Positions 1-64,000 of a stretch of 64,000 nucleotides of DNA are shown piece after piece. The notes under the pieces are model-generated. The model was not told the origin of the DNA. It ran no database searches and was given only the letters and a program-made list of their open reading frames with translations. How positions within the stretch are numbered: position 1 is the first letter of the stretch; each line of letters begins with the position of its first letter. Origin of the DNA: Candidatus Shapirobacteria bacterium (GTDB lineage: Bacteria > Patescibacteriota > Microgenomatia > UBA12405). Location of the stretch: positions 277,156-341,155 of the forward strand of contig JBAYIT010000001.1 in the NCBI GenBank assembly GCA_041665485.1, read 5' to 3'. A program made the position numbers and the translations under genes.

Positions 1-3000
1 AAGCGACTCCTGATCAGAGAGAGATAGATAGCTATGGAAGAAGACTGGGAGAGTTGGGGGCAATAAAAGAGGCGAGATTGGATTTATCGGCCTTAACTGA
101 AGATCAAAGAATTGCAATTGATTGGGTGCAAAGGGATGTGGAGCATCGAACATCGATTGATGAGGACGGGGTAAGGATATCTCGACAGGCGCAGTCAGAA
201 TTGGTGGCAATTGGTTTGGCCGATGATGCGGTGGCAAAGGAACTGGTAACAGCCGGAGGTAAGACAATGGCAGGAGCGATTATTTTGAGGATTAAAACAG
301 AGGTATTTGGAATAGATACAGGTATATATTTAGCCAAAGAAGGGGCAGAACCTAATATTCAACGAAACTTGAATCGAATGACTAGGTTTGGTGACAAAGT
401 GGTAATACTTGATTCGCAAAAATTGTCTGACCCAGCTTATTTCAAATCATTGATGGAGGCCAAATACGTAGTGGTGTCTAATAATGAATTATCTTTTACT
501 AGGGATCATGTAATGGATGTGGAAAATCCGATGTCCAAACAAGCAAATAGTGTTTGGAAGAAACTGACAAGGAGGGCGGCCGGTTATGCCGATGAGGCGC
601 AAATTACTTTGGATATCAACACTCAAGGAATTATCTCTAAAGGGGAAAGTAGAATTTATTCGGATACAGATATTAAGGTATTGGCGACTAAGAAAGTGGC
701 TCAAGTTTTAAGCGAAGAAAAGATTTTAGTAAAAGGAGATCAAAAAGCTCATGAAGGGAGGTTGGTTACTAGTGTTACACACGAAGGTGAAACACTGAAA
801 ATTTCGAGATTCGACAAGACAACTGAAGAGGCGATTATGACAAATTTAGCCAAACAAAATGAAGTTTCGCCTGATTTTTTCAAGAAAGTAAGACAGAAAA
901 AGACTGAGTTAGATTTGATTTTAAAAAATGGTGGCGGTGAGGTGGAATTGAAATCGGTATTGGGTGAAGGCTTTGATGGGGTGGAGAATTTATCTCAAAG
1001 AGTGGGGGGAGTGCTGGAAGAGCTGTCGATGGTAAGAACTTTTGCTCAAGCCATGGAAACCGAATACACCAGAACGGTTGATACTAAAATTCAGGCGCAA
1101 GGAACGGCTACAGGAGACAGATATGCCAGGGAAGTGTCGGTGCCAACTGGCGGAGGTAAAGCAAACTTTGGCCAAACATATCAGGGTGATATGAATTTGG
1201 CAATGGAGGCGGTAGGAGCAATTCGGGCAGGGGGAACACCAGAGTTTAATGGACTAAAAGGAAGTGAAAACAAAGCCTTTAAGTCGTCAGCGGCTGATTG
1301 GGTGGCAGATTTGCAATTGGATCCGGAAAGCTCAATTGTGGCGGTAACTGGTACTTTGGGCGGAAACAGAGGAGTAGTGGAGACGGTTTTGGGGCTTCGA
1401 GTTCATGCCAATGGTGAGTCAACAATAAAAATAGTGGGTGAGGTTGATACCCCGACGGGTAGATTGGTTAATGAAGATAATTCGATGGCAGCTAAAGACA
1501 ATATTGATAGAAATCAGTTGATCGAAGATGCAGTGACGACAGGGAAATTTGACACCAGTCGGGGTAAAGATTCTAAGGGAAATTTAAAGGTAGCTATGAC
1601 CAATAAAAACGAAGATCCTTTAGAGGTAGCTGTGGCAATTGATAAGGGCCGGAGGCAAAAGGGATTGGAGGAGACAACTTATTTTGTCCAACAAGGAGGA
1701 AGTGATTATTTTGAAATTAAACTGGGAGGTGATGGCACTGTAGTTAGCCGGGTATTGGTTACTGATAAACAAATTCAGGCCAGATATAGTAATGGAGAGG
1801 GCAATTTAGTAACAGTGATTGGCCGAGGCGGAGCAACAGGGGATAGTATTTTAACGCCTGATAGTACGCCATTCTTATTGATTACTGCCAAAGGTGATCC
1901 AACTTATACGGTGGCGCAGGCGGGAGCAAGAGGAAATCGGGGAAGCGGGGACATGGATACGTTGGCGATTGTGGTTGGGGAGGGTAGTGGACGGGCGGGG
2001 GGCAACACTTCGGCAGAAAGATTGGAGGTAGCAAAGCAGGCACTCGATTTTCCGGCTTGGAAAAAAGAAATTGATCTAGCAGAAAAAACCTTAAACAAGG
2101 ACAATATTACTACAGGATTAAATAATGGAGTGGCGGCAGATAGTGCGCGGATGATGTTTGACGCTTTGAGTAATAGTTCTGATGCTGAAGTGAAAGCGTG
2201 GGCATCAAAACAGACGTTGGAAAAATTTAATAAGGCAGAAACAGGAAGGGATCTGACAGATAGTGATGGCTTTACAACTAATTTGGAAAAACGAAACCAA
2301 ATTGCGGTTGAGGAATCGAGGCGATGGAAAGCAATTATGGATGATCCGGATAATCAAACGATATTGGCTAAAGTTAAGGCGGAGTTGCCTAATATTTATG
2401 AAAATATGCGGATAAATGCCCAGGAAGCGGTGGATTATCCTGGTGGCGGTTATTCATATGCCAGTGGAAAAGAGGGAACTAAGGACGCAGTTTTAGTGGC
2501 AAGAAATTTAAGAGAAGCACGAGAAATGCATAATCGAAACATTACAGCGGATTTGGAAAATAAGTACGCAGTAGTGGGGAAAGCGGATAGTAGTACGGTG
2601 GCGGATTCTACGATTAAACCCGGTGATGGCGGGGGTGCCTTGTCGGCGGCGGAAATTGGGAGTGCGAGGGTGTGGGGAGTGGTTGATCCGGCAATACCGG
2701 TGGCGAGTTTAGATCCGGTGGTAGTCCGGGTGGCGGTGGTGGCAAAACAAGCAGAAGCCGAAAAAGAAAGGGCCAATGCTGAAAGATTACGAATAGCTGG
2801 TTCGACAAATGCTCCGACAAGACAGGAAACACTTGATAGATTGAAAGAAGCGATAAAAATTGCTGAAGCGGAGAACGCAGAGTGGGAGAGGTTGTCAGAG
2901 ATTCCGGCATATGGCGATGATGGGAAGGCTATTTGGGAACATTCGGAATACAAGAGGAGAGTTGAGGCAAAAATTGTGGCAGTGAACAAGGAAGCAGCAA

Positions 3001-6000
3001 AGCTGGGGGTGGCGACGGTAGATCCGGTTACGGGCAAACAAAGGCCAATAAAAGATATTAATGATGAAATTGCTCTTAAAAAGGGTACTGGGAGTGTGGG
3101 GATTGGGGAAGATGAAACTAAGAAACAAAATGATAGGGCTAAAGAATTTGGAACAGTAAGACGAAGCGGTGAGGAGAACAAAGAGTTGGAAATCAGACTG
3201 GATGGAATAAAAAGGGAATATGACGCGTTAAAGAGTTTAGGAATTGAAAGGGTAGCAGATACTAGTGGGAAATTACCAGCCTATGGTGTGTTTATGTCCG
3301 GAGCGATTAAGGAACTTGATAAACAGATGGAAAGCTATGGTTTGAGATATAACAGTAGTGATGGGATAGAGAAAAATGTGGAAGATTTGAAGGTGGCAAA
3401 GGCAGAAAAAAGAGACGAGGTAATCAGGTTGGCGGAGACGGCGGGGGTGGAGGGAGTTGATTGGAGTACTTTGACGACGACGGAGATCAAGAGAATGACT
3501 GTTGATAAAATTGCTGGAAATGAAGCAGACATTGTAAGGCAAAAAGCAGAAGCAGAGGCGGAGGCAAGAATTGCAACGATAGTGGGGCAAATTAGAGCCA
3601 TAAAAACAGACTATGTCCGGCCAGACGAATTGGATGAAAATGGGGCGAATGCTGATTTGGCAAAAGTGAAAGAAGAGAGAAGTGAATTGGTGGATCAGAT
3701 AAATGGAATTGATGGTGGTCAGAAGAAGGCAGATTTGGAAAAAATGACGATTGGAGATTTGGAAGCGAGGCTGGCCGATCGACAGGAAAAACTGACAAGT
3801 CTTAAGGCAGAATACAAAAGGCTGGCGGGAGAGGAAACTGGTGTGGGGGAGATACAAAAGTTGACAGGGCAGATAGGGAGTTTAGTGGCGACGAGAACTG
3901 GTTTGGAGACAACAGCCAAAATTAAGGGTATAACAGCGACAGTGACTGACGCTTTGTCAAATCCAGCGATTCAAGAAATGATTAATGATGATAATAATGC
4001 TGAGGCGGAGTTTAGAAATACGAGAAGTGGAGAAGGTTTTATGTGGAGAGATAGGAACAATGGAGAGTTGGAGGGAGATTATGAGTTTGAATGGAATAAG
4101 GAAAAAGAGGCCAAAAGACGGGAATTAAGAGCAGAGATTGCTAGGGTGGCGGGTGGTGAAGTGGCCGGGTTGGAAAATTTGACAGTGAAAGAGTTGGAAG
4201 TAAGGTTGAAACAGGAAGAACTGGTGGCGACAAGTCGGGCAAATTTGGTTCAACTGCAGGCAACATGGAGCGGTCTTGTGCCAGAGGCGGCTAGGTATGG
4301 ACGGGAACACGGAATAAGTCCTGACCAGACGGAAAACTCGTACAGAACGGCGATAACTGGTTTAAGGAACTGGATAGCAGAAGCAGAGAGGACGAGGCAA
4401 ACAACTTTAGGGAAAATTAGAGATTTGGATGGGGTGGTGGCAGTGGCAAATACAAACACAACTAATTTGGGTGTTTTGGATGAGGTTTTGACAACGGTGA
4501 AGAAAAATAATACTGATTTGATTGCTTTAGATAATGAGATTAAAAAATATTTGGGAGCGGATTATAAAACGGATAGAAGTCAGGGTTTAGTTAAGGCTTT
4601 GGAAGTGGCAGAAGCAAAACTGGCTGAAGTAAAAAGACAATGGAATGATTTGTGGACTCAAATTGATGAGATTCGTGGTGTGAGGACCAGTGACAAGGTT
4701 CGATTGGGCCAGAAAAATTTAACAACTTTGGGGAGGGTAAAAGAGTTGGCGAATACAAGAGCGTTACGGGCGAGTGAGGCAGAACAACAGAGGCAGGTAG
4801 AGGAAGTGACGAGGAATGAAACAAGAAGAGTTGCCTTGGTGGTGGAAGTAAGGAATATTTGGGGAGATGTGAGTTTGGAGCCGGATGGGTTAGAAAAGAT
4901 GACCATTGTTCAAGTGGGATTAGAGAAGGCTAAAGCCAATCAGGCCTTGGTACAGGCCAGGCAGGAGGCGACAAAAAATGGGGCGACGCCGACGGAGTTG
5001 GCTGGGGCGAAAAATATAAAAGCAATGAGGGATTTGGTGGCGAAAAAGGTGGAGGAGGCTACAATATTGGCGGATGAACAACGAAGGCAAGCCGAGGAAG
5101 TAGCAAGACAGGCTAAAGCTGAAGCAGATAGAAAAGCGGAGGAGGCTAGAGTGGTGGAAGAACAAAGATTAGCCAAAATTGCGGCGGATAAGCAATTAGT
5201 GGACCGGGTAATGGCGGAGGTAAATGGAATAGTGGTGACAACTGGTTCGAACCAGGATGAGACAAAAGAAGCCTTACAAGCGGCAGTAAATCGGTTGGTT
5301 GGAATTGATACTATAACTGCAAAAGGGGCAAATGATTTAATTAATCAAAAGAAAGCTTTGATAAAGAAAGTTGAAGAATATTATGAAGGTCAAGATGTAA
5401 ATGATGCACTGGTGACGGGAGTGGCAAGGGTGTTGGGGGTTGCTCAAGTTAACAATTGGAATACAAAACTGGGAGCTTTGCAAAACTATGTTGATGAACA
5501 GATGTTTAGTAATCCAACTTTCTGGCCGGATGTTGGCGAAGAAGTGGTGGTGCAAAAAATTGGTGAAAAATTGAAAGAATTGCTTGGCACTAGTGATCAG
5601 GTAATGGCAACAGAGATTAAAAATAGATGGAATACTAAATTAGTCGCGGAGAGAAGTCGTCGTGAAGAAATCAGAAGGGAAAACGAATTGTTTGCTCATA
5701 AGCAACAATATTTCTCTGGAGAAAAGGCAATTCCAAATTTAACAGACAAGGAAAAAGAATCGATCATGGATGCGGTGGATAGGAATGCGGTGGATACAAT
5801 AGTGGCGAGATTAAGGGTAGAGAAAGAATTGAAAAAAGCAATTGGAGAGGTGGTATCGAGAACCGGAGTAAATGGGGATTTGAAGGGACATTTGACTGAA
5901 GCGGATGTAAGGAAAGCAGAAAATATTGAGGCACTTAACCAAATGGTGGCGAAGGCAGAGGTAGCAAAAGGTTTGGCGGTGGCGGAGAGAGTGGCAGGAG

Positions 6001-9000
6001 GGGAATGGGCAGGGGAAAGGGGGAAATGGTTGAATATAACTAAAGGAAGGAATGAACTGGATATTGATTATATTAAAAAGGTAGAAAAAGCTGAAAGGAG
6101 GGTGGTTGTGGAGCAAGCCAACAAGATTTTGGCCGGATTGAATTCAGAGATGGCTAGGGAATTGGAAAGATACGTTGTGGAAAGAAAATCTATTCTTGAA
6201 AAAATGACAGCTGAAGGAGTTACTGTGGCAATTGGTGAGCATTTAGCTCAATACGCGCAGAGATGGTATTACCGAGATACTCCTGGATCTATATATCAGA
6301 CGGTGATAAAAAATATGAGAGACACCCCGGGAGAATTAGGCAATGTGTATGCCCTTTCGGTTGAGAGGGTGGTTGGGTCTCAACAACAAGCAATGATTGA
6401 CAACCAGCTGGCAAGGCTGAAAACAACTGTCGGAAAAGGGGTTGCGGCTAAAAGAGTGGCTTTGGGAGATGTTCATAGTGATGTGGAACAGCTTGCTCGT
6501 ATTCTTAGAGGTGAAGTCAACGTGGGAGCAGATTTTAAACCAGTGTTAGATAAAAGTAATAATTGGATCGGAGGAAAGACAGTTATTAGACTGACGGGAG
6601 ATTTGATTGATAAGTTACCGCCGGGGATGACAGGGATACAAGTTTTGCAGACAATTAGAAATTGGCAGAAACAGGCGAGAGATGCCGGGGGTGACATAAT
6701 CATTACCTTGGGGAACCATGATATTCATACAATTGCTATGGCAAATGGTGTATTGGAAGAACCGATGATTACCAGTGGTGTTGATATACATTTAATTTTG
6801 GAATTAAGGAAACCAGAATATGGAGACCTTTTAAATTGGTTTACCCAATTACCCTTGATAACTAAAAGTGAGGAGAGCGGAAACATTTACATACATTCAG
6901 ATACGGTGGCCTATTTGGAATATGGTGACACAATTGAGGAGATAGATCAAAACATCAGATCGATATTGACTACCGGCCGGGGATTGCCGGGAAAAATAGC
7001 ACCAACAAGTTATTTGCGTACCGATCCTGCAACCAAGGAAAGAAGTTGGGTGAGGGGGGTTTCTCCAATTGAAGCTTTAATGCACAATTTGACGGGCCGA
7101 AGGGGTGAATTTAAGGATCCAAATAATGTGACGAGATTTTTAACGATATTAGATGGTAAGGGAATAATCCATGGCCATAATCCTGGGGTTAGTTATGATG
7201 ATCCGAGGGTGATAAATGTTGATGCTGGGATGTCTTTGGGTATGTATAAACCAGGGGATGACCCAGGATTACAGAGAGGGCGAGCGATAGTATCAACAAT
7301 TTTGCCGGGTGGTGAGTTGAAGATAGATATCGAGAGAAGATTTGCCCAAGTTAAGATTTCGGATAAAGACTTGCCTGATGTGGCTGATTTGTGGCTAATT
7401 AAACCTACTTTAAGGCCGGAGAAAAACATTATTTTAGGGAGAAACGAAGGAGTAGATTTACCAGTAAATGATAGTAGAGTTTCTAGCAAACACGCGAGAC
7501 TAAGTCGTGATCTGGCTGGTTTCTGGTGGATTGAAGATAACTCTTCGACTAACGGGGTAGCAGTTTGGGAGGGGAAGTATTGGCGTGAATTAAAAAACAT
7601 TGACCCAGTGGCAAGAAACACTGGTTTAAGAGACAGGTCGAGGTTGGTTGATGGGTCGATAATATCGCTAAACAGAGATACGAATTTGTCGTTGTGGTTT
7701 CGGGTAAAAGTAGATGGTAATGGAGAAATTAGTTTGGAGCCTTACTCGAGTCAGCCACAACAGCCAGGTTTAGGTGTTGAGGCACCGGCAAAAACTAGTC
7801 AACAGGATGGGGATGTAGCAAAGAGTAATCTTTTGCAAGTGATGGCCCAAAATGCAGGGATAGAAGTTGGTTCGGTTGTTGAAAAAATGAACAATATGGC
7901 AAATGAAGCTCGTAGTGGTGGCTTCAAAAATTTGCCATCAAACTTAAATAATCAGAGCAACATAATCGAGATTGTTAATATGAATGCGGCCTTGGTGGTT
8001 TACTTTAAAGCTGATTATAGATCAAGAGCGGGTGTGGATTTAACTAAGCCGGTAGTTGTCGGGGCAACGGCGAATTGTTTTGATTGGCAAAAGGCTTATG
8101 TGATGGCCATTTCGGAAATTGGCAAACCAGCAAGTCAGCCAAGTGTGGCGCCGTCGGCAGCGCCGTCGGTAGCGCCAGCGCCGATAATTGTGCCACCGGC
8201 AGGAGATACTGGAGTTGTGTTGGGGGTTGATAGTAAAGGGAGAGAGGTGAGAATAAAGACGGTAAATGGGAAAGAGGAGGTAGTTGTTGAAAATTTGATT
8301 ATTAAACATAATTCAATTGGTACTGTTTTAGGAAATGGGACAAAATATGAGAAGTCGGTGGCTGGAGAACCAGGTGATGTGGTGGCGGTGAACGGAAAAG
8401 GGGAAAATCAGATTAGAGTTAGTTTTAGTAAAGACGGCAAGGTGGTGCAAGTAAAGGTGGGTGGGATAGTGGTGGAGAAAAAAGAGGCCAATGAGGCAAT
8501 TACTGTGGCTGATTTGGTAGTGAGAGAAGTAACTTTGAATACGGCGGCTGATCAAAGTGGAGTTAAAAAGGCAGTGACTAGGGCAAAAGCAGAATTAGAT
8601 AAAATTGATCCAAAAATAGCTAGTGAAGTGGAAAGTAAGCTGGGACCAATTAGAACCAGAATAGTAGAAATAGAGAATCATGTGGCAAGAGTGGAAGGGT
8701 ATTATGCGGGTAAGTCGAACATTGTGGTGGCAGAACAGGTGGCGAGGGTTTTGGGGGTGGTGGGAATGGATAAGGGAGATGATGTTTATGCGGTGGTGGA
8801 CGGATTATGGGGAGGGATAGAAATGGTACGAATTGAGGATGTGTCAACTGACACAAGCATAATTGCAAATATAAGAGGAGAGATAATGTCGAGGAGGTTA
8901 GGGATTAGTGATTCTCAAATTGTTGAACTGGCTAAATTTATCGCCGGAAATTGGACGACTCAAGTGGCGGCGGAGAGGGTAAGAAGAGCAGATTTAACAA

Positions 9001-12000
9001 AGGCTAAAACAGAATACTGGAGGGCGGAATCGGCTAAGTCAAATTTAGCGGCGGCGGCATTATATGAACTGGGGGGAGGGAGTTATGCGGTCAATTTGAC
9101 AAGCCGTTATCAAACACTAGACCAATTTAAAATTGCCGTGGAGGAGCAATTGCGAATTGCCAATTATCTGGTGGATGGTTATAAAACAGCAAATCCAGAA
9201 ATAACTGATGAGGATATTGAGTCGGCCTTTACTGGTTTTGGCACCAGTGGTTCAACCGCTTTTGCTTTTAAAAGTGTGATGAATGGTGTTGACGAAAGAG
9301 CAAAGGCGAGGGTGGCAGAGGCAAGAGTTAAAGCTTTACCAATAGAAGGGTTTTTGACAGTAGAAGAGGTTACGGCTAAAAAGACAGTTAAAGAGATAGA
9401 TGATTTGGTGGAGGAAAAAGGGCGCGAAAGAGATAGTTATATCGCAAAACAAAAAGAGGAGTTAAGGCAGGTGGCGCCATTAACTCAGGATGAAGAAAAG
9501 GCGATTGATGGGGCGAGTGGGAAAACAGCCATTGATAGAGAATTAGTTAAAATAAAGCAAGCAATAGCGACGAGGGTTTTGATTGAAGATCAGAAAAAGA
9601 ATCCGTTAGTAAAAGTGGGGAATGGTTATAAAAATAATAGTGGTAGGAGCATTAAATATCACACTACTGATAATCAAAAGACTTGGACGTGGGTAGCGGG
9701 ACAGGTAATTCCCGAAGAAACTTTAAAAAATAAAATAGTGGAAGTGGATGATGACCGAGTAATCTGGGTAAATGGTCAGGGAGTGGTGACTACCTACACG
9801 ATTGCTCTGACAAATGCCGATTACAAGCCATTGCAGGCAAAATTTTTAGATAAAAAGGGGAATGTAATAAAAGACAAGGATGGCAAGGTGGACTTGGATT
9901 CGAGTAAAGTGGAAGGGGTAGAGTCATATGAGGTGAAAGGTTCAGATGGGACAATAACAGTATTTCATGTAGCGAATGCTAAGTTTCCACAAGGCGTAAA
10001 GTCAAAAAGAGAATTGGTGGCTAATATGGCTTGGGTGGTTAGCCGGACAAGAGAAGTTATCGGGAATCAGGCAAAAGATGTCTCTAATGAGGTGTTGTTA
10101 GTGCCTCAAGAAGCAACGAGTTTTGGAGGAATGGCGCCAGGAGTGAAGAGTGAAGATGTTAATTCGGTAATGGTGGTTGTTTATGATTTGGTTAAGACGC
10201 AATCAGTTCTGGCTCATGAATTGGGGCATGAACATTTTGGTAGTTCTCCAGTAACCGATATTAGTGAGGGGGTGGCAATTAATGTGTCGATGGAAGCAAT
10301 TGGAGGCGGTGTTGATCAGGAACGGATGGATGGAATTTTAGATCAGCCGTTTGATGTGAAGGGGGAGGGAGAGGGAATAATAACTTCGACTGGTTTGGCT
10401 ACTTTGGATAAAGCCACAGAGAAGGATAGATGGCTTTATACTTATAAAAGTGGAACGTTTTTGATTAGGTCCTTGATTGAGGTGGTAGGAGATAGAAGTA
10501 AAGCTTGGGAAATGGTGGGTCGATTAATGGAGGCTGGCCGAAAGAAGTTTTATTGGAGTGAAGGATTGGTGGTCACGAGAATTTCTGGGGGAGCAACAGT
10601 TGATTATGCCACGGCAATAGATGAATTGTTGGTTGACGTAGGATTTAATGCAGAGCAGAGAACAGCAGTTTACGAAAAACAGAGTACGTATTTATACTTG
10701 GGTAATAAAGCTCAAATTAAATACGAAGAGTCCGAGGTGACCAAAAAAATTGGAACAAAACCAGGAAATGGAGGTTATGTGATCAGAGGAATGTTTTTAG
10801 CCAAAGAACACGTTGAAATGGTTAGAACTAGGAGGGGAGGATTGTTGTTGATATCGAATAAGTCGAAGATGGGGACACGTGTTTTTAGGGAAGGGCAATG
10901 GCAGGAAGTTCGGGTGGGAGGCGATCCGACAGAGTTAAGGGAAGGGGATGTGGTAAAACTGGGATCAATTGGAAGTTCGGTGTATTTTAAGGTGGTAGAT
11001 CTTTATGGTCGATTGGACCTAAAAGAAATTGAGGCATATGGGGTGAAGGGGAAAGAAAAAAATAAAGAGGAAAGAGTTTTGGGGGAAGATCCAGTGGTTA
11101 CAGAATATAGGCGAAAGTTATGGGATAATTATAGATATGAGGACCCCCATGAATGGAGACTAGGTATCTTGAGGACGGCGATGAACACGAGAATTAGTGA
11201 TGTGACGAGAATGAGGGCACGGGCGGCCAAATATGGAGTGGAAAACGATATTAGTTGGGCTGGTAGAACGACGGAAGAAATGAGGGCGGATTTGGAAGCA
11301 AAAGTTGGGCCAATGGTGGTAGCATTAAACGCTCGGGCGAAGGCGGTGGGATTGGTGGATATTAAAGATGAAGAGACAGTTGAAGATTTTGTAAAAAATA
11401 TTAGTGAAATTGAACGTTATATCGGTCTGTATAAATTATTGAATAAGGGGTCTGCCGACGGATTGAATTTTGGAGTTGAGGGATTTCAACAATTATCCAC
11501 GAGGCTAAAAGCTAAGATATGGGAGTTGGCTCGACAAAGAGGGGTGGCTTCAAATAAATTTGTCACTTTTTCAATAGCGACAGCCAAAGAGATGTTAAAT
11601 AGAATTGATGTGCTTAATGCCAGGGCGGAAAAAGTAGGATTAGCTCCGAAATCTTCGGATGTTAGTGAGATTGGTTATTTTTATGATTTGGAGAGAACAG
11701 AGTCGTTAATAAAGTTGTTGAAGTTTATGGGGAAGACTGATATTGGTGTTGGTAAATTGATGGAATCTGGTGAATTATACGAGAGACTGATTGGTTTACT
11801 TGAGGAGAGGGCAAAAGAATTAGGTTTGACTGACCTTGGTGACGTTTCGGATGAGAACAAAGTTTCAATGGTCAGGGATAGATTAAATGCCGGTTGGGTG
11901 GAGAAGGCCCAGAAAGAGGGTTTGACAGTGACGGTGGCGACAGGCGATTGGCCGGTGGATATGGAAAGAAAATATGAAAGTGCTAAGGAGCAATTTTTAA

Positions 12001-15000
12001 TAGCCGAGTATGGTGGTTTGGCAGTGGCTAGACCCAGGGGTGATGATACTTTTTTGGTTTGGGAAAGTTGGTTACGTAAGGCTAAGTCCGACAACAATAG
12101 GAAAATTGAGATGGCGGTTTTGGAGGGATTGAATGTTGGTGGTTTAACAAGTACTATGACGGAGTCTGAGTTAGTGGCCAAAATAAGTGAATTAAGGAGA
12201 AGAGCCAAAGAAGAATATTTGGGGAGAATTACGGACCGGGTTCGATTGGTGGGAGTGGCTGGTACTTCGTGGATTATTTTAGAAAAAGATACTCAAAGTT
12301 TAGAACAATTTAAGAAAGATGTTGATTCAGCGGGGGATCTCGCGGTTAGTTTAGTAGAACAGGCAAAAGAAGAAGTGCCGGAGATGAAACAAACAGATAT
12401 TGATGCCGAATTTGCTACGAGCAAAACTGGCACGGTGAATGGGAGATTAGTGGAGGCAAAATTAGTGGCAACCAGAAGATTAAATTTAGCAAAACAACCA
12501 GTCGTGGTTAGAACGATGACAGGTGGGGATTTGGAGGGATTTTTGACGACGACAGAAATAGAGGCCAAAAAGACAGTAAAAGAAATAAATGACTTAGTGG
12601 CGGAAAAAGGACGAGAAAGAGATAATTATAAAGTTAAACAAAAAGATGGGTTGGATTCGGGTGGAAAAGCAGTGATTGATAAGGCGAAAGGAAAAACAGC
12701 AATTGATAAGGCAGTGGCAGACATTAATCAGGAGAGAGTAAATTTGGAAGCTAGGGCTAAGGTGGTGGGAATGACGGTCACTAAACAGCAGTCTGGTGAA
12801 CAATTGGGAAGATTAATAAAGGCATTGGAGGAGGCAAATTCAATGATGGTAGATGCTAATAATTTAGCAGAAGCGAAGAAGTTATTGGCTAAATTAAATG
12901 CCGAGCCGGCATATAAAGGATCGCCGGTTATAGCAGAATTGGAAGGGAAAATTGGGGTGGTGGCGCTTCGGTCGGCTTTACCGAATGGACAAAGGCCGGA
13001 GGATTTGACGGTAAAAAATAAATTATTGCCGGAATATCAGGTGGCGTTGGAGGAAATGTATCAAGGGGTGCCGGATGGCTTTAAAAAACAAGCGAAATTG
13101 GCGGCCTATTATTTCCAGTCTTTAGATACTGGGGAGAAATTGGTGACAGCTCAGGGGTATGACTTGACTCCATACCGAGATCGATTTTTAGAGGCGTTTT
13201 CCCACACGGGTTTTGCCAATGTTGTTCAGCCTGGCTCGAAGATGTATGATGTGGCTCCGGCTGAGGCGTACCCAATTTGGCTACAGGAAAAGCAGGTGGC
13301 GATTAGAGAGGAGAGGAGAGTGGCTAGTGAAGGTTGGGATTATTCGAAAGTGGAAACATTTGTAAATCAATATTTAAGAAATTATGGTAAGTTGGATAGC
13401 TCAAGCGGGCAGGATTACTACTTTTTTGATAGCAGCCGTGGGGCAAAAGAGGTGGAAAAACCGTTGACCTACAACAATAAGATGTATATCGAAAATGGGC
13501 AGTTGATGGATTTGGACAAGTTAGGTGAATTTTTTGATCAACTAAAAATACTTGGTATACATCCCAATGAAATGAAGTCTTTTGAAGATGGAAGTAGCTT
13601 GGTGTTGTATTGGTCAGGCGGACTACTTGATAGCGAAGTTAAAATGATCCAAGATGTGTTGGCGAAGGTTGGTCTTAAGGCTAGGGGCCCGGCTCAAGAT
13701 CCAATACGCTTAGTCGTTGGTAAAGATGGTAAGTTGGGGATGACGGTTTTTGGTTCAAATGATGCAAGTTTAGGTGATGCGGGGAGAAATCCTTTTATTT
13801 GGAGTGATAAATATAACGAAGGAGAGTTTTTCAAGCAGTGGTTAAGGTTGACTTATTATGGGCAGAAGAATCCGGCTGATCCGTATCGAATGTCGTTTAT
13901 TAGAGCAGAGGTAGATAAAGCTAAATTAGCTGATGCGGAGTTAGAAAAAAAATTAAGAGAGGTGGATACAGCTGGGTTGCCGATCGTGATTAGTAGTAAC
14001 TTTGGCCCGAGTAGTAGTGAGTATCTGTTTGGAACAAGTTTTGGGAATAGCCAGGGAAAGATAATTTATAAAGCTGAAAGTAATGTTGATTTAGCCGAAG
14101 CTCAACAAGCCCAAGAGCAAAGTAAGAAACAACAACAAGCCGTAGGAGGGTTTTTTGGAGTGGCTGAAAGTACGTTTCGTTCGCTGGGTGATGATTTCGG
14201 AAGATGGAATGTGGCAAATCAAGCGGTAGGTTGGTATAACATGGCAAAAGTGGTGGAAGTTTATAATGCCATGGCGGAGGCTGAAGGAATAACAGATTTT
14301 AGTCAGGTAGTTGATGCTGATGATTCACTGAGAGAATTTTTAAGACAGAAGTTATTGGTAAAGAATTTAAGTTTAGAAGATGGGCAAATGAATGGTTTGG
14401 TGGAGTATTTGGAGGAGAAATTGAAGGGGGGGGTGGAGGAGGAGATAAGAGGGAGGAAAACAGAAAGGCGGTTACCTGCTGGTGTTAATTTATTATTTGT
14501 CCAGGACGATGTTGATTTAGGGGTTAACGAAGATGAAAATATCGTTTACTTGATTTCTGGGGAGAGTGTAAAAACGGTTGACTTGTCACAAATTCCAGAC
14601 CTTTTTTACTTTGATGAGACCCAACAAAATCACGTTCCTAAAGAGGCAACCATTGACCAAGATGGTTGGGAATTGCGGGGAATGTCTCCCTATGATGTGG
14701 AAATTAAAAAGGGTGCAGTTAAAATTTTTGTTAAATTTGGGCGAAGGATGCAATATGACAAAATTATGTGGCTACGGATGTACGTGTCAGATGGATTGGT
14801 GTTTGAATGGGTGAAGTTGGGTGATAATCCGCAGTTGACAGGTTATTTGTTAGAGGGTCAGTATTTAAGTGGAGACAGTCGAGGTGATGATTTGGCATAT
14901 ATTGAACAATTGCGGAGGCTTAGAAACTTGGCGATCAGAGTGCTTGGTAGTGATGTTTCGGGGGATGGTTTGAGACGTTTTTATGTTGTCGAAACTTTGC

Positions 15001-18000
15001 TCCCTAGTGCGAATGGAATGACAACCGACGAGATTTTAAACAAAATTGAAGAAAGATGGCAGAAAAAGATAGATGAGGTTAACTTGAAAGCAAGAAGATT
15101 GGGGCTTGCTCCGATGGGTGAAGGTGATGATTATGACGGATATAATGCAAAAGTTGCAAACTTTGAAAGTAGATTAAATGTTTTGCGTGGTGTTGGGAAA
15201 GAAGCACCAAGGCTTGAATATGCAAGAGTTTTAAATAGCGCTAGATATAGTGATTTCTATTGGCAAGTCAATAGACCCGCTTTGGAGAATGTTGATATGG
15301 CGACGGCTCAAGTTAATAATGGAATCGAGAGAAAAACGATTTGGGACAGCTGGTTGAAAACTGTGGTAGGTAAAGGTTTACGTGTTGTTAATGGAAACGT
15401 GGTTTGGGGAGTGATTGATTTTGGAAAAGAGCCAACAGCAGATGTTGTTGGTGAATTGGAAAGGCGTGCCCAAGAAATCGTGACCAAATATAATGATTCT
15501 GTTGTTGTGCTGGAAAGGTGGAGTGAAAGGGTTGGTCAGAGATTAGATTATGTGGGTGATATGGAAAAATTCTTGGAAGATAAGCAGGAGACATTGAATT
15601 CATGCAGAGAGGCAAACGAGAGGTTGCTTAAGTTTGGTCAAGAATATGGATTAAGGGAAGATGAGTTGACAGCCATAAAATCGATAGCGAGACTTAACCA
15701 AACAACCCAAGATTATTCTAGAAAAGAAGCAGAATTACCTGGACGTTTTTCTGCTTTGAATGTTGGAATAGTTAGAGATCCTAAACAAAGATTAGACGAG
15801 TATGAGAATCAATTAGTCGAGTTGCAGCAAATGGTTGATAATGGTTTGGCACTGTCGGACCAGCTTGATGGAGAAACAAATAGTCAATATTTGTCTAGAA
15901 TGAAGGAAAAAGAGTCTCTGGAGTATGGCAAACTAAAAGAAATTGCGAAACAAAATGGTCTCAATGATGTAGATATAAAACAATTTGGTACATTGGGTAA
16001 ATTAAGAAAAGAGATAGTTAGATTATTAAAAGAAGAGATTAAACTTCTTGGCGGAGACGTTGAGGCTGATGGAATCGAAGATATTGAGCAATTGGTGGTA
16101 TTAAAGGGAACAGTTCAGGAACAAAAAAGAATGGAAAAAGAAAATTTGTTAATTGAAATTATGAAATACTATCCAGATTATAGTAATGGAGGTATATCCG
16201 CTATTAAAAGTGACTTGGCAAAGGCGGTAGCGAGAAGAAATGAGGTAGCCGGGCAGATTATGATAGTTAATCCAAATTTGGCAGATAAAGTAAATGCAAC
16301 TAATAATATTGCTGAGTTGGAAAAGATGTTGGAGGTGGCTAAAGGGGCAAGGGAAGTGGATCAAAAAACAGCCGTGGCGAATAAAAGTGTTGGTGGTCAG
16401 ATTGACCAATATTTTGAAAAAATTAAAGATGATTTAGAGAGAGGTCGATTTGTGGCCAGAACGTTAGGGTGGTCAAATTTTGGTAGATGGGATGATGTTT
16501 ATAATGCCATGGCGGAGGTTGAAGGATTAACTGACTTTAGCCAGGTGACGGACTTGGATCAGTTAGCTAAATTTATTAGAGATCAAGACCGGATCAAGGC
16601 GTTGCAGTTAGAAAAAACACAAGAGGATCAGGTGGTGGAGTATGTGAGAAGGAAATTGGAGGGGAGGGTGAAAGAAGGATTGGAGAGGAGGGCAAAATCG
16701 GCTGGGGTAGAGGGTGAGCTTGGGAAAGTTAAGGTGGCGTTGGCTGGGTTGGTGGGAGTAGACAAGGTTGGGGGTTATGAGGTGTCGGCTGACGGACTGA
16801 CGCAAGCAAAGGCGGATTTGGCCGAAGCTAGCCGGAGCGCGGGAAAGTTGGCTCAAAGAATAATAGAGCTTGACCCGGCCAAATCTTTGGAGGTGACAAG
16901 ATTAAACATTCCGGCTTTGGAAAAGATGCTTAGAGAGATGGAAAGCGAGGCGAGGATTAAGGAGTTGGTTAGGAGAGGAGGTACTGTGGTGGCGGGAAAC
17001 ACACCGGTTTTGGCGGCACTAGAGGCCAAACCTCAAGTCCAAGATATAGCTAAATTGGAGGCGGTAGAGAGATCAGTGACGGCTATGCTTGGGGAATTAG
17101 AGACGGAGGTGGCCGATCCGAGGGTGGCTAAGGTCTTGGGAGATTTAAGGTTGCAGCAACAGAGGGCGGCTAGCTTAAGGGTGATTTTGGAACAAGAGGT
17201 TCTGGTGGCCGAGGGGCAACAATTGGCAGTGGAGGTTGGCGAGGTGAAAGGAAAGGTGGAAGCTCGGCAGGATTTGGCGAGGCAAAAAGGAGTGATTTCT
17301 TCTTTGTTGACCAGAGCTAGAGCATTGCAGGGAAAGTTGGAAAAGATTGTGTCTAGGGAGAGAAAAGTGGCCAGCGCCAGAGAAACAGTTAAGGGTAATA
17401 TTTCTACCCTTGAAAGGTTGGAGACTGAGGCCAACATGGTTGCCTTGTCGGAGAAGCTAGGGAGGGGAAAAGTAGAATTAATAATTCGGGAAAATGGCCA
17501 AGAGTCTGGAAACAGACTCGATGTAAATGTAGCCTACTTGGATGCGATCGCTTCGGACTTAGATGTTTTGATTGGACAACAAAGGCTGGTGATCGCTGAA
17601 CTGGATGGAGTATTGGGTGAGTTAGATTCAGTAGCCACTCTAGGTGATTTGTCGCCAAAGACAATGGCAGTGGTTAAGAAATATATACCAAAGATGGTTG
17701 TTACAGATAAGGTGGCAGAGGTTGTTGGTGAGTTGAGGGACCGGCGTCAGGAGTATCGTGATGTGGTTGGTGAGTTACTGGGTCTTCAGGCGGCATTGAG
17801 AAATAGGACTAAATTTGATGGATTGTCGAATGGTGCTGGTAAAATTGTTAAACGGAGCTTGGCGCGGAGATTTCACCCTGATACTGTTGGTGAGATAGTG
17901 ACGGTTAAGTTGGGCGGGGAGACCTTGTTGGTTGATTTAGAGAGTAGAAGAAATATTCAACCACTGATATCAGAGTTGTTTATAAACCCCAAGATTATAG

Positions 18001-21000
18001 GAAAATTTGAGTTTGGGGGAGCTATTGAGACTCCGAGTGGTTCGGGGGCGAGAAATGGCGGAACAGCCTCTGCTGGCCAAAATATACGGAAGTCGGGACA
18101 GGATGTTGTTGTCAGTTTTTATGACACTAAAGTTAGAATTCGAAGGGACAGGGGCCGTTATTATTTATATAACGATGGCCCCTCTTGGATGAATGTCGAT
18201 GTTGCTGGTCGGAATGAGCTTGTAATTGTGTTTTCGAGTAAAGTTTATGAATTGAAGAATGGGGACTTTTTCTATGATCAGTACGGAGTCGGGTATAGGT
18301 TTGTTGACAATGGTGGCGTGGCGTATTTGTTGGATGCTCAAGGTAACATAGTGTGGGTGTTTGATCAGGATCAGAGTAGGAGGAGTGACGAGGTAAGGAT
18401 TGAAACTAATAACGTGGTTTTTGATTTGCCATCTTTGGGGATTCTTGCCAATATTTTTGTTACTAATACCGATGCTAGTGGAGTAGTGAAAATTTACATA
18501 GACGAGACAACTACAGGCACGATATATGTTAAAAAGGAACAAATAGGGGGATTTAGTGTTAAGCAAAACTATCCCCCGGGAAGTTATCAGTTGGGTGATG
18601 GTGATGAGGTGACAATTGCCGGGGTAGTGTATACGGTTATAAATCAGCCTCAGTTGGGGACAATAATCATGGGTTCAGATGGAAAGCAATATAAGATTAG
18701 GGATCCATGGGGTGGCAAGTCGATGAGAGATAAGGCAAGAGAAGACAGAGAGCCGATTTCTCTTAAGTTCGCCGGTATTTTGGACAAGATGAACAAAATA
18801 GACGCCATATTATTGTCAATGGGGGTGGCTGATTATGAGAGCAAGATGGTTCAGGTAGAAGCAATAGCTGATCGTTTAGAGATTGATATGGCTGACGTGG
18901 AAGCCCAAATTGGCGGATGGTTTCGAAATTATGGAAATTATTTGGGGCCCAATGATGGTATCAGGCAAAGCATGGAGACAATGAGCCGTGATCTGAAACA
19001 GAAGCGTTTAAATTTGGTGGAACGGAAAAAGATGCTAGCCAATATTCAAAAATTTGCAATTAAGTGGAAACTTGGGATAAATCATGGTCTCGCTTATGAG
19101 ACTATGATCGGAAATTTGGGGAAACTGGATACGAAGTTGGCAGAGGAATATCGTCGCGGTCTTACAGATATTAGAACAGATATGGTGGCAAATGGATTTA
19201 TACTGAGAAGTGGGATGCCGGGTAGTGGTGAAACTAAGGCGGAGATTTTGAAATCGGTTGAAAGTGATTTGGTGGCAATTGATAGTTACATTGGAGTGGT
19301 AATGAGAATTAATGAATTAAAGAGCGGAAGGGCTAAGATCGGGGAATGGGAAATCGAGGCTGGGGAGGTTAGGCGATTAGGGCAGATTTTAGTGGCGGAG
19401 AGGACGGCGACTAGACCACTATCATCCTCGATGGTTTTTGACATACGGGAGAAGATGCTAAATGCTTTGAACCAATTAGTTGCTGAAAACGTGGCAAAGG
19501 CAAGGGGTTTAACCACTAAAGATCGCGACCAAATACTTTCATGGGAGGCGAGCCTGAAAAAAAATGTGTCAAATGTGCAAATGATGGAGGTCATAATTCA
19601 AGCGGAGGAGATGCAGGGGAGAGTGGGAGAGAGTAAAGGTTCAATTTCTGGAGTTGTTGGGGGGAATTGGCGTAATAGGTTGACGAAGATAATTGCCGAA
19701 AATTGGCGAAGATTAACTGAAAACTATTCCAACCTTTGGATTGGAAAGATGGTAGCTGATACAACCCAGGTAATTGAGAATGAGAAAAAAGCTGTGTCGT
19801 TTGCTAGCGAGGAGGAGGCAAGAAGGTGGGTTGTCGAGAGAATAGAAAATAGAATGTCTGCCTATTTGGACTCGCCTCCCGGAGGTTTGAGTTGGTTGCA
19901 GGGGCAGATAGAAAGTGGCGAGACATCGGTGCTGGCTAAAAGATTGGCCGGGGTGGTGGTTGCCACTTTGCAGGGGGCGAGGGGTGATTTATCGAAACAG
20001 ATTTTAGGGGCGGTGTCGTATTCATCGAAACCGGTGGATTACTCGCAGTGGTCTCAAGCAGCGAAAACTAATATCTCAATTCAAGTTGAGGAGAACTCTT
20101 TGAGAGTAGCAAGATTTCATCCATATGTGCGTCAAGGTAGAAGTAAAGAGGATAGGGCGGCAACGTTAGTAGATAGCCGGGGTTATGCAATTGGCCAGGT
20201 GATAGCAGATGGGCATTCGCGGGATAAGAAGGCTGGTCAGTTAGTGGAACAAGTAGTGGCCAATGTTCAGTCTAATTTGAAAAGATATGATTGGACGACG
20301 ATGGACAGAAAAGGAGCGGAGAGGATACTGGTGGGAATCTACAGTCAGATATCTTTAAATTTTGCATTTGAAGAGAGGGGTGCGGTACTTCAGGTGGCGG
20401 TAGTGACGACAGATGGTTATGTGGTAATGAATGTAGGTGATCCGACATTACTAACAGTTGATGTCAGAGGCAGGATAGTAGAACACGGAGGTGGAGATTG
20501 GGCCACGGTAGCCGAGGCAATGCAGAAATATGATAAGGCCATTTGGGATCGATGGGTGCCAGATCCTTTTTCTATTGATACCCGAGGTGTGTGGCGGGAC
20601 GATAGGTTGTTGATGGTGGCCAACACGATCGGAGATGATGCTAGCGCGAGGCGGGGTATTCAGATAGTAAGGGAATATTTGGCCAAAAACCAGGGACGAA
20701 TGAATCCTGAATTAAGGAGGATTTTGGATGGGGCAGTGAATTATAGAATGGAATATTTTGGGAAAGACGAAGTGGCAGGGGTGATAATAGGCTCGGATGC
20801 GGTGGTAGATAACTCGAAGAAGACTGGTGGTTTTGAGACAGTGGTGAAGAAAAGTTTGAGCCAGAATAGTGAAGACGTTATTAGTCGGATGGTGGGAATG
20901 ATAAGTCCGGACGTGTTGGGTAAGAGTGTTGATGATTTGTCGGTGGGCTACCTGAAGTGGAGTGAATATTTCGGTGGTGTTGGAAGTGTTGAGGTAACTT

Positions 21001-24000
21001 TGGATACAGCAAAAACGGGACAGATAAAGATAGGTAATGTAGTAGTAGGTGGGGGTCAAGGTAGCCAGACGAGTGGATCCGCGGCGGCGAAAGTAGTTTA
21101 CGAGCCAATAATTATTGGTCGGAACGAAAATGATTTGGATGGGATGTTTAGGTTTAATCAAACAGTGTCGCGCAGACAGGCAAATTTGACATTAGAGGGT
21201 GGCGATTTATTTATTGATGATGCTGGGTCGATGAATGGGACTTGGGTGAATGGTGTCAGAATCACAGGAAGGACAAAGCTATATTCTAGTGATGAAGTGA
21301 AATTTGGCTTAGGTTCACAAGAGGTGGTTTTACGGTTTGGACTGGAGGGGACGACTTGGGTGGCAGTTCAAAAAACCACCGGAAAAAGATATGTGTTTAA
21401 TTTTCAAAAAGCTGGTTTCCAGCCCAATGGTTGTTCTGATTGTTCGGTGGTGCGACAGACGGTGGAGAAATTGGTGGCGAAGGCGAAAGGTTTTTATGAG
21501 GCGGGCAATTCGGCAGAATTTCAAAGATTGATTGATTTGGCTTATGGTTATAACAATAATCACACTTTTGTGAATGAAGTAATTCAACAATATGGCATGG
21601 CGAATATTAGTTACGTGGAGGCAATAATGAAGAGGACAGCGGAAACAGTTAAGTATGCTCAAAAGATGGCGGCGTTGTCTTTGGAAAAAGTGGACGTGGT
21701 TAGGGACGGAGAAGCGCTAACAGGGGGAGCATTAGCAGAATTGGATGGCATAGAAAGTGATGTTAAAGCTAAACAAGGAGAATTGGGAAAAATTGAAGTA
21801 GTCAAACAAAGTGAAGAGGAACAGGCGGCAGAGGTAAAGGCAATTGACGAGAGGCAGAGGGCACTTGACGAAAAGAAAAAAGCAGGAGATGCTAAAACAG
21901 AACAACAAAAGAGTGAAGAAATGAAAGTAGTCGAGGATGAAGTGGCGGTGGTGGAGGAAATGGAACCGAGTGTGAAAGTGGTTGAAGAAAGTGATTTGGG
22001 CATAAAATCATCGGAATCGGTTAAAACAACTAGAGCCAGGATTATTAAAGACGGAAAGGACTTGGGGTGGTACATCGTTAAAGAATTTAGGTCGAGCGAG
22101 GTGGTACAAGACAATTTGGATGATTATCAGCTTTTAAAAGAAAAAGGATTTCCGGTTCCAGCAGAGGTAATGGTAATTCCAGGAAGGCCGAATTCAATAG
22201 CAGTTACCGACTTAACTGAAAACGGAAAATATGAAATTTATTCATATAACAATATTACTGACGGGGCCATTAAACCAAATATTTCTAACTTTGACGAAGT
22301 AAAACGGCAATTTAGAGACATAGCTCAGAGGGCGGATGACAACGGATGGTTGATGACCAATGATTCATATTTTTTAGTTCTTGACCCAATCACATATGTT
22401 GGAAGGGTAGTAGTGGGAGATTTTGGTGGGGCAGTGATGACAAAAGAGGAGGCAGTAAAACAATACGGATATTTGAAAAGCGACACTAGTTTGAAAATGG
22501 TGGAGAACTTTATGTTGCCGACCTTGGCGAGTGTGTTTAATGGAGGGGAAGTGGGAGCAGTGGCGGCGGCGGAATATAAACCTCTTGGTTGTTCGGATTG
22601 TGCGGTGTGTGATGTGACAGTTGATCAGATAATTACTCAGGCTAACGACGAGGCGATTAAGGGCAACGATCAAAAGGCTTTGGAAATATTACGAGGGTTA
22701 ACGGCCTATGCCAATAGTCACGTCTACGACAATAAGGTGGCTCAACGGCTGCAAAACTTGAGGATTGCGGTGGCAGAAGCAATTATCGCCAGAACATCAG
22801 AGACTCAAAGTTATGCTTTAATGCAGGCCAACTTGGCAATTGACGAAATAGAGAGAGTGTTGAAAGAACCAGGGTTGACCACGGGACAGATAATAGGTCT
22901 GGTTCATGAACGGGAGGAAGAAGTGAAACCGGCGATAAAAAAGGTGCGGGCGATTAGAGTGAGTCAATCGAAATTGGGTGAGATGTTTGAGAGTAGATTG
23001 AGAAGGGCGGAAATAAGTGTGGCTGGAGTAGTGGGGACGGAGGTGGAGGCGGTTAGACAGAGGATGGAAGCGGGAACGGAAGAATTGAGTGTTGTTTTAG
23101 AAAAAAAGTTAATGTCAGTGGATAGAGTAATCGAGCCACAAATAGGAGAGCATTTATTGGAGGCTAAAAATCCAAAGATGTTTTTGGCAGTTAAACGGCT
23201 GTTGAATTTTTCCAATCAAAACGAAAGATTTTTGGATGACAACGAAGGGGTGGTGGTTGGTTTGCAAAAAATTATGGACGATTTAACAATAGTGGTGAAC
23301 AAGGAAAGAGTGGCGGGCAAGAAAAAAGCTATGCCGGCGGTTAAAGTTTTTGTTCAAGTGGGGGGAGAGCCAAACGCCTTTAGTTTGCCGGATGGGTCGA
23401 TAGTGGTGACTCAGTCATTAATTAATTTAATGAGAACAGAGGATGAAATTGCGGCGATTTTGGTGCATGAATTTTCTCATTTTGAGGACCACTTTATGGA
23501 CTGGCGGGAAGATATTTTTGATAAGGGGGGGTTGGGCGAAGAGGTGGGTCAACCATTAGTAAGTAGATTGCAGGAGCATAAGGCTGATTACGTGGGAGCG
23601 AGGTTAAAGAAAATTGGTTTTAATGGCATGGCGATGACGTCGGCATTGGAAAACTTGCAAATTTATGTGGCTGATTTCGAAAAAGCCCAAAATGAAACGA
23701 TTCAGAAGGACTGGAGAAGAAAAATATGGAAATTTTTTGGCATAAAGACAGTTGATGAGTGGAAAGCGGGAACTGATGTGGCTCATGGGTCGATTGCTAA
23801 TAGAACGGCCGGCCAGGAGGTAGGTAATAAATTTATTGAGCATGGGGGGGAGGCAGTGGCGCCAAGAGAAGTGCCAAGTGGCTGGAAGGGTAAAGCGGGG
23901 GTGGATGAGATTTATGGCCATTTAGTGGGTGATAATTATGGTCCGGAATGGGAAAAAGCATTGAGGTCGGCGCCAAGCGAGGTGGTGCGGCAATACATGG

Positions 24001-27000
24001 AGAGTTTTACTAAGGAATGGTTGGTGGAAATGGCGAATCAGAAGACTTATTATGATGGCCGATTTACAAGGCGGAAGGATAAAAAAGGAGTAGAGCGGCT
24101 GGTTCAAACAGTATATGATGATCGCCTTTTTGAACAATTTAGTCAGTATCAGTTACAAATGCTGAAGAAGTTTGAGAGTTTGGAGAAATTGATGGCAGAA
24201 AGGATGGAAGTAAGTGGAGAGGATGAAGGAAAGATGATTAGACTGATGACAGTCATCAAACCAGGTCCACAAGGAGGAGAGCTTTATTCGCAATTATTGC
24301 ATCAACTGAAGGGGGAAATGATGCCGGGTAAGGCGCAGGAGGAGGGAAAAAAGCTTTTGGCTAGAATTGGAGTGGAAAATGGCCAAATGTCGCAGGAATA
24401 TGTGGCGAGGATAATTGATCAAAAATTTTGGGGAGAGAGATTGGCTAGAGTGGGATTAAGTGGGGCAGTTAACTTCCGTCCGGGGCCAATTATCAATAAG
24501 ATTTTTGATGAAAATCTTTGGAATGAAGCCAATGATATAACGGCATTAACTAGAATTTTGGATTGGGTGTTGGTTTTACCTATGTCTGATTATTACCCGA
24601 GCGTATCGATGGAGAAAAAGGTTTTAGGAATGATGTTAACTTTGGCGTTAAAAGGACCAACGCAGGGAGAGTTAGTGTTTAATGAAGAGGTGGCCAAGAG
24701 GCTGGTGGAGGCGGGCTTACGGGTGTTGGAAGCCAATCCAAAATTAAAACAAAGTGAGTTGTATTACGATATTTTGGGTGACAATTATAATTTCAGAGGA
24801 GCACCTTTTTTGGTAAAGTTGGCTTATAAGAAGTATTTAGTGGCGGGATGGGGAATAGTTGACCTGTTTACAGCAGAAGAAGATTTTTATATTGCGGTTT
24901 TGAATCAAGATGAAGTGGCCTTGCAAAAAGTTTTAGTGGAACATCCGGATGCATCTTTGAATTACATAATGGCGGCGGCAGGCAACGGGGTTGGTGAGGA
25001 AAGACAGAAATGGTTGATGGCCGAAGTTAAAAAGTTTTTAGAAGGGCCGCAGTTTGATGGGGCGGATTGGAACGTGATGCATCCGGAAGAATCTAAGTTT
25101 ATGTTTAACTATCAGGCATCGATGGTTTTAGTTGAGGGCTATGAAGAAAGGCTTCGAGTGGCGGATTTAGTTCAGAATAAATATGTTGAGGTGATGATAA
25201 GGATGGATGATTCGAAATTGGGTAATTTGGTTTTTAAAATTTTTGAAATTCAGAGTATGTATGGGATTAATAAGGAGAAGTATCAGGAAAATGTCGAGAA
25301 AGTTTTTGGCTTACCGGTTTTTGATTTAGTGCAAAAAAGGATATTGGCCGAGAGTGGAAAGACAGGATATTGGGGTCAGCCAAAATACTTATATCGGAGA
25401 GCGGTAGCATTTTTGGAGGGTACCAGACAGATGTATGGGGGTGGGGTAGATTCTACCACTGTGGCAAACTATCCATTTTTTGGGGAGAATGCTTATGAAG
25501 CTAAGTTTTTGCAGCCATTTATTGAGCTGATGCTCAAGCAAGTAACAGACACTTACCCGGCTGATTTCCCCAAGACGACGACCACGGCTTTGAAGTATTA
25601 CCAAATAATTAAGGACTTACCGAAGAGTGATGAAAGAAAAGCGTTGCTTGACAGGGCGGTAGAGATGATGGTTCAACAAATGCCATTTGATGATTTGCTA
25701 AAGTTTGTTCAGGCAGAAATAGCCGATGGCAATGCTGAAATTGGAATTAAGTTTTTGGAGAATCGGGTGCAGACAAATTTAGAGTATCAAAAAGTTAAAG
25801 AAGCTTTTGGGAGTGATTTTACCAAAATGTTAACTGGCGGGGCGGTGGCGAAAGGGTCGGTGGGAGTGCTTTTGGATACGTTGATGAGTAATGTTCTTAC
25901 CGGCGAACAGACTTTTGAATTTTTTGAAGCGGCGCTAACCGGAGATGATGCCAAACTGAGATATTTTATGGGTAAGGCGTTTAGTGAATATCTTGGGTAC
26001 AACCAAGATGGAATAATGGTGCACGAGGATGGTTCAATTACGGGGACAGGGGTGGGAAATTTACCTATTTTTGAGGACTTGATGGCGGAGCTTTACAGTA
26101 TGTCGAAGATGCAAAAGACGGCTTTAATTTACAAAATTTTAGCTGATGATAGCTCTGGGATATTAAAACATGAAGAATTACATCCGAGAATTGCCTCTAT
26201 GATGCTTTCTAGGGTTGAAGGTGAGCCCGGGATGAAAACGTTTATGAATAAGGCCATTTTGGCGGTGTTGAAACAGAGAAGGGGGAGGACAAAAGTGGCT
26301 TTGGGGGTGTCGAGTAGTTTGGCAGACATCTTTTTAATGAAGCCGAAGCAAGTGGCAAGTAATGACTATGCAGTGAAGAGAATTATCGAAGGGAATTCTA
26401 ATTACAACGTTCTAAAAGATACTACCGGATGGTTGGAAGAGCAGAAAAAATATTTTTTGAGGGTATTGGGAACAAAAAAAGATGATGTAATGAAAGATCC
26501 GAGGAATAACGATCCGGTGGTGGTGGAATTGAGAAATGAGGTGGCAGAGATGTACAAAACAATGTATCAACGGATGGGGGTGGTTGAGAACAGTGGCCAA
26601 CAAACTTTGGGCTTTGAAGAGCAAAAAGTGCCAGCGACTAAATTTGTAGTTGAGATCGGCAAAGCCTTAGGAGCGTTGGGAGTAAGATTTTTGCAGGTAA
26701 TGGGCCAATACTATGAAATTACCCCGGAGATGCGAAACGACTTTCAAGCGGTGTATGACAGTGCGTCAAGTTTGTTTATGGCTAATGCTTTCCAGACGAC
26801 GGAAATGGGGATAGCGGCACTTAAAGCGGAAGCAGATAAATTAGAAGCTGATGGAACCAATCCTCAAAGAGTAGTGTGGTTGCGAGGGGAGGTGGCGGCA
26901 ATGGAAGAAAGGCAAAGGACAATGTTGGTAGTGAGAAAAATTGGCGGCGGGTCAATTAATACTGCCTATGAGGTAACTAAAATTGGGGGCGGGGAGCGCG

Positions 27001-29645
27001 AGGTTTATAAAATCTTAAATCCAAATACGCAGGAGGAATTAATGGCAGACACGGAATTGGTACAGAACGTGTTGGCGGAATTGATCCGTTCGGATCGAGG
27101 TAGGAGGCAAGACTATGAGGTGGCGGGTAAGTTAGTTTCAACCCTGGCTAATTGGATTGCCGAAGATGTGGCCGATGCTAATTATTTAACTTACGACCCG
27201 TATTTTACTCAAGCTTATGAGAGTTATTGGGGGCCGGAAGGAACAAGGATGCGTGTGTCGGAAACCAGGAGCCCTTATAATAAATGGACCAAGGCAGAAG
27301 GCTTTGTTGAGGGCGATACTTTAAAAGCGGCGATCAACGGAGTGGTTGGAAATGATCCACGGAGGCTTAAAGACACAACCAGCGATGAGGGACAAAATTT
27401 AATTAAAGTGATGAGTGATACAGTGAGCGATTATGTTCGACATATGTTTATACCGGTCAAGTTGGCTGACGGCAGGGAAGTTTATTTGTTGCATTCGGAC
27501 ATTCACATAGGGAATATCATGTTATCCACCCAAGGCGAGGGTTATGTAATTGATAGGAGTTATTATCTGGTGTTGGAGAAAAAGGATGTGGATATGATTG
27601 ATCAACTTTTAGCTGGTGACATCTCGGAGACGAAGAAGCTGGATATTTTAATTAATTATTTGTTAGATGAAAATAAGGTTACAGGTTTTAATCGGAATGT
27701 TCTTTACGGTAAGATGTTTTTAGCGGCGGCAAAACATCGAGCCAATACCGATGCGGCGGTGAATGCCTTGATGCAGGAAGTAGGGAGGAATGATTTGGAA
27801 GTGCCACTACGATTGAGGTTGTTTATGAAAAATATGAGTTCGGCAAACCGAATGTTGGAGTATATTGGCAATGAAACTTTGGGTGATTATGTACGAAGGT
27901 ATCATGAAGCAGAAAAGTTTCAGCAAGAATATTTTGATGAAGTAAGAAAATTGTTGACAGATGCTGGCCAGGATCCGGATGGAGTAGTGGGTAAACTATT
28001 GACTGGTGATTTTGAGGGTGGTTTTAGAATGTTGGAGGAGGTAACCTCAGCCTATGAGCCTCAAGGTTGTACTGATTGTTCGGTGTTTGTTCATGAAGTT
28101 AAAAAGAAAATTGCAGAGATAAACGGATTAACCGAACAGCCAGCTAGGTTAGCAAAACTACAAGAATTAAGGGATTATGTGTTTAATCACAAATTTGAAT
28201 CGAATCGGGTGGTGGAGGCTGGCGCCGAAGCGGTGGTAGAAATCGAAGAAGTGGTGGTGATTAAGACAGAGGAAGAAAAAGATGATGCTTTAAGAGCAAT
28301 TGATTTGGCGATTCAAAGAATTGATGAAGCCCTAGAGGAGAGTGGGTTGAGTGTAGGGGCAAGGGAGGCGTTGGGGGGTTATAGAGGGGAGATGGAGAAG
28401 AAAATGTTAGAAGTAATCTTTGTGATGTATGATGATTTTCTAGACGACAAAAGACAGTTATTTATTGGCGATAAGTCGGGATATTCTTTTTACGGATTAG
28501 TTGGTGATGAGGAAAAAGAATGGCTTGAAGAAGGGTTTTTGCCGATGCAGTTTAATTATGAGGATATTACTCTTTTAAATCAATTTGGTCGAAAGGTTTA
28601 TGTGTTGCCTCCTGGTTTGAGCGTGGAAAAACGAGCTGAGGTTGTGGGTGAAATAATTAACGGTGGAGATCCGGAGATATTATTACGTAAATTTGGTGAG
28701 GCACATTTGCGAAGTGATAGGGGGACAGATTTGTATTTTAATAAAGATCAATCTCCACTATTATTTGTCTATGAGCCGGTTGGAGAAGGGCCGCAGGGTG
28801 AAAAGATGGCGGGGGATTTATTGGCGGTTCTATACTCCGATACACCTTATCCTTCAATTGGAAATTATGTTCAAGAGCTTGTTGGTGAGCATAGACCAAG
28901 CGCGATGGTGTTGGAGACGTACACGATACCTAAAGATAAAGCTGAAGTATTAGGAAAAAAGATTAATCCAAATCGTCATGTATTGATGCCAAAGGGTAGT
29001 TTTATGACGCAAAAGGCTTTTGAGGAGGAATATTTTTGGGTGAATAGAGATGGCCAACTTGGTTTGTGGTCAGGACACTTACCTTCGGAGATTACTAAGA
29101 GAGTTGAAATGGCTAGAGTGGCGGTAGCTAACGGAGGCATTGAATTTCAAGAGTGGAAACAGGAATTGGGTAAAAATGAACTTATAACTTCAACTGATTT
29201 ACTGGCCAAATCAGGAACGGTGGCTCGTGGGATAGGTGCGGAGTATGCCCTGGCGACGGTTAGCTTAGGATTAAGAGCGGGTAGTAACGGAATTTTTTAT
29301 TACGGTCCATTTGCTTCAAGTGGTGGCTATTCCGACCCAGGTCTATTTGTAAATATTAATAGTGGTGTTTCGTTTGTGGTTGGGAGAGATATCGGTGATG
29401 CACGTAGAAAAATTCAGACTGACGAGGCAGGAGATAAGCAATATATTGCACTTGAGGATGTTCCTGCAGTTTTGGTGGGTAATGAAAAAATAAGATTAGG
29501 TTTACTTGATGGGATAAAGGCGTTGGAAGATGGCAGGGTGGTGAGGCCAGGAACATATGATTTTTGGAAAGACAGGATAAGGTTAATAACTGATATTAGA
29601 GTTAGAGAAGATATTGATGGTCTTTTTGGGGAGAGGGGTAGATAA
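1..29645 (+). CDS. Giant multidomain protein (>=9,863 aa; 5' end probably outside window). Contains long coiled-coil regions, calcineurin-like metallophosphatase, 2 FHA domains, PP2C-like phosphatase, protein-kinase-like domain, M48 metalloprotease, 3x CxxC-helix modules
   Basis: Single stop-free frame of 29.6 kb (track start TTG at 54; same frame has no stop back to nt 3: ...ATPDQREIDSYGRRLGELGAIKE...). Recognisable domain motifs are distributed along the whole length (see domain features). Stop TAA at 29643-29645, 15 nt before ruvA. Confidence 0.85.
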   Translation, partial: ATPDQREIDSYGRRLGELGAIKEARLDLSALTEDQRIAIDWVQRDVEHRTSIDEDGVRISRQAQSELVAIGLADDAVAKELVTAGGKTMAGAIILRIKTEVFGIDTGIYLAKEGAEPNIQRNLNRMTRFGDKVVILDSQKLSDPAYFKSLMEAKYVVVSNNELSFTRDHVMDVENPMSKQANSVWKKLTRRAAGYADEAQITLDINTQGIISKGESRIYSDTDIKVLATKKVAQVLSEEKILVKGDQKAHEGRLVTSVTHEGETLKISRFDKTTEEAIMTNLAKQNEVSPDFFKKVRQKKTELDLILKNGGGEVELKSVLGEGFDGVENLSQRVGGVLEELSMVRTFAQAMETEYTRTVDTKIQAQGTATGDRYAREVSVPTGGGKANFGQTYQGDMNLAMEAVGAIRAGGTPEFNGLKGSENKAFKSSAADWVADLQLDPESSIVAVTGTLGGNRGVVETVLGLRVHANGESTIKIVGEVDTPTGRLVNEDNSMAAKDNIDRNQLIEDAVTTGKFDTSRGKDSKGNLKVAMTNKNEDPLEVAVAIDKGRRQKGLEETTYFVQQGGSDYFEIKLGGDGTVVSRVLVTDKQIQARYSNGEGNLVTVIGRGGATGDSILTPDSTPFLLITAKGDPTYTVAQAGARGNRGSGDMDTLAIVVGEGSGRAGGNTSAERLEVAKQALDFPAWKKEIDLAEKTLNKDNITTGLNNGVAADSARMMFDALSNSSDAEVKAWASKQTLEKFNKAETGRDLTDSDGFTTNLEKRNQIAVEESRRWKAIMDDPDNQTILAKVKAELPNIYENMRINAQEAVDYPGGGYSYASGKEGTKDAVLVARNLREAREMHNRNITADLENKYAVVGKADSSTVADSTIKPGDGGGALSAAEIGSARVWGVVDPAIPVASLDPVVVRVAVVAKQAEAEKERANAERLRIAGSTNAPTRQETLDRLKEAIKIAEAENAEWERLSEIPAYGDDGKAIWEHSEYKRRVEAKIVAVNKEAAKLGVATVDPVTGKQRPIKDINDEIALKKGTGSVGIGEDETKKQNDRAKEFGTVRRSGEENKELEIRLDGIKREYDALKSLGIERVADTSGKLPAYGVFMSGAIKELDKQMESYGLRYNSSDGIEKNVEDLKVAKAEKRDEVIRLAETAGVEGVDWSTLTTTEIKRMTVDKIAGNEADIVRQKAEAEAEARIATIVGQIRAIKTDYVRPDELDENGANADLAKVKEERSELVDQINGIDGGQKKADLEKMTIGDLEARLADRQEKLTSLKAEYKRLAGEETGVGEIQKLTGQIGSLVATRTGLETTAKIKGITATVTDALSNPAIQEMINDDNNAEAEFRNTRSGEGFMWRDRNNGELEGDYEFEWNKEKEAKRRELRAEIARVAGGEVAGLENLTVKELEVRLKQEELVATSRANLVQLQATWSGLVPEAARYGREHGISPDQTENSYRTAITGLRNWIAEAERTRQTTLGKIRDLDGVVAVANTNTTNLGVLDEVLTTVKKNNTDLIALDNEIKKYLGADYKTDRSQGLVKALEVAEAKLAEVKRQWNDLWTQIDEIRGVRTSDKVRLGQKNLTTLGRVKELANTRALRASEAEQQRQVEEVTRNETRRVALVVEVRNIWGDVSLEPDGLEKMTIVQVGLEKAKANQALVQARQEATKNGATPTELAGAKNIKAMRDLVAKKVEEATILADEQRRQAEEVARQAKAEADRKAEEARVVEEQRLAKIAADKQLVDRVMAEVNGIVVTTGSNQDETKEALQAAVNRLVGIDTITAKGANDLINQKKALIKKVEEYYEGQDVNDALVTGVARVLGVAQVNNWNTKLGALQNYVDEQMFSNPTFWPDVGEEVVVQKIGEKLKELLGTSDQVMATEIKNRWNTKLVAERSRREEIRRENELFAHKQQYFSGEKAIPNLTDKEKESIMDAVDRNAVDTIVARLRVEKELKKAIGEVVSRTGVNGDLKGHLTEADVRKAENIEALNQMVAKAEVAKGLAVAERVAGGEWAGERGKWLNITKGRNELDIDYIKKVEKAERRVVVEQANKILAGLNSEMARELERYVVERKSILEKMTAEGVTVAIGEHLAQYAQRWYYRDTPGSIYQTVIKNMRDTPGELGNVYALSVERVVGSQQQAMIDNQLARLKTTVGKGVAAKRVALGDVHSDVEQLARILRGEVNVGADFKPVLDKSNNWIGGKTVIRLTGDLIDKLPPGMTGIQVLQTIRNWQKQARDAGGDIIITLGNHDIHTIAMANGVLEEPMITSGVDIHLILELRKPEYGDLLNWFTQLPLITKSEESGNIYIHSDTVAYLEYGDTIEEIDQNIRSILTTGRGLPGKIAPTSYLRTDPATKERSWVRGVSPIEALMHNLTGRRGEFKDPNNVTRFLTILDGKGIIHGHNPGVSYDDPRVINVDAGMSLGMYKPGDDPGLQRGRAIVSTILPGGELKIDIERRFAQVKISDKDLPDVADLWLIKPTLRPEKNIILGRNEGVDLPVNDSRVSSKHARLSRDLAGFWWIEDNSSTNGVAVWEGKYWRELKNIDPVARNTGLRDRSRLVDGSIISLNRDTNLSLWFRVKVDGNGEISLEPYSSQPQQPGLGVEAPAKTSQQDGDVAKSNLLQVMAQNAGIEVGSVVEKMNNMANEARSGGFKNLPSNLNNQSNIIEIVNMNAALVVYFKADYRSRAGVDLTKPVVVGATANCFDWQKAYVMAISEIGKPASQPSVAPSAAPSVAPAPIIVPPAGDTGVVLGVDSKGREVRIKTVNGKEEVVVENLIIKHNSIGTVLGNGTKYEKSVAGEPGDVVAVNGKGENQIRVSFSKDGKVVQVKVGGIVVEKKEANEAITVADLVVREVTLNTAADQSGVKKAVTRAKAELDKIDPKIASEVESKLGPIRTRIVEIENHVARVEGYYAGKSNIVVAEQVARVLGVVGMDKGDDVYAVVDGLWGGIEMVRIEDVSTDTSIIANIRGEIMSRRLGISDSQIVELAKFIAGNWTTQVAAERVRRADLTKAKTEYWRAESAKSNLAAAALYELGGGSYAVNLTSRYQTLDQFKIAVEEQLRIANYLVDGYKTANPEITDEDIESAFTGFGTSGSTAFAFKSVMNGVDERAKARVAEARVKALPIEGFLTVEEVTAKKTVKEIDDLVEEKGRERDSYIAKQKEELRQVAPLTQDEEKAIDGASGKTAIDRELVKIKQAIATRVLIEDQKKNPLVKVGNGYKNNSGRSIKYHTTDNQKTWTWVAGQVIPEETLKNKIVEVDDDRVIWVNGQGVVTTYTIALTNADYKPLQAKFLDKKGNVIKDKDGKVDLDSSKVEGVESYEVKGSDGTITVFHVANAKFPQGVKSKRELVANMAWVVSRTREVIGNQAKDVSNEVLLVPQEATSFGGMAPGVKSEDVNSVMVVVYDLVKTQSVLAHELGHEHFGSSPVTDISEGVAINVSMEAIGGGVDQERMDGILDQPFDVKGEGEGIITSTGLATLDKATEKDRWLYTYKSGTFLIRSLIEVVGDRSKAWEMVGRLMEAGRKKFYWSEGLVVTRISGGATVDYATAIDELLVDVGFNAEQRTAVYEKQSTYLYLGNKAQIKYEESEVTKKIGTKPGNGGYVIRGMFLAKEHVEMVRTRRGGLLLISNKSKMGTRVFREGQWQEVRVGGDPTELREGDVVKLGSIGSSVYFKVVDLYGRLDLKEIEAYGVKGKEKNKEERVLGEDPVVTEYRRKLWDNYRYEDPHEWRLGILRTAMNTRISDVTRMRARAAKYGVENDISWAGRTTEEMRADLEAKVGPMVVALNARAKAVGLVDIKDEETVEDFVKNISEIERYIGLYKLLNKGSADGLNFGVEGFQQLSTRLKAKIWELARQRGVASNKFVTFSIATAKEMLNRIDVLNARAEKVGLAPKSSDVSEIGYFYDLERTESLIKLLKFMGKTDIGVGKLMESGELYERLIGLLEERAKELGLTDLGDVSDENKVSMVRDRLNAGWVEKAQKEGLTVTVATGDWPVDMERKYESAKEQFLIAEYGGLAVARPRGDDTFLVWESWLRKAKSDNNRKIEMAVLEGLNVGGLTSTMTESELVAKISELRRRAKEEYLGRITDRVRLVGVAGTSWIILEKDTQSLEQFKKDVDSAGDLAVSLVEQAKEEVPEMKQTDIDAEFATSKTGTVNGRLVEAKLVATRRLNLAKQPVVVRTMTGGDLEGFLTTTEIEAKKTVKEINDLVAEKGRERDNYKVKQKDGLDSGGKAVIDKAKGKTAIDKAVADINQERVNLEARAKVVGMTVTKQQSGEQLGRLIKALEEANSMMVDANNLAEAKKLLAKLNAEPAYKGSPVIAELEGKIGVVALRSALPNGQRPEDLTVKNKLLPEYQVALEEMYQGVPDGFKKQAKLAAYYFQSLDTGEKLVTAQGYDLTPYRDRFLEAFSHTGFANVVQPGSKMYDVAPAEAYPIWLQEKQVAIREERRVASEGWDYSKVETFVNQYLRNYGKLDSSSGQDYYFFDSSRGAKEVEKPLTYNNKMYIENGQLMDLDKLGEFFDQLKILGIHPNEMKSFEDGSSLVLYWSGGLLDSEVKMIQDVLAKVGLKARGPAQDPIRLVVGKDGKLGMTVFGSNDASLGDAGRNPFIWSDKYNEGEFFKQWLRLTYYGQKNPADPYRMSFIRAEVDKAKLADAELEKKLREVDTAGLPIVISSNFGPSSSEYLFGTSFGNSQGKIIYKAESNVDLAEAQQAQEQSKKQQQAVGGFFGVAESTFRSLGDDFGRWNVANQAVGWYNMAKVVEVYNAMAEAEGITDFSQVVDADDSLREFLRQKLLVKNLSLEDGQMNGLVEYLEEKLKGGVEEEIRGRKTERRLPAGVNLLFVQDDVDLGVNEDENIVYLISGESVKTVDLSQIPDLFYFDETQQNHVPKEATIDQDGWELRGMSPYDVEIKKGAVKIFVKFGRRMQYDKIMWLRMYVSDGLVFEWVKLGDNPQLTGYLLEGQYLSGDSRGDDLAYIEQLRRLRNLAIRVLGSDVSGDGLRRFYVVETLLPSANGMTTDEILNKIEERWQKKIDEVNLKARRLGLAPMGEGDDYDGYNAKVANFESRLNVLRGVGKEAPRLEYARVLNSARYSDFYWQVNRPALENVDMATAQVNNGIERKTIWDSWLKTVVGKGLRVVNGNVVWGVIDFGKEPTADVVGELERRAQEIVTKYNDSVVVLERWSERVGQRLDYVGDMEKFLEDKQETLNSCREANERLLKFGQEYGLREDELTAIKSIARLNQTTQDYSRKEAELPGRFSALNVGIVRDPKQRLDEYENQLVELQQMVDNGLALSDQLDGETNSQYLSRMKEKESLEYGKLKEIAKQNGLNDVDIKQFGTLGKLRKEIVRLLKEEIKLLGGDVEADGIEDIEQLVVLKGTVQEQKRMEKENLLIEIMKYYPDYSNGGISAIKSDLAKAVARRNEVAGQIMIVNPNLADKVNATNNIAELEKMLEVAKGAREVDQKTAVANKSVGGQIDQYFEKIKDDLERGRFVARTLGWSNFGRWDDVYNAMAEVEGLTDFSQVTDLDQLAKFIRDQDRIKALQLEKTQEDQVVEYVRRKLEGRVKEGLERRAKSAGVEGELGKVKVALAGLVGVDKVGGYEVSADGLTQAKADLAEASRSAGKLAQRIIELDPAKSLEVTRLNIPALEKMLREMESEARIKELVRRGGTVVAGNTPVLAALEAKPQVQDIAKLEAVERSVTAMLGELETEVADPRVAKVLGDLRLQQQRAASLRVILEQEVLVAEGQQLAVEVGEVKGKVEARQDLARQKGVISSLLTRARALQGKLEKIVSRERKVASARETVKGNISTLERLETEANMVALSEKLGRGKVELIIRENGQESGNRLDVNVAYLDAIASDLDVLIGQQRLVIAELDGVLGELDSVATLGDLSPKTMAVVKKYIPKMVVTDKVAEVVGELRDRRQEYRDVVGELLGLQAALRNRTKFDGLSNGAGKIVKRSLARRFHPDTVGEIVTVKLGGETLLVDLESRRNIQPLISELFINPKIIGKFEFGGAIETPSGSGARNGGTASAGQNIRKSGQDVVVSFYDTKVRIRRDRGRYYLYNDGPSWMNVDVAGRNELVIVFSSKVYELKNGDFFYDQYGVGYRFVDNGGVAYLLDAQGNIVWVFDQDQSRRSDEVRIETNNVVFDLPSLGILANIFVTNTDASGVVKIYIDETTTGTIYVKKEQIGGFSVKQNYPPGSYQLGDGDEVTIAGVVYTVINQPQLGTIIMGSDGKQYKIRDPWGGKSMRDKAREDREPISLKFAGILDKMNKIDAILLSMGVADYESKMVQVEAIADRLEIDMADVEAQIGGWFRNYGNYLGPNDGIRQSMETMSRDLKQKRLNLVERKKMLANIQKFAIKWKLGINHGLAYETMIGNLGKLDTKLAEEYRRGLTDIRTDMVANGFILRSGMPGSGETKAEILKSVESDLVAIDSYIGVVMRINELKSGRAKIGEWEIEAGEVRRLGQILVAERTATRPLSSSMVFDIREKMLNALNQLVAENVAKARGLTTKDRDQILSWEASLKKNVSNVQMMEVIIQAEEMQGRVGESKGSISGVVGGNWRNRLTKIIAENWRRLTENYSNLWIGKMVADTTQVIENEKKAVSFASEEEARRWVVERIENRMSAYLDSPPGGLSWLQGQIESGETSVLAKRLAGVVVATLQGARGDLSKQILGAVSYSSKPVDYSQWSQAAKTNISIQVEENSLRVARFHPYVRQGRSKEDRAATLVDSRGYAIGQVIADGHSRDKKAGQLVEQVVANVQSNLKRYDWTTMDRKGAERILVGIYSQISLNFAFEERGAVLQVAVVTTDGYVVMNVGDPTLLTVDVRGRIVEHGGGDWATVAEAMQKYDKAIWDRWVPDPFSIDTRGVWRDDRLLMVANTIGDDASARRGIQIVREYLAKNQGRMNPELRRILDGAVNYRMEYFGKDEVAGVIIGSDAVVDNSKKTGGFETVVKKSLSQNSEDVISRMVGMISPDVLGKSVDDLSVGYLKWSEYFGGVGSVEVTLDTAKTGQIKIGNVVVGGGQGSQTSGSAAAKVVYEPIIIGRNENDLDGMFRFNQTVSRRQANLTLEGGDLFIDDAGSMNGTWVNGVRITGRTKLYSSDEVKFGLGSQEVVLRFGLEGTTWVAVQKTTGKRYVFNFQKAGFQPNGCSDCSVVRQTVEKLVAKAKGFYEAGNSAEFQRLIDLAYGYNNNHTFVNEVIQQYGMANISYVEAIMKRTAETVKYAQKMAALSLEKVDVVRDGEALTGGALAELDGIESDVKAKQGELGKIEVVKQSEEEQAAEVKAIDERQRALDEKKKAGDAKTEQQKSEEMKVVEDEVAVVEEMEPSVKVVEESDLGIKSSESVKTTRARIIKDGKDLGWYIVKEFRSSEVVQDNLDDYQLLKEKGFPVPAEVMVIPGRPNSIAVTDLTENGKYEIYSYNNITDGAIKPNISNFDEVKRQFRDIAQRADDNGWLMTNDSYFLVLDPITYVGRVVVGDFGGAVMTKEEAVKQYGYLKSDTSLKMVENFMLPTLASVFNGGEVGAVAAAEYKPLGCSDCAVCDVTVDQIITQANDEAIKGNDQKALEILRGLTAYANSHVYDNKVAQRLQNLRIAVAEAIIARTSETQSYALMQANLAIDEIERVLKEPGLTTGQIIGLVHEREEEVKPAIKKVRAIRVSQSKLGEMFESRLRRAEISVAGVVGTEVEAVRQRMEAGTEELSVVLEKKLMSVDRVIEPQIGEHLLEAKNPKMFLAVKRLLNFSNQNERFLDDNEGVVVGLQKIMDDLTIVVNKERVAGKKKAMPAVKVFVQVGGEPNAFSLPDGSIVVTQSLINLMRTEDEIAAILVHEFSHFEDHFMDWREDIFDKGGLGEEVGQPLVSRLQEHKADYVGARLKKIGFNGMAMTSALENLQIYVADFEKAQNETIQKDWRRKIWKFFGIKTVDEWKAGTDVAHGSIANRTAGQEVGNKFIEHGGEAVAPREVPSGWKGKAGVDEIYGHLVGDNYGPEWEKALRSAPSEVVRQYMESFTKEWLVEMANQKTYYDGRFTRRKDKKGVERLVQTVYDDRLFEQFSQYQLQMLKKFESLEKLMAERMEVSGEDEGKMIRLMTVIKPGPQGGELYSQLLHQLKGEMMPGKAQEEGKKLLARIGVENGQMSQEYVARIIDQKFWGERLARVGLSGAVNFRPGPIINKIFDENLWNEANDITALTRILDWVLVLPMSDYYPSVSMEKKVLGMMLTLALKGPTQGELVFNEEVAKRLVEAGLRVLEANPKLKQSELYYDILGDNYNFRGAPFLVKLAYKKYLVAGWGIVDLFTAEEDFYIAVLNQDEVALQKVLVEHPDASLNYIMAAAGNGVGEERQKWLMAEVKKFLEGPQFDGADWNVMHPEESKFMFNYQASMVLVEGYEERLRVADLVQNKYVEVMIRMDDSKLGNLVFKIFEIQSMYGINKEKYQENVEKVFGLPVFDLVQKRILAESGKTGYWGQPKYLYRRAVAFLEGTRQMYGGGVDSTTVANYPFFGENAYEAKFLQPFIELMLKQVTDTYPADFPKTTTTALKYYQIIKDLPKSDERKALLDRAVEMMVQQMPFDDLLKFVQAEIADGNAEIGIKFLENRVQTNLEYQKVKEAFGSDFTKMLTGGAVAKGSVGVLLDTLMSNVLTGEQTFEFFEAALTGDDAKLRYFMGKAFSEYLGYNQDGIMVHEDGSITGTGVGNLPIFEDLMAELYSMSKMQKTALIYKILADDSSGILKHEELHPRIASMMLSRVEGEPGMKTFMNKAILAVLKQRRGRTKVALGVSSSLADIFLMKPKQVASNDYAVKRIIEGNSNYNVLKDTTGWLEEQKKYFLRVLGTKKDDVMKDPRNNDPVVVELRNEVAEMYKTMYQRMGVVENSGQQTLGFEEQKVPATKFVVEIGKALGALGVRFLQVMGQYYEITPEMRNDFQAVYDSASSLFMANAFQTTEMGIAALKAEADKLEADGTNPQRVVWLRGEVAAMEERQRTMLVVRKIGGGSINTAYEVTKIGGGEREVYKILNPNTQEELMADTELVQNVLAELIRSDRGRRQDYEVAGKLVSTLANWIAEDVADANYLTYDPYFTQAYESYWGPEGTRMRVSETRSPYNKWTKAEGFVEGDTLKAAINGVVGNDPRRLKDTTSDEGQNLIKVMSDTVSDYVRHMFIPVKLADGREVYLLHSDIHIGNIMLSTQGEGYVIDRSYYLVLEKKDVDMIDQLLAGDISETKKLDILINYLLDENKVTGFNRNVLYGKMFLAAAKHRANTDAAVNALMQEVGRNDLEVPLRLRLFMKNMSSANRMLEYIGNETLGDYVRRYHEAEKFQQEYFDEVRKLLTDAGQDPDGVVGKLLTGDFEGGFRMLEEVTSAYEPQGCTDCSVFVHEVKKKIAEINGLTEQPARLAKLQELRDYVFNHKFESNRVVEAGAEAVVEIEEVVVIKTEEEKDDALRAIDLAIQRIDEALEESGLSVGAREALGGYRGEMEKKMLEVIFVMYDDFLDDKRQLFIGDKSGYSFYGLVGDEEKEWLEEGFLPMQFNYEDITLLNQFGRKVYVLPPGLSVEKRAEVVGEIINGGDPEILLRKFGEAHLRSDRGTDLYFNKDQSPLLFVYEPVGEGPQGEKMAGDLLAVLYSDTPYPSIGNYVQELVGEHRPSAMVLETYTIPKDKAEVLGKKINPNRHVLMPKGSFMTQKAFEEEYFWVNRDGQLGLWSGHLPSEITKRVEMARVAVANGGIEFQEWKQELGKNELITSTDLLAKSGTVARGIGAEYALATVSLGLRAGSNGIFYYGPFASSGGYSDPGLFVNINSGVSFVVGRDIGDARRKIQTDEAGDKQYIALEDVPAVLVGNEKIRLGLLDGIKALEDGRVVRPGTYDFWKDRIRLITDIRVREDIDGLFGERGR
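6440..7250 (+). other. Domain in giant ORF: calcineurin-like/PPP-family metallophosphatase
   Basis: Ordered motifs RVALGDVHSD (GDxHG-like, nt ~6465), IRLTGDLIDK (GDxxDRG-like), IIITLGNHD (GNHE-like, nt ~6710), later IIHGHNPG...NVDAGMS (GH motif). Confidence 0.65.
7390..7715 (+). other. Domain in giant ORF: FHA (forkhead-associated, phosphothreonine-binding) domain 1
   Basis: NIILGRNEGVDLPVNDSRVSSKHARLSRD...WIEDNSSTNGVAVWEG...RLVDGSIISL...LSLWFRV matches FHA signature (GR...SR.HA...D..S.NGT...L.dGD.i.lG...f.f). Confidence 0.75.
10195..10245 (+). other. HExxH zinc-metallopeptidase-like motif in giant ORF
   Basis: VLAHELGHEHFGSS; motif only, family not assignable. Confidence 0.3.
20100..20835 (+). 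other. Domain in giant ORF: PP2C/PPM-like Ser/Thr phosphatase
   Basis: GQVIADGHSRD (cf. xADGMGGH), VVMNVGDPTLLTVDVRG (cf. NVGDSRaylxrdG), RDDRLLMVANTIGDDAS (cf. GDRYLLCSDGLSDxVS) in the order expected for PPM phosphatases such as PstP. Confidence 0.55.
21100..21345 (+). other. Domain in giant ORF: FHA domain 2
   Basis: PIIIGRNENDLDGMFRFNQTVSRRQANLTLEGGDLFIDDAGSMNGTWVNGVRITGRTKLYSSDEVKFGLGSQEVVLRF. Confidence 0.8.
21420..21600 (+). repeat. CxxC-helix module copy 1 (protein-level repeat in giant ORF)
   Basis: PNGCSDCSVVRQTVEKLVAKAKGFYEAGNSAEFQRLIDLAYGYNNNHTF. Confidence 0.5.
22030..22580 (+). other. Domain in giant ORF: degenerate kinase-like region with DFG-like motif
   Basis: ...DNGWLMTNDSYFLVLDPITYVGRVVVGDFGGAV... 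followed by the CxxC module; lacks clear glycine loop/catalytic HxD, possibly pseudokinase. Confidence 0.3.
22580..22780 (+). repeat. CxxC-helix module copy 2
   Basis: PLGCSDCAVCDVTVDQIITQANDEAIKGNDQKALEILRGLTAYANSHVY, preceded by GDFGG. Confidence 0.5.
23330..23690 (+). other. Domain in giant ORF: M48-family (Ste24/HtpX/BepA-like) zinc metalloprotease
   Basis: GEPNAFSLPDGSIVVTQSLINLMRTEDEIAAILVHEFSHFEDH (M48 HExxH signature) followed ~35 aa later by SRLQEHKADYVGARLKKIGFNGMAM (cf. SRxxExEADxxGxxLxxKAGYDPxxM with third-ligand Glu). Confidence 0.7.
26925..27600 (+). other. Domain in giant ORF: protein-kinase-like (PKL; ABC1/APH-like) domain
   Basis: Glycine-rich loop VVRKIGGGSINTAYEV, conserved lysine REVYKILNP, catalytic loop LLHSDIHIGNIML (cf. 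HADPHPGNILV of ABC1/APH kinases), Mg-binding YVIDRSY (DFG-equivalent). Confidence 0.6.
28055..28200 (+). repeat. CxxC-helix module copy 3
   Basis: PQGCTDCSVFVHEVKKKIAEINGLTEQPARLAKLQELRDYVFNHKF, preceded by GDFEGG at the end of the kinase-like domain. Confidence 0.5.
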
Positions 29646-29660
29646 ATGTTATAGTTGTCT

Positions 29661-30233
29661 ATGATTTCAAGCCTAAAGGGAGTAATAACTAAAATTTGGG
29701 GGAGTAACTTAGAAATAGAGGTGAATGGGGTTGGATATGATGTGAAGTTTAAAGATCAAAGATCAAAGTTTAAAGTTGGAGATGAAATTAGATTAAAAAT
29801 TCATATGGCGGTGAGTGAGCATGATATTAGCCTTTTTGGCTTTGAAACAGACGAAGAATTGGATTTATTTAAATTATTAATAACGGTTTCTGGGGTGGGG
29901 CCGAAAACCGGGGCGCAGATATTGGGAAATTCGACGAGTATGGAGATAATTAAAGCGATAGGGGAGGCGGATGTGGGCTTTTTTGGAAAAATTAAGGGGA
30001 TTGGTAAGAAAACGGCCCAAAGAATAATTGTCGATTTGAAATCAAAGATTGGGGGCTTGGGAGAGTTGAATTTGCGGGATGATTTGCCACTACTTGACGA
30101 TGACTTGGGGGCTAGTTTACGGCAATTGGGATTTGATAGAAAAGAGATAGACAAGGTTATAGTAAAGTTGCCATCTGAACTAGAAACATTAGAGGAAAAA
30201 CTGCAGTGGTGTTTGCAGAATATGGGAGGGTAG
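29661..30233 (+). CDS. ruvA: Holliday junction DNA helicase RuvA
   Basis: MISSLKGVI...NGVGYDVKF...LFGFETDEELDLFKLLITVSGVGPKTGAQILG (RuvA domains I-II, HhH). Track start 29655 is TTG; ATG at 29661 preferred. Confidence 0.9.
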   Translation: MISSLKGVITKIWGSNLEIEVNGVGYDVKFKDQRSKFKVGDEIRLKIHMAVSEHDISLFGFETDEELDLFKLLITVSGVGPKTGAQILGNSTSMEIIKAIGEADVGFFGKIKGIGKKTAQRIIVDLKSKIGGLGELNLRDDLPLLDDDLGASLRQLGFDRKEIDKVIVKLPSELETLEEKLQWCLQNMGG

Positions 30234-30262
30234 TTTTGGGTTATATTTGGTAAAATGAATCT

Positions 30263-31222
30263 ATGAGTAAGGATGATTTAGACCCGAAACCAACCAAGGA
30301 AGAAAAGGTGGTGGAAAAAAGTTTGCGACCACAAACTTTATCTGAATTTATTGGCCAGGAGAAAACTAGACAACAGCTTAGGATTTTTATTGAGGCGGCC
30401 AAAAGGCGAGAAGAGGCAGCTGATCATATTTTGTTTTATGGGCCGCCGGGATTGGGAAAAACAACCCTAGCGTTTTTAATGGCCAAGGAAATGGGAGCGG
30501 GAATTAAAATTACTTCCGGGCCGGCCATAACTCGGGCGGGGGATATAGCGGCCATTCTTTCCACCCTAAAAAAAGGTGATTTTTTGTTTATTGATGAAAT
30601 TCATCGGTTAAACAAGGCGGTGGAGGAAATGCTATATAGCGCCATGGAAGATTTTGCTTTAGATATAATTTTGGGCAAAGGGCCGTTGGCAAAAACTGTT
30701 AGATTAAATTTACCTAAATTTACAATTGTGGGAGCAACAACTCGAATTGGAATGTTGTCGGGGCCACTGCGGGATCGGTTTGGTTATGTTCAACAATTGG
30801 ATTTTTACGATGATAATGAATTAAGAGAAATTGTGGAAAGAACGGCTGATGTATTGAAAGTTAAAATAGAGAGGGAAGCGGCGGGGGAGATTGCCAGGAG
30901 GAGCCGAGGGACGCCACGGGTGGCTAATAGGCTTTTGCGGCGGGTGCGCGATTTTGCCCAGGTCAACAGTGATGGATTAGTAACTTTGAAGGAAGTAAAA
31001 GAGGCCTTAGAAATGCTTGGGGTGGATGAAATGGGCTTGTCTGATGCTGACAGGCGGTATTTGGATATAGTCAAAACGCAGTATGGCGGGGGGCCAGTGG
31101 GAGTAGAAAATATCGCTGCGGCTTTGACGGAAGACATCGATACTATAACAGAAGTTTATGAGCCGTTTTTGATGAAAAAGGGGTTGGTGAAGAGAACGCC
31201 CCGCGGACGAGTAACAAATTAG
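30263..31222 (+). CDS. ruvB: Holliday junction DNA helicase RuvB (AAA+ ATPase)
   Basis: [19 protein letters not shown]...[16 protein letters not shown] (Walker A), FIDEIHRL (Walker B), C-terminal winged helix. Confidence 0.95.
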
Positions 31223-31236
31223 GAGATTGACGCTAG

Positions 31237-31254
31237 TTGTACAAGGTTGTACAA
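31237..31254 (+). promoter_or_regulatory. Two tandem self-complementary octamers TTGTACAA-gg-TTGTACAA immediately upstream of the antitoxin gene; candidate autoregulatory operator
   Basis: agTTGTACAAggTTGTACAAttgggatATG; TTGTACAA is its own reverse complement. Confidence 0.45.
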
Positions 31255-31261
31255 TTGGGAT

Positions 31262-31537
31262 ATGAATACAAAAGTAAAATTTGTTGATTCAAGTAAGGCG
31301 AGGGCAGAGTTTTTTGATATTTTGACGGCCATATACACCAAGGGTGAGGAGTTTGTGGTGAGAAAATCAGGGATACCGATGATAAAAATGATACCTTATG
31401 GTGATAAACCAAATGATTTTAAGCGTTTTTCCGGAATAATCAGTGAAAAGGAGGCTGATAGAATGACCAAGCTGGTTAAAAGTGGAAGGAAAGACGGGTC
31501 CAGTAAAAAGAAATATTTAGCTAATTGGGGTGACTAA
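31262..31537 (+). CDS. Type II antitoxin, Phd/YefM-like (VapB role)
   Basis: MNTKVKFVDSSKARAEFFDILTAIYTKGEEFVVRKSGIPMIKMIPYGD; stop 3 nt before the PIN-toxin gene. Track start at 31247 is TTG. Confidence 0.6.
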   Translation: MNTKVKFVDSSKARAEFFDILTAIYTKGEEFVVRKSGIPMIKMIPYGDKPNDFKRFSGIISEKEADRMTKLVKSGRKDGSSKKKYLANWGD

Positions 31538-31539
31538 AA

Positions 31540-31914
31540 ATGTATTTGATTGATACGGACTATTTAATTGGATATTTGAGAGGAAAGAAGGATGTGGTGG
31601 AGGAATTAGATTTATTTGATATAAACTTGTGGTCTACAAGTGTTATTTGTGTGGGTGAGGTGTTGGAAGGGGTGGTAGACAAGAACAAACAAAAAGTAGA
31701 AAAGTGGTTTGAAGAAATGAAGATTTTTGAGGTTGATTTAAGGGTGGCAAGAGTTTTTGCTGAAATTAGGAGAGAGTTGAGGAAGCAAGGAAATTTGATT
31801 GACAATATGGATTTGTTGATTGCTTCGACTTGCTTGGCTTACGATTTGATCCTAGTAACGAGCAATAAAAAACATTTTGAGAGGATTGGTGGATTGAAAA
31901 TTTGGGAGAAATAA
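31540..31914 (+). CDS. vapC: PIN-domain toxin VapC
   Basis: MYLIDTDYLIGYLRGKK...VLEGV...LLIASTCLAYDLILVTSNKKHFERI (PIN acidic residues D6, E, D, D). Confidence 0.8.
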   Translation: MYLIDTDYLIGYLRGKKDVVEELDLFDINLWSTSVICVGEVLEGVVDKNKQKVEKWFEEMKIFEVDLRVARVFAEIRRELRKQGNLIDNMDLLIASTCLAYDLILVTSNKKHFERIGGLKIWEK

Positions 31915-31969
31915 ATCAAAAAAGGAGCCCTCCTAAGAGAACCCCTTTTAAGTCAAAGTAATTGTCGTT

Positions 31970-32224
31970 TTATTCAGTTTGAATTCCCAAAAGCCAGAGA
32001 ACGGCTTCTTTGCGATAGCGGCGGTCGCCACGAGCATTGATGCGGATAGCGGGGAGCTTACCCCGTTTGCCCCAGCGCTTAACAGTTAGTTTGCTAACAC
32101 GAAGGAGATCGGCCACTTCGGCAACGGTTAAAAGATCAGGAAGATTGTCAATGGAAACTCCGTTGACTTTCTTGGCGGGTACTTGTTTCACAAGTTTATC
32201 TTGTGACATATTTTGTTCGTCCAT
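31970..32224 (-). CDS. Excisionase/MerR-type helix-turn-helix DNA-binding protein
   Basis: LLTVAEVADLLRVSKLTVKRWGKRGKLPAIRINARGDRRYRKEAVLWL (excisionase-family HTH). Confidence 0.65.
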   Translation of the reverse strand: MDEQNMSQDKLVKQVPAKKVNGVSIDNLPDLLTVAEVADLLRVSKLTVKRWGKRGKLPAIRINARGDRRYRKEAVLWLLGIQTE

Positions 32225-32445
32225 GGTGTGTATCGGGGCAGGTCTAAATAATGTTTAACTATAAAGAGTAAACCATAAAGGATGTTAGTGTGTCAATATG
32301 ATAGTCGAATGTAGAAAGTTAAAAGTTTATAAAGTTTGGGAAAGTGAGGAAAAGTACAACAAGAGAGCAATGGGGAGGGGAAGAAAGGGAGGGGAGGATA
32401 GCCGGGCCCAGGGTGTCAGAAGATGACAGTGGGCCCGGCAGGAGA

Positions 32446-32610
32446 TTAGCGGAGAAGACGTTCGAGGACAATTCCGAGAAGAATTCCGGTAATACCACCG
32501 CCAACACCGCCGATGAGCCAAGCTACATCACCTTGCAAACCGACTGCGAAAGCGACGAACCAGCCGATCAGGAGCCCCCCGAAGGCGAACCTACCAAGAT
32601 TGTTTTTCAT
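32446..32610 (-). CDS. Small glycine-zipper membrane protein, GlsB/YeaQ/YmgE-like (paralog 3 of 3)
   Basis: MKNNLGRFAFGGLLIGWFVAFAVGLQGDVAWLIGGVGGGITGILLGIVLERLLR; ATG at 32610 inside track ORF 32446..32697. Confidence 0.5.
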   Translation of the reverse strand: MKNNLGRFAFGGLLIGWFVAFAVGLQGDVAWLIGGVGGGITGILLGIVLERLLR

Positions 32611-32618
32611 TTTGTCCC

Positions 32619-32795
32619 CTATCCGTTGATGATTCGATCTACGATGACCCCAATTGCCGCTGCTACAATGCCACCGACTACGCCGGAGAGGAACCATTCC
32701 AGTCCCTTTAGGTTAACTATTGCTCCGACGATCCAGCCGATGAGAATTCCGATTTTTATGAGCTGTGTCATTCGTGGATCAGTCCCATAGTCCAT
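32619..32795 (-). CDS. Small glycine-zipper membrane protein, GlsB/YeaQ/YmgE-like (paralog 2 of 3; below track length cutoff)
   Basis: Hand-translated: MDYGTDPRMTQLIKIGILIGWIVGAIVNLKGLEWFLSGVVGGIVAAAIGVIVDRIING*; 58 aa, not in the ORF track. Confidence 0.5.
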   Translation of the reverse strand: MDYGTDPRMTQLIKIGILIGWIVGAIVNLKGLEWFLSGVVGGIVAAAIGVIVDRIING

Positions 32796-32796
32796 T

Positions 32797-33024
32797 TTAT
32801 TTTCTCCTTCCGTAGTAGAGAACTAGATTTGGTGCGAGGCCGATCATGAAACCGATGGCCAAATCGGAGTCTAACCCGACTACTAGTACAAGACCGAAGA
32901 CTAACCCAGTCAGGACGATGTACCCCACAAAGTTGACGAAAAATCCAACCTTGCGAAGTATCCAGCCGACTGCTAGGCCGGCAAAAACACCAGTGGTGGT
33001 GGGAAACAATAATAGAACTTCCAC
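32797..33024 (-). CDS. Small glycine-zipper membrane protein, GlsB/YeaQ/YmgE-like (paralog 1 of 3)
   Basis: (GTG)EVLLLFPTTTGVFAGLAVGWILRKVGFFVNFVGYIVLTGLVFGLVLVVGL...; AAGGAAG Shine-Dalgarno 7 nt upstream of GTG. Confidence 0.5.
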   Translation of the reverse strand: MEVLLLFPTTTGVFAGLAVGWILRKVGFFVNFVGYIVLTGLVFGLVLVVGLDSDLAIGFMIGLAPNLVLYYGRRK

Positions 33025-33169
33025 TCTTTATCTTCCTTTCTTCTGTTTTTTCCGCTCAAACTACAGCAGAGATCGAGGTGTGGCGAGCACACTCCGGTTT
33101 CTGCCGTAGCTTTTCCATTGCTCTCTTGTAAAAGATCCGGTTAGCTGGCCGATTGGATTGGTGCGTTTA

Positions 33170-33198
33170 CCAAAAAACCGGCCATTTCTTGGCCGGTT
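33170..33198 (-). terminator. Rho-independent terminator-like hairpin on minus strand (AACCGGCCA-loop-TGGCCGGTT followed by TTTTTTGG)
   Basis: Minus-strand reading aaccggccaagaaatggccggttttttgg; lies ~150 nt upstream of the YeaQ-like gene cluster with no annotated upstream minus-strand gene. Confidence 0.5.
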
Positions 33199-33381
33199 AT
33201 AAATCTTGAAGCGAATGAGTCAAAAAGCTTAAAGAGCTCCGATATTTGACTCTAAGGTAGCTTCAAGCAAGGCGTTGTTAGATTAACTAACTTAGCTTAC
33301 TAGAACAACCTATAATAACATGGTGGAATGGATTTGTCAACTGTTTGTTGCTAAAAAAATATTTTTTAGTAATATGGATGT

Positions 33382-33684
33382 ATGGATATATTAGGTGTTG
33401 TTGTAGAAAAATTGAGACCAAAGTCACCTGCAGAGAAGCGGATGAGTGATTGGGTTAAAGAGCAAAAGAGGAGTGGGAGAGAGGCGGTGGCCGCAGCTCA
33501 GAGGGACTTTATTGATGTAGTGACAGCGCCGATTGCTCCGCCAACAGTAGAAGAGTTAATGGATACGGAGAGGGCAATTAAAGCCGATGCAACTATTGAT
33601 GAAGTAAACAGAAGGTTAGATGCTCAAGTGGAAGTGAGGAGGCATGTGGCACAAATAAGACAAATTGTTGGTAGTAAGAAATAA
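33382..33684 (+). CDS. Hypothetical protein
   Basis: ORF with ATG start, 100 aa, charged/helical; no recognisable motif. Confidence 0.4.
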   Translation: MDILGVVVEKLRPKSPAEKRMSDWVKEQKRSGREAVAAAQRDFIDVVTAPIAPPTVEELMDTERAIKADATIDEVNRRLDAQVEVRRHVAQIRQIVGSKK

Positions 33685-33686
33685 TA

Positions 33687-33956
33687 ATGGCCGACATTAC
33701 AGTAAAACAACTTTTGGAACTTCAACGGCAACAGGCGGAAGAGTCGTATCAGGGTGTTGATGATTTGGAGATTGCCAAGGAAGAACTAGGGATAAAGGAT
33801 GGCACAGATCCTGACTTTGTGGCTTTGTGCCAAAAGTTGCAGGTAGAGATGGATGGCCAAAACGTTTTGAAGGTTATTGGCTTTGCAAGGAGGTTTGTGG
33901 ATATTTTTTTGGGGATTAAATATGAGGGAAAGCCGTTAGAAGAGAAGGTTGTCTAG
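33687..33956 (+). CDS. Hypothetical protein
   Basis: 89 aa ORF, 2 nt after preceding stop (operon-like packing). Confidence 0.4.
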   Translation: MADITVKQLLELQRQQAEESYQGVDDLEIAKEELGIKDGTDPDFVALCQKLQVEMDGQNVLKVIGFARRFVDIFLGIKYEGKPLEEKVV

Positions 33957-33963
33957 AATATTA

Positions 33964-35031
33964 ATGGTGGCTAAAGATGTTTTTGAATTGCGGATGGTTG
34001 GTGGTAAGGGTGTTGGTGAGGCAGAGTTGGCCAGTATGAAAGCTGATTTTGAGGCAGAAAGAGAGATGGTTAGAGCGATGCCGGGGGAAGGCTTAGAACC
34101 AGCAAAATTGTCGGAGGGGACAATGCGGGTATTGAGGGGTATGGAGGCCAGTGCCCGTGAATTTTTAATCGAAAAAATTCAGAGACTGGGAATTGAGGGA
34201 TATGAGCCGGACTTATTGCCTGTTCAATATGTTCGCCATGCTTCCAGCGATTTGGGTTTTTTGGGGATGAGCAGTGAGGGTGGATATGTTGATGTTTATA
34301 ACCGACTAGTGGTTGGGGTAGATCATGGTCCGTTGTCGACGATAGCTACTCTTGGTCACGAATTAAGCCATGCTGCGGCTAGAACCAGATTGGTGTTGTA
34401 TATGACCAAAGGAGTTGATGGAAAAGTTGAACTAAAAAGCGGAGCCCACGTAAAGGGTCTTAATTTACCTTCTGGCCAAAGGTGTTCGGAGATTTGTATT
34501 TTGCCCGAAGAATTGGTAGCAACTATGGATGAGGTAGATTTTATGGGCGAGCGAGTGGCCAGAGAATTACCCCAATTATACGTAAAAGAGAGAGCTAAAA
34601 TTGACGACGAGGTAAATGGTTTTTTAGTTAGAGACGCAATAGAGGAAATGAGGAGAGGTGGCTGGGAGATTCCGCCTGATTTAGATTTAGTGCCTTTTGT
34701 TCAGGAGTTGGGGGTTAGCGAAAGTGGTGATGAGTGCCTATTGTTGCTGGATGGGGTTATTATTAGAAGGTACTTATTGGGTTTGAGAATATCTGAACTG
34801 ATCGGACGTTTTCAGAAAGGGGAAGGTTTTACCAAGGAGGATTATTATCGTGTAGGTAGATGTGTTTTAGATAGGGACAGATATGTACAGGGTAATGATG
34901 TTCATCGGATGTTGGTTAAGATTTTTGGTGGTAAGGAATCAAAGGTGTTATTTACGGCTGGAGATGGTTTGGCTGATTTAGAGAAGGTACACGAGTTGGT
35001 GTCTAAGAAAGAATTGGAATATAAAATTTAA
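33964..35031 (+). CDS. Hypothetical protein with HExxH motif (possible zincin-like)
   Basis: ...VGVDHGPLSTIATLGHELSHAAARTRLVLYM...; track start 33949 is TTG overlapping previous stop, ATG at 33964 preferred. Confidence 0.45.
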   Translation: MVAKDVFELRMVGGKGVGEAELASMKADFEAEREMVRAMPGEGLEPAKLSEGTMRVLRGMEASAREFLIEKIQRLGIEGYEPDLLPVQYVRHASSDLGFLGMSSEGGYVDVYNRLVVGVDHGPLSTIATLGHELSHAAARTRLVLYMTKGVDGKVELKSGAHVKGLNLPSGQRCSEICILPEELVATMDEVDFMGERVARELPQLYVKERAKIDDEVNGFLVRDAIEEMRRGGWEIPPDLDLVPFVQELGVSESGDECLLLLDGVIIRRYLLGLRISELIGRFQKGEGFTKEDYYRVGRCVLDRDRYVQGNDVHRMLVKIFGGKESKVLFTAGDGLADLEKVHELVSKKELEYKI

Positions 35032-35082
35032 AGATTGAGGGTGCCAATAGAAGAAATTTATATTTTGCTGTAAAATGGGTTT

Positions 35083-35808
35083 ATGACAAAAACAAATCGT
35101 GGTGGAGAGGGATTTGGGGGATATGTTGATGGTTTAAATGATGTAGATATTGCTCCAGGGAGACCGGGGGCGTTAGGTGGGGCGGTTGACTATGTGATTC
35201 AGAAAGCTGGTTTGGAGGAAGTATTAGACGGGGAAATGTTGGTAACACCGGATAGACACAAGGAGGCGGTTTCGTATTTACTTGATGTTCAGAGAGGGGC
35301 GGGGCAACCGGCGGTGTTGCACTTGGTGGCGCCAACTGGTGATGATCAAGCAAATAGGAGGGGTGAACAAGGTACGGCTAGTTCGATGGCTTTACAGGTA
35401 ATAAAATTAGCTAGAAAGGTGAAGCAATGTGGGGGAGATTGGAATACTGAGAGACAATTAGTTGGCGGTTCGCCGAGACTGGAAATTGAGGTGCCGTTTG
35501 ATCCAAAGGATTTTAATACGACGTTGGGGTTAGAACTAGGTACTATTGAGGACGTGCTAGCCAACGGAGGAGTAGAAGGTAAAGATCCGATTAAAGAAAC
35601 TCGTGATTGGCAGAGAAAAATAATGTTGGATGGGAGAAATTATGCTTTGCCGCCAGAAGTTCCTGAAGGAGGATGTGTAGTGGTTGATAGATTAAAAGGT
35701 GAAAACGGAGGAAAATTGGTGGTTTTTGGCTCGGAGAGCTTTATTGGGGTGGTTGCTATTGGTGTGGTTGGAAAACCCAATCCAGAAGTGTTTTTGGTGG
35801 AGAGGTAA
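35083..35808 (+). CDS. Hypothetical protein
   Basis: 241 aa ORF, Gly-rich N-terminus (MTKTNRGGEGFGGYVDG); no recognisable family. Confidence 0.45.
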   Translation: MTKTNRGGEGFGGYVDGLNDVDIAPGRPGALGGAVDYVIQKAGLEEVLDGEMLVTPDRHKEAVSYLLDVQRGAGQPAVLHLVAPTGDDQANRRGEQGTASSMALQVIKLARKVKQCGGDWNTERQLVGGSPRLEIEVPFDPKDFNTTLGLELGTIEDVLANGGVEGKDPIKETRDWQRKIMLDGRNYALPPEVPEGGCVVVDRLKGENGGKLVVFGSESFIGVVAIGVVGKPNPEVFLVER

Positions 35809-35821
35809 AATTTAGAGCTTT

Positions 35822-36478
35822 TTATTGTTGCGCTTTGCCACCGTACCAAGCTGAGTTGTCTCTGACGTAAGCAAAGGCCTTGTCGGCAGATGTTTGATCA
35901 AGTATTCTGGTGTCTCGGCCAAGTCTTAATTCGTGAAGACGCATTTGGTTTTGAGGGTTTGCACTGGCGATTTCAGCTTCAATTTCGGTTTGTTCGTGTT
36001 GAGAACGGCGCAAAAATTGGTGAGCAAGCTCACGGGTGCATTGGACGAGAGAAGCATCAAGAGGCTGTGTGCCAGTCAAGTAATCGAGAGCTCTTTGGAA
36101 GCCGTTTCGGGAAGTAGTTAATTCTTCAACAGTTGCTTCGGGTTGTTTGATACCAAAATCTAAGATGGCAATTTCGGCTTGGAATAGTTCGGCCAATTGG
36201 GTTGGGTCTGGAGTGGGGAAGTCTGTATTTGGTAGAACCAAGTCAGATGGCATGGGGAATCTGATGTCGTGGAAAGCTATTGACCGTTCTAGAGCTTTGG
36301 AGTTAGATTCAGGGAGGGTTCCTGCTTTGGCTTGAGACAGAAGGTCCCATTCGTCTTTTAAGGTGGTGGCTCCGTAAACCGTAACTTCTTGAGCACCGAA
36401 ACAGGCAGTTTGGGCTTGGAGTAATCTGGTTTGGAGTTGATCAATAGTTGGTTGTGGAGCTTCTGGTGTTTGTGTCAT
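35822..36478 (-). CDS. Hypothetical protein
   Basis: 218 aa ORF on minus strand, convergent with upstream block. Confidence 0.4.
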   Translation of the reverse strand: MTQTPEAPQPTIDQLQTRLLQAQTACFGAQEVTVYGATTLKDEWDLLSQAKAGTLPESNSKALERSIAFHDIRFPMPSDLVLPNTDFPTPDPTQLAELFQAEIAILDFGIKQPEATVEELTTSRNGFQRALDYLTGTQPLDASLVQCTRELAHQFLRRSQHEQTEIEAEIASANPQNQMRLHELRLGRDTRILDQTSADKAFAYVRDNSAWYGGKAQQ

Positions 36479-36512
36479 ATAAGAAATATATCATAAAAAT
36501 AGTAAAAGTGAG

Positions 36513-36575
36513 GTAAAATGGATTAATGGACTACAAAATTGGTTTTTTTGGGGTGAAGAGTTGGGAGAGGGAGGC
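36513..36575 (+). pseudogene. Orphan copy 1 of the 5' end (start codon + ~17 codons) of the 2-hydroxyacid dehydrogenase gene found intact at 41574
   Basis: gtaaaatggattaatggactacaaaattggtttttttggggtgaagagttgggagagggaggc ~ 41561-41625 (MDYKIGFFGVKSWEREA); diverges afterwards. Confidence 0.7.
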
Positions 36576-36593
36576 AGGGATTAAAACGAAGTA

Positions 36594-36622
36594 TTGACAA
36601 TATGTGGTGTTGGGTATATACA
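36594..36622 (+). promoter_or_regulatory. Sigma70-like promoter for brnT copy 1 (TTGACA-N17-TATACA)
   Basis: TTGACA at 36594-36599, 17-nt spacer, TATACA 36617-36622, ATG 11 nt downstream (short leader). Confidence 0.5.
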
Positions 36623-36633
36623 TATAACAGACA

Positions 36634-36927
36634 ATGAGATTTGATATTTCAACTGATTTTGAGTGGGATGCCGGTAATGAAGACAAAAATTGGCTAAAGC
36701 ATCAAGTTTCAAAGTCGGAATGCGAAGAGATTTTTTTTGACCCAGAAAAAATCGAATTAAGAGATTCAGAGCATTCTAAAATAGAAGACAGATTAATCGT
36801 TTTGGGAAAAACCAAAAAGGAAAAATTATTGTTTGTGGTTTATACCAGAAGAAAGGACAAAATTAGAGTTATTTCGGCAAGGACGGCCGATAAAAAGGAA
36901 GAAAAATTATATGAAAAAAATGCTTAA
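36634..36927 (+). CDS. brnT: BrnT-family ribonuclease toxin (DUF497)
   Basis: MRFDISTDFEWDAGNEDKNWLKHQVSKSECEEIFFDPEKIELRDSEHSKIEDRLIVLGKTKKEKLLFVVYTRRKDKIRVISARTADKKEEKLY. Confidence 0.7.
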   Translation: MRFDISTDFEWDAGNEDKNWLKHQVSKSECEEIFFDPEKIELRDSEHSKIEDRLIVLGKTKKEKLLFVVYTRRKDKIRVISARTADKKEEKLYEKNA

Positions 36928-37171
36928 ACTACCAAAATTTAAGAACGAGGACGAAGAAAGAGATTTTTGGGCCAAAATTAGTTTGGCGGACTATTTTGAG
37001 GCTAAAGATTTTCAAAAAGTAAGCTTTCCTAATTTAAAGCCAACGTCGGAGGCAATTTCTATCAGGATACCTCAATATATGTTAGTAAGGATAAAAGAGA
37101 GAGCAAACGAGATAAACGTGCCGTATCAGACACTGATTAAAACCTATATTCAAGCGGGATTAGTGGCGTAG
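36911..37171 (+). CDS. brnA: BrnA-family antitoxin (RHH/CopG-like)
   Basis: MKKMLKLPKFKNEDEERDFWAKISLADYFE...SIRIPQYMLVRIKERANEINVPYQTLIKTYIQAGL; overlaps brnT by 17 nt. Confidence 0.65.
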   Translation: MKKMLKLPKFKNEDEERDFWAKISLADYFEAKDFQKVSFPNLKPTSEAISIRIPQYMLVRIKERANEINVPYQTLIKTYIQAGLVA

Positions 37172-37413
37172 TGTAAAATGGATTAATGGACTACAAAATT
37201 GGCTTTTTTGGAGTTAAGAGTTGGGAGAGGGAGGCGATTGAGAAAGAAATAATTAGATTGCCTTCGTTTGGGGTGGGGATATTTGAAAAAGAAGTCCAGG
37301 ATGATGTGGAATTGTGGTTGATGAGAGAGTTCTTTCCTGGTGGGAGTGTTCCTGTTTTAAGTGGGCAGGAAATGTCGGTGGCAAAAGGTGTGGAGGAGTT
37401 GTATGGATTGTAG
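37165..37413 (+). pseudogene. Orphan copy 2 of the dehydrogenase 5' end (~45 codons then divergent)
   Basis: ggcgtagtgtaaaatggattaatggactacaaaattgg...gatgtggaatt matches 41553-41705 incl. 20 nt upstream of ATG; ORF MDYKIGFFGVKSWEREAIEKEIIRLPSFGVGIFEKEVQDDVELW then unrelated tail. Confidence 0.7.
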
Positions 37414-37493
37414 CTAAGAGGCCATGTTGTTTTGTTAACTTTTTTGTCGGTTTGGTTAAAAAGGGGAGGAGGTGAAGATGTTAAAATGAGCCA

Positions 37494-38621
37494 ATGAATG
37501 GGGATGGAAATCGAGAAAAGCCACTGCAAGCACTCGATGTGGTTACATACATAAGTAGAGGGGATAGATTAGGTCTAGAAGAATTGGAAAGGTGTGGAGG
37601 TAAGAATTGGAAAGTTGTGGCGGAAGTTGTGGCTCAAATCGGCGAGGATAAAAATATCGCTTGGTTTGGGAGCGGGGCGCATGAAGTGTTAGCCGGTGTG
37701 GCCGATGAGAGAATGAGAGGTGCGGTTGCTTATGATGTTGAGCATTACAGCTTGAGGAGTGTTTCTGATCTTGATCTAATAGTGGAAGATGATGTTGATT
37801 TGGTTGGCTTAATGGGAAAGATTGCTAGTATGGGTAACTGTTGCTTATTGACGCCAGAGGCTAATGGAGTTAGCCGAAACAGATTGGAATTGACGTTGGA
37901 TAACGGGTTAATAGTAGAAATTTCGCAGGTGGAAAATATCGAGGAACAAATGAAGAAAGTGATGTTGAGGCATCAAGGAGTAGGTTTAAGGCCGGTGTTG
38001 GAAAGTGGTAGAGTGGTGGGAGTAGAGGTTCTTGATGAAACTGATTATTTGGCAGACAATCCGGCTCCGTTTCGGGTGACTTCAATAAACCCGAATTGGG
38101 AGGGGAGTATAAAGTGGGGCGATTTGAAAATGGCCTTAAAGGCAGTGGCTTGGATGGCTCAAAAAGGCGGATCAGTGAAAAGTATTGATTGGAGAGTAAT
38201 TGGCGAGAAATTAATTGGTGAGGTAGAGGGTGGCCAAATTGGAGGAGAACAAATTGACTATATTAGGCAAAAAATGGCCAAGATGATGACGGATACATAT
38301 GCTTACAATCGGTTTGATTTTTGGCAGGCAATGGTGTTTAAAGTACCAGCGGTGGCGGTTTTTAGCCCAACGATGGCTAATGGGTTTATGGACCATCCGG
38401 AATGGCAGAATGGGATTTTACTGAAACTGCTGGCAGATGAGACGAGTGGAAGTAAAATTGAGGTTGAGCCACAAGTAATGTGGGAAGGGGTGATTGGGTT
38501 GATGGTAGCAGAAGCTACCAATGATGTTGACTTGGGGGTAGTGATAAGCGAATTGGCTGAAAATTGGCCAGATAAACATCGTGTTGATTGGGGTAAAATA
38601 AGTTCTGAAGATGGCAGATAA
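37494..38621 (+). CDS. Hypothetical protein
   Basis: 375 aa ORF; AAGGGGAGGAGG upstream; no recognisable family. Confidence 0.5.
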   Translation: MNGDGNREKPLQALDVVTYISRGDRLGLEELERCGGKNWKVVAEVVAQIGEDKNIAWFGSGAHEVLAGVADERMRGAVAYDVEHYSLRSVSDLDLIVEDDVDLVGLMGKIASMGNCCLLTPEANGVSRNRLELTLDNGLIVEISQVENIEEQMKKVMLRHQGVGLRPVLESGRVVGVEVLDETDYLADNPAPFRVTSINPNWEGSIKWGDLKMALKAVAWMAQKGGSVKSIDWRVIGEKLIGEVEGGQIGGEQIDYIRQKMAKMMTDTYAYNRFDFWQAMVFKVPAVAVFSPTMANGFMDHPEWQNGILLKLLADETSGSKIEVEPQVMWEGVIGLMVAEATNDVDLGVVISELAENWPDKHRVDWGKISSEDGR

Positions 38622-39852
38622 AAAGAAATTATTTGAAATGTTGCCGGCGACGAAAGAGTACTTTTTGACTTGGTTGCCAGCGATTTTAGATAAAGTAGAT
38701 AGAGGTGAGTCGGCGCAATTGGTGCATTTACCCTATACCGGAGCAACAGCTTTAATGAAGTTTTTTTTAGAGTGTGGCGAGATGGTGGTTGATGATTGGC
38801 AAGAAAGATGTGGCCAAAAAAAGTGGTTGTGGCTGGATTTGGAAAAAGAGGTTTTTGAGGTGGCTGACTTAAGTGGAGGAGAGGTGTATTTGGAAAAAGA
38901 AGTAACGGCTAAAATTAAAGAATGGAGCTGGGGTGAACAAAAACAGGTGGTGGTGGTGATAGATGAGGCGGCAAGATTAATTGATGGCAAGCCGGAATGG
39001 AGAAAGAGACTATATGATTGGTGGCGGATTAACCCAATGAAAATAAGCTTTGTTTATATTGTGGGCAGGGAAGTGGAGCCGGAAGCAACGAAAAAAAACT
39101 TGGGTTATCTTTGGACCAGTTTTTGGCAGGGGAGAGTTTGGATGCCCTTCCAAGACAAGCAAAGCCTAAGTAACACGGTTTCGAACCAGAAAAAGTGGCA
39201 TGGAATAAAAATAAGTAATAAAGAAGTGGAGCAAGTTGCTGGGGTGTGGGGAGGCTGGCCGTGTTTGGCGAGAGTATTATTGAGGCGACTTAACGATGAA
39301 AATCGAGCAGTGGCGGTGGGGTGGTTGGATGAGCCGAATTCGGAAAAAACAATAAATGAAGTTTTGGCAGACAAAGAGATTGACGGGTATTTTGCCGATT
39401 TGTGGCAGGCGATGGCTAAAGAGAGCCAAGATAATTTTTGGAGTGAGGACAAAAGCGAGTATGTGGTAAAAACTGGATTATGGGCAAGGAATGGGGGCAA
39501 GTGGGAGCTTAAAGTGCCCTGGTTTGGGGCATATGTAAAGCAAATTCAGGCTAAGAGTAACCCGGTGGTGGGGGAGAGTAAGGGAAAAATAAAGTGGAAT
39601 GGGAAAAATTTGGCTGACTTTTTAACCGCCAATGAATTGGCGATAATGGAGTTGTTGTGGGCCAGGGGCGGCGGGGTGGTGAGCCGGGAGGAATTGGCAA
39701 AAAGAGTCTGGGGAGAAAAGATGACGGAGAAATATTCGGATTGGGCGATTGATAAAATGCTGGCTCGGTTGAGAAAAAAACTAGGCGATAGTAGCCAGCG
39801 GCGGTGGATTCAGGTGGTAAAAGGCAGAGGTGTGCGACTAAATGTCCAGTAA
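38611..39852 (+). CDS. Putative transcriptional regulator: N-terminal ATPase-like region + C-terminal OmpR/PhoB-type winged helix
   Basis: C-terminus LTANELAIMELLWARGGGVVSREELAKRVWGEKMTEKYSDWAIDKMLARLRKKLGDSSQRRWIQVVKGRGVRL (trans_reg_C-like); N-terminal VVVVIDEAARLIDG (Walker-B-like). Confidence 0.55.
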   Translation: MADKKKLFEMLPATKEYFLTWLPAILDKVDRGESAQLVHLPYTGATALMKFFLECGEMVVDDWQERCGQKKWLWLDLEKEVFEVADLSGGEVYLEKEVTAKIKEWSWGEQKQVVVVIDEAARLIDGKPEWRKRLYDWWRINPMKISFVYIVGREVEPEATKKNLGYLWTSFWQGRVWMPFQDKQSLSNTVSNQKKWHGIKISNKEVEQVAGVWGGWPCLARVLLRRLNDENRAVAVGWLDEPNSEKTINEVLADKEIDGYFADLWQAMAKESQDNFWSEDKSEYVVKTGLWARNGGKWELKVPWFGAYVKQIQAKSNPVVGESKGKIKWNGKNLADFLTANELAIMELLWARGGGVVSREELAKRVWGEKMTEKYSDWAIDKMLARLRKKLGDSSQRRWIQVVKGRGVRLNVQ

Positions 39853-39910
39853 AGGTCAAGATTGTTGGTGAATAGTGTTTTATTATAGGGCTGTTAAAGG
39901 TTAAATATAT
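39841..39910 (+). repeat. 70-bp inter-cassette repeat, copy A
   Basis: aatgtccagtaaaggtcaagattgttggtgaatagtgttttattatagggctgttaaaggttaaatata; begins at the stop of the preceding gene. Confidence 0.8.
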
Positions 39911-39911
39911 T

Positions 39912-40223
39912 ATGAGACATGATACATTAAATGCTATTGTTGGTTTTTCTATGTTTATTACTGGTGCTGTTGCGGGTACAATTTCAACAGTAGATATCGC
40001 GGTAAATAGGATGGGTTTTTTAGGTTTGCCTACCTGTAGAACTCAAGGCAATGCGTCTCTTCCAGACGTAGGATTTCCAGGGGATGCTTCTGAGCGAGGA
40101 ATTAGTGCTGATGCCAATGGAACTCGGGTAAGTTATGTTTGGAATGGAACTGAATATGAGGTTTATTTTGGTCCAGGTTGCCAGATGTCAAAACTGTCAA
40201 CTTCTCCAGCGCCTGTTAAATAG
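39912..40223 (+). CDS. Hypothetical small secreted protein (N-terminal signal/TM helix)
   Basis: MRHDTLNAIVGFSMFITGAVAGTISTVDIAVN...; 103 aa. Confidence 0.4.
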   Translation: MRHDTLNAIVGFSMFITGAVAGTISTVDIAVNRMGFLGLPTCRTQGNASLPDVGFPGDASERGISADANGTRVSYVWNGTEYEVYFGPGCQMSKLSTSPAPVK

Positions 40224-40255
40224 TGTAAAGGAAAAAATGAATACTTATCAAATGT

Positions 40256-40324
40256 CCAGTAAAGGTCAAGATTGTTAGGGAATAGTGTTTTATTATAGGG
40301 CTGTTAAAGGTTAAATATAAAAAT
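40256..40324 (+). repeat. 70-bp inter-cassette repeat, copy B
   Basis: aatgtccagtaaaggtcaagattgttagggaatagtgttttattatagggctgttaaaggttaaatata (2 mismatches vs copy A). Confidence 0.8.
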
Positions 40325-40628
40325 GAGTGAGAGAAACATTGGTTTTCAACCAGAACCCAAACTTACAACTAGAGACCGATTAGAGTCGCTAATTAATGGT
40401 GGGGATTCGGTTTGGCTGGCGTTTTTGAATTTGCTTTTTATTTTCATAACTCCGGAAGCCTATGAACAAATTGGGCCTTGTGGGTTACTTCCGGTTCTTA
40501 CCCTTACAATAGCGGTTGCTGAGGATATATCACATAATTATAGTAAGGGTTGTAGACGGATTATTGAAGAGAAGAGATCTGTGGAGGCTATGGTGAATCG
40601 TGAAATGTCCAGTAAAGGTCAAGATTAA
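40323..40628 (+). CDS. Hypothetical small membrane protein
   Basis: 101 aa; hydrophobic core VWLAFLNLLFIFITP; C-terminal MSSKGQD* is encoded by the repeat. Confidence 0.4.
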   Translation: MSERNIGFQPEPKLTTRDRLESLINGGDSVWLAFLNLLFIFITPEAYEQIGPCGLLPVLTLTIAVAEDISHNYSKGCRRIIEEKRSVEAMVNREMSSKGQD

Positions 40629-40670
40629 ATATGAATAGTATTTTAATATAGGGTATTGAAAGTTAATTAA
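40603..40670 (+). repeat. 70-bp inter-cassette repeat, copy C (degenerate)
   Basis: aatgtccagtaaaggtcaagatt-aaatatgaatagtattttaatatagggtattgaaagttaat. Confidence 0.6.
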
Positions 40671-40675
40671 GAAAA

Positions 40676-41176
40676 ATGATAAACCCAATTGAGGCTAGTT
40701 GCCAAGGTCGTCCGAAATGGTGTAAATATGAATCTGGTCCTTATCATGATTATGCTGGTTACTATTTTCATGTTTTGACAGACAGATTTATTGGGTTGAG
40801 TCGATTTATTCCCAGAAGGGAATGGGAAATAATAATTGGTGGTGCTCGTTGGGTTGACAAAAAATGGGAAGATGGAGATGGAGTTCTTTGGGGTGTTGAG
40901 CTGTGGAAAGATGTAATTGACCATGCTTGCGACGGTCTTTTTCTGCGTAGGTTTGGCAAGCAAGTCATAAGAATAGAGGTTAAGGATTTGGGGTCGGTTG
41001 GACGAAAGTTGAGTTGTCAAGATTATAACGCAGGAAATTGGTCTGGAGATGAGTGGAGTGTGGGAGACAGTGATCAAAATGACGTGGTTTGGAGCAACTA
41101 TTGGGATAAGATGCTGAAGTTGGATAACTTTAGGGACGAATTTCAAGAAGCGTTGGAGCGAAGGAGGGAGAAATGA
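40676..41176 (+). CDS. Hypothetical protein
   Basis: 166 aa ORF, Trp-rich; no recognisable family. Confidence 0.4.
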   Translation: MINPIEASCQGRPKWCKYESGPYHDYAGYYFHVLTDRFIGLSRFIPRREWEIIIGGARWVDKKWEDGDGVLWGVELWKDVIDHACDGLFLRRFGKQVIRIEVKDLGSVGRKLSCQDYNAGNWSGDEWSVGDSDQNDVVWSNYWDKMLKLDNFRDEFQEALERRREK

Positions 41177-41559
41177 GTGAGAGAATTAGGGTTGTTGACT
41201 TGCCAAGGGGGTTTACGCCAACGGATGTACCGGTTAAGGTTGTTAAGATCGGATTAGGAGATTGTGGGGTGGTGGTTGAGTGTCCGAAGGTGGGGGTGGC
41301 GGATGTGCGACTTGTGAAGGGAGATTGTGGAATAAATTGGGTTAGTTCTCCTATTTCGTATGGAGATAGGGTGGTGGGGGTGGGGGTGGACGAGGTGCCA
41401 GCAGAACAGCGAGAAGAAATGTGGAAGGGATTATTGACGAGGGCGAGGGAGGGTGGTGGGGATAGATACTTATTAAACGCTCTGCCGGAATTATTGGTTA
41501 AATTGGGATATGTTTGGGACGGAAAAACAGATTTTGAAGGAGTTAGTCTACGGCGGTAG
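41173..41559 (+). CDS. Hypothetical protein
   Basis: 128 aa ORF overlapping previous stop by 4 nt (ATGA). Confidence 0.4.
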   Translation: MSERIRVVDLPRGFTPTDVPVKVVKIGLGDCGVVVECPKVGVADVRLVKGDCGINWVSSPISYGDRVVGVGVDEVPAEQREEMWKGLLTRAREGGGDRYLLNALPELLVKLGYVWDGKTDFEGVSLRR

Positions 41560-41573
41560 TGTAAAATGAACTA

Positions 41574-42560
41574 ATGGACTACAAAATTGGTTTTTTTGGA
41601 GTGAAGAGTTGGGAGAGGGAGGCGATTGAAAGGGAAATAATCAGATTGCCTTCGTTTGGGGTGGGAATATTTGAAAAAGAGGTGCAGGACGATGTGGAAT
41701 TAGCCTCTAAATACGATGTAATTTCGACCTTCATTTATTCGAATTTAACCAAGGACGTTTTGAAAAAGTTGCCGAATTTAAAAATGGTGGCGGCTAGATC
41801 AACGGGAACAGATCATGTGGACTGTGATGAGTGCATGAAAAGGTCAATTGTGGTGAAAAATGTGCCGGAATATGGGTCTCGAACGGTGGCAGAATACGCG
41901 ATTGCCCTGATGATGGCGATAACCAAAAAAATAATTCCGGCCCACCAGTCGGTGGAGGATGGAGAATTTAGCCCGGAAGGGTTGACGGGGATTGATCTAT
42001 TTGGTAAGACTTTGGGAGTAGTGGGAGTGGGTAAGATTGGTGAGAATGTGGTTAAACTAGGGCGAGCACTGGGAATGAAAGTAGTTGGGGTGGAGAGAAA
42101 GAGAGATGAAAAGCTGGCCAAGAGATTGGGATTTAGGTATGTGGAACTAGAGGAGTGCTTAAAGATAGCAGATGTAATTAGCTTGCATGTGCCGTCAATT
42201 CCGGCAACATATCATCTGATTAACAAACAAAATATTAAATTAATGAAAAAAGGCTCGTATTTGATTAATACTTGTCGGGGGCCGGTGGTGGAATCGTCGG
42301 CTTTGGTGTGGGCCCTTAATAATAAAATTTTGGCGGGAGTGGGCTTGGATGTGGTGGAGGAGGAAAACAAAGTAGAGAGTATATCGGTGGTGATGACTGA
42401 TGAGACAAAAAAGTCGGATTTGCAGGATATCTTAAGTTTTCATTTGCTACGTGATAGAGACGATGTGGTGATGACGCCCCATAATGCTTTTAATACCAGG
42501 GAAGCAATTGGGCGGATTGTGGCAACAACGGTGGATAATATAATACAGTTTATCAAGTGA
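41574..42560 (+). CDS. D-isomer-specific 2-hydroxyacid dehydrogenase (D-lactate/phosphoglycerate dehydrogenase family)
   Basis: NAD-binding GKTLGVVGVGKIGENVVKLGRALGMKVVGVER; catalytic region ...HVPS...TCRGPVV...MTPHNAF. Confidence 0.85.
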   Translation: MDYKIGFFGVKSWEREAIEREIIRLPSFGVGIFEKEVQDDVELASKYDVISTFIYSNLTKDVLKKLPNLKMVAARSTGTDHVDCDECMKRSIVVKNVPEYGSRTVAEYAIALMMAITKKIIPAHQSVEDGEFSPEGLTGIDLFGKTLGVVGVGKIGENVVKLGRALGMKVVGVERKRDEKLAKRLGFRYVELEECLKIADVISLHVPSIPATYHLINKQNIKLMKKGSYLINTCRGPVVESSALVWALNNKILAGVGLDVVEEENKVESISVVMTDETKKSDLQDILSFHLLRDRDDVVMTPHNAFNTREAIGRIVATTVDNIIQFIK

Positions 42561-42660
42561 CAAGTTAGAAAGTTTATCAAGTGACAAGTTAGAAAGTTTA
42601 TCAAGTGACAAGTTAGAAAGTTTATCAAGTTGCAAGTTCGTCAAGTTAAAAGTTTGTCTA
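42548..42660 (+). repeat. Tandem 24-bp repeat (gtttatcaagtgacaagttagaaa) x3 perfect + degenerate copies, first copy includes the dehydrogenase stop codon
   Basis: Units at 42548, 42572, 42596, degenerate from 42620. Confidence 0.85.
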
Positions 42661-42663
42661 GTT

Positions 42664-43008
42664 GTGGGGTTTGAAAGATTTGAGGAAATTTTAAGTTGGA
42701 AAAAAGCGAGAGAGTTGAATATTGTTGTTTATAAGTTATTTGGAACTTGTAGGGATTTTTCGTTTAAAGACCAGATTTGCAGAGCTTCGGTCTCAATAAT
42801 GAATAACATTGCTGAAGGGTATGAAAGAAAAACGAACTTGGAATTCAAAAGATTTTTGTACATTTCGAAAGGTTCGTGTGGTGAAGTTAGATCAATGCTG
42901 TATTTGGCCAATGATTTGGGTTATATTGATGGTGGAATGATGGTGAATTTGTCGGATATGTGTATTGAGATTTCAAAAATGCTTTCTGGTTTGATAAAAT
43001 CTTTGTAG
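42664..43008 (+). CDS. Four-helix-bundle protein (family typically encoded inside 23S rRNA intervening sequences)
   Basis: ...VVYKLFGTCRDFSFKDQICRASVSIMNNIAEGYERKTNLEFKRFLYISKGSCGEVRSMLYLANDLGYI... Confidence 0.65.
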   Translation: MGFERFEEILSWKKARELNIVVYKLFGTCRDFSFKDQICRASVSIMNNIAEGYERKTNLEFKRFLYISKGSCGEVRSMLYLANDLGYIDGGMMVNLSDMCIEISKMLSGLIKSL

Positions 43009-43009
43009 G

Positions 43010-43049
43010 TTTACTTGATAAACTTTATAACTTTAAACTTGTAACTTAT
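43010..43049 (+). promoter_or_regulatory. Conserved AT-rich upstream element TTTACTTGATAAACTTTATAACTTT (shared with rplJ upstream region)
   Basis: gtttacttgataaactttataactttaaacttgtaacttatATG; gene-sense copy upstream of rplJ: ttttacttgataaactttataaacttttaactttataactaaacATG. Confidence 0.4.
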
Positions 43050-44090
43050 ATGAAACCAATATTGATCTGTGGCGGTGTTGGAACTAAAATGTGGCCGGAG
43101 TCGAGACCAGAGAAGCCGAAACATTTTTTGCCGTTGATTGATGATAAGTCGCTTTTTAGGTTGAATTATGAAACTTTGTTGAAAAAATTCAAGCCGGAAG
43201 AAATTTTTGTACAAACCACCGAATTTCAAAAGGGGTTAGTGAAGACTGAGGCACCAGAGATCCCCGAAAAGAATATTTTTTTGGAGCCGGAAGTAAGAAA
43301 TACTGGTCCGGCAATTGGACTGACGGCGGCCTTGTTGTCAAGAATGGGTTATGGGGATGAGCCGTTTGTATTGATTCAAGTTGATGATTTAAGAGAACCC
43401 GATGATAGATTTTTGGAAATGATAGAAGTGACGGGAAAGATGGCATTGGAGAGCGATAAATATATAACTGGTGGTTTTAAGCCAGAGAGAGTGGTGCGGG
43501 GGGTTGATTATTTGGTAAAAGGGAGACTCCTTTCTAAGGAGAATGGAATTGTGGTTTATGAAGTAGCAGATTATATAGACAGAACTGAAACGGAAAAGAT
43601 TGAGAAGTATCTTGGTTCAGAGGATTTGCTGTTGCATACAAATCACACAACGATGACCCCAAATAATTATCTGAAAATGTACCGTGAATTAAGAAGTGAT
43701 TGGTATGAACCTTTGGCGGCAATTGTTGCTGGTGGTGATGTTAATGAAAACTTTATGAAGATGACGAAGGGGCCTCAAGAAGAGGTAACACCGACGATGC
43801 ATCGAAGTGGACGGTCTATTGTGGTGGAGATACCATTTAAATGGGTGGATTTTGGAACATGGGAATCGGTAGCAATTTATCAAGAGACAAGAGATAAGAA
43901 GCCAGAGTTAAGAGCTAAGATTGAAATAGAAGCAAGTAATAATTTTGTCAGGATGAGTGATCCGAATAAGCCGGTGGCGTTGATTGGAGTCAGTGATTTA
44001 GTGGTGGTGGATACGCCAAATGGATTATTGATTTGTAAAAAAGATCAGTCGGGAAGAGTGGGTGAAGTAGTGAAAGCATTAGAAGCATGA
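43050..44090 (+). CDS. Sugar-1-phosphate nucleotidyltransferase, mannose-1-phosphate guanylyltransferase-like (paralog 1)
   Basis: MKPILICGGVGTKMWPESRPEKPKHFLPL (ICGGxGTxxWP signature), NTGPAIGL. Confidence 0.7.
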   Translation: MKPILICGGVGTKMWPESRPEKPKHFLPLIDDKSLFRLNYETLLKKFKPEEIFVQTTEFQKGLVKTEAPEIPEKNIFLEPEVRNTGPAIGLTAALLSRMGYGDEPFVLIQVDDLREPDDRFLEMIEVTGKMALESDKYITGGFKPERVVRGVDYLVKGRLLSKENGIVVYEVADYIDRTETEKIEKYLGSEDLLLHTNHTTMTPNNYLKMYRELRSDWYEPLAAIVAGGDVNENFMKMTKGPQEEVTPTMHRSGRSIVVEIPFKWVDFGTWESVAIYQETRDKKPELRAKIEIEASNNFVRMSDPNKPVALIGVSDLVVVDTPNGLLICKKDQSGRVGEVVKALEA

Positions 44091-45112
44091 ATTTAGTATT
44101 AATCTGTGGGGGGACGGGGACAAAGATGTGGCCGGAGTCAACTCCCGACAAACCAAAACAGTTTTTGCCGTTTATAGATGGCAAGTCGACTCTAAGAGTT
44201 AATTTTGAGCGGTTAGCCAAATTTGTCTATCTTAATAAAATTTGGGTACTGACGACGAAGGATTTGGCGCCGTTGGTAAAACTGGAGTTACCGGAGGTTG
44301 ATGTAGATCATTATGTGATTGAACCAGCCAGGAAAAATCATGGGCCGGCAATTGGTTTGTTATCGACAAGATTAGCCAAAATTGACCCAAATGAGCCATT
44401 TATGATTGTCCAAACGGATGTAATTCGGGAGCCAGAAACTGCTTTTCGGGAGATGGTGATGTTGGCCGAAGAGGTGGTTAATCGAACCGGTAAATTGATT
44501 ACTGCTGGTTATAGGGCTAAAGAAATGGTGGCAGGGGTAGATTATATGGAAATTGAGGAATTGAAAAGTAATCATCATGTGACTTATGGGAAGGTTAAAA
44601 AGTGGTTAACTAGGGACAAAGTTGTGGAAATTAAACGGGCAGTAAAATTGGGAAAGGCCTATGTTCATGCGACCCATATTTGTTGGAGGCCAGGGTTGAT
44701 GTTGGAAGCAATAAAAGAACTTAAACCGGATTGGTGGAATTGTCTTAAAGACGTTTTGGAGGCAGAAAGCCAGTATCTAAAGATGGAGCCGGGGTCGATT
44801 GAAAATGAAATTATTAGTCACAAAATTAAGGGAGGTTATGTGATAGAAATGCCATTTGAATGGCATGACTTGGGGACGTGGGCGTCTGTGGCAATTTATC
44901 AAGAGACAAGAGATAAGAAGCCAGAGTTAAGAGCTAAGATTGAAATAGAAGCAAATAATAATTTTGTTCGGGTGAGTGATGAAAAAAAGCCAGTGGCATT
45001 GATTGGAGTCAGTGATTTGGTGGTGGTGGATACGCCAAATGGATTATTGATTTGTAAAAAAGATCAGAGCGGGAGAGTGGGGGAGGTGGTGAAGGAGTTG
45101 GAAGGATTATAA
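44087..45112 (+). CDS. Sugar-1-phosphate nucleotidyltransferase, mannose-1-phosphate guanylyltransferase-like (paralog 2)
   Basis: MNLVLICGGTGTKMWPESTPDKPKQFLPF; last ~75 aa almost identical to paralog 1. Confidence 0.7.
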   Translation: MNLVLICGGTGTKMWPESTPDKPKQFLPFIDGKSTLRVNFERLAKFVYLNKIWVLTTKDLAPLVKLELPEVDVDHYVIEPARKNHGPAIGLLSTRLAKIDPNEPFMIVQTDVIREPETAFREMVMLAEEVVNRTGKLITAGYRAKEMVAGVDYMEIEELKSNHHVTYGKVKKWLTRDKVVEIKRAVKLGKAYVHATHICWRPGLMLEAIKELKPDWWNCLKDVLEAESQYLKMEPGSIENEIISHKIKGGYVIEMPFEWHDLGTWASVAIYQETRDKKPELRAKIEIEANNNFVRVSDEKKPVALIGVSDLVVVDTPNGLLICKKDQSGRVGEVVKELEGL

Positions 45113-45209
45113 TGAATTATGAAAGATAGAAATCGGGTAAGTAAATTTATTTTGAATAAAGTGGAATTAAGGAAATTAGTGGCCGGAATAAAAGAGTTTA
45201 GAAAGTCGT

Positions 45210-46082
45210 TTAAGTTTGATTTTTGATTAGGTGGGGAAGGGAGGCGGAAATAAGTATTAGTAAACCGCCGATAATAATGCCTAAATTTAGCGACTCATTA
45301 AAAAATAAAATGCCAAAAAAGACACCAAACAAAATTTCGGCCAGGCCGATTAGACTGCCAATGCTGGCATCGAAGTGCCGATAGCCTTCAATGGCGGCCC
45401 AGTTAGCCAAGAGCATACTTGAGGCATAACCGAGTTGGGCCAGCCAAGAAATTGGTTGATTAAGTGATGGTAGTGGGTCGTGAAAAAGTGAACTTAGAAA
45501 ACCATTGGCAATGACTTGGATGACAAGATAACCGATCATGATTTGAAATTCAGGATAACCGCCAACTAGTTTTCTGGGAATAATAACGGTGGCGCTACCC
45601 ATAAGCCCGGCAAGAATAGTAAGAATGGCAGGAAGAATTTGAGACGGGGAGAGATTAAGGTGATAAATAAAGAGCAGGCCAACAACAGCAAGAAGGAGGT
45701 TGAAAATTTTTGTTGGAGTTAATTTTTCTTGGAAGACTATTTTGCCAATAAAATAGCCACCAATAACGAGAGCGGCGTAAAAAAAGAGAGTAGCAGTGCC
45801 AATACTTAGGTGTTTAAAGCCAAAAAAATAGGGTGCTTGGTTGAGGCCACCGGCCATGGCGATAAGGGCAAGCCAGGGGAGATCTCTTTTAACTAGGGGT
45901 TTAAAAATATGAAATTTAAGATTAATAAGGATAATGACTATTAGTAGAAATAGACCTCGAGTCCAGGCCTGGGAAAACTCGCCAAAAGATGAGGACATAA
46001 GGCGGGACCAGATGCCATAGGTGCCGTAGAAAAATGCCGAAGTTAGAATAAGACGGGCTCCTTTATTTTGATTCATGGCCAA
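45210..46082 (-). CDS. EamA/DMT-family transporter (10-TM drug/metabolite transporter)
   Basis: 290 aa, ~10 hydrophobic helices in two EamA-like halves. Confidence 0.7.
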   Translation of the reverse strand: MAMNQNKGARLILTSAFFYGTYGIWSRLMSSSFGEFSQAWTRGLFLLIVIILINLKFHIFKPLVKRDLPWLALIAMAGGLNQAPYFFGFKHLSIGTATLFFYAALVIGGYFIGKIVFQEKLTPTKIFNLLLAVVGLLFIYHLNLSPSQILPAILTILAGLMGSATVIIPRKLVGGYPEFQIMIGYLVIQVIANGFLSSLFHDPLPSLNQPISWLAQLGYASSMLLANWAAIEGYRHFDASIGSLIGLAEILFGVFFGILFFNESLNLGIIIGGLLILISASLPHLIKNQT

Positions 46083-46114
46083 TTATCTCTTAAAAATAGT
46101 TTATAATCTAACTG

Positions 46115-46942
46115 ATGTCCGAAATGACAGACAACGATGTTAAATTACTTAAGCCGTACGGTTTGGAGGCGGAAGAAACTCTAATTTACCTGTATTTGCT
46201 TGAAAATAGCGAATTGTCGGCCTTAAAAATTAGTCGAGGAGTAAAGATGCCAAGAACAAAGGTGTATCGACTACTGGACAAATTAATTGAGAAAAGATTG
46301 GTGGTGCAGGAATTAGAAAGCACCGGTTTTAAGTTTAGGGGAAGCGACCCGTCGGAGTTGGGGAGAATGGTTTCCAGAAAAGAAAATGAAATTGTAGATT
46401 TAAGGGAAATGTTGCCGGAGGTAATAAAGAGATTAGAAAGTAAGTTGGGGGTAAGTAGGGGCGGGTCAAAAATTAAATATTATCGGGGGACGAAAGGATT
46501 ATCGCAGGTAAATTGGAATTTATTGGAAGCTAAGGGAGAAATCTTGAGTTTCGAAGTAGCCACGGCTGATGCCTATATGCCACAAGCAGAGGCAGAAAAG
46601 CTTAGGAGGGCTTTGGTAGAAGGGAAAATTTTGACAAGAACTATTACCAACAAAGAGAAAATAGAACCGTTTACTAAAGTGACAGAACTGGTGGAGAAGT
46701 GGTGGGAAATCAGAAATGTGACAACTGAAGTGTTGGATATCAAGGCAGATACCTTTATCTATAACGACATTTTTGCGGTATGTAATTATTTGGAAAATGG
46801 CAACGTGTTTTGTTTTGAATTAGAAAACAAACTGGTAGCCCAAATGCAAAGGCAGATGTTTGAAGTAATGTGGAAAACAGCAAGAAAAATGAGGTTGATT
46901 GGTAATGAGGGCAGGGCAGATATTAGATTTAATAATACTTGA
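46115..46942 (+). CDS. TrmB-family transcriptional regulator
   Basis: YGLEAEETLIYLYLLENSELSALKISRGVKMPRTKVYRLLDKLIEKRLVVQ (TrmB-type wHTH) + C-terminal sensor region. Confidence 0.65.
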   Translation: MSEMTDNDVKLLKPYGLEAEETLIYLYLLENSELSALKISRGVKMPRTKVYRLLDKLIEKRLVVQELESTGFKFRGSDPSELGRMVSRKENEIVDLREMLPEVIKRLESKLGVSRGGSKIKYYRGTKGLSQVNWNLLEAKGEILSFEVATADAYMPQAEAEKLRRALVEGKILTRTITNKEKIEPFTKVTELVEKWWEIRNVTTEVLDIKADTFIYNDIFAVCNYLENGNVFCFELENKLVAQMQRQMFEVMWKTARKMRLIGNEGRADIRFNNT

Positions 46943-46986
46943 AAGATAGGAGTTGAATAGGGGGATGATCGGGCTAGAATGAGAGC

Positions 46987-48591
46987 ATGAAATATATTTT
47001 TGTTTGTGGTGGAGTGGTGTCGGGATTGGGTAAGGGGATTGTGTCCTCCTCTTTGGGAATGTTGCTTAAACAATGTGGTTTTAAGGTTAATATGGTGAAA
47101 ATTGATCCATATTTGAATGTTGATGCCGGAACATTGCGCCCTGAAGAGCACGGAGAGACATTTGTAACCGATGATGGGGGGGAAACAGATCAGGATATGG
47201 GTAATTATGAGAGATTTTTAAATCAAAATGTGATTAAAGATGGGAATATAACTAGCGGAAAAGTGTATGGAACAATAATTGCCAGGGAAAGAGCATTTGA
47301 GTATGGTGGGAGAGATGTAGAAATGATTCCCGATGCGCCAAATGAGGTTAAGAGAAGATTATACGAAATGGAGGGTAAGAGTGATTTTGTGGTGGTAGAA
47401 ATTGGAGGAACGACAGGAGATATTGAAAATTTGATCTATCTTTACGCGGCCAGGGACATAAAGAGAGAGCGGGAAACAATGTATGTGATGGTGTCGTATG
47501 TGCCAATGTTGCGAAACGTGGGGGAGCTAAAAACTAAACCGACACAACAGGCGATTTCGAATTTGCGAGCCACCGGGATTAGCCCGGATATGTTGATTAC
47601 TAGGAACGAAACCCCCCTAGATAAGCCGAGATTGGAAACATTGGCTAAAAGATGTTTTCTGGACGATGACGCTATTTTTGACGATCCGGATTGTGAATCG
47701 ATTTACGATGTGCCCTTGGTTTTGGAAAAACAAGGAATCCTAAAAAAGATTTTTAAACATTTTAAAATGAGAACTAGAAGCCCTAATCTGACCAAATGGA
47801 AAAAGTTTACTAAAAATTCAAAAATTAAAAGCCCAGTGGTGCGGTTGGCATTGGTGGGGAAATATATTGGAAAAGGAGGAAAAATGCATCGGGATGTTTA
47901 TATGTCAGTAACCGAAGCCATAAAACATGCGGCGGCGGTTAATAAAATCAGAGCGGAAGTAGTGCCAGTGGAAGCTAGAGAGGGTTGTGGTGAAGAACTC
48001 CGAGAAGGAAATTTTAACGGGATGGTAGTTCCCCAGGGGTGGGGGAGCCGAGGGGTGGAAGGGAAAATTGAGGCGGTGAAGTGGGCGCGAGAGAATAAAA
48101 TACCGTATTTAGGGCTATGTTTTGGGATGCAGATGGCGGTGATTGAATTGGCGAGAAATGTCTGTGGCTTTAAAGGGGCTAATTCAACTGAAGCTGATCC
48201 GGAGACAAAATTTCCAGTGGTACATATAATGCCGGAACAGAAAAAGTATTTGGAAGCCCATCAGTATGGAGGAACGATTCGATTGGGGGCTTGGCCGTGT
48301 GTGATCAAAAAAGGGACGAGGTTGGAGAAATTGTATGGAAAGAATGAGATCCAAGAGAGACATCGACACCGATATGAGGTGAATAATGAATTTAGAGAGA
48401 GGTTGGAAAAGGCGGGAATGGTGATTTCGGGAACCAGCCCCGATGGAAAACTAGTGGAGGCAATTGAATTGCCAAAAGAAGTCCATCCGTTTTTTGTGGC
48501 CACCCAATTTCATCCGGAGTATTTATCTCGGCCATTAACCCCCCATCCGATATTTGTGGGATTTTTGAAAGCGGCGAAAGAAAAAGAGTAG
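46987..48591 (+). CDS. pyrG: CTP synthase
   Basis: MKYIFVCGGVVSGLGKGI...; glutamine amidotransferase LGLCFGMQMAV, HPEY. Confidence 0.95.
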   Translation: MKYIFVCGGVVSGLGKGIVSSSLGMLLKQCGFKVNMVKIDPYLNVDAGTLRPEEHGETFVTDDGGETDQDMGNYERFLNQNVIKDGNITSGKVYGTIIARERAFEYGGRDVEMIPDAPNEVKRRLYEMEGKSDFVVVEIGGTTGDIENLIYLYAARDIKRERETMYVMVSYVPMLRNVGELKTKPTQQAISNLRATGISPDMLITRNETPLDKPRLETLAKRCFLDDDAIFDDPDCESIYDVPLVLEKQGILKKIFKHFKMRTRSPNLTKWKKFTKNSKIKSPVVRLALVGKYIGKGGKMHRDVYMSVTEAIKHAAAVNKIRAEVVPVEAREGCGEELREGNFNGMVVPQGWGSRGVEGKIEAVKWARENKIPYLGLCFGMQMAVIELARNVCGFKGANSTEADPETKFPVVHIMPEQKKYLEAHQYGGTIRLGAWPCVIKKGTRLEKLYGKNEIQERHRHRYEVNNEFRERLEKAGMVISGTSPDGKLVEAIELPKEVHPFFVATQFHPEYLSRPLTPHPIFVGFLKAAKEKE

Positions 48592-48626
48592 AAATCAAAA
48601 ACCCCTCCGATATTATTCGGAGGGGT
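48592..48626 (-). terminator. Rho-independent terminator (bidirectional position between pyrG and rplL; strong T-tract on rplL strand)
   Basis: CCCCTCCG-atattatt-CGGAGGGG, minus-strand tail TTTTTGATTTC. Confidence 0.7.
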
Positions 48627-48648
48627 AAAAGTCTAAAAGAAAAAGCTT

Positions 48649-49035
48649 TTATTTGAGTTCGACGGTAGCACCTGCTGCTTCCAGTTTGGTTTTGGCATCA
48701 TTGGCGGCGTCTTTTTTCATGGTGCCGAGTTCGGCCGGGCAAGCATCAACCATATCTTTGGCTTCTTTGAGGCCGAGTTCTGGTTTGAATTCACGAACGA
48801 CTTTGATGACGGCGATTTTGTTGGTGCCGGCATTAGCGATGACGACGTCGAATTCAGTTTTCTCTTCGGCTGTCGGGGCATTAGCTGCGCCCGCCCCGGT
48901 GGGAGCTGGTGCGGCGACTGCCGCTGCAACCGCTTTGACGTCGAATTTTTCTTCTAAAGCTTTAACGAGGTCGGACAATTCCAAAACGGTCAGTTCGGAA
49001 ATGTCGGTTAGAATTTTGTCTAATTTTTTATCCAT
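48649..49035 (-). CDS. rplL: 50S ribosomal protein L7/L12
   Basis: [33 protein letters not shown]...[24 protein letters not shown]...ATVELK. Confidence 0.9.
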
Positions 49036-49156
49036 AATTTGGTTAATTTATAAAATTAATTTTCAATTTTCAAACTCCAATTTTCAATGAATGTTTTAAT
49101 TATTAAATTTAAAAATTAAAGAATTCATTGGTTTTTGAAAATTGTAAATTGAAAAT

Positions 49157-49669
49157 TTATTGTTTTTTGCTCTCAAGGGCTTTTAGTGTTAGAACCAATT
49201 GGGTTTGGTTGAAACGGAGAGCGTAGGAAAGGCGAAGTAGCGGGTTTTGCAAACCGCCAAGAAGCTGAGAGATAAGAGCGGATTTTGAAGGTAGGGAAAG
49301 AAATTTCTTAAGCTCGTCGGCAAGAAGAAGTTTTTGATTGTAGATGCCGTATTTGAAACTGGTTTTTTCTTTGTCTTTGTTAACAGTTTCAATTTCTTTG
49401 AGAGGAGCAATTTCATCCTGATCACAGTAAACAATGGCAGTGGGGCCGGTGAGAGCTTCCGGCATTTGAATACCAATTTTTGCTAGTGCTCTGGTTAAAA
49501 GGGTGTTTTTGACGACAGTAATCTCACCGCCGACTTGTCTGACTTTAGCGCGAAGATCACTGACTTGGCCGGCAGTTAGGCCTTGATATTGAAGAAGAGC
49601 GGCTGATTTGGTGGCTTCAAGCCGTTTGGTAACTTCTTTAAGTTGTTGAATGTTTTTAGAATTTGGCAT
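49157..49669 (-). CDS. rplJ: 50S ribosomal protein L10
   Basis: MPNSKNIQQLKEVTKRLEATKSAALLQYQGLTAGQVSDLRAKVRQVGGEITVVKNTLL. Confidence 0.9.
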   Translation of the reverse strand: MPNSKNIQQLKEVTKRLEATKSAALLQYQGLTAGQVSDLRAKVRQVGGEITVVKNTLLTRALAKIGIQMPEALTGPTAIVYCDQDEIAPLKEIETVNKDKEKTSFKYGIYNQKLLLADELKKFLSLPSKSALISQLLGGLQNPLLRLSYALRFNQTQLVLTLKALESKKQ

Positions 49670-49707
49670 GTTTAGTTATAAAGTTAAAAGTTTATAAAGT
49701 TTATCAA

Positions 49708-49738
49708 GTAAAAACGAAAAGCCCCGCCGGAGCGGGGC
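49708..49738 (-). terminator. Rho-independent terminator downstream of the GT-C gene / upstream of rplJ promoter region
   Basis: Minus strand: GCCCCGC-tccg-GCGGGGC followed by TTTTCGTTTTT. Confidence 0.65.
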
Positions 49739-49852
49739 GAGCACAATCTAACTTGTGGGCCTCGGCAGGACTTAGATGCTTTCGCAAAGCCGGCTATCTT
49801 CGGTGGACAGGGGGATTATAAAGTGGTTTGAGAGAAAAGACAAGGTTTTGGT

Positions 49853-51304
49853 TTATTGGTAGTTAATGTAGAGCCAGGAGAAAATTAATCTAGATGTCAG
49901 GGGATAGATCTTGGATCCTGGATCCTGGATGTTAGGAGATTGGAGTAAGTATAAATAGTAGGTTTGGGTGGGGGAGAGGGATTCCTTGGCAATTAGTTGG
50001 CCATTAGATTGACAATTAATACAGGCAAGAATGGGGGTGCCGGTGTCGGAGATGCGATTTTGGCGATACAACAAATAAAAAATGGGCAGAGAAAGCATGT
50101 TGGAATTGGGGTCTGAATATAAAGAGATAGGACCGGGGATTTGGGAGTCAAGTTTCGACTTAAGGGAATAGATAAGAGGAGCCTGGGATTTAATTTGGAT
50201 GGTTTTTAGATTAGAGAGGGTTGATAGAACTAAGAAACAAGAGATAAGAACTAAGAATAAAGGTTTAGATTTTTGGGAAATAATAAAGAGAGCCAAGCCG
50301 GTGAAAAAGATAACAAAGGGGTGGAAGGCAATTAAATATTCGCGAGAGCGGGTGCCGGGGTAGTAACGAAGGAGTAAGATTTGCAATAGGAAAGAAAGAG
50401 CTATAGGAATTAAGAATCTAGAATCTAGAATCTGGAATCTAGATTTAGAAATAAGAAACAAGAAATAAGAACTAAGAATTAGGAAAATTAGAAAATAGCC
50501 AAAGAGGGGGGAGCCGACGGTGACTTGGCCGAAAAGATGGGGCCAGAAGGTGCCAAGGTCTATTCGCCAAGAGGTGGGGGCCCAGAATTTGTGGACGTCG
50601 ATGGTGTAGTAATAGATGACACTTTTGATCCAGACTAAATTGTGAGTAAGATCGAAGTAGATTAGAGGAGCAAGAGATAAGAAAAAAGAGATAAGAGCTA
50701 AGAAGCAAGATTTAATGTTTTTGCGAAATAATAGGCTGGTGGCGAGAAGGGTGGAGAGGCCAAGAGATTGAAAGTGTTGTTGGAGGGTGAAGCCTCCGCC
50801 TAGGCCAATTAAAAAAGCGAATTTAAGAGACCCCGAAACTAGAAACTTGACGACAAAGTAGAGAGTCAGGGTGACGCCGAAGGCAACAATGACGGTATTA
50901 AGCATATCGGGCGAATTAGAGACTAATTCGACAGATACGGCAGAAAGTAGACTCATTATCAAACCTAAGCATGGAGTGCTAAGAGCAGTACCGATAAGAT
51001 AAAAAAGATAGACAGTTAAAAGGGAGAGGAGAGTAAAGCCAATCCAAGGGCCGGAGTCGAAAGGAAGGATGATTGAGAAAAAGGCGATTAAATAATCGTA
51101 GGCTGGGCCAAAGTTAAAGGCGCCAGCGCTGGAGGGCGAACCAACCAGAGGAAGGGTATGGTTCCTAATTGAGTAAAGAGCGATGGTGGCGTCGCGGGCT
51201 TGGTCTTGGTTTAGGACCCAACGGCTGGGGTAGTTGGCAAAGCGCCAAAAGGTAGCCAGGAGAAGAATCAAAATTAGATAAAACTTGGAATTAAATGTTG
51301 GCAA
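49853..51304 (-). CDS. GT-C fold membrane glycosyltransferase (ArnT/PMT-like), with low-complexity internal repeats
   Basis: 483 aa polytopic membrane protein; N-terminal loop NQDQARDATIALYSI resembles the DExxY/DEAxxA loop of GT39/GT83 enzymes. Confidence 0.5.
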   Translation of the reverse strand: MPTFNSKFYLILILLLATFWRFANYPSRWVLNQDQARDATIALYSIRNHTLPLVGSPSSAGAFNFGPAYDYLIAFFSIILPFDSGPWIGFTLLSLLTVYLFYLIGTALSTPCLGLIMSLLSAVSVELVSNSPDMLNTVIVAFGVTLTLYFVVKFLVSGSLKFAFLIGLGGGFTLQQHFQSLGLSTLLATSLLFRKNIKSCFLALISFFLSLAPLIYFDLTHNLVWIKSVIYYYTIDVHKFWAPTSWRIDLGTFWPHLFGQVTVGSPLFGYFLIFLILSSYFLFLISKSRFQILDSRFLIPIALSFLLQILLLRYYPGTRSREYLIAFHPFVIFFTGLALFIISQKSKPLFLVLISCFLVLSTLSNLKTIQIKSQAPLIYSLKSKLDSQIPGPISLYSDPNSNMLSLPIFYLLYRQNRISDTGTPILACINCQSNGQLIAKESLSPTQTYYLYLLQSPNIQDPGSKIYPLTSRLIFSWLYINYQ

Positions 51305-51819
51305 TAGGTTATTATAACGTGGTGAGGAAATTAGTATTATTTATAATAATTATTGGAGGGTGGGGGTGGAGTTTACTAAAGGAACCAAGCCATTGGAGTT
51401 TGGAAACGATTTTTTATCCGGCTGTTGGTGAGGAAAAGAGATTGTTTGAAGAGAAAAAAGGACTGGATATTTCGCCGGTTAAGCGGTTTTATTATAATAA
51501 AGCGACTATATATTTCAATCGCTATACGGCAAATTTTTTTGGACTGTTGGATGTTAATAGCTATTTTTTTGGTGGCCATCCGAGGGAGGATGTTTCGGGA
51601 AGAGTTTTCAGGCCCAAAATGTTTTGGCTGTTAGTGGTGCCGTTTTTCTGGGGTTTATGGCGGATGAGATTGGGAAGTAAGTGGTGGATAGCGTTGGCGG
51701 TATTGGCAGTATTGAGAAATCCGGATGGTTGGGATTTGATAATGGTGGTGCCGATGGGGCTGATTATTGATAACGGCTTTACTAATTTAGAGCAATGGTG
51801 GCGAAGATTGAGAAAATAG
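51295..51819 (+). CDS. Hypothetical membrane protein
   Basis: 174 aa, several Trp-rich hydrophobic helices. Confidence 0.4.
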   Translation: MLAIGYYNVVRKLVLFIIIIGGWGWSLLKEPSHWSLETIFYPAVGEEKRLFEEKKGLDISPVKRFYYNKATIYFNRYTANFFGLLDVNSYFFGGHPREDVSGRVFRPKMFWLLVVPFFWGLWRMRLGSKWWIALAVLAVLRNPDGWDLIMVVPMGLIIDNGFTNLEQWWRRLRK

Positions 51820-53411
51820 TTTCGATTTTGGGGATGGTGGTTTTATTTTTACTGGCGGGGTGGTTGCGGACAAACAAGGTTGGCCAAGTACCAGCAGGAT
51901 TTTATGCTGATGAGGCGGCGATTGCCTACAATGGCTATTCACTATTGGAGACTGGCCGGGACGAATATGGTAAGAGTTGGCCGGCACTATTTCGGTCGTT
52001 TGGGGAGTATAAAACACCAACTTACAGTTATCTTTTGGTGCCTATTTTTAAAATTTGGGGAAAATCGGTGGTAGTGGCAAGAGATTTAACTGTAATATCG
52101 GGATTATTGGCGATAATTGGAGTGATGGTTTTAGCGAAGATGTGGTTTAAAAGGTGGCCGGTATTATGGCTTTCGGGTTTGGTTTTGGCACTGATGTCTT
52201 GGCACATACTTTATAGCCGAAGTGTATATGAGGTGAACTTGGCGCTAACGATGACGATTTGGGGGGTGGTGTGTTTGGAATCAGGGTTAAAGAAGACAAG
52301 GTGGAATTGGGCGGTGGGTTTTGGTTTGTTGGCAATGAGTATTGTTACTTACAATGGGGCGAGAGTAGTGACGCCATTGTTGGGGTTGATATGGTTAATT
52401 TTGAATAGAAAAGAGATTTTTAGTAACAATAATCGAAAATGGGTGGTGGTAGCAGTTTTAGTCGGGCTGGTTTGTTTGTGGCCGGTGTGGCGGGTGGTAG
52501 CAACAACTGGATTTTGGGAAAGAGCTGGGATAAATATTTTTAATAACGGGCAGGGGAATTCTTACGACAGAATTTGGGAATGGGCATCGCTTTTGGTAGC
52601 CTACTTTAATCCTTTTTATTGGTTTAAGTTGGGAGACCCGGGGGGTAGATCGAGTTGGGTTGATTTGGCCTTGATGTTTGGCTGGCAATTGCCGTTTATT
52701 GCTTTTGGATGGAAACGGTTGGAAAAAGAAAGTAACAGGGTGATTTTTTGGGTGGTGGGGTGGTTGCTAGTGGCGCCAGTGGCGGCATCTTTGACCCGAG
52801 ACCCAATGGCGTCGATTAGGTCTTTATCAATGGTGGTGCCGTTGAGTTTGTTGATAGGACTGGGGATGGGAGAAATCGTAGAAAAATATAAGAATTGGGG
52901 CAGAGTGATAATTTTTGGATTATTTCTGGTAGGAACAGGGAGACTATATTTATCGATTTTTAAAATGACAGATTATTATCGTTTTCGGGATTGGGATTAT
53001 GGGCTGGCTCAAGTAGCAAGAGAAGTAAAGAAAATACCTGAAAATATCCCTATTTTGTATACAGGTAAGAAAATAAATTATATTCAATTAGCCTATTTTC
53101 TGGCTAAACCATTAGGTTATATTGAAGATAACTATGGTAGGAATGGAAGTGATTATTATAATACCGGCTGGTGGCCTGATAATAAGAAAATTGGTAGAGT
53201 TGAGGTGAGAGAGATTGTTTGGAAGGAAGATATTTTTAAGGATCAGATAATAATTTTTGGAGAGTTGGGATTAGAGCAAGATCAGGCAAATGAACATTGT
53301 TTGGCAACAGTATTTGAGATTAGAGGATTAGATGGGAAGAGAATTTTTTGGGGAGTGAGAACTAACCCGGAGTTAAAAAGGCTAATGGGAGATAGGGGGT
53401 GTGGAGAGTGA
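51795..53411 (+). CDS. GT39/GT83-family membrane glycosyltransferase (PMT/ArnT-like)
   Basis: GFYADEAAIAYNGYSLLETGRDEYGKSWP (N-terminal catalytic loop), ~11 TM helices + C-terminal soluble domain. Confidence 0.7.
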   Translation: MVAKIEKIVSILGMVVLFLLAGWLRTNKVGQVPAGFYADEAAIAYNGYSLLETGRDEYGKSWPALFRSFGEYKTPTYSYLLVPIFKIWGKSVVVARDLTVISGLLAIIGVMVLAKMWFKRWPVLWLSGLVLALMSWHILYSRSVYEVNLALTMTIWGVVCLESGLKKTRWNWAVGFGLLAMSIVTYNGARVVTPLLGLIWLILNRKEIFSNNNRKWVVVAVLVGLVCLWPVWRVVATTGFWERAGINIFNNGQGNSYDRIWEWASLLVAYFNPFYWFKLGDPGGRSSWVDLALMFGWQLPFIAFGWKRLEKESNRVIFWVVGWLLVAPVAASLTRDPMASIRSLSMVVPLSLLIGLGMGEIVEKYKNWGRVIIFGLFLVGTGRLYLSIFKMTDYYRFRDWDYGLAQVAREVKKIPENIPILYTGKKINYIQLAYFLAKPLGYIEDNYGRNGSDYYNTGWWPDNKKIGRVEVREIVWKEDIFKDQIIIFGELGLEQDQANEHCLATVFEIRGLDGKRIFWGVRTNPELKRLMGDRGCGE

Positions 53412-53427
53412 GGAAATGTGTTTTGAA

Positions 53428-53694
53428 TTAAATTTGTCCACAAAAGGTTTTTTGAAGAGATGATTTAATGAGTGACTGGTAGGGGATGTTGATTTCATTG
53501 GCCTGCTCTTTAATACGGTTTAAGAGGGTCTCGGGGAGACGAATTGAAATAGATCGACTAGTTGGTTTTAGGTTGGGGAAAGAGACCGGTTGAAAGTCGG
53601 TTGACTCAAAATAGTCAGAAATATCGATTTTGGCCCAAAAATCTCTTTCTTGATCTTCGTTTTGAAAATGAGGAATGTTAAGTTTTTTGATCAT
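53428..53694 (-). CDS. brnA: BrnA-family antitoxin, copy 2
   Basis: MIKKLNIPHFQNEDQERDFWAKIDISDYFE...SIRLPETLLNRIKEQANEINIPYQSLIKSSL; ~55% identical to copy at 36911. Confidence 0.65.
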   Translation of the reverse strand: MIKKLNIPHFQNEDQERDFWAKIDISDYFESTDFQPVSFPNLKPTSRSISIRLPETLLNRIKEQANEINIPYQSLIKSSLQKTFCGQI

Positions 53695-53974
53695 ATATTT
53701 TTGTTGATTTTCGGCCAATGTCTCTGGCTGAAATTATTCTAATTTTTTCTTTTCTAATGGTAAAAAAGATAAATAAAACCCTTTTTTTCTTGGTTTGGCC
53801 CAAAAGAATAAAACGTTTTTCTTTTTGGGAATGGAGAATATCTTTTTGGATTTTTTTGTTGGGGTCAAAAAATACTTCTTCGGCTTCGGAGTTGCCAACG
53901 GAGTGTTTTTGCCAATTTTTATTGATGTTGCCTTGATCCCAAATAAATTTAATTGGCTTGGGAATAGTTAACAT
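53678..53974 (-). CDS. brnT: BrnT-family toxin (DUF497), copy 2
   Basis: MLTIPKPIKFIWDQGNINKNWQKHSVGNSEAEEVFFDPNKK...KRFILLGQTKKKRVLFIFFTIRKEKIRIISARDIGRKSTKIY. Confidence 0.7.
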   Translation of the reverse strand: MLTIPKPIKFIWDQGNINKNWQKHSVGNSEAEEVFFDPNKKIQKDILHSQKEKRFILLGQTKKKRVLFIFFTIRKEKIRIISARDIGRKSTKIYDQKT

Positions 53975-53983
53975 TTATAAGTT

Positions 53984-54011
53984 ATTGTATATACTGGGTT
54001 ATACATTGTCA
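53984..54011 (-). promoter_or_regulatory. Sigma70-like promoter for brnT copy 2 (TTGACA-N16-TACAAT)
   Basis: Minus strand cTTGACAatgtataacccagtataTACAATaacttataaATG. Confidence 0.5.
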
Positions 54012-54030
54012 AGTAGAGTAAAATTAGAGA

Positions 54031-55053
54031 GTGAGGAGAAAGATGTTAATTTCGGGATTTGGAGTGGCAGTAATTTTGGGGGTGGTGGGGGGGTATTGGC
54101 GGTGGCGGAATTACTGGCTGGTGCCGACGTGGAACGGTGGGCAAATTATTACGAATAATTTAGAGAAATATGATTTCGATAGCCTTCGTCGAGTTTATAA
54201 AGTTGAAAGTTTATCAAGTGACAAGATCGAAATACTAGGACCGATCAGAGAAGTTGAGGATAGGCGAGCCGTCTTCGCTAAAGCTACGACGAGCCAAGTT
54301 AAATTTAAGAGCCAGGGGAAGTGGATTACGGGGATGATAAATTATTATCCCGAAAAAAGTAGTTTAAGTAAGGTGATTATTATGATTCGGGGGTATGCCG
54401 AAAAGGCGGGCTACTATAGTGGCTTTGGCAGTTGGCGGGTGGCTGACGAGCTAGCCAAGGCCGGCTATGCCACTATTAGTTTGGATTTTTTGGGCTATGG
54501 GGGCTCGGATATGGAGAGTACAGATATGATGGAAGCCAGATTTGAGAAAGTAGTGAATGTCTTGGATTTGATTGGGGCAGTAGAGAATTTGCCGTGGGTG
54601 GATAAAACTAAAATTGGAATATGGGCGCATAGTAATGGCGGGCAAATTGCCTTATCGGTCCTTGAGGTAACTGGCAAGAATTATCCAACAGTGTTGTGGG
54701 CGCCAATGACCAACCCCTTTCCCCAAAGTATTATTGACACAGCCAATGATTTGGACGATGGCGGGGTAGCAGTTAAGGCAACTTTGGCACAATTTGAAAA
54801 AAAATATGATGCCAGGCGGTATGCTTTTGAGAATTATTACAGCTGGATAAACGCGCCGGTGCTGATTTTGCAGGGGGACAAAGATCCGTGGTGTAAAGTT
54901 TCATGGCAAGAGGCGGTGGTTAATAGTCTAAAAAACCTTGGAAAACAGGCAGAATTAGTGATTTTTTCAGGGGCCGGACATAATTTGGAGACGAAGTGGG
55001 AGGAGGGAGTAGTTGTTACAAAAAATTTTTTTGATGGTAAAATTCCCTGGTGA
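54031..55053 (+). CDS. Membrane-anchored alpha/beta hydrolase (dienelactone hydrolase/S9-like)
   Basis: N-terminal TM; nucleophile elbow GIWAHSNGGQIAL; C-terminal ...GDKDPW...GAGHN. Confidence 0.65.
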   Translation: MRRKMLISGFGVAVILGVVGGYWRWRNYWLVPTWNGGQIITNNLEKYDFDSLRRVYKVESLSSDKIEILGPIREVEDRRAVFAKATTSQVKFKSQGKWITGMINYYPEKSSLSKVIIMIRGYAEKAGYYSGFGSWRVADELAKAGYATISLDFLGYGGSDMESTDMMEARFEKVVNVLDLIGAVENLPWVDKTKIGIWAHSNGGQIALSVLEVTGKNYPTVLWAPMTNPFPQSIIDTANDLDDGGVAVKATLAQFEKKYDARRYAFENYYSWINAPVLILQGDKDPWCKVSWQEAVVNSLKNLGKQAELVIFSGAGHNLETKWEEGVVVTKNFFDGKIPW

Positions 55054-55562
55054 ATTTTAAATATTGTCCCTTTTGTGCCATGGAACTGGATAATGCTGGT
55101 ATTTATCCGGTGTGTCATCGATGCAACCAGACGTTTTATAGAAATTCAAAACCGACAGCAAGTGTGATAATAGTGAAAGATGGTAAGGTTTTGTTACCGA
55201 CGAGGGCAAAGGAGCCATATAAGGGAGCTTTAGATGTGGTGGGTGGATTTTTGGAGTTTGGAGAGCATCCAATTGACGGAGCAATTCGTGAAGTTAAGGA
55301 GGAGACAGGGCTAGATGTTGAGTTGGTAAGGATGTTGGGAATCTACATGGATGGTTACGGCGAGGAGGATTGTAGTACTTTGAACATCCATTATGTTGGT
55401 AGAGTGATAGGAGGAGAGTTAACTCCTAGTGAAGATGTTTTGTCCCTTAATTGGGTAGAAATTGAGAAATTAGAATGCAATCAGGGATCAAAGAATACAA
55501 GAGAGGCTATTAGGGATTTTAAACACTATTGGCTATTTGAAGGTGGTAAAGATAACTGGTAG
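55050..55562 (+). CDS. NUDIX hydrolase with N-terminal zinc ribbon (NudC-like)
   Basis: CPFC...CHRC then Nudix box GGFLEFGEHPIDGAIREVKEETGL. Confidence 0.75.
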   Translation: MNFKYCPFCAMELDNAGIYPVCHRCNQTFYRNSKPTASVIIVKDGKVLLPTRAKEPYKGALDVVGGFLEFGEHPIDGAIREVKEETGLDVELVRMLGIYMDGYGEEDCSTLNIHYVGRVIGGELTPSEDVLSLNWVEIEKLECNQGSKNTREAIRDFKHYWLFEGGKDNW

Positions 55563-55565
55563 TAT

Positions 55566-56147
55566 ATGTTTATGAAAGTATATTTTTCGGGTTCAGCTTT
55601 TTATAGAGATGATTACTTGGCTATTTACAAAAAAATAAAATTAACATTGACCGGGTTGAGTTTGACGGTTTTGGGGAATATTGTTGAACTATCTACGAGT
55701 GATTATAATAATTGGACGAATGATAATCGAGTGTCTAATTATAAGCAAATATTAAAGTGGGTTGATCAGTGTGATTTTGCGGTGATAGAGTCTTCTTTTC
55801 CATCAACGTTGCATGTAGGTCATGAAATAAGCTTGTTGTTAGATAAAGGAAAGCCGGTCATTGGAGTCTATAAAAATGGTCATGAGCCAAAGATGTTTAT
55901 GGGTATCCATGATGATCGGATTAGATGGGTGGGGTATAGAAATGAGGCGGATATAGAGAAAATACTAAAGGAGGCTGTAATTGAAGCCAAGAAGAACATG
56001 GATGTCAGATTTAATTTTTTTGTTTCCCCAAAAATTTTAAATTATCTTGATTATGTGGCGAAGAATAGGATGATTCCGAGGGCGGTATTTTTGAGAGATC
56101 TGATTGAGAGGGAAATGAAAAAGGATAAGGATTTTGCTGAACAGTGA
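55566..56147 (+). CDS. Hypothetical protein: nucleoside 2-deoxyribosyltransferase-like N-terminal fold + RHH-like C-terminus
   Basis: KVYFSGSAFY...CDFAVIESSFPSTLHVGHEISLLLDKGKPVIGV (NDT-like D...GTxxExG pattern); C-term PRAVFLRDLIEREMKK. Confidence 0.35.
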   Translation: MFMKVYFSGSAFYRDDYLAIYKKIKLTLTGLSLTVLGNIVELSTSDYNNWTNDNRVSNYKQILKWVDQCDFAVIESSFPSTLHVGHEISLLLDKGKPVIGVYKNGHEPKMFMGIHDDRIRWVGYRNEADIEKILKEAVIEAKKNMDVRFNFFVSPKILNYLDYVAKNRMIPRAVFLRDLIEREMKKDKDFAEQ

Positions 56148-56848
56148 TTGATTATTTAGATAAAGGCAAGGGGGGGGAGGTGGTGGTGTGGTTGCATGGC
56201 TGGGCTAAGGGTTACAGCAAAGAGAAATATCAAGAGTTGATTGATAAGTTGAGTGAAAAATACCGGGTGATAGCTTTAGATTTTCCCGGATTTGGGGGGT
56301 CGTCTTTGCCGCCAAGACCTTGGGGTGTAGATGATTATGCTGAATCAGTGGCTATTTTTCTAAAAAAGATGAGAGTTAAAGAGTATGTGTTGGCGGGGCA
56401 TTCTTTTGGAGGAAGGGTGGCGATAAAAATGGCAGTTAATAAGAATAATAAGATTAAGAAAATAATTTTGGTGGATAGTGCGGGAATTGAGAGAAAAGGG
56501 ATGGTAGTTAAATTAAGATTAGTGTTGGCAAAGTTGGTGCCGGAGAAATTGAAAGCTGTCATTGGAGGTAATCTGGGGGCAAAAGATTATCGGGAAACAA
56601 CCGGAGTAATGAGAGAAAGTATGAAATTAGTGGTGGAGGAAAATTTAGAAAAATATTTGCCAAAAATTAAGACATCAACCCTCTTGGTGTGGGGAAAAAA
56701 TGATGGTTTGACGCCATTATGGCAGGGAAAATTAATGAATCGGCTTATCGAGGGCTCGAAACTGGTGATTATTCCAGACGCGAATCACCGTTTACCGCTC
56801 GATTGGGTGGCAAGATTGGCCAAAGAGATGGTAGAATTTATAGGATGA
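56144..56848 (+). CDS. Alpha/beta hydrolase (esterase/lipase-like)
   Basis: VVWLHGWAKGY...ALDFPGFGGS...VLAGHSFGGRVAI (GxSxG)...DANH. Confidence 0.7.
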   Translation: MIDYLDKGKGGEVVVWLHGWAKGYSKEKYQELIDKLSEKYRVIALDFPGFGGSSLPPRPWGVDDYAESVAIFLKKMRVKEYVLAGHSFGGRVAIKMAVNKNNKIKKIILVDSAGIERKGMVVKLRLVLAKLVPEKLKAVIGGNLGAKDYRETTGVMRESMKLVVEENLEKYLPKIKTSTLLVWGKNDGLTPLWQGKLMNRLIEGSKLVIIPDANHRLPLDWVARLAKEMVEFIG

Positions 56849-58155
56849 TTAATATTTTGGGGTTAGTATTGTTCTTGCATCAGTGGTTGTATTGGTGTTT
56901 TTGGTGGCAGACTAAAGAATATCGGCGGGATCGGATGTGGTCAATGTTTCGGGTTGAGTGGATGGGAATGTTAACAGGGCAATTTGATATCAGACAGTGG
57001 TGGCGGCCAAAGTGGACAGCCAGGGCAGTGATGATGGTGGCTTTGGGGGTGATAGTGTGGCCAGTAGGATTGATTTTGGGAATAGTGTTGGCGCCGGTGT
57101 TGGCCGGTTTGGTTAACTTGATGGTGGCGCCGATATTTGTAATAGAAAAGAGAAGAATGATAAAGAGGGCAAGAATCAAGATGGAAAAGTTTAGGGGTCA
57201 AGTAATTGGAATAACGGGGAGCTATGGCAAAAGTTCAACTAAGGAAAAAATTACCTGGGTGTTGGCGGGAAAATATAAAATTGTAAAAACACCGAGGAAT
57301 TATAACTCATTGATAGGGGTGGCAAAGACTATTTTGGAAGAAGTGAAGGGGGACGAAGATTTTTTTGTGGTGGAGATGGGGGCATACAAAAGAGGGGAAA
57401 TTAAGGAAATTTGCGATTTGGTAAAACCAAAGTATGGCATAGTGACCGGGATTGGAGACCAGCATTTGGATTTGTTTGGCAGTTTGGAAAATATCAGATT
57501 GGCAAAAATGGAGCTAATTGAAGCCTTGCCAAAGAATGGCTTTGGGCTAGTGGCGGAAAGAGATTTTAAGGGAGAAGAGGCAAGTAAGATTAAACAAGAA
57601 ATTGAGGGAGTGTCGTTTGAGTATTTGGGGCAGAAATTCTGGCTACCAATTAAGGGAGTGAGTAAGGTTCGGAATGTAATGGGGGTGATTAAATTGGCTC
57701 TTAATTTGGGAATAAATTTAAAAGAAATCTCTTCTCGGCTGAAAACTTTTCCGGCAGAAGAATTGCATCCATTATTAACTAAAGTCAGAGGTAATTATTT
57801 GTTGGACGATAGTTATAATATTAGTGTCGAGTCGGCGTTATCGGTGTTGAAATACATGGAGATATTTTCTGGGTATAGAAAAATGGTGATTACTTCGGGA
57901 TTGTTGGAGATCGGAAAGAGATCGGCTGAGGATCATAGAGTCATTGGTGGAAAAATGGTGGGGTGCAGGGTGGTGGCAACTAATAGTAAATGTTATAACG
58001 AATTAAAAGATAGCTGTCAGTGTGAACTTATTACTACTTCAGAGAAAATACGGGAAATGGTGGCAAAGTGGCTTTTGGAAGACAAGGGATTGGTGTTGTT
58101 TTTGGGGAGAAGTTTTAGTGGTTTAATTAAGATGATAAAAGATGATTTCAATTAA
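56845..58155 (+). CDS. murF: Mur-ligase family protein, MurF-like, with N-terminal multi-TM segment instead of the usual N-domain
   Basis: GQVIGITGSYGKSSTKEKI (Mur ligase P-loop), DDSYNISVESALSVL (cf. MurF DDSYNANP); first ~130 aa are hydrophobic helices. ATG 56845 overlaps previous stop (ATGA). Confidence 0.6.
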   Translation: MINILGLVLFLHQWLYWCFWWQTKEYRRDRMWSMFRVEWMGMLTGQFDIRQWWRPKWTARAVMMVALGVIVWPVGLILGIVLAPVLAGLVNLMVAPIFVIEKRRMIKRARIKMEKFRGQVIGITGSYGKSSTKEKITWVLAGKYKIVKTPRNYNSLIGVAKTILEEVKGDEDFFVVEMGAYKRGEIKEICDLVKPKYGIVTGIGDQHLDLFGSLENIRLAKMELIEALPKNGFGLVAERDFKGEEASKIKQEIEGVSFEYLGQKFWLPIKGVSKVRNVMGVIKLALNLGINLKEISSRLKTFPAEELHPLLTKVRGNYLLDDSYNISVESALSVLKYMEIFSGYRKMVITSGLLEIGKRSAEDHRVIGGKMVGCRVVATNSKCYNELKDSCQCELITTSEKIREMVAKWLLEDKGLVLFLGRSFSGLIKMIKDDFN

Positions 58156-59323
58156 CTTAACCCCAAATTTTTCCTTGGAGGAGGTGGATTATGCCAAGAG
58201 GGTACTGGCTAATAAAGAAGGTGGAGTGGAGCCAGAAGTAATTGAAAAAAAAATAGAGAAGTATTTGGGTGGGTGGGTGAGAGTGGTGGATAGCGGGCGG
58301 GCGGGCATGTGGCTTCTAATGAAAGCATTGGGGTTGTGGCCCGGTGACGAGGTAATAATTCAGGGATTTACTTGCTCTGTGGTGCCAATGGCGATGATGG
58401 CGGTGGGAGCGAGGCCGGTATATGCCGATATTGATGAAAATTATAATTTGGACCCAGAAAATTTAGAGAAATTAATTACCAAAAAAACCAAGGCGGTGGT
58501 AGTGCAACACACTTTTGGAACTCCAGCAAAAATTGACGAAATTCAAGCAATTTGCGATAAACACAAAGTGTTATTAATTGAAGATTTGGCTCATGGTTTG
58601 GGAGGGAGCTATAGAGGTAGGAAACTGGGAACATGGGGGCAGGTAGCGGTGTTAAGTTTTGGCCGGGATAAAGTAATTTCGGGAGTATGGGGTGGAGCTG
58701 TGACGGTGGCAGATCATAAAATCGGCGAGGCTTTAAAATTAAATTTAAGATGTCGTGATGTGAATTGGGCAAAAAGACAGATGAGATATGTGGTACGGAT
58801 GGATTGGATAAAGAAAAATTATGATTCGGGCTGGGGTAAATTAGTTCACTTGGGATTGAGAAAATTAAAACTAGTTGATGATGCAATAACTTTGGGGGAG
58901 AAACAAGGAAGAATGGGGGAGATTTATGGTGGATTGCCAAAACCACTGTTGGGATTAATAAATTTGCAATGGGAGAAAATGGAAAAAATGATTACGAGAA
59001 GAAAGGAAATTGCAAAATATTATGCCGAACGTTTAGGAATTAAATTTAATGATGAAGCGACCTATTTGAGATTTACGGTGGAGAGTTTGAGGGCGGATGA
59101 ATTAAGAATAAAGGCGGCCTCGGAGAACTTATTTTTGGGTGATTGGTATTCACAAGTAGTGGCACCGAGGAGTGTTGATCCGGCTGATTTTGGTTACGTG
59201 AAGGGTAGTTGCCCGGTGGCCGAGGCAAAAGCTAAAGTGGTAATTAATTTACCGACAAATCCGAGCTTGACAGACGAAGAAGTGGAAAAAGTTATAAAAT
59301 GGTGGCAGGAAAATGGAAATTAA
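58142..59323 (+). CDS. DegT/DnrJ/EryC1/StrS-family PLP-dependent sugar aminotransferase
   Basis: ...DEVIIQGFTCSVVPMAMM...LIEDLAHGLGGSY...AVLSFGRDKVISG (PLP-lysine region). Confidence 0.7.
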   Translation: MISINLTPNFSLEEVDYAKRVLANKEGGVEPEVIEKKIEKYLGGWVRVVDSGRAGMWLLMKALGLWPGDEVIIQGFTCSVVPMAMMAVGARPVYADIDENYNLDPENLEKLITKKTKAVVVQHTFGTPAKIDEIQAICDKHKVLLIEDLAHGLGGSYRGRKLGTWGQVAVLSFGRDKVISGVWGGAVTVADHKIGEALKLNLRCRDVNWAKRQMRYVVRMDWIKKNYDSGWGKLVHLGLRKLKLVDDAITLGEKQGRMGEIYGGLPKPLLGLINLQWEKMEKMITRRKEIAKYYAERLGIKFNDEATYLRFTVESLRADELRIKAASENLFLGDWYSQVVAPRSVDPADFGYVKGSCPVAEAKAKVVINLPTNPSLTDEEVEKVIKWWQENGN

Positions 59324-60329
59324 AGAGGTTTCAGATAAACAAGTTTGGGATGGGTTTGTGACTAGTTGCTCTGACTATACCTTTGTGGCGGGTTGGAGTT
59401 GGGGGGAGATTAATAAGAAAGATGGAGAAAAGGTGTTTCGATTGGGCTTGTATCAAGAAGAGGAGATATTGGGAGTGGCGCAAGCGATAACGATTAGTGC
59501 TAGGCGGGGGAAGATTTTGTTTGTGCCCCATGGGCCATTAATTAAAGATGATTTTGAAAAGAAGTTTGTTGAGTTTAAAAATTATCTATTTGGCTTAGCT
59601 AAAAGAGAAAAATGCGTTTGTTTGAGGATAAGTCCGTGGTTAATAGATAGTGAATCAAATCGAAGAATGTTTAAGACCAATGGGTTTATCGATAGCCCAA
59701 GTATTATGCATGCCGAAGATACGTGGCTGGTTGATGTTACCGGGACTGAAGAGGAAGTGATGAGCAGAATGCGAAAAACAACTCGAAATTTAGTTAGAAG
59801 AGGGGAAAGAGAGGGAATTAAAATTTCCCAGAGCCAAGAACTTGAAGAGGTGGAGCATTTGTACGAGCTACAAATGGAGGTGGTGAAGAGAAATAATTTT
59901 GTGCCGTTTTCAAAAAGATACCTAAAGTTGGAAATGGAGGAGTTTTTCAAGAACGACGAGGCGGTGTTGTTTTTAGGGGGAGTGGGGAATGATATTAGCG
60001 GGGTGGCGCTGATTGTGTTTTTGGGCAAAAGGGCTTTTTATTATCAGAGTGGGTCTAAAGAAACAAAAGAGCCGGTGAATTATCTGTTGCAGTGGCGGGT
60101 GATTCAGGAGGCGAGAAAGCGAGGGTGTACGATTTATAACATGTGGGGAATTGCGCCGGAAAATGTGCCAAATCACCCTTGGCGAGGGCTAACGATTTTT
60201 AAAACCGGATTTGGTGGCGAGGCGAAAAAATATATGCATGCCCAAGATTTGCCAATAAGCTGGCAGTATCACCCATTACGTTTGATTGAAAAAATTCCTA
60301 AGAAGTGGAGACAAAAAGTAAAAATTTGA
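59313..60329 (+). CDS. FemAB-family peptidoglycan interpeptide-bridge aminoacyltransferase
   Basis: ...SCSDYTFVAGWSWGEI...ILFVPHGPLI...YLLQWRVIQEARKRGCTIYNMWGI. Confidence 0.65.
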   Translation: MEIKEVSDKQVWDGFVTSCSDYTFVAGWSWGEINKKDGEKVFRLGLYQEEEILGVAQAITISARRGKILFVPHGPLIKDDFEKKFVEFKNYLFGLAKREKCVCLRISPWLIDSESNRRMFKTNGFIDSPSIMHAEDTWLVDVTGTEEEVMSRMRKTTRNLVRRGEREGIKISQSQELEEVEHLYELQMEVVKRNNFVPFSKRYLKLEMEEFFKNDEAVLFLGGVGNDISGVALIVFLGKRAFYYQSGSKETKEPVNYLLQWRVIQEARKRGCTIYNMWGIAPENVPNHPWRGLTIFKTGFGGEAKKYMHAQDLPISWQYHPLRLIEKIPKKWRQKVKI

Positions 60330-60363
60330 TTAATTTGAGAAGTGGTGTTAATCTAGGTTTCAG

Positions 60364-61449
60364 GTGAGAGATAAAAAGGCAGGGGTTTTGTCGGTATCTT
60401 TTGGCTTTGTTGGGGCGTTTGTTGGGGCCGGTTTTATCTCCGGTCAAGAATTGGTTCAATTTTTTATCAGGTTCGGAGTTGGCGGTTGGTGGGCATGGTT
60501 GGCAACGGTGGTGATAATTAGTTTGGGCGGAGGGTGGTTATTGGGATGGATTGTGGAGAGAAAATACGAGTCATTTAAAGAAATGAGTGAAGATTTCTTT
60601 GGTTTAAAGTGGTCGAAAGTGGTATCGGCCGTGATTGGGGGGTATTTGGCAGGAGGGTTGATGATTATGTTGTCTGGAGCAGGAAATTTAGTAGAAGAGT
60701 TGCTAGGAGTAGAAATGTTTTGGGCGGTGTTACTGGTAGCTGGATTGATGCTTTTAGTTATCCTGGGGGGAGGAGAGAGAATGATGACGGTTAATCGATT
60801 ATTGGTGCCGGTTTTAATAATTTCGACTTTAGTGGCGACGGTTAGACTTTGTTGGAGTAGAAGTTGGGGTGGAATCGGAGAGGAAATTGTGATTAAAAAT
60901 CCGAGTCCAATGTTAATTAACCCGCTAGTTTCTTTTTTGCTATATATTGGCTACAACGCTTTGGGAGCGATAGTAGCGTTGATTAATATTGCCAGACAAA
61001 CAAAAAAAGGAGTTGGGGTGGCTGGAGGAGTTTTGGGTGGATTAATAATTTCGATTTTAGGGAGTTTATTAATGTTGGCGTTGTGGTTGACATATCCTAT
61101 TTGGAATCAAGCAGATTTACCGATAATGTGGGTATTGAGAGAAAATTGGCGATGGTTTTATTATTTGTTTGCGCCATCAGTTTTGGTGGCGATGTTTGGA
61201 GTGGCAACGGCTTATGCTTTGGGGATGTCAAAATATCTTAACTGCCAGTTCAAATTACCATTTCGGTTATGTTGTTTTTTGTTGGTCTTAGTATCAGTGC
61301 CGATTGCCACACTTGGATTTTCCCGTTTGTTGGGTATAATTTACCCGTTTTTTGGCATGATGGCGGTGGGAATTTTAGTAATGATGATAACTAAATTATT
61401 GATTAATAAAAATAGAAATTATGATAAACCATTTAATTCCATCAACTGA
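60364..61449 (+). CDS. Polytopic membrane protein (YkvI/transporter-like)
   Basis: 361 aa, ~10-11 TM helices, GTG start. Confidence 0.45.
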   Translation: MRDKKAGVLSVSFGFVGAFVGAGFISGQELVQFFIRFGVGGWWAWLATVVIISLGGGWLLGWIVERKYESFKEMSEDFFGLKWSKVVSAVIGGYLAGGLMIMLSGAGNLVEELLGVEMFWAVLLVAGLMLLVILGGGERMMTVNRLLVPVLIISTLVATVRLCWSRSWGGIGEEIVIKNPSPMLINPLVSFLLYIGYNALGAIVALINIARQTKKGVGVAGGVLGGLIISILGSLLMLALWLTYPIWNQADLPIMWVLRENWRWFYYLFAPSVLVAMFGVATAYALGMSKYLNCQFKLPFRLCCFLLVLVSVPIATLGFSRLLGIIYPFFGMMAVGILVMMITKLLINKNRNYDKPFNSIN

Positions 61450-61726
61450 CGGTTCTCGCTCGGTTTTTGAACAGCAAGTTTGGGTGAGGAGAGACGATGG
61501 TGGAATTTTGTCTTCTGGGTTTGTCGTAGGTGATAGTCCGAATGATTTGTGTTTAGTGGTTGACGGAACAGCGGTTGGTCAAGGTTCTCTTGGTTTTCGA
61601 GCGACACAGGAATCTGGTAGGCAGATGACAACGGCCTTTGTCAAGGTGTTGGGCTATGAAGACATTGTTTTATGGCAGGTACCTTTGCCGGAAAGGCGTT
61701 TGGCGGGGGCGGAAAGACGGGGGTAG
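61421..61726 (+). CDS. Hypothetical protein (weak)
   Basis: 101 aa ORF overlapping the previous gene end; antisense ORF of similar size exists, coding status uncertain. Confidence 0.25.
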   Translation: MINHLIPSTDGSRSVFEQQVWVRRDDGGILSSGFVVGDSPNDLCLVVDGTAVGQGSLGFRATQESGRQMTTAFVKVLGYEDIVLWQVPLPERRLAGAERRG

Positions 61727-61738
61727 TTTGCGTTAGAG

Positions 61739-61963
61739 TTGGTAAAATGCTATACTAAATTAGTTATGACAAGCGAGGTTGTTGGGCAAGGGAGACTGCC
61801 CAACTTGTTTTTTTTGGAATTAAGAGAAAGAATTGGTGTTCTTCGAAAAAGGATTCCAAGTAGGGCAGATATAAATAGATGGCTTGATGTTGAGGTTGGG
61901 GGTCAAATGGGAAAAGTTGAAGATTTGCTTCCAAAATGGATGTTGCGGAGGCATTTTAACTAA
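61739..61963 (+). CDS. Hypothetical small protein (weak)
   Basis: 74 aa ORF, ATG start. Confidence 0.25.
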   Translation: MVKCYTKLVMTSEVVGQGRLPNLFFLELRERIGVLRKRIPSRADINRWLDVEVGGQMGKVEDLLPKWMLRRHFN

Positions 61964-63323
61964 AAACTTCTTCAGCCCGGAGGGCGAGGCCTTGGGCGAC
62001 GGCGGTAAAGTGGTCGGAGGTGACTAGTTTTTGTTGAGTAAAAATTTTGGTGATCATGTCAATAAAAATCGGGATTTGAGAGGAGCCACCGGTGAGAATA
62101 ACTTGATCGATATTTTCCGGTTTGAGGTTGGCAAGAGATAAAGAGTCAAAAATACACTGGCGGGAGTCTTGGAGATCGTCGGCGATAGAATGCTCAAAAT
62201 CGGAGCGGGAGATGGGCTCTTGAATAGATAAACCGGGGCGGGAAAAGTCGAATAACTCTTGGGCGGTAGAAGAGAGGTTTATCTTGGTTTGGTCGATAGT
62301 ACGGAAAAAGTCAAATCCATAGTCGTTGTTAATTAGGTTGATTAGATTTCGAACTAAGGCGGGGTTATTTGATTTAATGGCAAGATCTTCCAGATTGCCA
62401 ATGTTCTTGACAGTTTTTTGAAGAGTAGTCTGATACCAGGAATTAAAGGCGGAAAAATGGTGGCGGGGGAAAGGCATTTTACCGTTGATAATAGTATTGG
62501 CGCCAAAATAATGAATTACTTTTGATTTAATTAAGTGACTATTGAGAAGATCGCCACCAATAGGGCGACCGGAAACAGCAATAACTTTCTTTTCGGGAAA
62601 TTTCATAATGCAAACGTCGAGGGTGCCGCCACCGAAATCAAAAACAAGAATCTTTTGATTTTTGACTACATTTAGACCATAGTTAAGGGCGGCGCCAACC
62701 GGCTCAAATTCAAAGTGGATATTTTTAAACCCCGATTTTTTAGCAATTTTTGTCATACGGTTGATGGCTGTTTTGTCTTGGGAAGAGCCAACGTAGCGGA
62801 CGGGACGGCCAATGACGACCGATTCAAGGGAATGTTTAATTTGGGATTCGGCCCGAATTTTAATTTGGGAGAGAAGAATGGTGAGGAGATCCTCGAGGGA
62901 ATAAAACTGTTCAAATATTTTGGTGCCGGTAAAAGAAGAACTGGTTAGAACAGATTTGAGGGATTGGAGAAGGCGACCACGGCCACTATCATCGACTTCG
63001 ATAATTTCAGGAACAAAAATTGGTGGGCCAACACCGCTACCGGTGGATGGGCCAAAAGTTTTAATAAAACGGCCGGTGTATTTGAGCCGAAGAGGTTTTG
63101 AGGGGAAGTTTTTTAGATCGTTGAGGTAGTGGCTGATGGCATCGGAGCTAAGAAAGTATTGGTTTTGGGGGTTGAAATAAATAAGAGATTTGAAGACGAA
63201 AGGATTAGTGTTTTGGGGGTCGAGAGGAATACTTTGGGGGATTTTGCCGAGAGAAATGGAGAGAGAAGAATTAATGGTGCCAAAATCGATACCGCAATGA
63301 AGGGCTTTAGGGTGAACAGACAT
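61956..63323 (-). CDS. Hsp70-family ATPase lacking substrate-binding domain (YegD/actin-like)
   Basis: HCGIDFGTINSSL (phosphate-1), ILVFDFGGGTLDV (phosphate-2), VILTGGSSQIPIF (adenosine motif); 455 aa. Confidence 0.7.
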   Translation of the reverse strand: MSVHPKALHCGIDFGTINSSLSISLGKIPQSIPLDPQNTNPFVFKSLIYFNPQNQYFLSSDAISHYLNDLKNFPSKPLRLKYTGRFIKTFGPSTGSGVGPPIFVPEIIEVDDSGRGRLLQSLKSVLTSSSFTGTKIFEQFYSLEDLLTILLSQIKIRAESQIKHSLESVVIGRPVRYVGSSQDKTAINRMTKIAKKSGFKNIHFEFEPVGAALNYGLNVVKNQKILVFDFGGGTLDVCIMKFPEKKVIAVSGRPIGGDLLNSHLIKSKVIHYFGANTIINGKMPFPRHHFSAFNSWYQTTLQKTVKNIGNLEDLAIKSNNPALVRNLINLINNDYGFDFFRTIDQTKINLSSTAQELFDFSRPGLSIQEPISRSDFEHSIADDLQDSRQCIFDSLSLANLKPENIDQVILTGGSSQIPIFIDMITKIFTQQKLVTSDHFTAVAQGLALRAEEVFS

Positions 63324-63332
63324 GGTAAACGT

Positions 63333-64000
63333 CTATTTTACCACCAACACTTTGACTCCTGGGCCCATGGTGGCGCAAAGAGAAAGCCTCTTGATTTTTA
63401 CTGGACCAATGACTTTGATGAGTTCTTCAATGTTGGCAACTAACTCGGTTTCTTTTTGGGAAACTTTACCAACAATTTGATGAACAACCGGTGATTTTTT
63501 CTCGGTTTTAATGACGGTTTTGGCGGTGCCTAGCTTTTTGACAGCATCTTCGGGCTTGTCGGTGAGAGTGCCATTTTTTGGATTAGGCATTAAGCCTTTA
63601 GGGCCTAAGGTTCGGGCAAAAGGTAGGAGCTTTGGCATAGTAATGGGGGTGGCGATGAGAATATCAAAATCAATCTTGCCGGCTTTGATGTCAGCCAAAA
63701 CGGCGTCGTTAACAATAACCACTTTTTTCGTGGCAGTTTCCAAATGAGGAAAAGTAATTTCGCCACAGTTGCCGATTTCCAGAACGGTGACATGGGCTTC
63801 GACTTTACCGTCGAACTTGGAAAGAGAGGTTTTTTTAATTAATTCGACCGCCTCGGAGAGGGGATAGAATTTATTAACGTCGATTAGCTTCTTGGCGGCT
63901 AAATACTTTTTGCCACGGATTTTGGCAGTTTTAATAGTAGCTTCGACAGTTTCAGCAACTTCAGTTGTTTCGACTGGAGTAGCCTCGACTTTTTCTTCCG
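63333..64000 (-). CDS. rplA: 50S ribosomal protein L1 (partial; start beyond window end)
   Basis: Minus-strand frame open to nt 64000: ...IRGKKYLAAKKLIDVNKFYPLSEAVELIKK...GLMPNPKNGT...; stop at 63333-63335. Confidence 0.8.
   Translation of the reverse strand, partial: EEKVEATPVETTEVAETVEATIKTAKIRGKKYLAAKKLIDVNKFYPLSEAVELIKKTSLSKFDGKVEAHVTVLEIGNCGEITFPHLETATKKVVIVNDAVLADIKAGKIDFDILIATPITMPKLLPFARTLGPKGLMPNPKNGTLTDKPEDAVKKLGTAKTVIKTEKKSPVVHQIVGKVSQKETELVANIEELIKVIGPVKIKRLSLCATMGPGVKVLVVK

Follow-up and report, generated by a model that had tools for sequence, protein, structure and literature searches.

Within the window, by which we mean the whole 64,000-nucleotide stretch of DNA analysed here, a six-frame stop count showed that frame +3 runs without a stop from nucleotide 3 to the TAA at 29643-29645, i.e. 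over 9,880 codons. Along the same span the two other forward frames hold 786 and 1,030 stops and those of the reverse strand 326-432; with stop codons at ~8-10% in the other forward frames, a chance origin of so long an open frame is effectively impossible. The first-pass annotation had proposed a single gene whose true start probably lies outside the window, and this was borne out by the source contig (ENA ERZ27249449 k141_1025756, 411,674 bp, identical in sequence to the window), on which the full product amounts to 11,461 aa. Since this product runs off the 5' edge, ~4.7 kb of the gene (by arithmetic ~1,581 aa) lie upstream of the window. Residues are given in window numbering throughout, amino acid i beginning at nucleotide 3i. 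Two JGI metagenome scans, one with the CxxC pattern and one with the first 400 aa, gave no match to the missing N-terminal ~1,580 aa, and no RNA genes were found in the window. The gene takes up ~8% of the 411.7-kb contig, perhaps 3-4% of the genome if a size of ~1 Mb is assumed, and encodes a chain of ~1.26 MDa. So large a share of the genome, together with catalytic motifs that were kept intact, argues that the gene must matter to the organism.

The gene ends, as had been annotated, 15 nt before ruvA, with ruvB next (Table 1). No terminator separates it from ruvAB, so the co-transcription suggested earlier is plausible; the adjacency is real but is not conserved in the homologues. Among ~30 Shapirobacteria ruv loci, none carried an upstream homologue except for a CxxC module at one locus (L003), and in the sole other genome with a mini-kinase (see below) beside ruvA, this is a stand-alone gene located between ruvC and ruvA (L090). 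A conserved ruvAB synteny was thus rejected, as the homologues sit elsewhere in their genomes.

Table 1. Features of the giant gene and its downstream neighbours, in window coordinates.
Feature	Position (nt)	Strand	Residues (aa)	Remarks
Giant gene, 3' 29.6 kb of ~34 kb	3-29645	+		9,880 codons in window; gene call on source contig
Conserved N-proximal block	117-2573	+	39-857	34% identity to P0008 aa 1916-2720; no known domain
ApaH/PPP-type calcineurin-like metallophosphatase	6456-7178	+	2152-2392	GDVHS, GDLID, GNHD, HGH
FHA domain 1	7419-7727	+	~2473-2575	GR...SSKH...TNG signature
Duplicated module A, copy 1	9000-9452	+	3000-3150	37% identical to copy 2
Possible zincin-like metallopeptidase region	9930-10238	+	~3310-3412	HELGH; sub-threshold matches
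Duplicated module A, copy 2	12201-12641	+	4067-4213	37% identical to copy 1
Conserved block	13029-13994	+	4343-4664	Common to P0008 aa 3442-3766; no known domain
Duplicated module B, copy 1	14091-14456	+	~4697-4818	38-39% identical to copy 2
Duplicated module B, copy 2	16329-16688	+	~5443-5562	38-39% identical to copy 1
PP2C-like phosphatase	20130-20957	+	~6710-6985	ADGHS, IIGSDAV, VDDLSV by eye
FHA domain 2	21108-21308	+	7036-7102	Pair of FHA and next CxxC module also in P0011
CxxC helical-bundle module, copy 1	21405-21812	+	7135-7270	CxxC aa 7144
Minimal kinase-fold domain, RIO/HopBF1-like	21966-22553	+	7322-7517	Lys, 'D-S/A-Y-F-L-V' loop, GDFG
CxxC helical-bundle module, copy 2	22575-22952	+	7525-7650	AF2 model: five- to six-helix bundle
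M48-like gluzincin and adjoining conserved region	23100-24197	+	7700-8065	HEFSH aa 7822, EHKAD aa 7858
Conserved region between protease and kinase	25425-26627	+	8475-8875	Common to P0001, P0003, P0008, P0009, P0011, P0068, P0081; no known domain
ABC1/UbiB-like atypical kinase	26628-27947	+	~8876-9315	FLQVMGQ (KxGQ-like), IGGGS, VYKILNPN, HSDIHIGN, VIDRSYY
CxxC helical-bundle module, copy 3	28029-28415	+	9343-9471	CxxC aa 9356
C-terminal ~400 aa	28416-29642	+		Relatives or domains not detected
ruvA	29661-30233	+		ATG 29661, 15 nt past the giant gene's stop
ruvB	30263-31222	+		After ruvA

An open frame of this size might be an assembly chimera, or a decayed or fused run of genes that happens to be free of stops and yields no single protein. 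The full length is covered by a single assembly from a short-read assembler, and one related locus (L084) has, upstream of the homologous region, a second gene encoding at least 1,848 aa, showing that loci of this kind can hold large genes side by side. Against an artefact speak, besides the stop count, the even GC content and GC skew along the whole gene, codon-position GC and skew equal to those of the adjacent forward-strand genes, the native codon usage and the absence from the gene of long exact or inverted repeats able to drive misassembly. An independent JGI assembly (3300037810, L002) agrees at the 3' end, with 99.84% identity across the last 2.7 kb of the gene, ruvAB and beyond. Moreover, a complete homologue of 6,575 aa (P0008), found with the same sequence on 8 contigs, holds collinear blocks between giant aa 39 and aa 9315, and the catalytic motifs are conserved. 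The search for chimerism or internal stops thus leaves an artefact very improbable, and the giant ORF is confirmed as a real chromosomal gene of Candidatus Shapirobacteria (CPR/Patescibacteria), so that the first-pass annotation was also right in presuming a CPR source.

Other origins were also considered. A phage or mobile-element origin was rejected because the viral-contig scan and the phage tblastn were empty, and a plasmid origin because the plasmid tblastn gave just a generic M48 motif. The PHROGs search of the giant protein returned one family of unknown function, at the M48 motif.

Domain architecture of the giant protein

One chain combines two kinase-like domains, two phosphatases, two FHA domains, one or two metalloprotease domains and three CxxC modules. 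The motifs listed in the first-pass annotation are present, with HExxH beginning at residues 3405, 7822 and 8723, CxxC at residues 7144, 7530/7533 and 9356, and DFG at residue 7473. Nearly all of the proposed domains were recovered in the order given, from the PPP-like metallophosphatase and the first FHA domain through the PP2C-like domain, the second FHA domain and the DFG-like region to the M48 protease and the kinase-like domain. The exceptions are the first HExxH region, which is weakly zincin-like, and the CxxC module, a genuine repeated domain of which three copies were found instead of two.

The first phosphatase passed the Metallophos PF00149 threshold marginally in the whole-protein scan (23.1 bits, GA 21.5). 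It matched the ApaH NCBIfam model with E 4.9e-7, yet far under the equivalog cut-off, and its PDB matches were ApaH and a cold-active PPP-like phosphatase (E 2e-4); the metal-binding motifs of PPP enzymes were all found as variants (GDVHS, GDLIDK, GNHD, IIHGHN). For the PP2C-like domain, PP2C_2 PF13672 matched over the N-terminal 60% of the profile, scoring 19.3 bits in the whole-protein scan and 26.0 bits (E 8e-6) when aa 6690-6990 were scanned alone, respectively below and above the GA of 24. This segment had no PDB sequence match, and its metal-binding Asp motifs were recognised in the sequence by eye. Both FHA domains lie well above the PF00498 threshold (47.3 and 47.7 bits, GA 20.7, E 2-3e-12), with matches to NCBIfam FhaB/FipA (E 3e-9 and 4e-7) and, in PDB, to GarA/OdhI. 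Their pThr-binding residues are kept as GR/SSKH/TNG in the first and GR/SRRQ/MNG in the second domain, where Gln takes the place of His, a variant considered tolerated.

The DFG-like region turned out to be a minimal kinase fold in a confident structure model, and is referred to here as the mini-kinase. Pfam gave no match and the HopBF1 profile a non-significant one (E 0.23); the domain keeps Lys, a loop Asp and GD[FL]G but lacks the canonical catalytic-loop Asn, and it also occurs as stand-alone CPR proteins of ~210 aa. The second kinase-like domain was assigned as ABC1/UbiB-like via homologues that match Pfam ABC1 (PF03109) at 1e-16 to 9e-18. The giant's own score is 13.7-14.4 bits (GA 22.9); P0001, which aligns to giant aa 8976-9291 (2.8e-19), itself matches with 61 bits (1.2e-16), four of the eight family members match (best 9e-18), and P0011 has a precomputed match. 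Over eight homologues IGGGS, VYK, HSDIHIGN and IDR vary little or not at all, and FLQVMGQ is only partly conserved. No stretch of the 9,880 aa matched Hanks-type Pkinase PF00069 with E 0.1 or lower; the ABC1-like region of one homologue and P0002 did. Judged by sequence, both kinase-like domains fall outside the Hanks-type, PknB-like kinases, and any phosphorylation of proteins by them is putative. Both the ABC1/UbiB and the RIO/HopBF1-like kinases are atypical, and UbiB-type proteins may act as ATPases or phosphorylate small molecules rather than proteins.

The annotated M48 protease was upheld by Peptidase_M48 PF01435 (41.4 bits, GA 20.3, E 2e-10), matched at profile positions 13-77 of 186 only, and the zinc-ligand motifs HExxH...ExxAD are also found in P0001. 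No hydrophobic segment of the classical M48 membrane/periplasmic context (Ste24, HtpX, BepA) lies near the domain; because it is embedded in a soluble region, we name it an M48-like gluzincin core and not a classical M48 protease. The first HExxH region gave sub-threshold matches to Peptidase_M60 (E 0.003, 17.6 bits, GA 25.8) and to Reprolysin_3 and Reprolysin_5 (E ~0.2); it had no PDB match and is conserved in no homologue found.

The CxxC module is a previously unrecognised repeated domain of ~130 aa, whose model shows helices packed into a generic TPR-like bundle. Some 60% of the chain, charged and modestly helix-favouring in composition, could be assigned neither a domain nor a homologue, and a tiled self-search of the protein revealed three sets of diverged internal duplications. 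The protein might be mainly a structural scaffold, tether or cytoskeletal element, e.g. of an attachment organelle or a division/segregation apparatus, its enzymes being minor regulatory inserts. The stretches free of enzymatic signatures and the module duplications would fit such a role, as would a TPR-like bundle suited, according to the model, to protein binding, the ruvAB adjacency and the mini-kinase gene between ruvC and ruvA; in addition, the giant proteins so far known from CPR bacteria act at the cell surface or in attachment (PMC8080830). We nevertheless hold this to be distinctly unlikely: no adhesin, Ig-like, fn3 or surface-giant-type repeat architecture was found in the giant protein, conservation in the family falls on an enzymatic cassette and not on the orphan regions, and the intact catalytic motifs argue for selection on catalysis.

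A family of giant proteins in CPR bacteria

By sequence similarity, the giant protein belongs to a hitherto undescribed, CPR-restricted family of giants, which we recovered by exhaustive HMMER search. The fusion had been thought to be undescribed; this holds for the literature searched, where we found no description of the protein or its family, but not for the databases, which contain related giants with subsets of the modules under automatic names. Every relative with an NCBI-named source is from CPR bacteria, i.e. Shapirobacteria (P0152), Kerfeldbacteria or Paceibacterota. The conserved core is a cassette of the M48-like metalloprotease, a ~600-aa conserved region and the ABC1/UbiB-like kinase, which stands alone as the 1,493-aa P0001 and, in several CPR lineages, lies at the heart of proteins of 2.4-7.4 kaa. 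It is common to P0009 (HCM67646.1, Kerfeldbacteria), P0068 (MBT4358903.1, Paceibacterota, 'M48 family metalloprotease') and P0081. Homologues collinear with giant aa ~7700-9340 show 22-41% identity (BLASTP), P0003 having 38% over 1,730 aa; P0011 carries the FHA and CxxC pair, M48 and ABC1, and P0008 is collinear in four blocks, two of them upstream of the cassette.

Within the cassette family, the giant is the longest protein (11,461 aa, the others at most 7,435 aa) and the sole member seen with Metallophos, PP2C, a second FHA domain, the mini-kinase and three CxxC modules, and the greater part of its sequence is unmatched in the other members. The P0008 record lists just M48, and the blocks it shares with the giant contain no FHA or phosphatase. 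As conservation in the family does not extend to the accessory domains, the "complete toolkit" may be an accident of accretion and not a functional unit.

Two further membrane-anchored giants with kinase domains come from the same candidate phylum, P0002 and P0152 (MFA7301742.1, Candidatus Shapirobacteria, 'protein kinase'; 4,404 and 4,419 aa). They share the CxxC module and the mini-kinase (45% identity) with the giant, but have a canonical Hanks-type Pkinase, adjoin dnaA-dnaN instead of ruvAB, show no similarity to the M48-to-ABC1 region and have no Pfam match to M48, ABC1 or FHA. In P0002 the CxxC module, the Hanks-type Pkinase (2e-14) and the mini-kinase stand in tandem, which ties the CxxC module and the mini-kinase to Ser/Thr signalling.

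Possible membrane topology and function

Homologues with complete or near-complete N-termini start with a TM segment, a Cys-containing ectodomain and a further TM segment. P0008 has TM segments at aa 7-33 and 908-939 with a Cys-rich segment in between, P0152 at aa 7-29 and 544-574, while in P0081 the N-terminus is signal-like and a Gly/Ala-rich TM lies at aa 752-777. Kinases that use ATP and Mn/Mg phosphatases depend on a cytoplasmic location. We tentatively favour a reading of the giant as a membrane-anchored, receptor-like hub of Ser/Thr phospho-signalling, a mosaic built around the M48-to-ABC1 core. This core would have accreted the mini-kinase, two phosphatases, two FHA domains, a possible second zincin, CxxC modules and duplicated orphan modules. 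From the homologues we infer that the N-terminus would form a sensor-kinase-like anchor (TM1, Cys-containing ectodomain, TM2), the enzyme-bearing remainder of ~10,000 aa lying in the symbiont cytoplasm. Going by what the domain families do elsewhere, the kinase-like domains may write phospho-marks on the chain itself or on clients, the FHA domains may read pThr and bring about assembly or conformational change, the two phosphatases may remove the marks, and the gluzincin may cut a client or its own chain as output.

The composition of the protein bears on this issue. Cys makes up 0.09% of the giant protein versus 0.92% in neighbouring genes, a ~10-fold depletion, and Cys content is low across the family; a deficit of this kind is seen more often in exported or translocated proteins than in those of the cytoplasm and counts against the signalling hub. 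The atypical nature of both kinases, the giant's own sub-threshold ABC1 score and the large orphan share of the chain speak against it as well.

Alternatively, the giant could be a translocated multi-effector, similar to MARTX-type or polymorphic toxins, of which the chain or self-cleaved fragments would enter the host bacterium and rewire or blunt its Ser/Thr signalling. Polymorphic toxins characteristically carry releasing peptidases, and a Cys-poor chain is typical of proteins that cross membranes unfolded. The closest specific structural and sequence relative of the mini-kinase is HopBF1, a type III effector kinase (review PMC9950578). CPR bacteria are episymbionts whose hosts sense them through pThr/FHA pathways (PMC13622651), and genes for T4SS-type ATPases are found near family members at three loci (L085, L090, L092), although in ~1-Mb genomes this proximity may be due to chance. 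On the other hand, the TM-ectodomain-TM arrangement of the homologues resembles a stable anchor and not a secretion signal, a chain of ~1.26 MDa is an implausible substrate unless processed, the family loci examined have neither an immunity-like gene nor a conserved secretion-system neighbour, and profile scans of the giant protein found no toxin-type domains. Taken together, we consider translocation unlikely, though less so than a mainly structural role.

In CPR/Patescibacteria genomes are tiny, and hardly any signalling has been characterised. Returning to the receptor-like hub, a bolder and rather doubtful extension would be that CPR bacteria possess a private class of giant receptor-like proteins, here one membrane-anchored writer-reader-eraser-protease circuit of ~1.26 MDa made of atypical parts, which would replace the multi-gene networks that ~1-Mb genomes lack and couple host contact to symbiont physiology, or which might alternatively be processed and injected against pThr-based epibiont sensing by the host. 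If true, the receptor-like hub or the injected effector would be directly relevant to the ways in which episymbionts perceive or manipulate a host.

Comparison with known systems

Our analysis defines a conserved M48-to-UbiB-like cassette common to giants of several CPR lineages, a HopBF1/RIO-like mini-kinase family with stand-alone and embedded members, and a new ~130-aa CxxC helical module. With HopBF1 the giant's mini-kinase shares 'LKxxGFPV', 'DxxFLV' and a DFG-type motif; unlike HopBF1 and the RIO kinases, it is embedded in a long chain, with no sign of type III secretion or of an HSP90-like substrate. The logic of writer (kinase), eraser (PP2C) and reader (FHA) is that of the actinobacterial PknB/PstP/FhaA-FhaB/GarA system, and the giant's FHA domains score best against the FhaB/FipA, GarA and OdhI models. 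However, that system consists of separate small proteins with a Hanks-type kinase, whereas the giant is one polypeptide with atypical kinases that also includes a PPP/ApaH-type phosphatase and metalloproteases. Earlier reports of CPR giants go up to only about 4,163 aa and concern adhesin-like proteins (PMC8080830). By description only, there is a likeness to the giants of Omnitrophota, which are ultra-small host-dependent bacteria (West-Roberts et al. 2023, bioRxiv 10.1101/2023.11.21.568195; bioRxiv 10.64898/2026.06.07.730766). Those proteins also have at least 10 kaa, are non-repetitive and carry many enzyme domains, and many are membrane-associated, some with signalling modules; compared in the same way, they differ in belonging to another phylum and in featuring, among other domains, sugar metabolism, histidine-kinase ATPases and methyltransferases. 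Proteins of more than 10 kaa are, according to the literature found, mainly those of Omnitrophota, and the Shapirobacteria giant extends this range to CPR bacteria.

The giant open reading frame and its assembly

The earlier observation that one frame stays free of stops over 29.6 kb, with its start probably outside the window, was borne out. ORF listing gave a single plus-strand ORF at 54..29645 (9,863 aa counted from the first TTG), and frame +3 translated from nt 3 yields 9,880 residues with the terminal TAA as the sole stop; the remaining frames contain 786 and 1,030 stops (plus strand) and 326-432 (the three minus-strand frames), and the sequence has no Ns. An exact match of the neighbouring RuvB identified the source contig (ENA ERZ27249449 k141_1025756, 411,674 bp), whose locus is identical to the window. 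The gene (34.4 kb) is called there with a product of 11,461 aa, which puts about 1,581 residues (4.7 kb) 5' of the window; by arithmetic this missing stretch is at ~133,722-138,462 of the contig, minus strand. Another, independent assembly (JGI 3300037810; L002, an 11.8-kb contig) is 99.84% identical to the window and spans the last 888 codons of the giant gene, ruvA, ruvB and 7.5 kb further. GC content (0.40-0.45) and GC skew stay uniform over the length of the gene, its codon-position GC and skew equal those of the other plus-strand genes (GC3 skew +0.58 vs +0.60), and a search for long exact or inverted repeats inside it found none. We accept the ORF as real and unbroken, the independent re-assembly covering its 3' end only; that it is an artefact is scarcely credible.

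Among GTDB species genomes, the nearest RuvB proteins belong to about 30 Candidatus Shapirobacteria/Patescibacteria MAGs (69-87% identity), the next best being from Firmicutes and Actinobacteria (at most 60%). The reported 15-nt distance between the giant gene and ruvA was confirmed from the positions of the stop (29643-29645) and the called ATG. No terminator-like site was found between the two, and co-transcription with ruvAB is plausible; a functional tie to Ruv is not supported. The remaining content of the window is ordinary for CPR (CTP synthase, Mur ligase, FemAB, DegT, 2-hydroxyacid dehydrogenase), and searches of the window for tRNA and Rfam families returned none.

Several features of the surroundings were recorded alongside. 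Directly 3' of ruvB (window 31262-33900) lies a run of very small genes with a PIN-domain gene, a MerR/HTH_17 regulator (minus strand) and several domain-free ORFs of 80-150 aa, where GC skew falls to 0.17; this may be a small accessory island. Two 63-nt direct repeats (36513-36575 and 37173-37235; 95% identical, 660 nt apart) flank a BrnT-toxin/CopG-antitoxin pair (~36634-37171), and another Shapirobacteria genome (L085/L086) has the same pair just 5' of dnaA; pair and repeats may form a small mobile cassette. A 413-aa protein (38611-39852) carries an OmpR/PhoB-type winged-helix domain (Trans_reg_C) at its C-terminus only, its N-terminal ~320 aa matching no family in the scan and no receiver domain. 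Strand asymmetry is extreme, with a GC skew of about +0.4 over the whole window (1-64000). GC3 skew is +0.58 to +0.60 in plus-strand genes and -0.68 (own strand) in minus-strand genes, and since its sign flips with gene strand it reflects mutational strand bias, not a coding effect. GC skew of related Shapirobacteria loci (L003-L033, L090) ranges from +0.27 to +0.43, and similar strand disparity has been reported in other Microgenomates (PMC7143001).

Domain content of the giant protein

Of the domains proposed in the first-pass annotation, the PPP-like metallophosphatase, both FHA domains and the M48 protease were recovered by Pfam scan, with intact motifs in the Metallophos and M48 domains. 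The Metallophos region also matched NCBIfam ApaH (5e-7) and the PDB sequences of ApaH and a cold-active PPP-like phosphatase, and all metal-binding motifs are there (GDVHS, GDLID, GNHD, HGH). FHA assignments are supported by NCBIfam FhaB/FipA-like models and by the PDB sequences of GarA/OdhI; the second stretch of FHA domain 1 is taken to be its other half. The M48-like domain, matched by the profile in its motif-bearing part only, contains HEFSH and, 36 residues on, EHKAD (ExxAD, the gluzincin third ligand), and no membrane segment accompanies it. Two further calls stood in part. The PP2C-like segment stays under the threshold on the whole chain but reaches 26.0 bits (E 8e-6), above threshold, when aa 6690-6990 are scanned alone; the Asp motifs ADGHS, IIGSDAV and VDDLSV are visible, and no PDB sequence matched. 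As for a second metalloprotease motif, the first HExxH (HELGHEH, aa 3405) gave only sub-threshold zincin matches (Peptidase_M60 0.003, reprolysin-like ~0.2); a third HExxH (aa 8723) is without support.

The region earlier described as DFG-like corresponds to a minimal kinase fold. An exhaustive HMMER search with aa 6701-7900 matched aa 7322-7517 to small proteins of ~190-235 aa and to the C-terminus of a 4,404-aa protein (24-45% identity), and none of these mini-kinase matches carries a Pfam domain. A profile search of PDB sequences pointed weakly to HopBF1 (E 0.23), with LKNLGFPV and EDLQFLV lining up with conserved motifs of the mini-kinase family. We take the predicted minimal kinase fold as established, but since the canonical loop Asn is missing the same cannot be said of catalytic competence or of a place in the HopBF1 family.

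The C-terminal kinase-like domain was assigned through its homologues. The motif LLHSDIHIGNIML at aa 9164, together with IGGGSINTAYEV, VYKILNPN and VIDRSYY, resembles APH/ABC1-type kinases, and the region alone gave no better than 0.01-0.04 with Fructosamin_kin, ABC1 and APH, each match falling on the catalytic loop. Searching with the C-terminal 921 aa retrieved P0001, a complete 1,493-aa protein with N-terminal M48 (3e-11) and C-terminal ABC1 (1.2e-16) domains that aligns to giant aa 7788-7883 and 8584-9292 (kinase part 2.8e-19). Aligning eight homologues (A2) showed no variation in GGGS, the beta3 Lys, S-D-x-H-x-G-N or D-R; four of the eight match ABC1 (best 9e-18), three APH and one Pkinase. 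A KxGQ-like motif (FLQVMGQ) lies upstream of the domain, and weak PDB profile matches fell on kinase-fold enzymes at the catalytic loop, besides a designed helix bundle and one unrelated protein. By its homologues and invariant catalytic motifs the domain is a predicted ABC1/UbiB-like kinase.

The CxxC module is a genuine repeated domain, present in three copies and not two as first reported. Cys is rare in the giant protein (9 of 9,880 residues, vs 0.92% in neighbouring genes), and seven of the nine fall in the copies of P-x-G-C-[ST]-D-C-[SA]-V. The copies are ~31% identical to the C-terminus of a large ORF at the related locus L003 (E 7e-11) and related to segments of the homologues P0002 and P0011. 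In every copy the second Cys, one His and one Asn are unchanged, and P0002 alone has its first Cys shifted.

Features of the window, domains of the giant protein (aa numbered in the window; aa i starts at nt 3i) and its relatives
Feature	Position	Strand	Support or content
ruvA	ATG 29661	+	TIGR00084, 3e-46
ruvB	directly after ruvA	+	NF000868, 1e-145
Mannose-1-phosphate guanylyltransferase paralogues (n=2, tandem, overlapping)	43050-44090 and 44087-45112		TIGR01479, N-terminal part only
Metallophos	aa 2152-2392	+	Pfam, whole chain, 23.1 bits vs GA 21.5
FHA domain 1	aa 2477-2521 and second stretch	+	Pfam, whole chain
PP2C_2	aa 6710-6825	+	Pfam, whole chain, 19.3 bits vs GA 24
FHA domain 2	aa 7036-7102	+	Pfam, whole chain
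CxxC module copies 1-3	aa 7135-7270, 7525-7650, 9343-9471	+	27-32% mutual identity
Peptidase_M48	aa 7769-7828	+	Pfam, whole chain, 41.4 bits
P0003 (2,945 aa)	giant aa 7698-9341		38% identity over 1,730 aa
P0009 (2,411 aa, Kerfeldbacteria)	giant aa 7734-9356		inserted PDZ
P0008 (6,575 aa)	giant aa 39-857, 4343-4664, 7700-8065, 8475-9315		four collinear blocks
P0011 (7,435 aa)			FHA+CxxC, M48, ABC1
P0068 (5,426 aa, Paceibacterota, "M48 family metalloprotease")			M48, ABC1
P0081 (6,217 aa)			M48, ABC1
P0002/P0152 (Shapirobacteria, "protein kinase")			CxxC module, mini-kinase

A family built on a protease-kinase cassette

Large matches were compared locally with the whole giant protein, their names and sources being taken from database records. 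From these comparisons the evolutionary unit is the cassette of M48, conserved region and ABC1, which also occurs alone as P0001. The giant is a real, native CPR gene, for which no phage or plasmid relatives were found, and it belongs to a CPR-wide family with this conserved protease-kinase cassette at its core. It is longer and richer in domains than any other member seen, and internal duplication has added to it: aa 3000-3150 pair with 4067-4213 and aa 4697-4800 with 5443-5545, and the CxxC module is present three times. By coordinate tally, ~20% of the 9,880 aa in the window are named domains and ~17% more are conserved with a homologue, the rest being orphan.

A syntenic giant next to ruvA was sought in relatives, and none of ~30 Shapirobacteria ruvAB loci has a homologue there. 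The closest locus (L003:1-7884, CAZIHS010000020.1; RuvB 87%) carries a different ORF (2,628 aa or more), which runs off the locus, ends 1.4 kb 5' of ruvA, lacks Pfam matches and has only the C-terminal CxxC module in common with the giant. Fast-evolving giant genes of this sub-lineage may have a hotspot at the site 5' of ruvAB. Other members are located among suf genes (P0008), beside dnaA-dnaN and T4SS-like genes (P0002) or beside Wzy_C and Fic genes (P0011). On the Logan contig of P0003 (L084:1-5547), the cassette-bearing gene is preceded at 176 nt by a second large gene (at least 1,848 aa, truncated by the contig end) that shows no similarity to the giant, so giant genes can be neighbours at such loci. 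At L090:6752-9769 (GCA_964503465.1, CAZCYZ010000003.1; RuvB 72%) a Metallophos gene (261 aa) is followed by RuvC, and between RuvC and RuvA come first a stand-alone mini-kinase with 46% identity to giant aa 7324-7517 and then a 158-aa gene; the Metallophos gene has no detectable relationship to that of the giant. This order hints at local gene capture or fission, the giant having captured, or given rise to, a mini-kinase gene; the arrangement is missing at the other loci, and mini-kinases found elsewhere have different surroundings.

T4SS-type genes (VirB4/AAA_10-like, TraC-like, PrgI-like, a DUF8128/TrwB-like coupling ATPase and a 1,119-aa Peptidase_C39_2-like protein) lie no more than a few kb from family members or from stand-alone mini-kinases at three loci (L085:24775-32289, L090:16151-16687, L092:848-3019), which could be chance in ~1-Mb genomes. 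SIMPL-domain (PF04402) genes lie immediately upstream of P0002 (L085:9304-9969) and one gene downstream of P0008 (L088:30360-31157).

Putative function and comparison with known giant proteins

The window part of the giant contains no transmembrane-like segment. Homologues with complete or near-complete N-termini begin with one: P0008 has KRK followed by a TM (aa 7-33), a stretch with several Cys pairs and a Gly/Ala-rich TM (aa 908-939), P0152 has TMs at aa 7-29 and 544-574, and P0081 has a signal-like start and, further on, a TM rich in Gly/Ala (aa 752-777). Window aa 39 (full-length residue ~1,620) aligns with P0008 aa 1916, and the missing 1,581 residues are thus of the right size for such an anchor. 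We tentatively favour, though with less than even confidence, a membrane-anchored, receptor-like chain whose cytoplasmic bulk would be a self-contained phospho-signalling hub, with the kinase-like domains as putative writers, FHA domains as readers, the PPP and PP2C phosphatases as erasers and the gluzincin as output. The main rival, a processed and translocated multi-effector, would fit the likeness of the mini-kinase to HopBF1, the ten-fold Cys depletion and an episymbiotic lifestyle, but homologues have anchor-like N-termini and no secretion partner is conserved, which makes it the less likely reading. A mainly structural scaffold is less likely still.

The fusion was first thought to be undescribed. 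This holds for the literature searched, which gave no account of the family, the CxxC module or mini-kinases in CPR, but not for the databases, where related sequences are already public under automatic names. A survey of huge proteins mentions neither CPR nor these domains (PMC11573180). Previously reported CPR giants are adhesin-like and of at most 4,163 aa (PMC8080830), and multi-enzyme giants have been described from Omnitrophota (10.1101/2023.11.21.568195; 10.64898/2026.06.07.730766).

Follow-up and report, generated by a model that had tools for sequence, protein, structure and literature searches.

Here we report that a giant open reading frame of a Candidatus Shapirobacteria bacterium, carried on the 64,000-nucleotide stretch of DNA that we analysed (the window), encodes a metallophosphoesterase domain of the PPP superfamily directly followed by a canonical FHA domain. 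On balance we favour the reading that this pair is a cassette in which a phosphoprotein phosphatase is docked by its FHA domain, following the logic of the plant protein KAPP but using a different catalytic fold. The combination of a phosphatase with an FHA domain is a known design, though the known fusions, to our knowledge, use PP2C; what is new is a PPP/ApaH-like metallophosphoesterase in the place of PP2C beside the FHA domain, which makes the present cassette an unusual form of that design.

The original prediction placed the two domains inside a giant ORF and the frame is indeed very large, the gene being called at 11,461 aa on the source contig, a Patescibacteria chromosome, but the ORF in the window is incomplete and cut at the left edge. 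It lies in the frame of nucleotide 54 of the window and is open beyond it, with no in-frame stop at nucleotides 3-53; approximately 1,580-1,600 N-terminal residues of the protein lie outside the window, in the ~4.8 kb to its left. Some 34 kb is spent on one gene by an uncultured, ultra-small bacterium of a group (Patescibacteria/CPR) whose genomes are tiny. Two samples, ENA ERZ27249449 (contig k141_1025756) and JGI 3300037810, have this organism in common, at 99.8% identity. The neighbours of the gene are ruvA, ruvB, pyrG, a Mur ligase and FemAB, with ruvAB downstream of the giant gene, and PyrG is ~50% identical to its counterparts in Patescibacteria genomes; a phage or plasmid origin was rejected on these grounds. 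A reading of the protein as an anti-phage system is unsupported, since PADLOC returned zero defence-system matches for ten tiles of it, and the phosphatase-FHA module found no relative either in viral contigs or in a scan of genome contigs. The features discussed below are collected in Table 1.

Table 1. Features of the giant ORF, with positions in nucleotides of the window and in residues
Feature	Position	Strand	Residues	Basis or remark
Giant ORF, 3' part only	3..29645	+		9,880 codons within window; left edge open
Helical extension, ~115 aa	6108..6449	+	2019-2132	Conserved along with the phosphatase domain among giant homologues
Metallophosphoesterase domain, PPP superfamily (ApaH/Shelph-like)	6450..7328	+	2133-2425	Pfam, phmmer, alignment, AF2, Foldseek
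GDVHSD	6465-6482	+	2138-2143	Motif
GDLIDK	6597-6614	+	2182-2187	Motif
GNHD	6711-6722	+	2220-2223	Motif
IHSD	6891-6902	+	2280-2283	Motif
HGHNPG	7170-7187	+	2373-2378	Motif
NVDAG	7215-7229	+		Motif
Linker between folds, ~30 aa	7329..7421	+		AF2 models; low model confidence
FHA domain 1	7422..7745	+	2457-2564	Pfam, alignment, AF2, Foldseek
Zincin-like region	9930..10253	+		HELGH at 10215-10229; Peptidase_M60 and reprolysin matches, sub-threshold only
FHA domain 3, degenerate	10746..11003	+		Pfam 18.5 bits, below gathering; jackhmmer converges on FHA; alignment
PP2C-type phosphatase domain	20130..20948	+	6693-6965	PP2C_2; EDR, DGHS, GSDAV and DDLSV motifs, by eye
FHA domain 2	21108..21353	+	7019-7100	Pfam 47.7-49.4 bits, E 2e-12 to 6e-13; alignment
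GC[ST]DC module, copy 1	21351..21683	+		Repeat; also in giant homologues P0003 and P0018
GC[ST]DC module, two more copies	22551-22838; 28041-28310			
Peptidase_M48 core	23307..23486	+		Pfam; HEFSH at 23466-23480
Protein-kinase-like region	26925..27653	+		IGGGSINTAY glycine loop, VYKIL; catalytic loop HSDIHIGN...VID at 27492-27515

The prediction had rested on an ordered set of calcineurin-like metal-binding motifs, all of which are found in the order quoted, together with an IHSD motif absent from its list. In a Pfam search of 620 excised residues, Metallophos (PF00149) scored 27.4 bits against a gathering threshold of 21.5 (E 5.6e-6, profile positions 4-187 of 191) and FHA (PF00498) scored 34.9 bits against 20.7 (E 2e-8), the latter rising to 47.3 bits (E 3e-12) in the whole protein; both are above gathering and far beyond chance, and phmmer, run exhaustively over 1.84 billion representatives, gave E 2e-41 for the phosphatase half. 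The metal ligands withstand a proper alignment: across 41 sequences the query keeps all nine invariant positions (D2139, H2141, G2182, D2183, G2220, N2221, H2222, H2281 and H2375), so that the set D-x-H, G-D, G-N-H, H and G-H is complete and in order, and H2373 too stands in an invariant or near-invariant column.

Structural modelling, in which the phosphatase and FHA domains were taken separately rather than as one module, gave the same picture. The AF2 model of residues 2120-2429 has a pLDDT of 87.9 and a pTM of 0.86, and Foldseek returned 73 PDB matches to it at E<=1e-3, of which the 50 listed all have the PPP fold (protein phosphatases, ApaH and the PnkP phosphatase domain). The top match is the Shewanella protein-tyrosine phosphatase (1v73/2z72, E 2.4e-12), followed by ApaH (E 3.5e-12), with the PnkP phosphatase domain at rank 14 and calcineurin, lambda phosphatase, PP1, PP2A, PP5 and the Legionella proteins WipA and WipB among further matches. 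By sequence, the nearest PDB entry is ApaH (2dfj/9ojd, E 4e-6), narrowly before the Shewanella phosphatase (E 4e-5). Sequence and model together confirm the domain as a metallophosphoesterase of the PPP superfamily, within the ApaH/PPP-like clade and predicted to be catalytic. Members of this clade include both nucleotide hydrolases and protein phosphatases.

The signature motifs of the PPP phosphatases, GDXHG, GDXXDRG, GNH(E/D) and the bacterial-type (I/L/V)D(S/T)G (PMC535813), are not all matched exactly. The first reads GDVHS, with Ser2142 for glycine, and the second GDLIDKL, where both aspartates are kept and the arginine and glycine are replaced by Lys2187 and leucine, respectively; the third is matched by GNHD, while the fourth reads VDAG (residues 2389-2392), with Asp and Gly kept and Ala for Ser/Thr, where relatives have VDGG or IDGG. 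In the alignment, the phosphatase domains of homologous giant proteins read GD[IVM]HGD and canonical GDxxDR, and one further member, P0040, also has lysine at motif II (GDVINKGP).

The near-canonical FHA domain that had been predicted some 60 residues further on is present, but the distance from GHNPG to the GR of the FHA domain is 84 residues and the gap between the two folds about 30. Similarly, the region given, 6440-7715, was the right one, though the frame starts at 6441 and the FHA fold extends to ~7745, 30 nucleotides past the predicted end. In an alignment of 28 sequences the phosphothreonine-contact residues are canonical, comprising G2462-R2463, SSKH at 2477-2480 (S2477 and H2480) and STNG at 2498-2501, with VDGSII following the last of these; the domain also contains a 13-aa insertion, LKNIDPVARNTGL. 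The AF2 model of residues 2425-2575 has an overall pLDDT of 79 with a core above 90, the best 50 Foldseek matches to it are all FHA domains, headed by ArnA (5a8i, E 8e-6), and the FHA domain of KAPP (1mzk) is among the closest PDB sequences. Both lines of analysis confirm this as a canonical, predicted phosphothreonine-binding domain.

The same arrangement recurs elsewhere in the protein. A second phosphatase domain, of PP2C type, matches PP2C_2 at 26.1 bits on the excised segment (gathering 24, E 7e-6), falling to 19-22.6 bits, below gathering, in longer pieces; the region has no PDB sequence match and a word-indexed homologue search with it and its FHA domain gave no match. The FHA domain which follows it, FHA domain 2, keeps the GR, Ser and Asn residues, with the conserved His replaced by Gln. 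Further upstream, the zincin-like region is followed by FHA domain 3, in which the Arg, Ser and Asn contacts to phosphothreonine have become Thr, Ala and Met. The enzyme-then-FHA design appears two or three times, and the pair under study is one of these instances. Since the PP2C domain, a phosphatase whose fold is unrelated, likewise has an FHA domain (49 bits) after it, the pairing of phosphatase and FHA is probably a deliberate unit.

The remaining modules include a Peptidase_M48 core, the repeated GC[ST]DC module, which is present too in the giant homologues P0003 and P0018, and a protein-kinase-like region whose matches are all sub-threshold (UbiB, ABC1, APH and Fructosamin_kin, E 1e-4 to 0.02; alignment of the glycine loop with CK2, E 0.1). 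No Hanks-type kinase was found within the window. Another kinase-like candidate, at residues 7300-7510 (VVGDFGG), was dropped, as it gave only dodecin and PTB noise and no jackhmmer relatives. The context that the original prediction overlooked comprises these repeated enzyme-then-FHA cassettes, the ApaH/PPP-like clade of the phosphatase, the lack of conservation of the FHA domain beside the phosphatase in homologues and the exported look of those homologues.

The favoured reading, that of an FHA-docked phosphoprotein phosphatase, would work as follows. FHA domain 1 would bind a phosphothreonine mark, either on a partner protein or elsewhere on the same giant polypeptide, and so hold the phosphatase near phospho-sites, from which the two-metal, PPP-type enzyme would remove the phosphates. 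The repeated enzyme-then-FHA design, the kinase-like domain and the M48 peptidase suggest that the giant multi-enzyme protein probably builds or edits a protein complex that depends on phosphorylation. The original prediction had proposed a self-targeting phospho-switch. Its premise of a phosphatase physically tethered to a phosphothreonine reader holds good, with both domain calls right and the metal ligands and phosphothreonine contacts intact, but self-targeting is only one possibility and narrower than the evidence allows; in known proteins that combine a phosphatase with an FHA domain, such as KAPP, the FHA domain docks the phosphatase on another, phosphorylated protein. Several points weigh against the docked-phosphatase reading: GDVHS and GDLIDKL deviate at two signature positions, the phosphate-binding Arg being Lys; the nearest solved relative by sequence is ApaH; none of ~12 giant homologues has an FHA domain directly after the phosphatase; and the window yielded no Hanks-type kinase, its kinase-like regions scoring below threshold. 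If the giant protein is extracellular, as its homologues suggest, the cassette would have no obvious pool of phosphoproteins unless it were delivered into another cell.

Among known systems, KAPP of Arabidopsis, which begins with a membrane anchor, comes closest in logic. Like the cassette, KAPP and the bacterial fusions of FHA with SpoIIE/PP2C, of which Sorangium cellulosum sce0876 is an example of a PP2C and FHA fusion in bacteria (PMC2887360), covalently join a protein phosphatase to an FHA domain. The cassette differs in its catalytic fold, which is PPP/calcineurin-like and not PP2C, so that there is no KAPP-type PP2C-FHA pair at 6450-7328, in its order of phosphatase then FHA and in forming one part of a multi-enzyme protein of 11,461 aa; a true PP2C-then-FHA pair is found 4,500 residues further along this polypeptide (20130-21353). 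With the bacterial-like PPPs (the Shewanella cold-active PPI, 1v73/2z72, which is the 'Shelph' prototype, lambda phosphatase and PrpA/PrpB) the domain shares the fold, the two-metal site, GNHD, the His ligands and the second Asp of motif II, though identity is only 18% and GDVHS and GDLIDKL are inexact. Those enzymes are stand-alone chains of roughly 220-340 aa, whereas the cassette is fused to an FHA domain, and we know of no bacterial-like PPP described with one.

The substrate may instead be a nucleotide or nucleic acid, the domain acting as an ApaH/ALPH-like Np4N hydrolase, an RNA-decapping enzyme or a Pnkp-like end-healing phosphoesterase that the FHA domain recruits to a phosphorylated scaffold. 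There is a known precedent, in that mammalian PNKP uses its FHA domain to bring a DNA 3'-phosphatase to phospho-XRCC1; that phosphatase has the HAD fold and is joined to a P-loop kinase. More generally, mammalian PNKP, APTX and APLF use an FHA domain to recruit a phosphoesterase (and, for PNKP, a kinase) to a phosphorylated scaffold (PMC2655680), much as is envisaged for the cassette, but there is no homology between PNKP and the cassette domains except in FHA. A nucleotide substrate is made possible by the standing of ApaH as nearest PDB sequence and second Foldseek match, with the PnkP domain also listed, and by NCBIfam matches to ApaH, PrpE and Pnkp, all of them sub-threshold, where stand-alone homologues match PrpE and bacterial Pnkp. 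The cassette shares with ApaH the helical-insert motif LLNW..Q.PL, and with the ApaH-like phosphatases, or 'Alphs', the change of Arg to Lys in GDxxD[R/K] that is typical of them (PMC535813); TbALPH1, one of these, is an mRNA decapping enzyme (PMC5491325). However, the hallmark of ApaH and Alphs is that the second Asp of GDXXDRG gives way to a neutral residue (PMC535813), and the query reads GDLID, retaining this residue (Asp2186) as protein phosphatases do and unlike ApaH. The ApaH equivalog cut-offs are far off (NF001204, 33.6 against 176; TIGR00668, 21.7 against 222.85), the domains of the giant homologues have the canonical GDxxDR and, elsewhere in the protein, PP2C, a genuine protein-phosphatase fold, is coupled to another FHA domain. 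We therefore regard a nucleotide substrate as unlikely and a protein substrate as the better guess. The domain also differs from ApaH and the Alphs in its fusion to an FHA domain.

Sequence comparison places the giant protein in an uncharacterised family of giant Patescibacteria proteins, with which it shares the phosphatase domain, the extension upstream of it and collinearity. The phosphatase domain recurs in approximately 12 other giant proteins, at 27-33% identity over residues ~2000-2420, and the blastp and phmmer alignments with P0002, P0003 and P0004 begin at residues ~1993-2100, the basis on which the upstream helical extension is called conserved; of ten giant homologues looked up, three (P0004, P0007 and P0016) are named Patescibacteria or Beckwithbacteria. 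P0008 also aligns, collinearly, with residues 1-865 of the window ORF (E 1e-104). None of the ~12 homologues has an FHA domain directly after the phosphatase domain, though two, P0007 and P0008, carry one ~300 aa upstream of it, and none is found in the 120 best stand-alone relatives of the phosphatase listed, which argues that the phosphatase-FHA pairing is recent and not an obligate feature of the family. A word-indexed search with the module returned a single weak eukaryotic metallophosphoesterase, and a metagenome scan returned only ordinary 380-aa metallophosphoesterases (L001-L003).

The giant homologues look exported, judging by their sequences, and export would change the site at which the module acts. 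The cassette could then serve as an effector module within a giant protein that is exported and delivered by contact; in a host or prey cell the cassette would dock on phosphothreonine proteins and erase Ser/Thr/Tyr phosphorylation, alongside the PP2C-FHA, zincin and kinase-like modules; the logic resembles that of MARTX, the polymorphic toxins and the PPP-fold Legionella effectors WipA and WipB, which are structural neighbours of the domain. Eleven of 12 giant homologues have one hydrophobic helix or a signal peptide at the N-terminus and then a conserved Q-[DE]-x-R-x-x-A, P0016 carries a pretoxin-HINT domain (33.9 against a Pfam gathering threshold of 27.7), and the collinearity of P0008 with the first 865 residues in the window makes it probable that the N-terminus beyond the window is homologous to that of P0008. 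Giant CPR proteins are reported to be for the most part membrane or surface proteins and to be linked to host attachment (PMC8080830; PMC13059738). The protein is also depleted in cysteine (0.09%, ten-fold lower than the 0.89% of 24 neighbouring ORFs), but this is not general, since the cysteine content of the homologues varies between 0.1% and 3%. Against delivery, the evidence for export comes from homologues, the N-terminus of this protein being outside the window, and the 9,880 residues within it hold neither a transmembrane segment nor a secretion or translocation domain; the search of viral contigs and the PADLOC run also came back without any viral or defence-system relative. Like MARTX, the pretoxin-HINT polymorphic toxins and giant CPR surface proteins, the giant protein strings together unrelated enzymatic modules, yet its 9,880 residues in the window lack a repeat-in-toxin, an autoprocessing protease, a HINT domain and an adhesion domain. 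Action as a delivered effector seems to us improbable on this evidence, and we give rather little credence to its fullest form, in which the whole protein would be a contact-delivered multi-effector phospho-signalling kit of an episymbiotic CPR bacterium, anchored or exported by its N-terminus, with its PPP and PP2C phosphatases, each tethered to an FHA domain, its kinase-like domains and its zinc peptidases at work inside the host, where the FHA domains would home on host phosphothreonine proteins.

That the phosphatase domain is a weakened or dead pseudophosphatase, forming with the FHA domain a double phospho-binding adaptor in a giant scaffold, is very improbable: the Gly to Ser and Arg to Lys changes would fit, as would the loss of binding residues in FHA domain 3, which shows that domains of this polypeptide can decay, but the phosphatase domain has lost none of its metal ligands, nor its catalytic Asp or the catalytic His of GNHD, although the protein is very poor in histidine (0.66%), lysine preserves the positive charge, recurs in P0040 and is the usual residue in Alphs (PMC535813), and bacterial PPPs with altered motif residues can remain active (PMC2887360).

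The docked-phosphatase reading is open to direct test, as the excised module is only ~450 aa and is predicted to fold well. More widely, the findings point to FHA domains as general 'address labels' for enzymes across these giant Patescibacteria proteins. Were the family exported, as the N-termini of the homologues suggest, such cassettes would be candidate tools for the manipulation of hosts by episymbionts, a subject almost untouched by experiment, and, should the delivered-effector reading prove true, this would be the first described effector system in Patescibacteria directed at the Ser/Thr phosphorylation of the host.

The giant ORF carries a metallophosphoesterase domain followed by an FHA domain (FHA1), and this domain pair, as named in the original prediction, is confirmed by ordered motifs, Pfam scores, alignments and predicted structures. 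Every phosphatase and FHA motif quoted there is found, in the same order, in the in-frame translation of 6441-7715, and both domains score above Pfam gathering (Metallophos 27.4 bits, gathering 21.5; FHA1 34.9-47.3 bits, gathering 20.7). The FHA domain does follow the phosphatase, though not at the proposed distance of about 60 aa: the motifs lie 84 aa apart and the folded domains about 30 aa. The placement of the pair at 6440-7715 is right except at its end, since FHA1 continues to about nt 7745, and the giant ORF is open from the left edge of the window to nt 29645, and is cut by that edge rather than complete.

Aligned across 41 sequences, the phosphatase domain shows no loss of a metal ligand: the query matches all invariant columns (D2139, H2141, G2182, D2183, G2220, N2221, H2222, H2281 and H2375) and differs in two near-invariant columns, with Ser2142 in place of Gly and Lys2187 in place of Arg. 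The AlphaFold2 model of aa 2120-2429 (pLDDT 87.9) is closest in the PDB to a cold-active protein-tyrosine phosphatase of Shewanella (E 2.4e-12) and to ApaH of E. coli (3.5e-12), followed by calcineurin, RLPH2, lambda phosphatase, PP2A, PP1, the PnkP phosphatase domain, PP5 and Legionella WipA/WipB. The domain belongs to the calcineurin-like metallophosphoesterase superfamily, all the tested features of which are present. It departs from the strict PPP signature at GDxHG and GDxxDRG, and it differs from ApaH in both respects examined, since it neither reaches the equivalog score nor has a neutral residue in motif II. FHA1 is likewise an FHA family member in all sequence and fold features tested; its canonical residues are complete in a 28-sequence FHA alignment, with a 13-residue insertion, and its model (core pLDDT >90) has only FHA structures among the matches listed.

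Features of the giant protein. Codons are numbered from nt 54, so that aa n starts at nt 51+3n.
Feature	aa	nt	Remarks
GDVHSD	2138-2143	6465-6482	
GDLIDK	2182-2187	6597-6614	
GNHD	2220-2223	6711-6722	
IHSD	2280-2283	6891-6902	absent from the original prediction
HGHNPG	2373-2378	7170-7187	
GR (FHA1)	2462-2463	7437-7442	
SSKH (FHA1)	2477-2480	7482-7493	
STNG (FHA1)	2498-2501	7545-7556	then VDGSII
HELGH zincin-like region	3293-3400		upstream of FHA3; sub-threshold matches only
FHA3, weak	~3565-3650		18.5 bits; jackhmmer converges on FHA
PP2C-type phosphatase	6693-6965		~55 aa ahead of FHA2; 26.1 bits excised, gathering 24
FHA2	7019-7100		47.7-49.4 bits (Pfam)
GC[ST]DC module (~90 aa), copy 1	7100-7210	21351-21683	
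GC[ST]DC module, copy 2	7500-7595	22551-22838	
Peptidase_M48 core	7752-7811		HEFSH; profile match
Protein-kinase-like region	8958-9200	26925-27653	IGGGSINTAY glycine loop, VYKIL, HSDIHIGN...VID
GC[ST]DC module, copy 3	9330-9419	28041-28310	

The best-supported reading, in which we place modest confidence, is that the module is an FHA-docked phosphoprotein phosphatase cassette: all metal ligands and all conserved FHA binding residues are present with a short linker between them, and the phosphatase-then-FHA design recurs in the giant protein with PP2C. The substrate would be a phosphoprotein and the FHA domain would provide docking of the phosphatase; its partner may be a phosphoprotein of the cell, a host protein or the giant protein itself. 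Judged by sequence, it is unlikely that the domain instead acts on a nucleotide, as ApaH does; the top sequence match is ApaH and motif II has an Arg-to-Lys change, but GDxxD keeps its second Asp, which favours protein-phosphatase-like chemistry; ApaH and Alphs are reported to have another residue there (PMC535813). We consider it equally improbable that the cassette is an effector module that acts once it has been exported or delivered into a host cell. A pseudophosphatase is very unlikely, because every ligand is retained although the protein is His-poor.

Within this single polypeptide the enzyme-then-FHA design is used two to three times, and the three catalytic folds are unrelated to one another. 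The PP2C-type region has EDR, DGHS, GSDAV and DDLSV in order and falls under gathering when scored in long tiles; FHA3 lacks the Arg, Ser and Asn contacts in the 28-sequence alignment. A kinase identity for the kinase-like region is suggestive only: the catalytic loop is similar to those of the UbiB/ABC1 and APH families, and matches to UbiB, ABC1, APH and fructosamine-kinase profiles (E 1e-4 to 0.02) are all sub-threshold. An earlier kinase-like candidate, aa 7300-7510, was dropped for want of support in profile or jackhmmer searches. The GC[ST]DC module, possibly a small metal-binding or spacer domain, comes after FHA2 (copy 1) and after the kinase-like region (copy 3), and contains 7 of the 9 cysteines in the visible part of the protein; it also occurs in the giant homologues P0003 and P0018, in the latter immediately after the phosphatase.

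The giant gene's neighbours are housekeeping genes (ruvA, ruvB, pyrG, Mur ligase, FemAB, DegT, nucleotidyl transferases). The window belongs to the chromosome of a Patescibacteria/CPR bacterium without a close GTDB representative; PyrG is ~50% identical to many Patescibacteria genomes, with nothing closer. ENA contig ERZ27249449:k141_1025756 (411,674 bp), on which the giant gene is called at 11,461 aa, is identical over 20263-41222, with an exact match to RuvB (30263-31222). A JGI contig from a different sample, 99.84% identical along 11.8 kb that take in the final 888 codons, shows that the 3' end was independently assembled. Side by side lie paralogous NTP_transferase/ManC-type genes (43050-44090 and 44087-45112), and within 56144-61449 a cell-envelope cluster of Mur ligase (56719-58155), DegT aminotransferase (58142-59323) and FemAB (59313-60329). 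A BrnT-toxin/CopG-antitoxin pair (about 36634-37171) is flanked by a 63-nt direct repeat (36513-36575 and 37173-37235; 95% identical, 660-nt spacing), an arrangement suggestive of a duplicated insertion site or a small mobile cassette. Strand asymmetry is extreme, with GC skew about +0.4 in almost all 2-kb bins of 1-64000 and G at 31.8% against C at 8.4% of third codon positions in the giant ORF; minus-strand genes (EamA, 45210-46082; Hsp70/MreB-like, 61956-63323) are still skewed towards the plus strand (+0.22 to +0.42), so the bias is a property of the DNA strand and not of coding alone.

An exhaustive profile-free search with the phosphatase half returned 892 matches, headed by phosphatase domains inside other giant proteins of 2,232-7,303 aa (E down to 2e-41); 3 of 10 relatives looked up belong to named Patescibacteria/Beckwithbacteria. 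With the giant homologues the alignment spans aa ~2000-2420, made up of the phosphatase and a ~115-aa upstream extension, and ends ahead of FHA1. Among the best 150 matches there is none to both halves of the module, and no Pfam FHA was found in stand-alone relatives among the best 120 listed; in P0007 and P0008 an FHA precedes the shared phosphatase domain by ~300 aa. Word-indexed searches gave almost no matches, scans of genomes, metagenomes and viral contigs no informative loci, and PADLOC no match on the giant protein. Conservation with another giant protein is highest in aa 1-865 (nt 3-2650), collinear with P0008 residues 1775-2613 (33% identity, E 1e-104); this stretch has zero Pfam matches and so forms a conserved but uncharacterised part of the family.

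The module's predicted way of working is closest to that of KAPP and the bacterial FHA-PP2C fusions, though it stands outside that group because its catalytic fold differs. Fusion of phosphatase and FHA is already known as a principle, and the module has no categorically new features. What appears new is the PPP/ApaH-like metallophosphoesterase as phosphatase partner, the repeated placing of FHA after different enzymes in one protein, and the setting within an uncharacterised family of giant Patescibacteria proteins.

In published work (PMC8080830, PMC13059738) most giant CPR proteins are described as lying in the membrane or at the surface. No transmembrane segment was found in the visible part of ours, and 11 of 12 giant homologues begin with one hydrophobic helix or a signal peptide. 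After this helix, P0002, P0007, P0008, P0011 and P0018 have Q-[DE]-x-R-x-x-A (e.g. QEIRSRAAS, QDIRQQAS), a candidate for a lineage-specific signal by which Patescibacteria surface proteins are exported or processed. Cysteine is ten-fold scarcer in the giant protein (0.09%, window 54-29645) than in 24 neighbouring ORFs (0.89%, 29655-63323), which would fit an exported protein, yet is not common to all homologues; histidine is halved (0.66% against 1.29%) and concentrates at catalytic motifs. P0016 has a pretoxin-HINT domain. The family is probably exported, and the homologues' N-termini, the pretoxin-HINT domain and the cysteine depletion lead us to the rather doubtful further idea that the whole giant protein may be a host-directed multi-effector kit.

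Follow-up and report, generated by a model that had tools for sequence, protein, structure and literature searches.

The window, meaning the whole stretch of 64,000 nucleotides that was analysed, begins within a giant open reading frame that is open at the 5' end of the window. The listed start of this frame is a TTG codon at nucleotide 54, from which all residue numbers given here are counted, and the frame remains open back to base 3. At least 9863 aa of the protein are encoded in the window, and the product in the source contig (ENA ERZ27249449 k141_1025756, 411 kb) has 11,461 aa. The giant gene is followed there by ruvA and ruvB, and the RuvB encoded beside it has 72-87% identity to Ca. 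Shapirobacteria MAGs, which assigns the window to this lineage. Metallophos, PP2C and M48-like peptidase domains as well as two FHA domains were found in the giant protein in addition to two kinase-like domains, and no TM-like hydrophobic segment is present in the 9863 in-window residues. These features are consistent with a soluble scaffold in which helical spacers separate phospho-signalling and peptidase units. The protein contains only three internal repeat families, one of which is a module with a CxxC motif. The features relevant to this module are listed below with their nucleotide coordinates in the window.

1..29645, forward strand: giant open reading frame, a single frame encoding a soluble multi-enzyme protein with three modules
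21108..21308, forward strand: FHA domain (residues 7019-7085; Pfam PF00498, E 2e-12), upstream of module copy 1
21396..21830, forward strand: module copy 1 (residues 7115-7259), directly after the FHA domain; ligand candidates Cys-7127 and Cys-7130 (nt 21432-21443) and His-7170 (nt 21561-21563)
22026..22538, forward strand: minimal protein-kinase-like domain (residues 7325-7495), autonomous, upstream of module copy 2
22557..22988, forward strand: module copy 2 (residues 7502-7645), after the minimal kinase-like domain; ligand candidates Cys-7513 and Cys-7516, which form CxxCxxC with Cys-7519 (nt 22590-22610), and His-7556 (nt 22719-22721)
26925..27653, forward strand: second kinase-like region (approximately residues 8958-9200), upstream of module copy 3
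28005..28022, forward strand: GDFEGG (residues 9318-9323), an F-x-G-G turn 18 aa ahead of the copy 3 motif
28035..28466, forward strand: module copy 3 (residues 9328-9471), preceded by the ABC1/APH-like kinase region and then some 130 aa of helical tail; ligand candidates Cys-9339 and Cys-9342 (nt 28068-28079) and His-9379 (nt 28188-28190)

Cysteine makes up 0.09% of the in-window giant protein compared with 0.93% in twenty neighbouring genes, a 10-fold depletion, and seven of the nine cysteine residues present in the 9863 aa are located within the motifs of the three modules. The motifs PNGCSDCSVV, PLGCSDCAVC and PQGCTDCSVF begin at residues 7124 (nt 21423), 7510 (nt 22581) and 9336 (nt 28059), respectively, in a frame common to all three. 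Each is followed by a patch (YGYNNNH, YANSH or YVFNH) at a distance of 37-40 residues from the second cysteine. The three motifs lie just where they had been put in the original prediction, which had been made from the DNA sequence alone. When nine cysteine residues were positioned at random 200,000 times, three CxxC pairs were obtained in none of the placements, so that the three CxxC motifs are far beyond chance. The similarity between the copies extends well past the motifs, as they are homologous over 125-145 aa with pairwise BLAST E-values of 2e-18, 9e-14 and 2e-12 and an identity of 28%. The three motifs are the marks of three paralogous copies of an unannotated all-helical domain of about 130 residues, and a profile built from them detected no further copy in the in-window giant protein. 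The module had originally been described as a unit of about 55 aa, which has to be revised to about 130-145 aa on the basis of the pairwise alignments and an AlphaFold2 model.

Because copies 2 and 3 are each preceded by a GDF(E)GG motif, taken in the original prediction to be DFG-like and to lie about 25 aa ahead, the module had been assigned to the APE position in the activation segment of kinase-like domains. In the minimal kinase-like domain, the recognizable motifs are the lysine in YIVKEF (7340), TNDSYF (7435) and the DFG-like GDFGG (7455). GDFGG does occupy the DFG position of a kinase-like fold, but it is separated from the copy 2 motif by 55 aa, and two more helices finish the domain within this interval before the module. 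Four free-standing proteins (P0018-P0021) of 208-236 aa are 37-53% identical to the GDFGG domain and end where the module would start. Likewise, the extreme C terminus of the module homologue P0001 is a domain of the same type (45% identical, with GDLGSA for GDFGGA), and no module comes after it. The stand-alone kinase loci L083 and L084 also have no module. The GDFGG domain is thus self-contained, with a minimal kinase fold of the HopBF1/RIO-like type, and the module starts only beyond its end. The domain did not match any Pfam family, its identity to the HopBF1/RIO minimal kinases is 14-15%, and it differs from them in carrying TNDSYF in place of the HxDxxxxN catalytic loop.

The second kinase-like region carries a G-loop (GGGSINTAY, 8964), VYK (8984), HSDIHIGN (9147) and VIDRS (9165), and its support consists only of sub-threshold Pfam matches of the catalytic loop to ABC1, APH and fructosamine kinase and of weak alignments to the CK2 G-loop. 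In this case the DFG assignment fails, as GDFEGG lies approximately 150 aa past the DFG-equivalent aspartate in VIDRS and only 18 aa before the copy 3 motif. In a local alignment, GDFEGG pairs with FNGGE (residue 7495) of copy 2 and not with GDFGG.

The domains that precede the module in other proteins are of several kinds. HExxH zincin-like domains are found ahead of the module in P0003a, P0005 and L003, a metallophosphatase in P0004, a transglutaminase-like Cys/His/Asp region in P0008 and a kinase-like region in P0014, and none of the homologous copies has GDF(E)GG upstream. The upstream neighbours are therefore diverse and the module is independent of kinase folds. Its identification as a protein-kinase activation segment (DFG...APE) was rejected, since the module is not needed to complete the kinase-like domain and follows non-kinase domains as well.

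As the original prediction had anticipated for an undescribed family, searches of Pfam, NCBIfam, PHROGs and PDB sequences gave no consistent match for the three copies or for an alignment of 16 members, and no zinc-ribbon family was matched in Pfam or NCBIfam. An exhaustive HMMER search with the module profile, run on 1.84 billion cluster representatives, gave 14 matches, one of which (P0007) was rejected as a spurious repeat protein. Most of the true matches are in the large to giant size range (1784-6855 aa); they also include a few short open reading frames of 78-606 aa that may be fragments. Two of the matches are named, as a Ca. Shapirobacteria "protein kinase" (MFA7301742.1) and a Patescibacteria hypothetical protein. 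A word-indexed protein search with the 3-copy and 16-copy alignments returned nothing, though homologues are present in that collection, which reflects a limit of the tool and not absence of the family. Degenerate-pattern scans based on the 3-copy alignment gave no confirmed relatives in genome, metagenome and viral contigs. Among 31 Shapirobacteria-like ruvB loci, the module was found upstream of ruvB in one, L003, where it is part of a non-orthologous large open reading frame. The literature on giant bacterial genes (10.1101/2023.11.21.568195) has Omnitrophota as its subject and does not mention the module.

Altogether 18 independent copies were tallied, three of them from the window, two each from P0002 and P0003, one from L003 and one from each of the others; most homologues thus contain a single copy, with two or three in several proteins (the giant protein, P0002 and P0003). 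The second cysteine is kept in 18/18 copies and the first in 17/18, with the spacing shifted to Cx6C in P0001. The Ser/Thr following the first cysteine and the asparagine are each present in 17/18 copies, and the histidine in 16/18, being replaced by tyrosine in P0003a and P0006. This bears out the expectation that the cysteine and histidine positions are conserved among homologues. Additional cysteine residues are located near the site in some copies, as in the CxxCxxC of copy 2 and in HGMQNQC of P0002b and P0003b. The homologous proteins are themselves poor in cysteine: L003 has four in 2628 aa, two of which are within the module, P0004 has three in 2584 aa, and P0009 and P0013 have two each, namely the module pair only. 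The module represents an unannotated domain family that is very rare and confined to one lineage, and it combines a fold of a familiar type with a distinctive Cys/His cap.

A confident AlphaFold2 model for copy 1, built on the 16-sequence alignment (pLDDT 89, pTM 0.82), predicts five helices, comprising model residues 14-35, 39-55, 61-79, 82-105 and 110-131, preceded by a segment with a pLDDT of 52 (residues 1-10). The cysteine pair (model residues 13 and 16) flanks the N-cap Ser/Thr of helix 1 in the model, the conserved histidine (model residue 56) comes immediately past helix 2, and the conserved asparagine (model residue 60) caps helix 3, such that all of these residues share one pole of the helical bundle. 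The conserved stripes C16-V23-A30 in helix 1 and A42-H56 in helix 2 are in heptad phase; we therefore infer that Cys-16 and His-56 face the same hairpin interface of the predicted fold. The best Foldseek match had an E-value of 0.048 and a TM-score of about 0.6, which is not significant and is generic for helical repeats. The model suggests a fold of generically TPR/14-3-3-like alpha-hairpins.

The likeness to TPR (Pfam clan CL0020) and 14-3-3 proteins consists of the stacked antiparallel helix-turn-helix hairpins in the model. The predicted helices of 17-24 residues are, however, longer than those of canonical TPRs, and TPRs lack a Cys-x-x-Cys N-cap and a His/Asn loop such as those of the module. 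No TPR profile matched the three window copies at E<=10, and the 16 members gave single sub-threshold matches to TPR_6, TPR_19, TPR_2 and TPR_7. Combinations of TPR-type helices with cysteine-ligated metal sites are found in mycobacterial PknG, which consists of a rubredoxin-like CxxCG domain, a kinase and a TPR domain, and in E. coli LapB/YciM, in which TPRs are combined with a rubredoxin-like zinc domain. The module resembles these signalling and regulatory proteins in that a predicted cysteine-ligated metal site occurs together with TPR-type helices, and PknG moreover works with an FHA partner, just as the giant protein joins kinase, FHA and phosphatase domains. In PknG and LapB/YciM, on the other hand, the metal is held by a separate four-cysteine rubredoxin fold, whereas the module has a single CxxC and a histidine within the helical domain. 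Sequence similarity to PknG or LapB is absent apart from a lone weak LapB match of one member (E 0.011). The ZAS anti-sigma (HxxxCxxC) and TAZ (HCCC) domains are all-alpha and bind structural zinc, which in ZAS is redox-sensitive, through cysteine and histidine residues at helix ends. The module differs from both in motif order and spacing (CxxC-x36-39-H), and neither was found as a sequence match or a top structural match.

Several other identities were considered and rejected. A zinc ribbon or zinc knuckle, in which two CxxC-type knuckles on beta-hairpins supply four ligands, does not agree with one cysteine pair per module, the lack of a conserved upstream cysteine or histidine, the all-helical prediction and the absence of a Pfam or NCBIfam match. 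A c-type haem site (CxxCH) does not apply, as the residue following the second cysteine is S, L, A or N and never H in the 16 tabulated copies. A thioredoxin-fold CxxC oxidoreductase was dismissed because the model lacks beta strands and no thioredoxin-like Pfam match was obtained. The Erv/ALR-type sulfhydryl oxidases, helical bundles with CxxC and an H-N-x-V-N-like motif, have a different spacing and the CxxC on another helix; the module has no flavin-binding aromatic residues, and these oxidases are absent from its top structural matches. The deaminase PCxxC/HxE motif has the wrong order and fold, a lipobox is incompatible with the internal position of the motif, and an intein or Hint element with the helical fold of the module.

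We consider it about an even bet (probability roughly 0.5) that the module forms an autonomous domain, a helical adaptor with a Cys2-His metal site, probably for zinc, at its N-terminal pole. The two cysteine residues and the histidine, together with a variable fourth ligand or water, would bind a metal ion, most likely Zn2+, and the ion would fasten the linker that leads into the module onto the first helical hairpin. The module would then be a shuffled accessory unit of giant soluble proteins of Ca. Shapirobacteria and other Patescibacteria that are poor in cysteine and contain several enzymes, and its place in them would be directly behind a catalytic or phospho-signalling domain. Its most likely role there is that of a rigid adaptor, or of a scaffold for peptide binding, set between the enzyme units. 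Metal binding is suggested by the strict retention of both cysteine residues in proteins otherwise purged of cysteine, and by the retention of the histidine in a protein with a histidine share of only 0.66%. It is further favoured by the predicted geometry, in which the N terminus of a helix adjoins the end of a neighbouring helix, by the tolerance of the first cysteine to a change in spacing in P0001, and by the extra cysteine residues adjoining the site in some copies. Two observations count against a metal site, namely that the conserved candidate ligands are only three and that tyrosine replaces histidine in two copies. The Cys2-His metal site of the original prediction stays plausible, given the conserved residues, but the small knuckle does not, since the motif caps the N terminus of a larger domain with five helices and about 130 aa.

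The replacement of the histidine by tyrosine would fit a redox switch, in which the CxxC at the helix N terminus forms a reversible disulfide, the histidine tunes the thiol pKa, and the oxidation sensed in this way changes the conformation or activity of the enzyme domain next to it. CxxC at a helix N-cap is typical of thioredoxin-, DsbA- and Erv-type redox dithiols, and the motif of the module is predicted to occupy exactly this position on helix 1, where a Ser/Thr residue forms the cap. The purging of other cysteine residues from the proteins concerned would also be expected if stray thiols interfere. Yet no thioredoxin fold and no signature for binding of flavin or another cofactor is present, the Cx6C spacing in P0001 is unusual for a redox CxxC, and the lack of a signal or TM segment in 9863 aa makes the protein probably cytoplasmic and reduced. 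The conserved histidine and the extra nearby cysteine residues suit metal ligation better. We regard a redox switch as unlikely, though as the most probable alternative to the metal-capped adaptor.

The presence of only three conserved ligands per module leads to the question whether an incomplete Cys2-His site could be completed by a second module or another protein, in the manner of a zinc hook or clasp, so that the chain is folded back or oligomerizes. The two or three copies in the giant protein, P0002 and P0003 would permit such an arrangement, as would the predicted location of the motif at an exposed pole past a flexible linker. The single copy in most homologues and the odd copy number in the in-window giant protein argue against it. 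In addition, the CxxC of the Rad50-type zinc hook is located at the apex of an antiparallel coiled coil, whereas that of the module precedes the first helix in the model. A metal shared between modules or with another protein is on balance improbable. The same low likelihood is given to the module acting in regulation or processing and not as a passive scaffold, as a metal- or redox-gated Cys-His switch over the activity, docking or release of the preceding enzyme domain, within a cysteine-purged polyvalent effector that an episymbiont deploys against its host cell; if true, this would constitute a new class of inter-domain switch.

A catalytic or self-processing element is yet more doubtful. 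The conserved order of Cys, His and Asn at one pole is reminiscent of a triad with a papain-like cysteine at a helix N terminus, and the module is always found at a boundary after an enzyme domain, where it could cleave the polyprotein or act on a substrate. However, the predicted fold is all-alpha and TPR-like with no peptidase fold among the structural matches, both cysteine residues are conserved where one would suffice, and the conservation of the asparagine and the Ser/Thr is explained structurally by their N-cap positions at helices 3 and 1. Finally, the Cys2-His knuckle in the APE position of kinase-like domains, in favour of which stand the genuine GDFGG and the location of two of the three copies and of P0014 downstream of kinase-like regions, retains hardly any probability and is effectively refuted by the domain boundaries and by the diversity of contexts.

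As it stands, the module is useful as a domain definition and does not establish a new principle. If it should neither bind zinc nor sense the redox state, it would still be a new, very rare domain family fit for a Pfam-type entry. If zinc binding or redox sensing is true, it would reveal how chains of this size are stabilized or regulated. With its three or four conserved positions in a protein that is otherwise free of cysteine, the module offers an experimental handle. The giant proteins in which Patescibacteria combine several enzymes have hardly been characterized, and the module provides a recurrent building block and a marker of domain boundaries within them.

The giant ORF (window 1-29645, + strand) is open at the window start; in the source contig its full length is 11,461 aa. 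Its product, with residues numbered from the TTG at nt 54, carries two kinase-like domains in addition to the following domains and motifs.

Domains and motifs of the giant protein
about aa 2135-2375, Metallophos
aa 2460-2504, first FHA
aa 3388, zincin motif HELGHE
about aa 6693-6808, PP2C
aa 7019-7085, second FHA
aa 7805, M48-like HEFSH

No TM-like segment was found in the in-window part of the giant protein, and its composition is 0.09% Cys and 0.66% His. The ~390-aa C-terminal stretch past the third copy of the Cys-capped module (window 28467-29642) is without a Pfam match at E<=1. Two extra internal repeat pairs, aa 3009-3169 versus 4070-4226 and aa 4680-4796 versus 5426-5541, were detected, both with ~40% identity and E values of 1e-18 to 1e-20. 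The coding-strand purine bias of the window is unusually strong. Most 2-kb bins show a GC skew, computed as (G-C)/(G+C), close to +0.4 (range 0.17-0.50, window 1-64000). Downstream of the giant gene, 21 of the 29 ORFs that reach 150 aa or more lie on the + strand.

The GDFGG minimal kinase domain is preceded by a conserved Ser/Thr-rich leader, SSSESxxTTRA (window 21975-22040, aa 7308-7330). This leader is present in all minimal-kinase homologs, with S, E and TT invariant, and it could be a phospho-acceptor or FHA-binding site. The module of P0001, a large homolog from Shapirobacteria, is followed by a Ser/Thr kinase of the canonical Hanks type (HGDMKPSN ... IDFG, aa 3900-4150), which precedes a C-terminal minimal kinase. 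Thus, several kinase types are stacked in these giant proteins.

In the window, ruvA lies directly downstream of the giant gene. Locus L003 of a close relative, whose RuvB is 87% identical to that of the window, has a different large ORF of at least 2628 aa (L003 1-7884) in the same position upstream of ruvA. This ORF is orthologous to P0005, another module-bearing homolog. All that it has in common with the giant protein is the Cys-capped module; the two relatives thus differ in the large gene that lies upstream of ruvA. Two further related loci, L083 and L084, encode free-standing homologs 46-50% identical to the window GDFGG minimal kinase.

GDFGG minimal kinases at the ruv loci
window 22026-22538, within the giant gene
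L083 8001-8711, free-standing
L084 8001-8687, free-standing

In related Patescibacteria, the ruvC-ruvA-ruvB cluster encloses the free-standing minimal kinase, and the adjoining gene encodes a free-standing metallophosphatase. In the window, both domain types are borne by the giant gene directly upstream of ruvA, a pattern hinting that genes were fused or captured locally.
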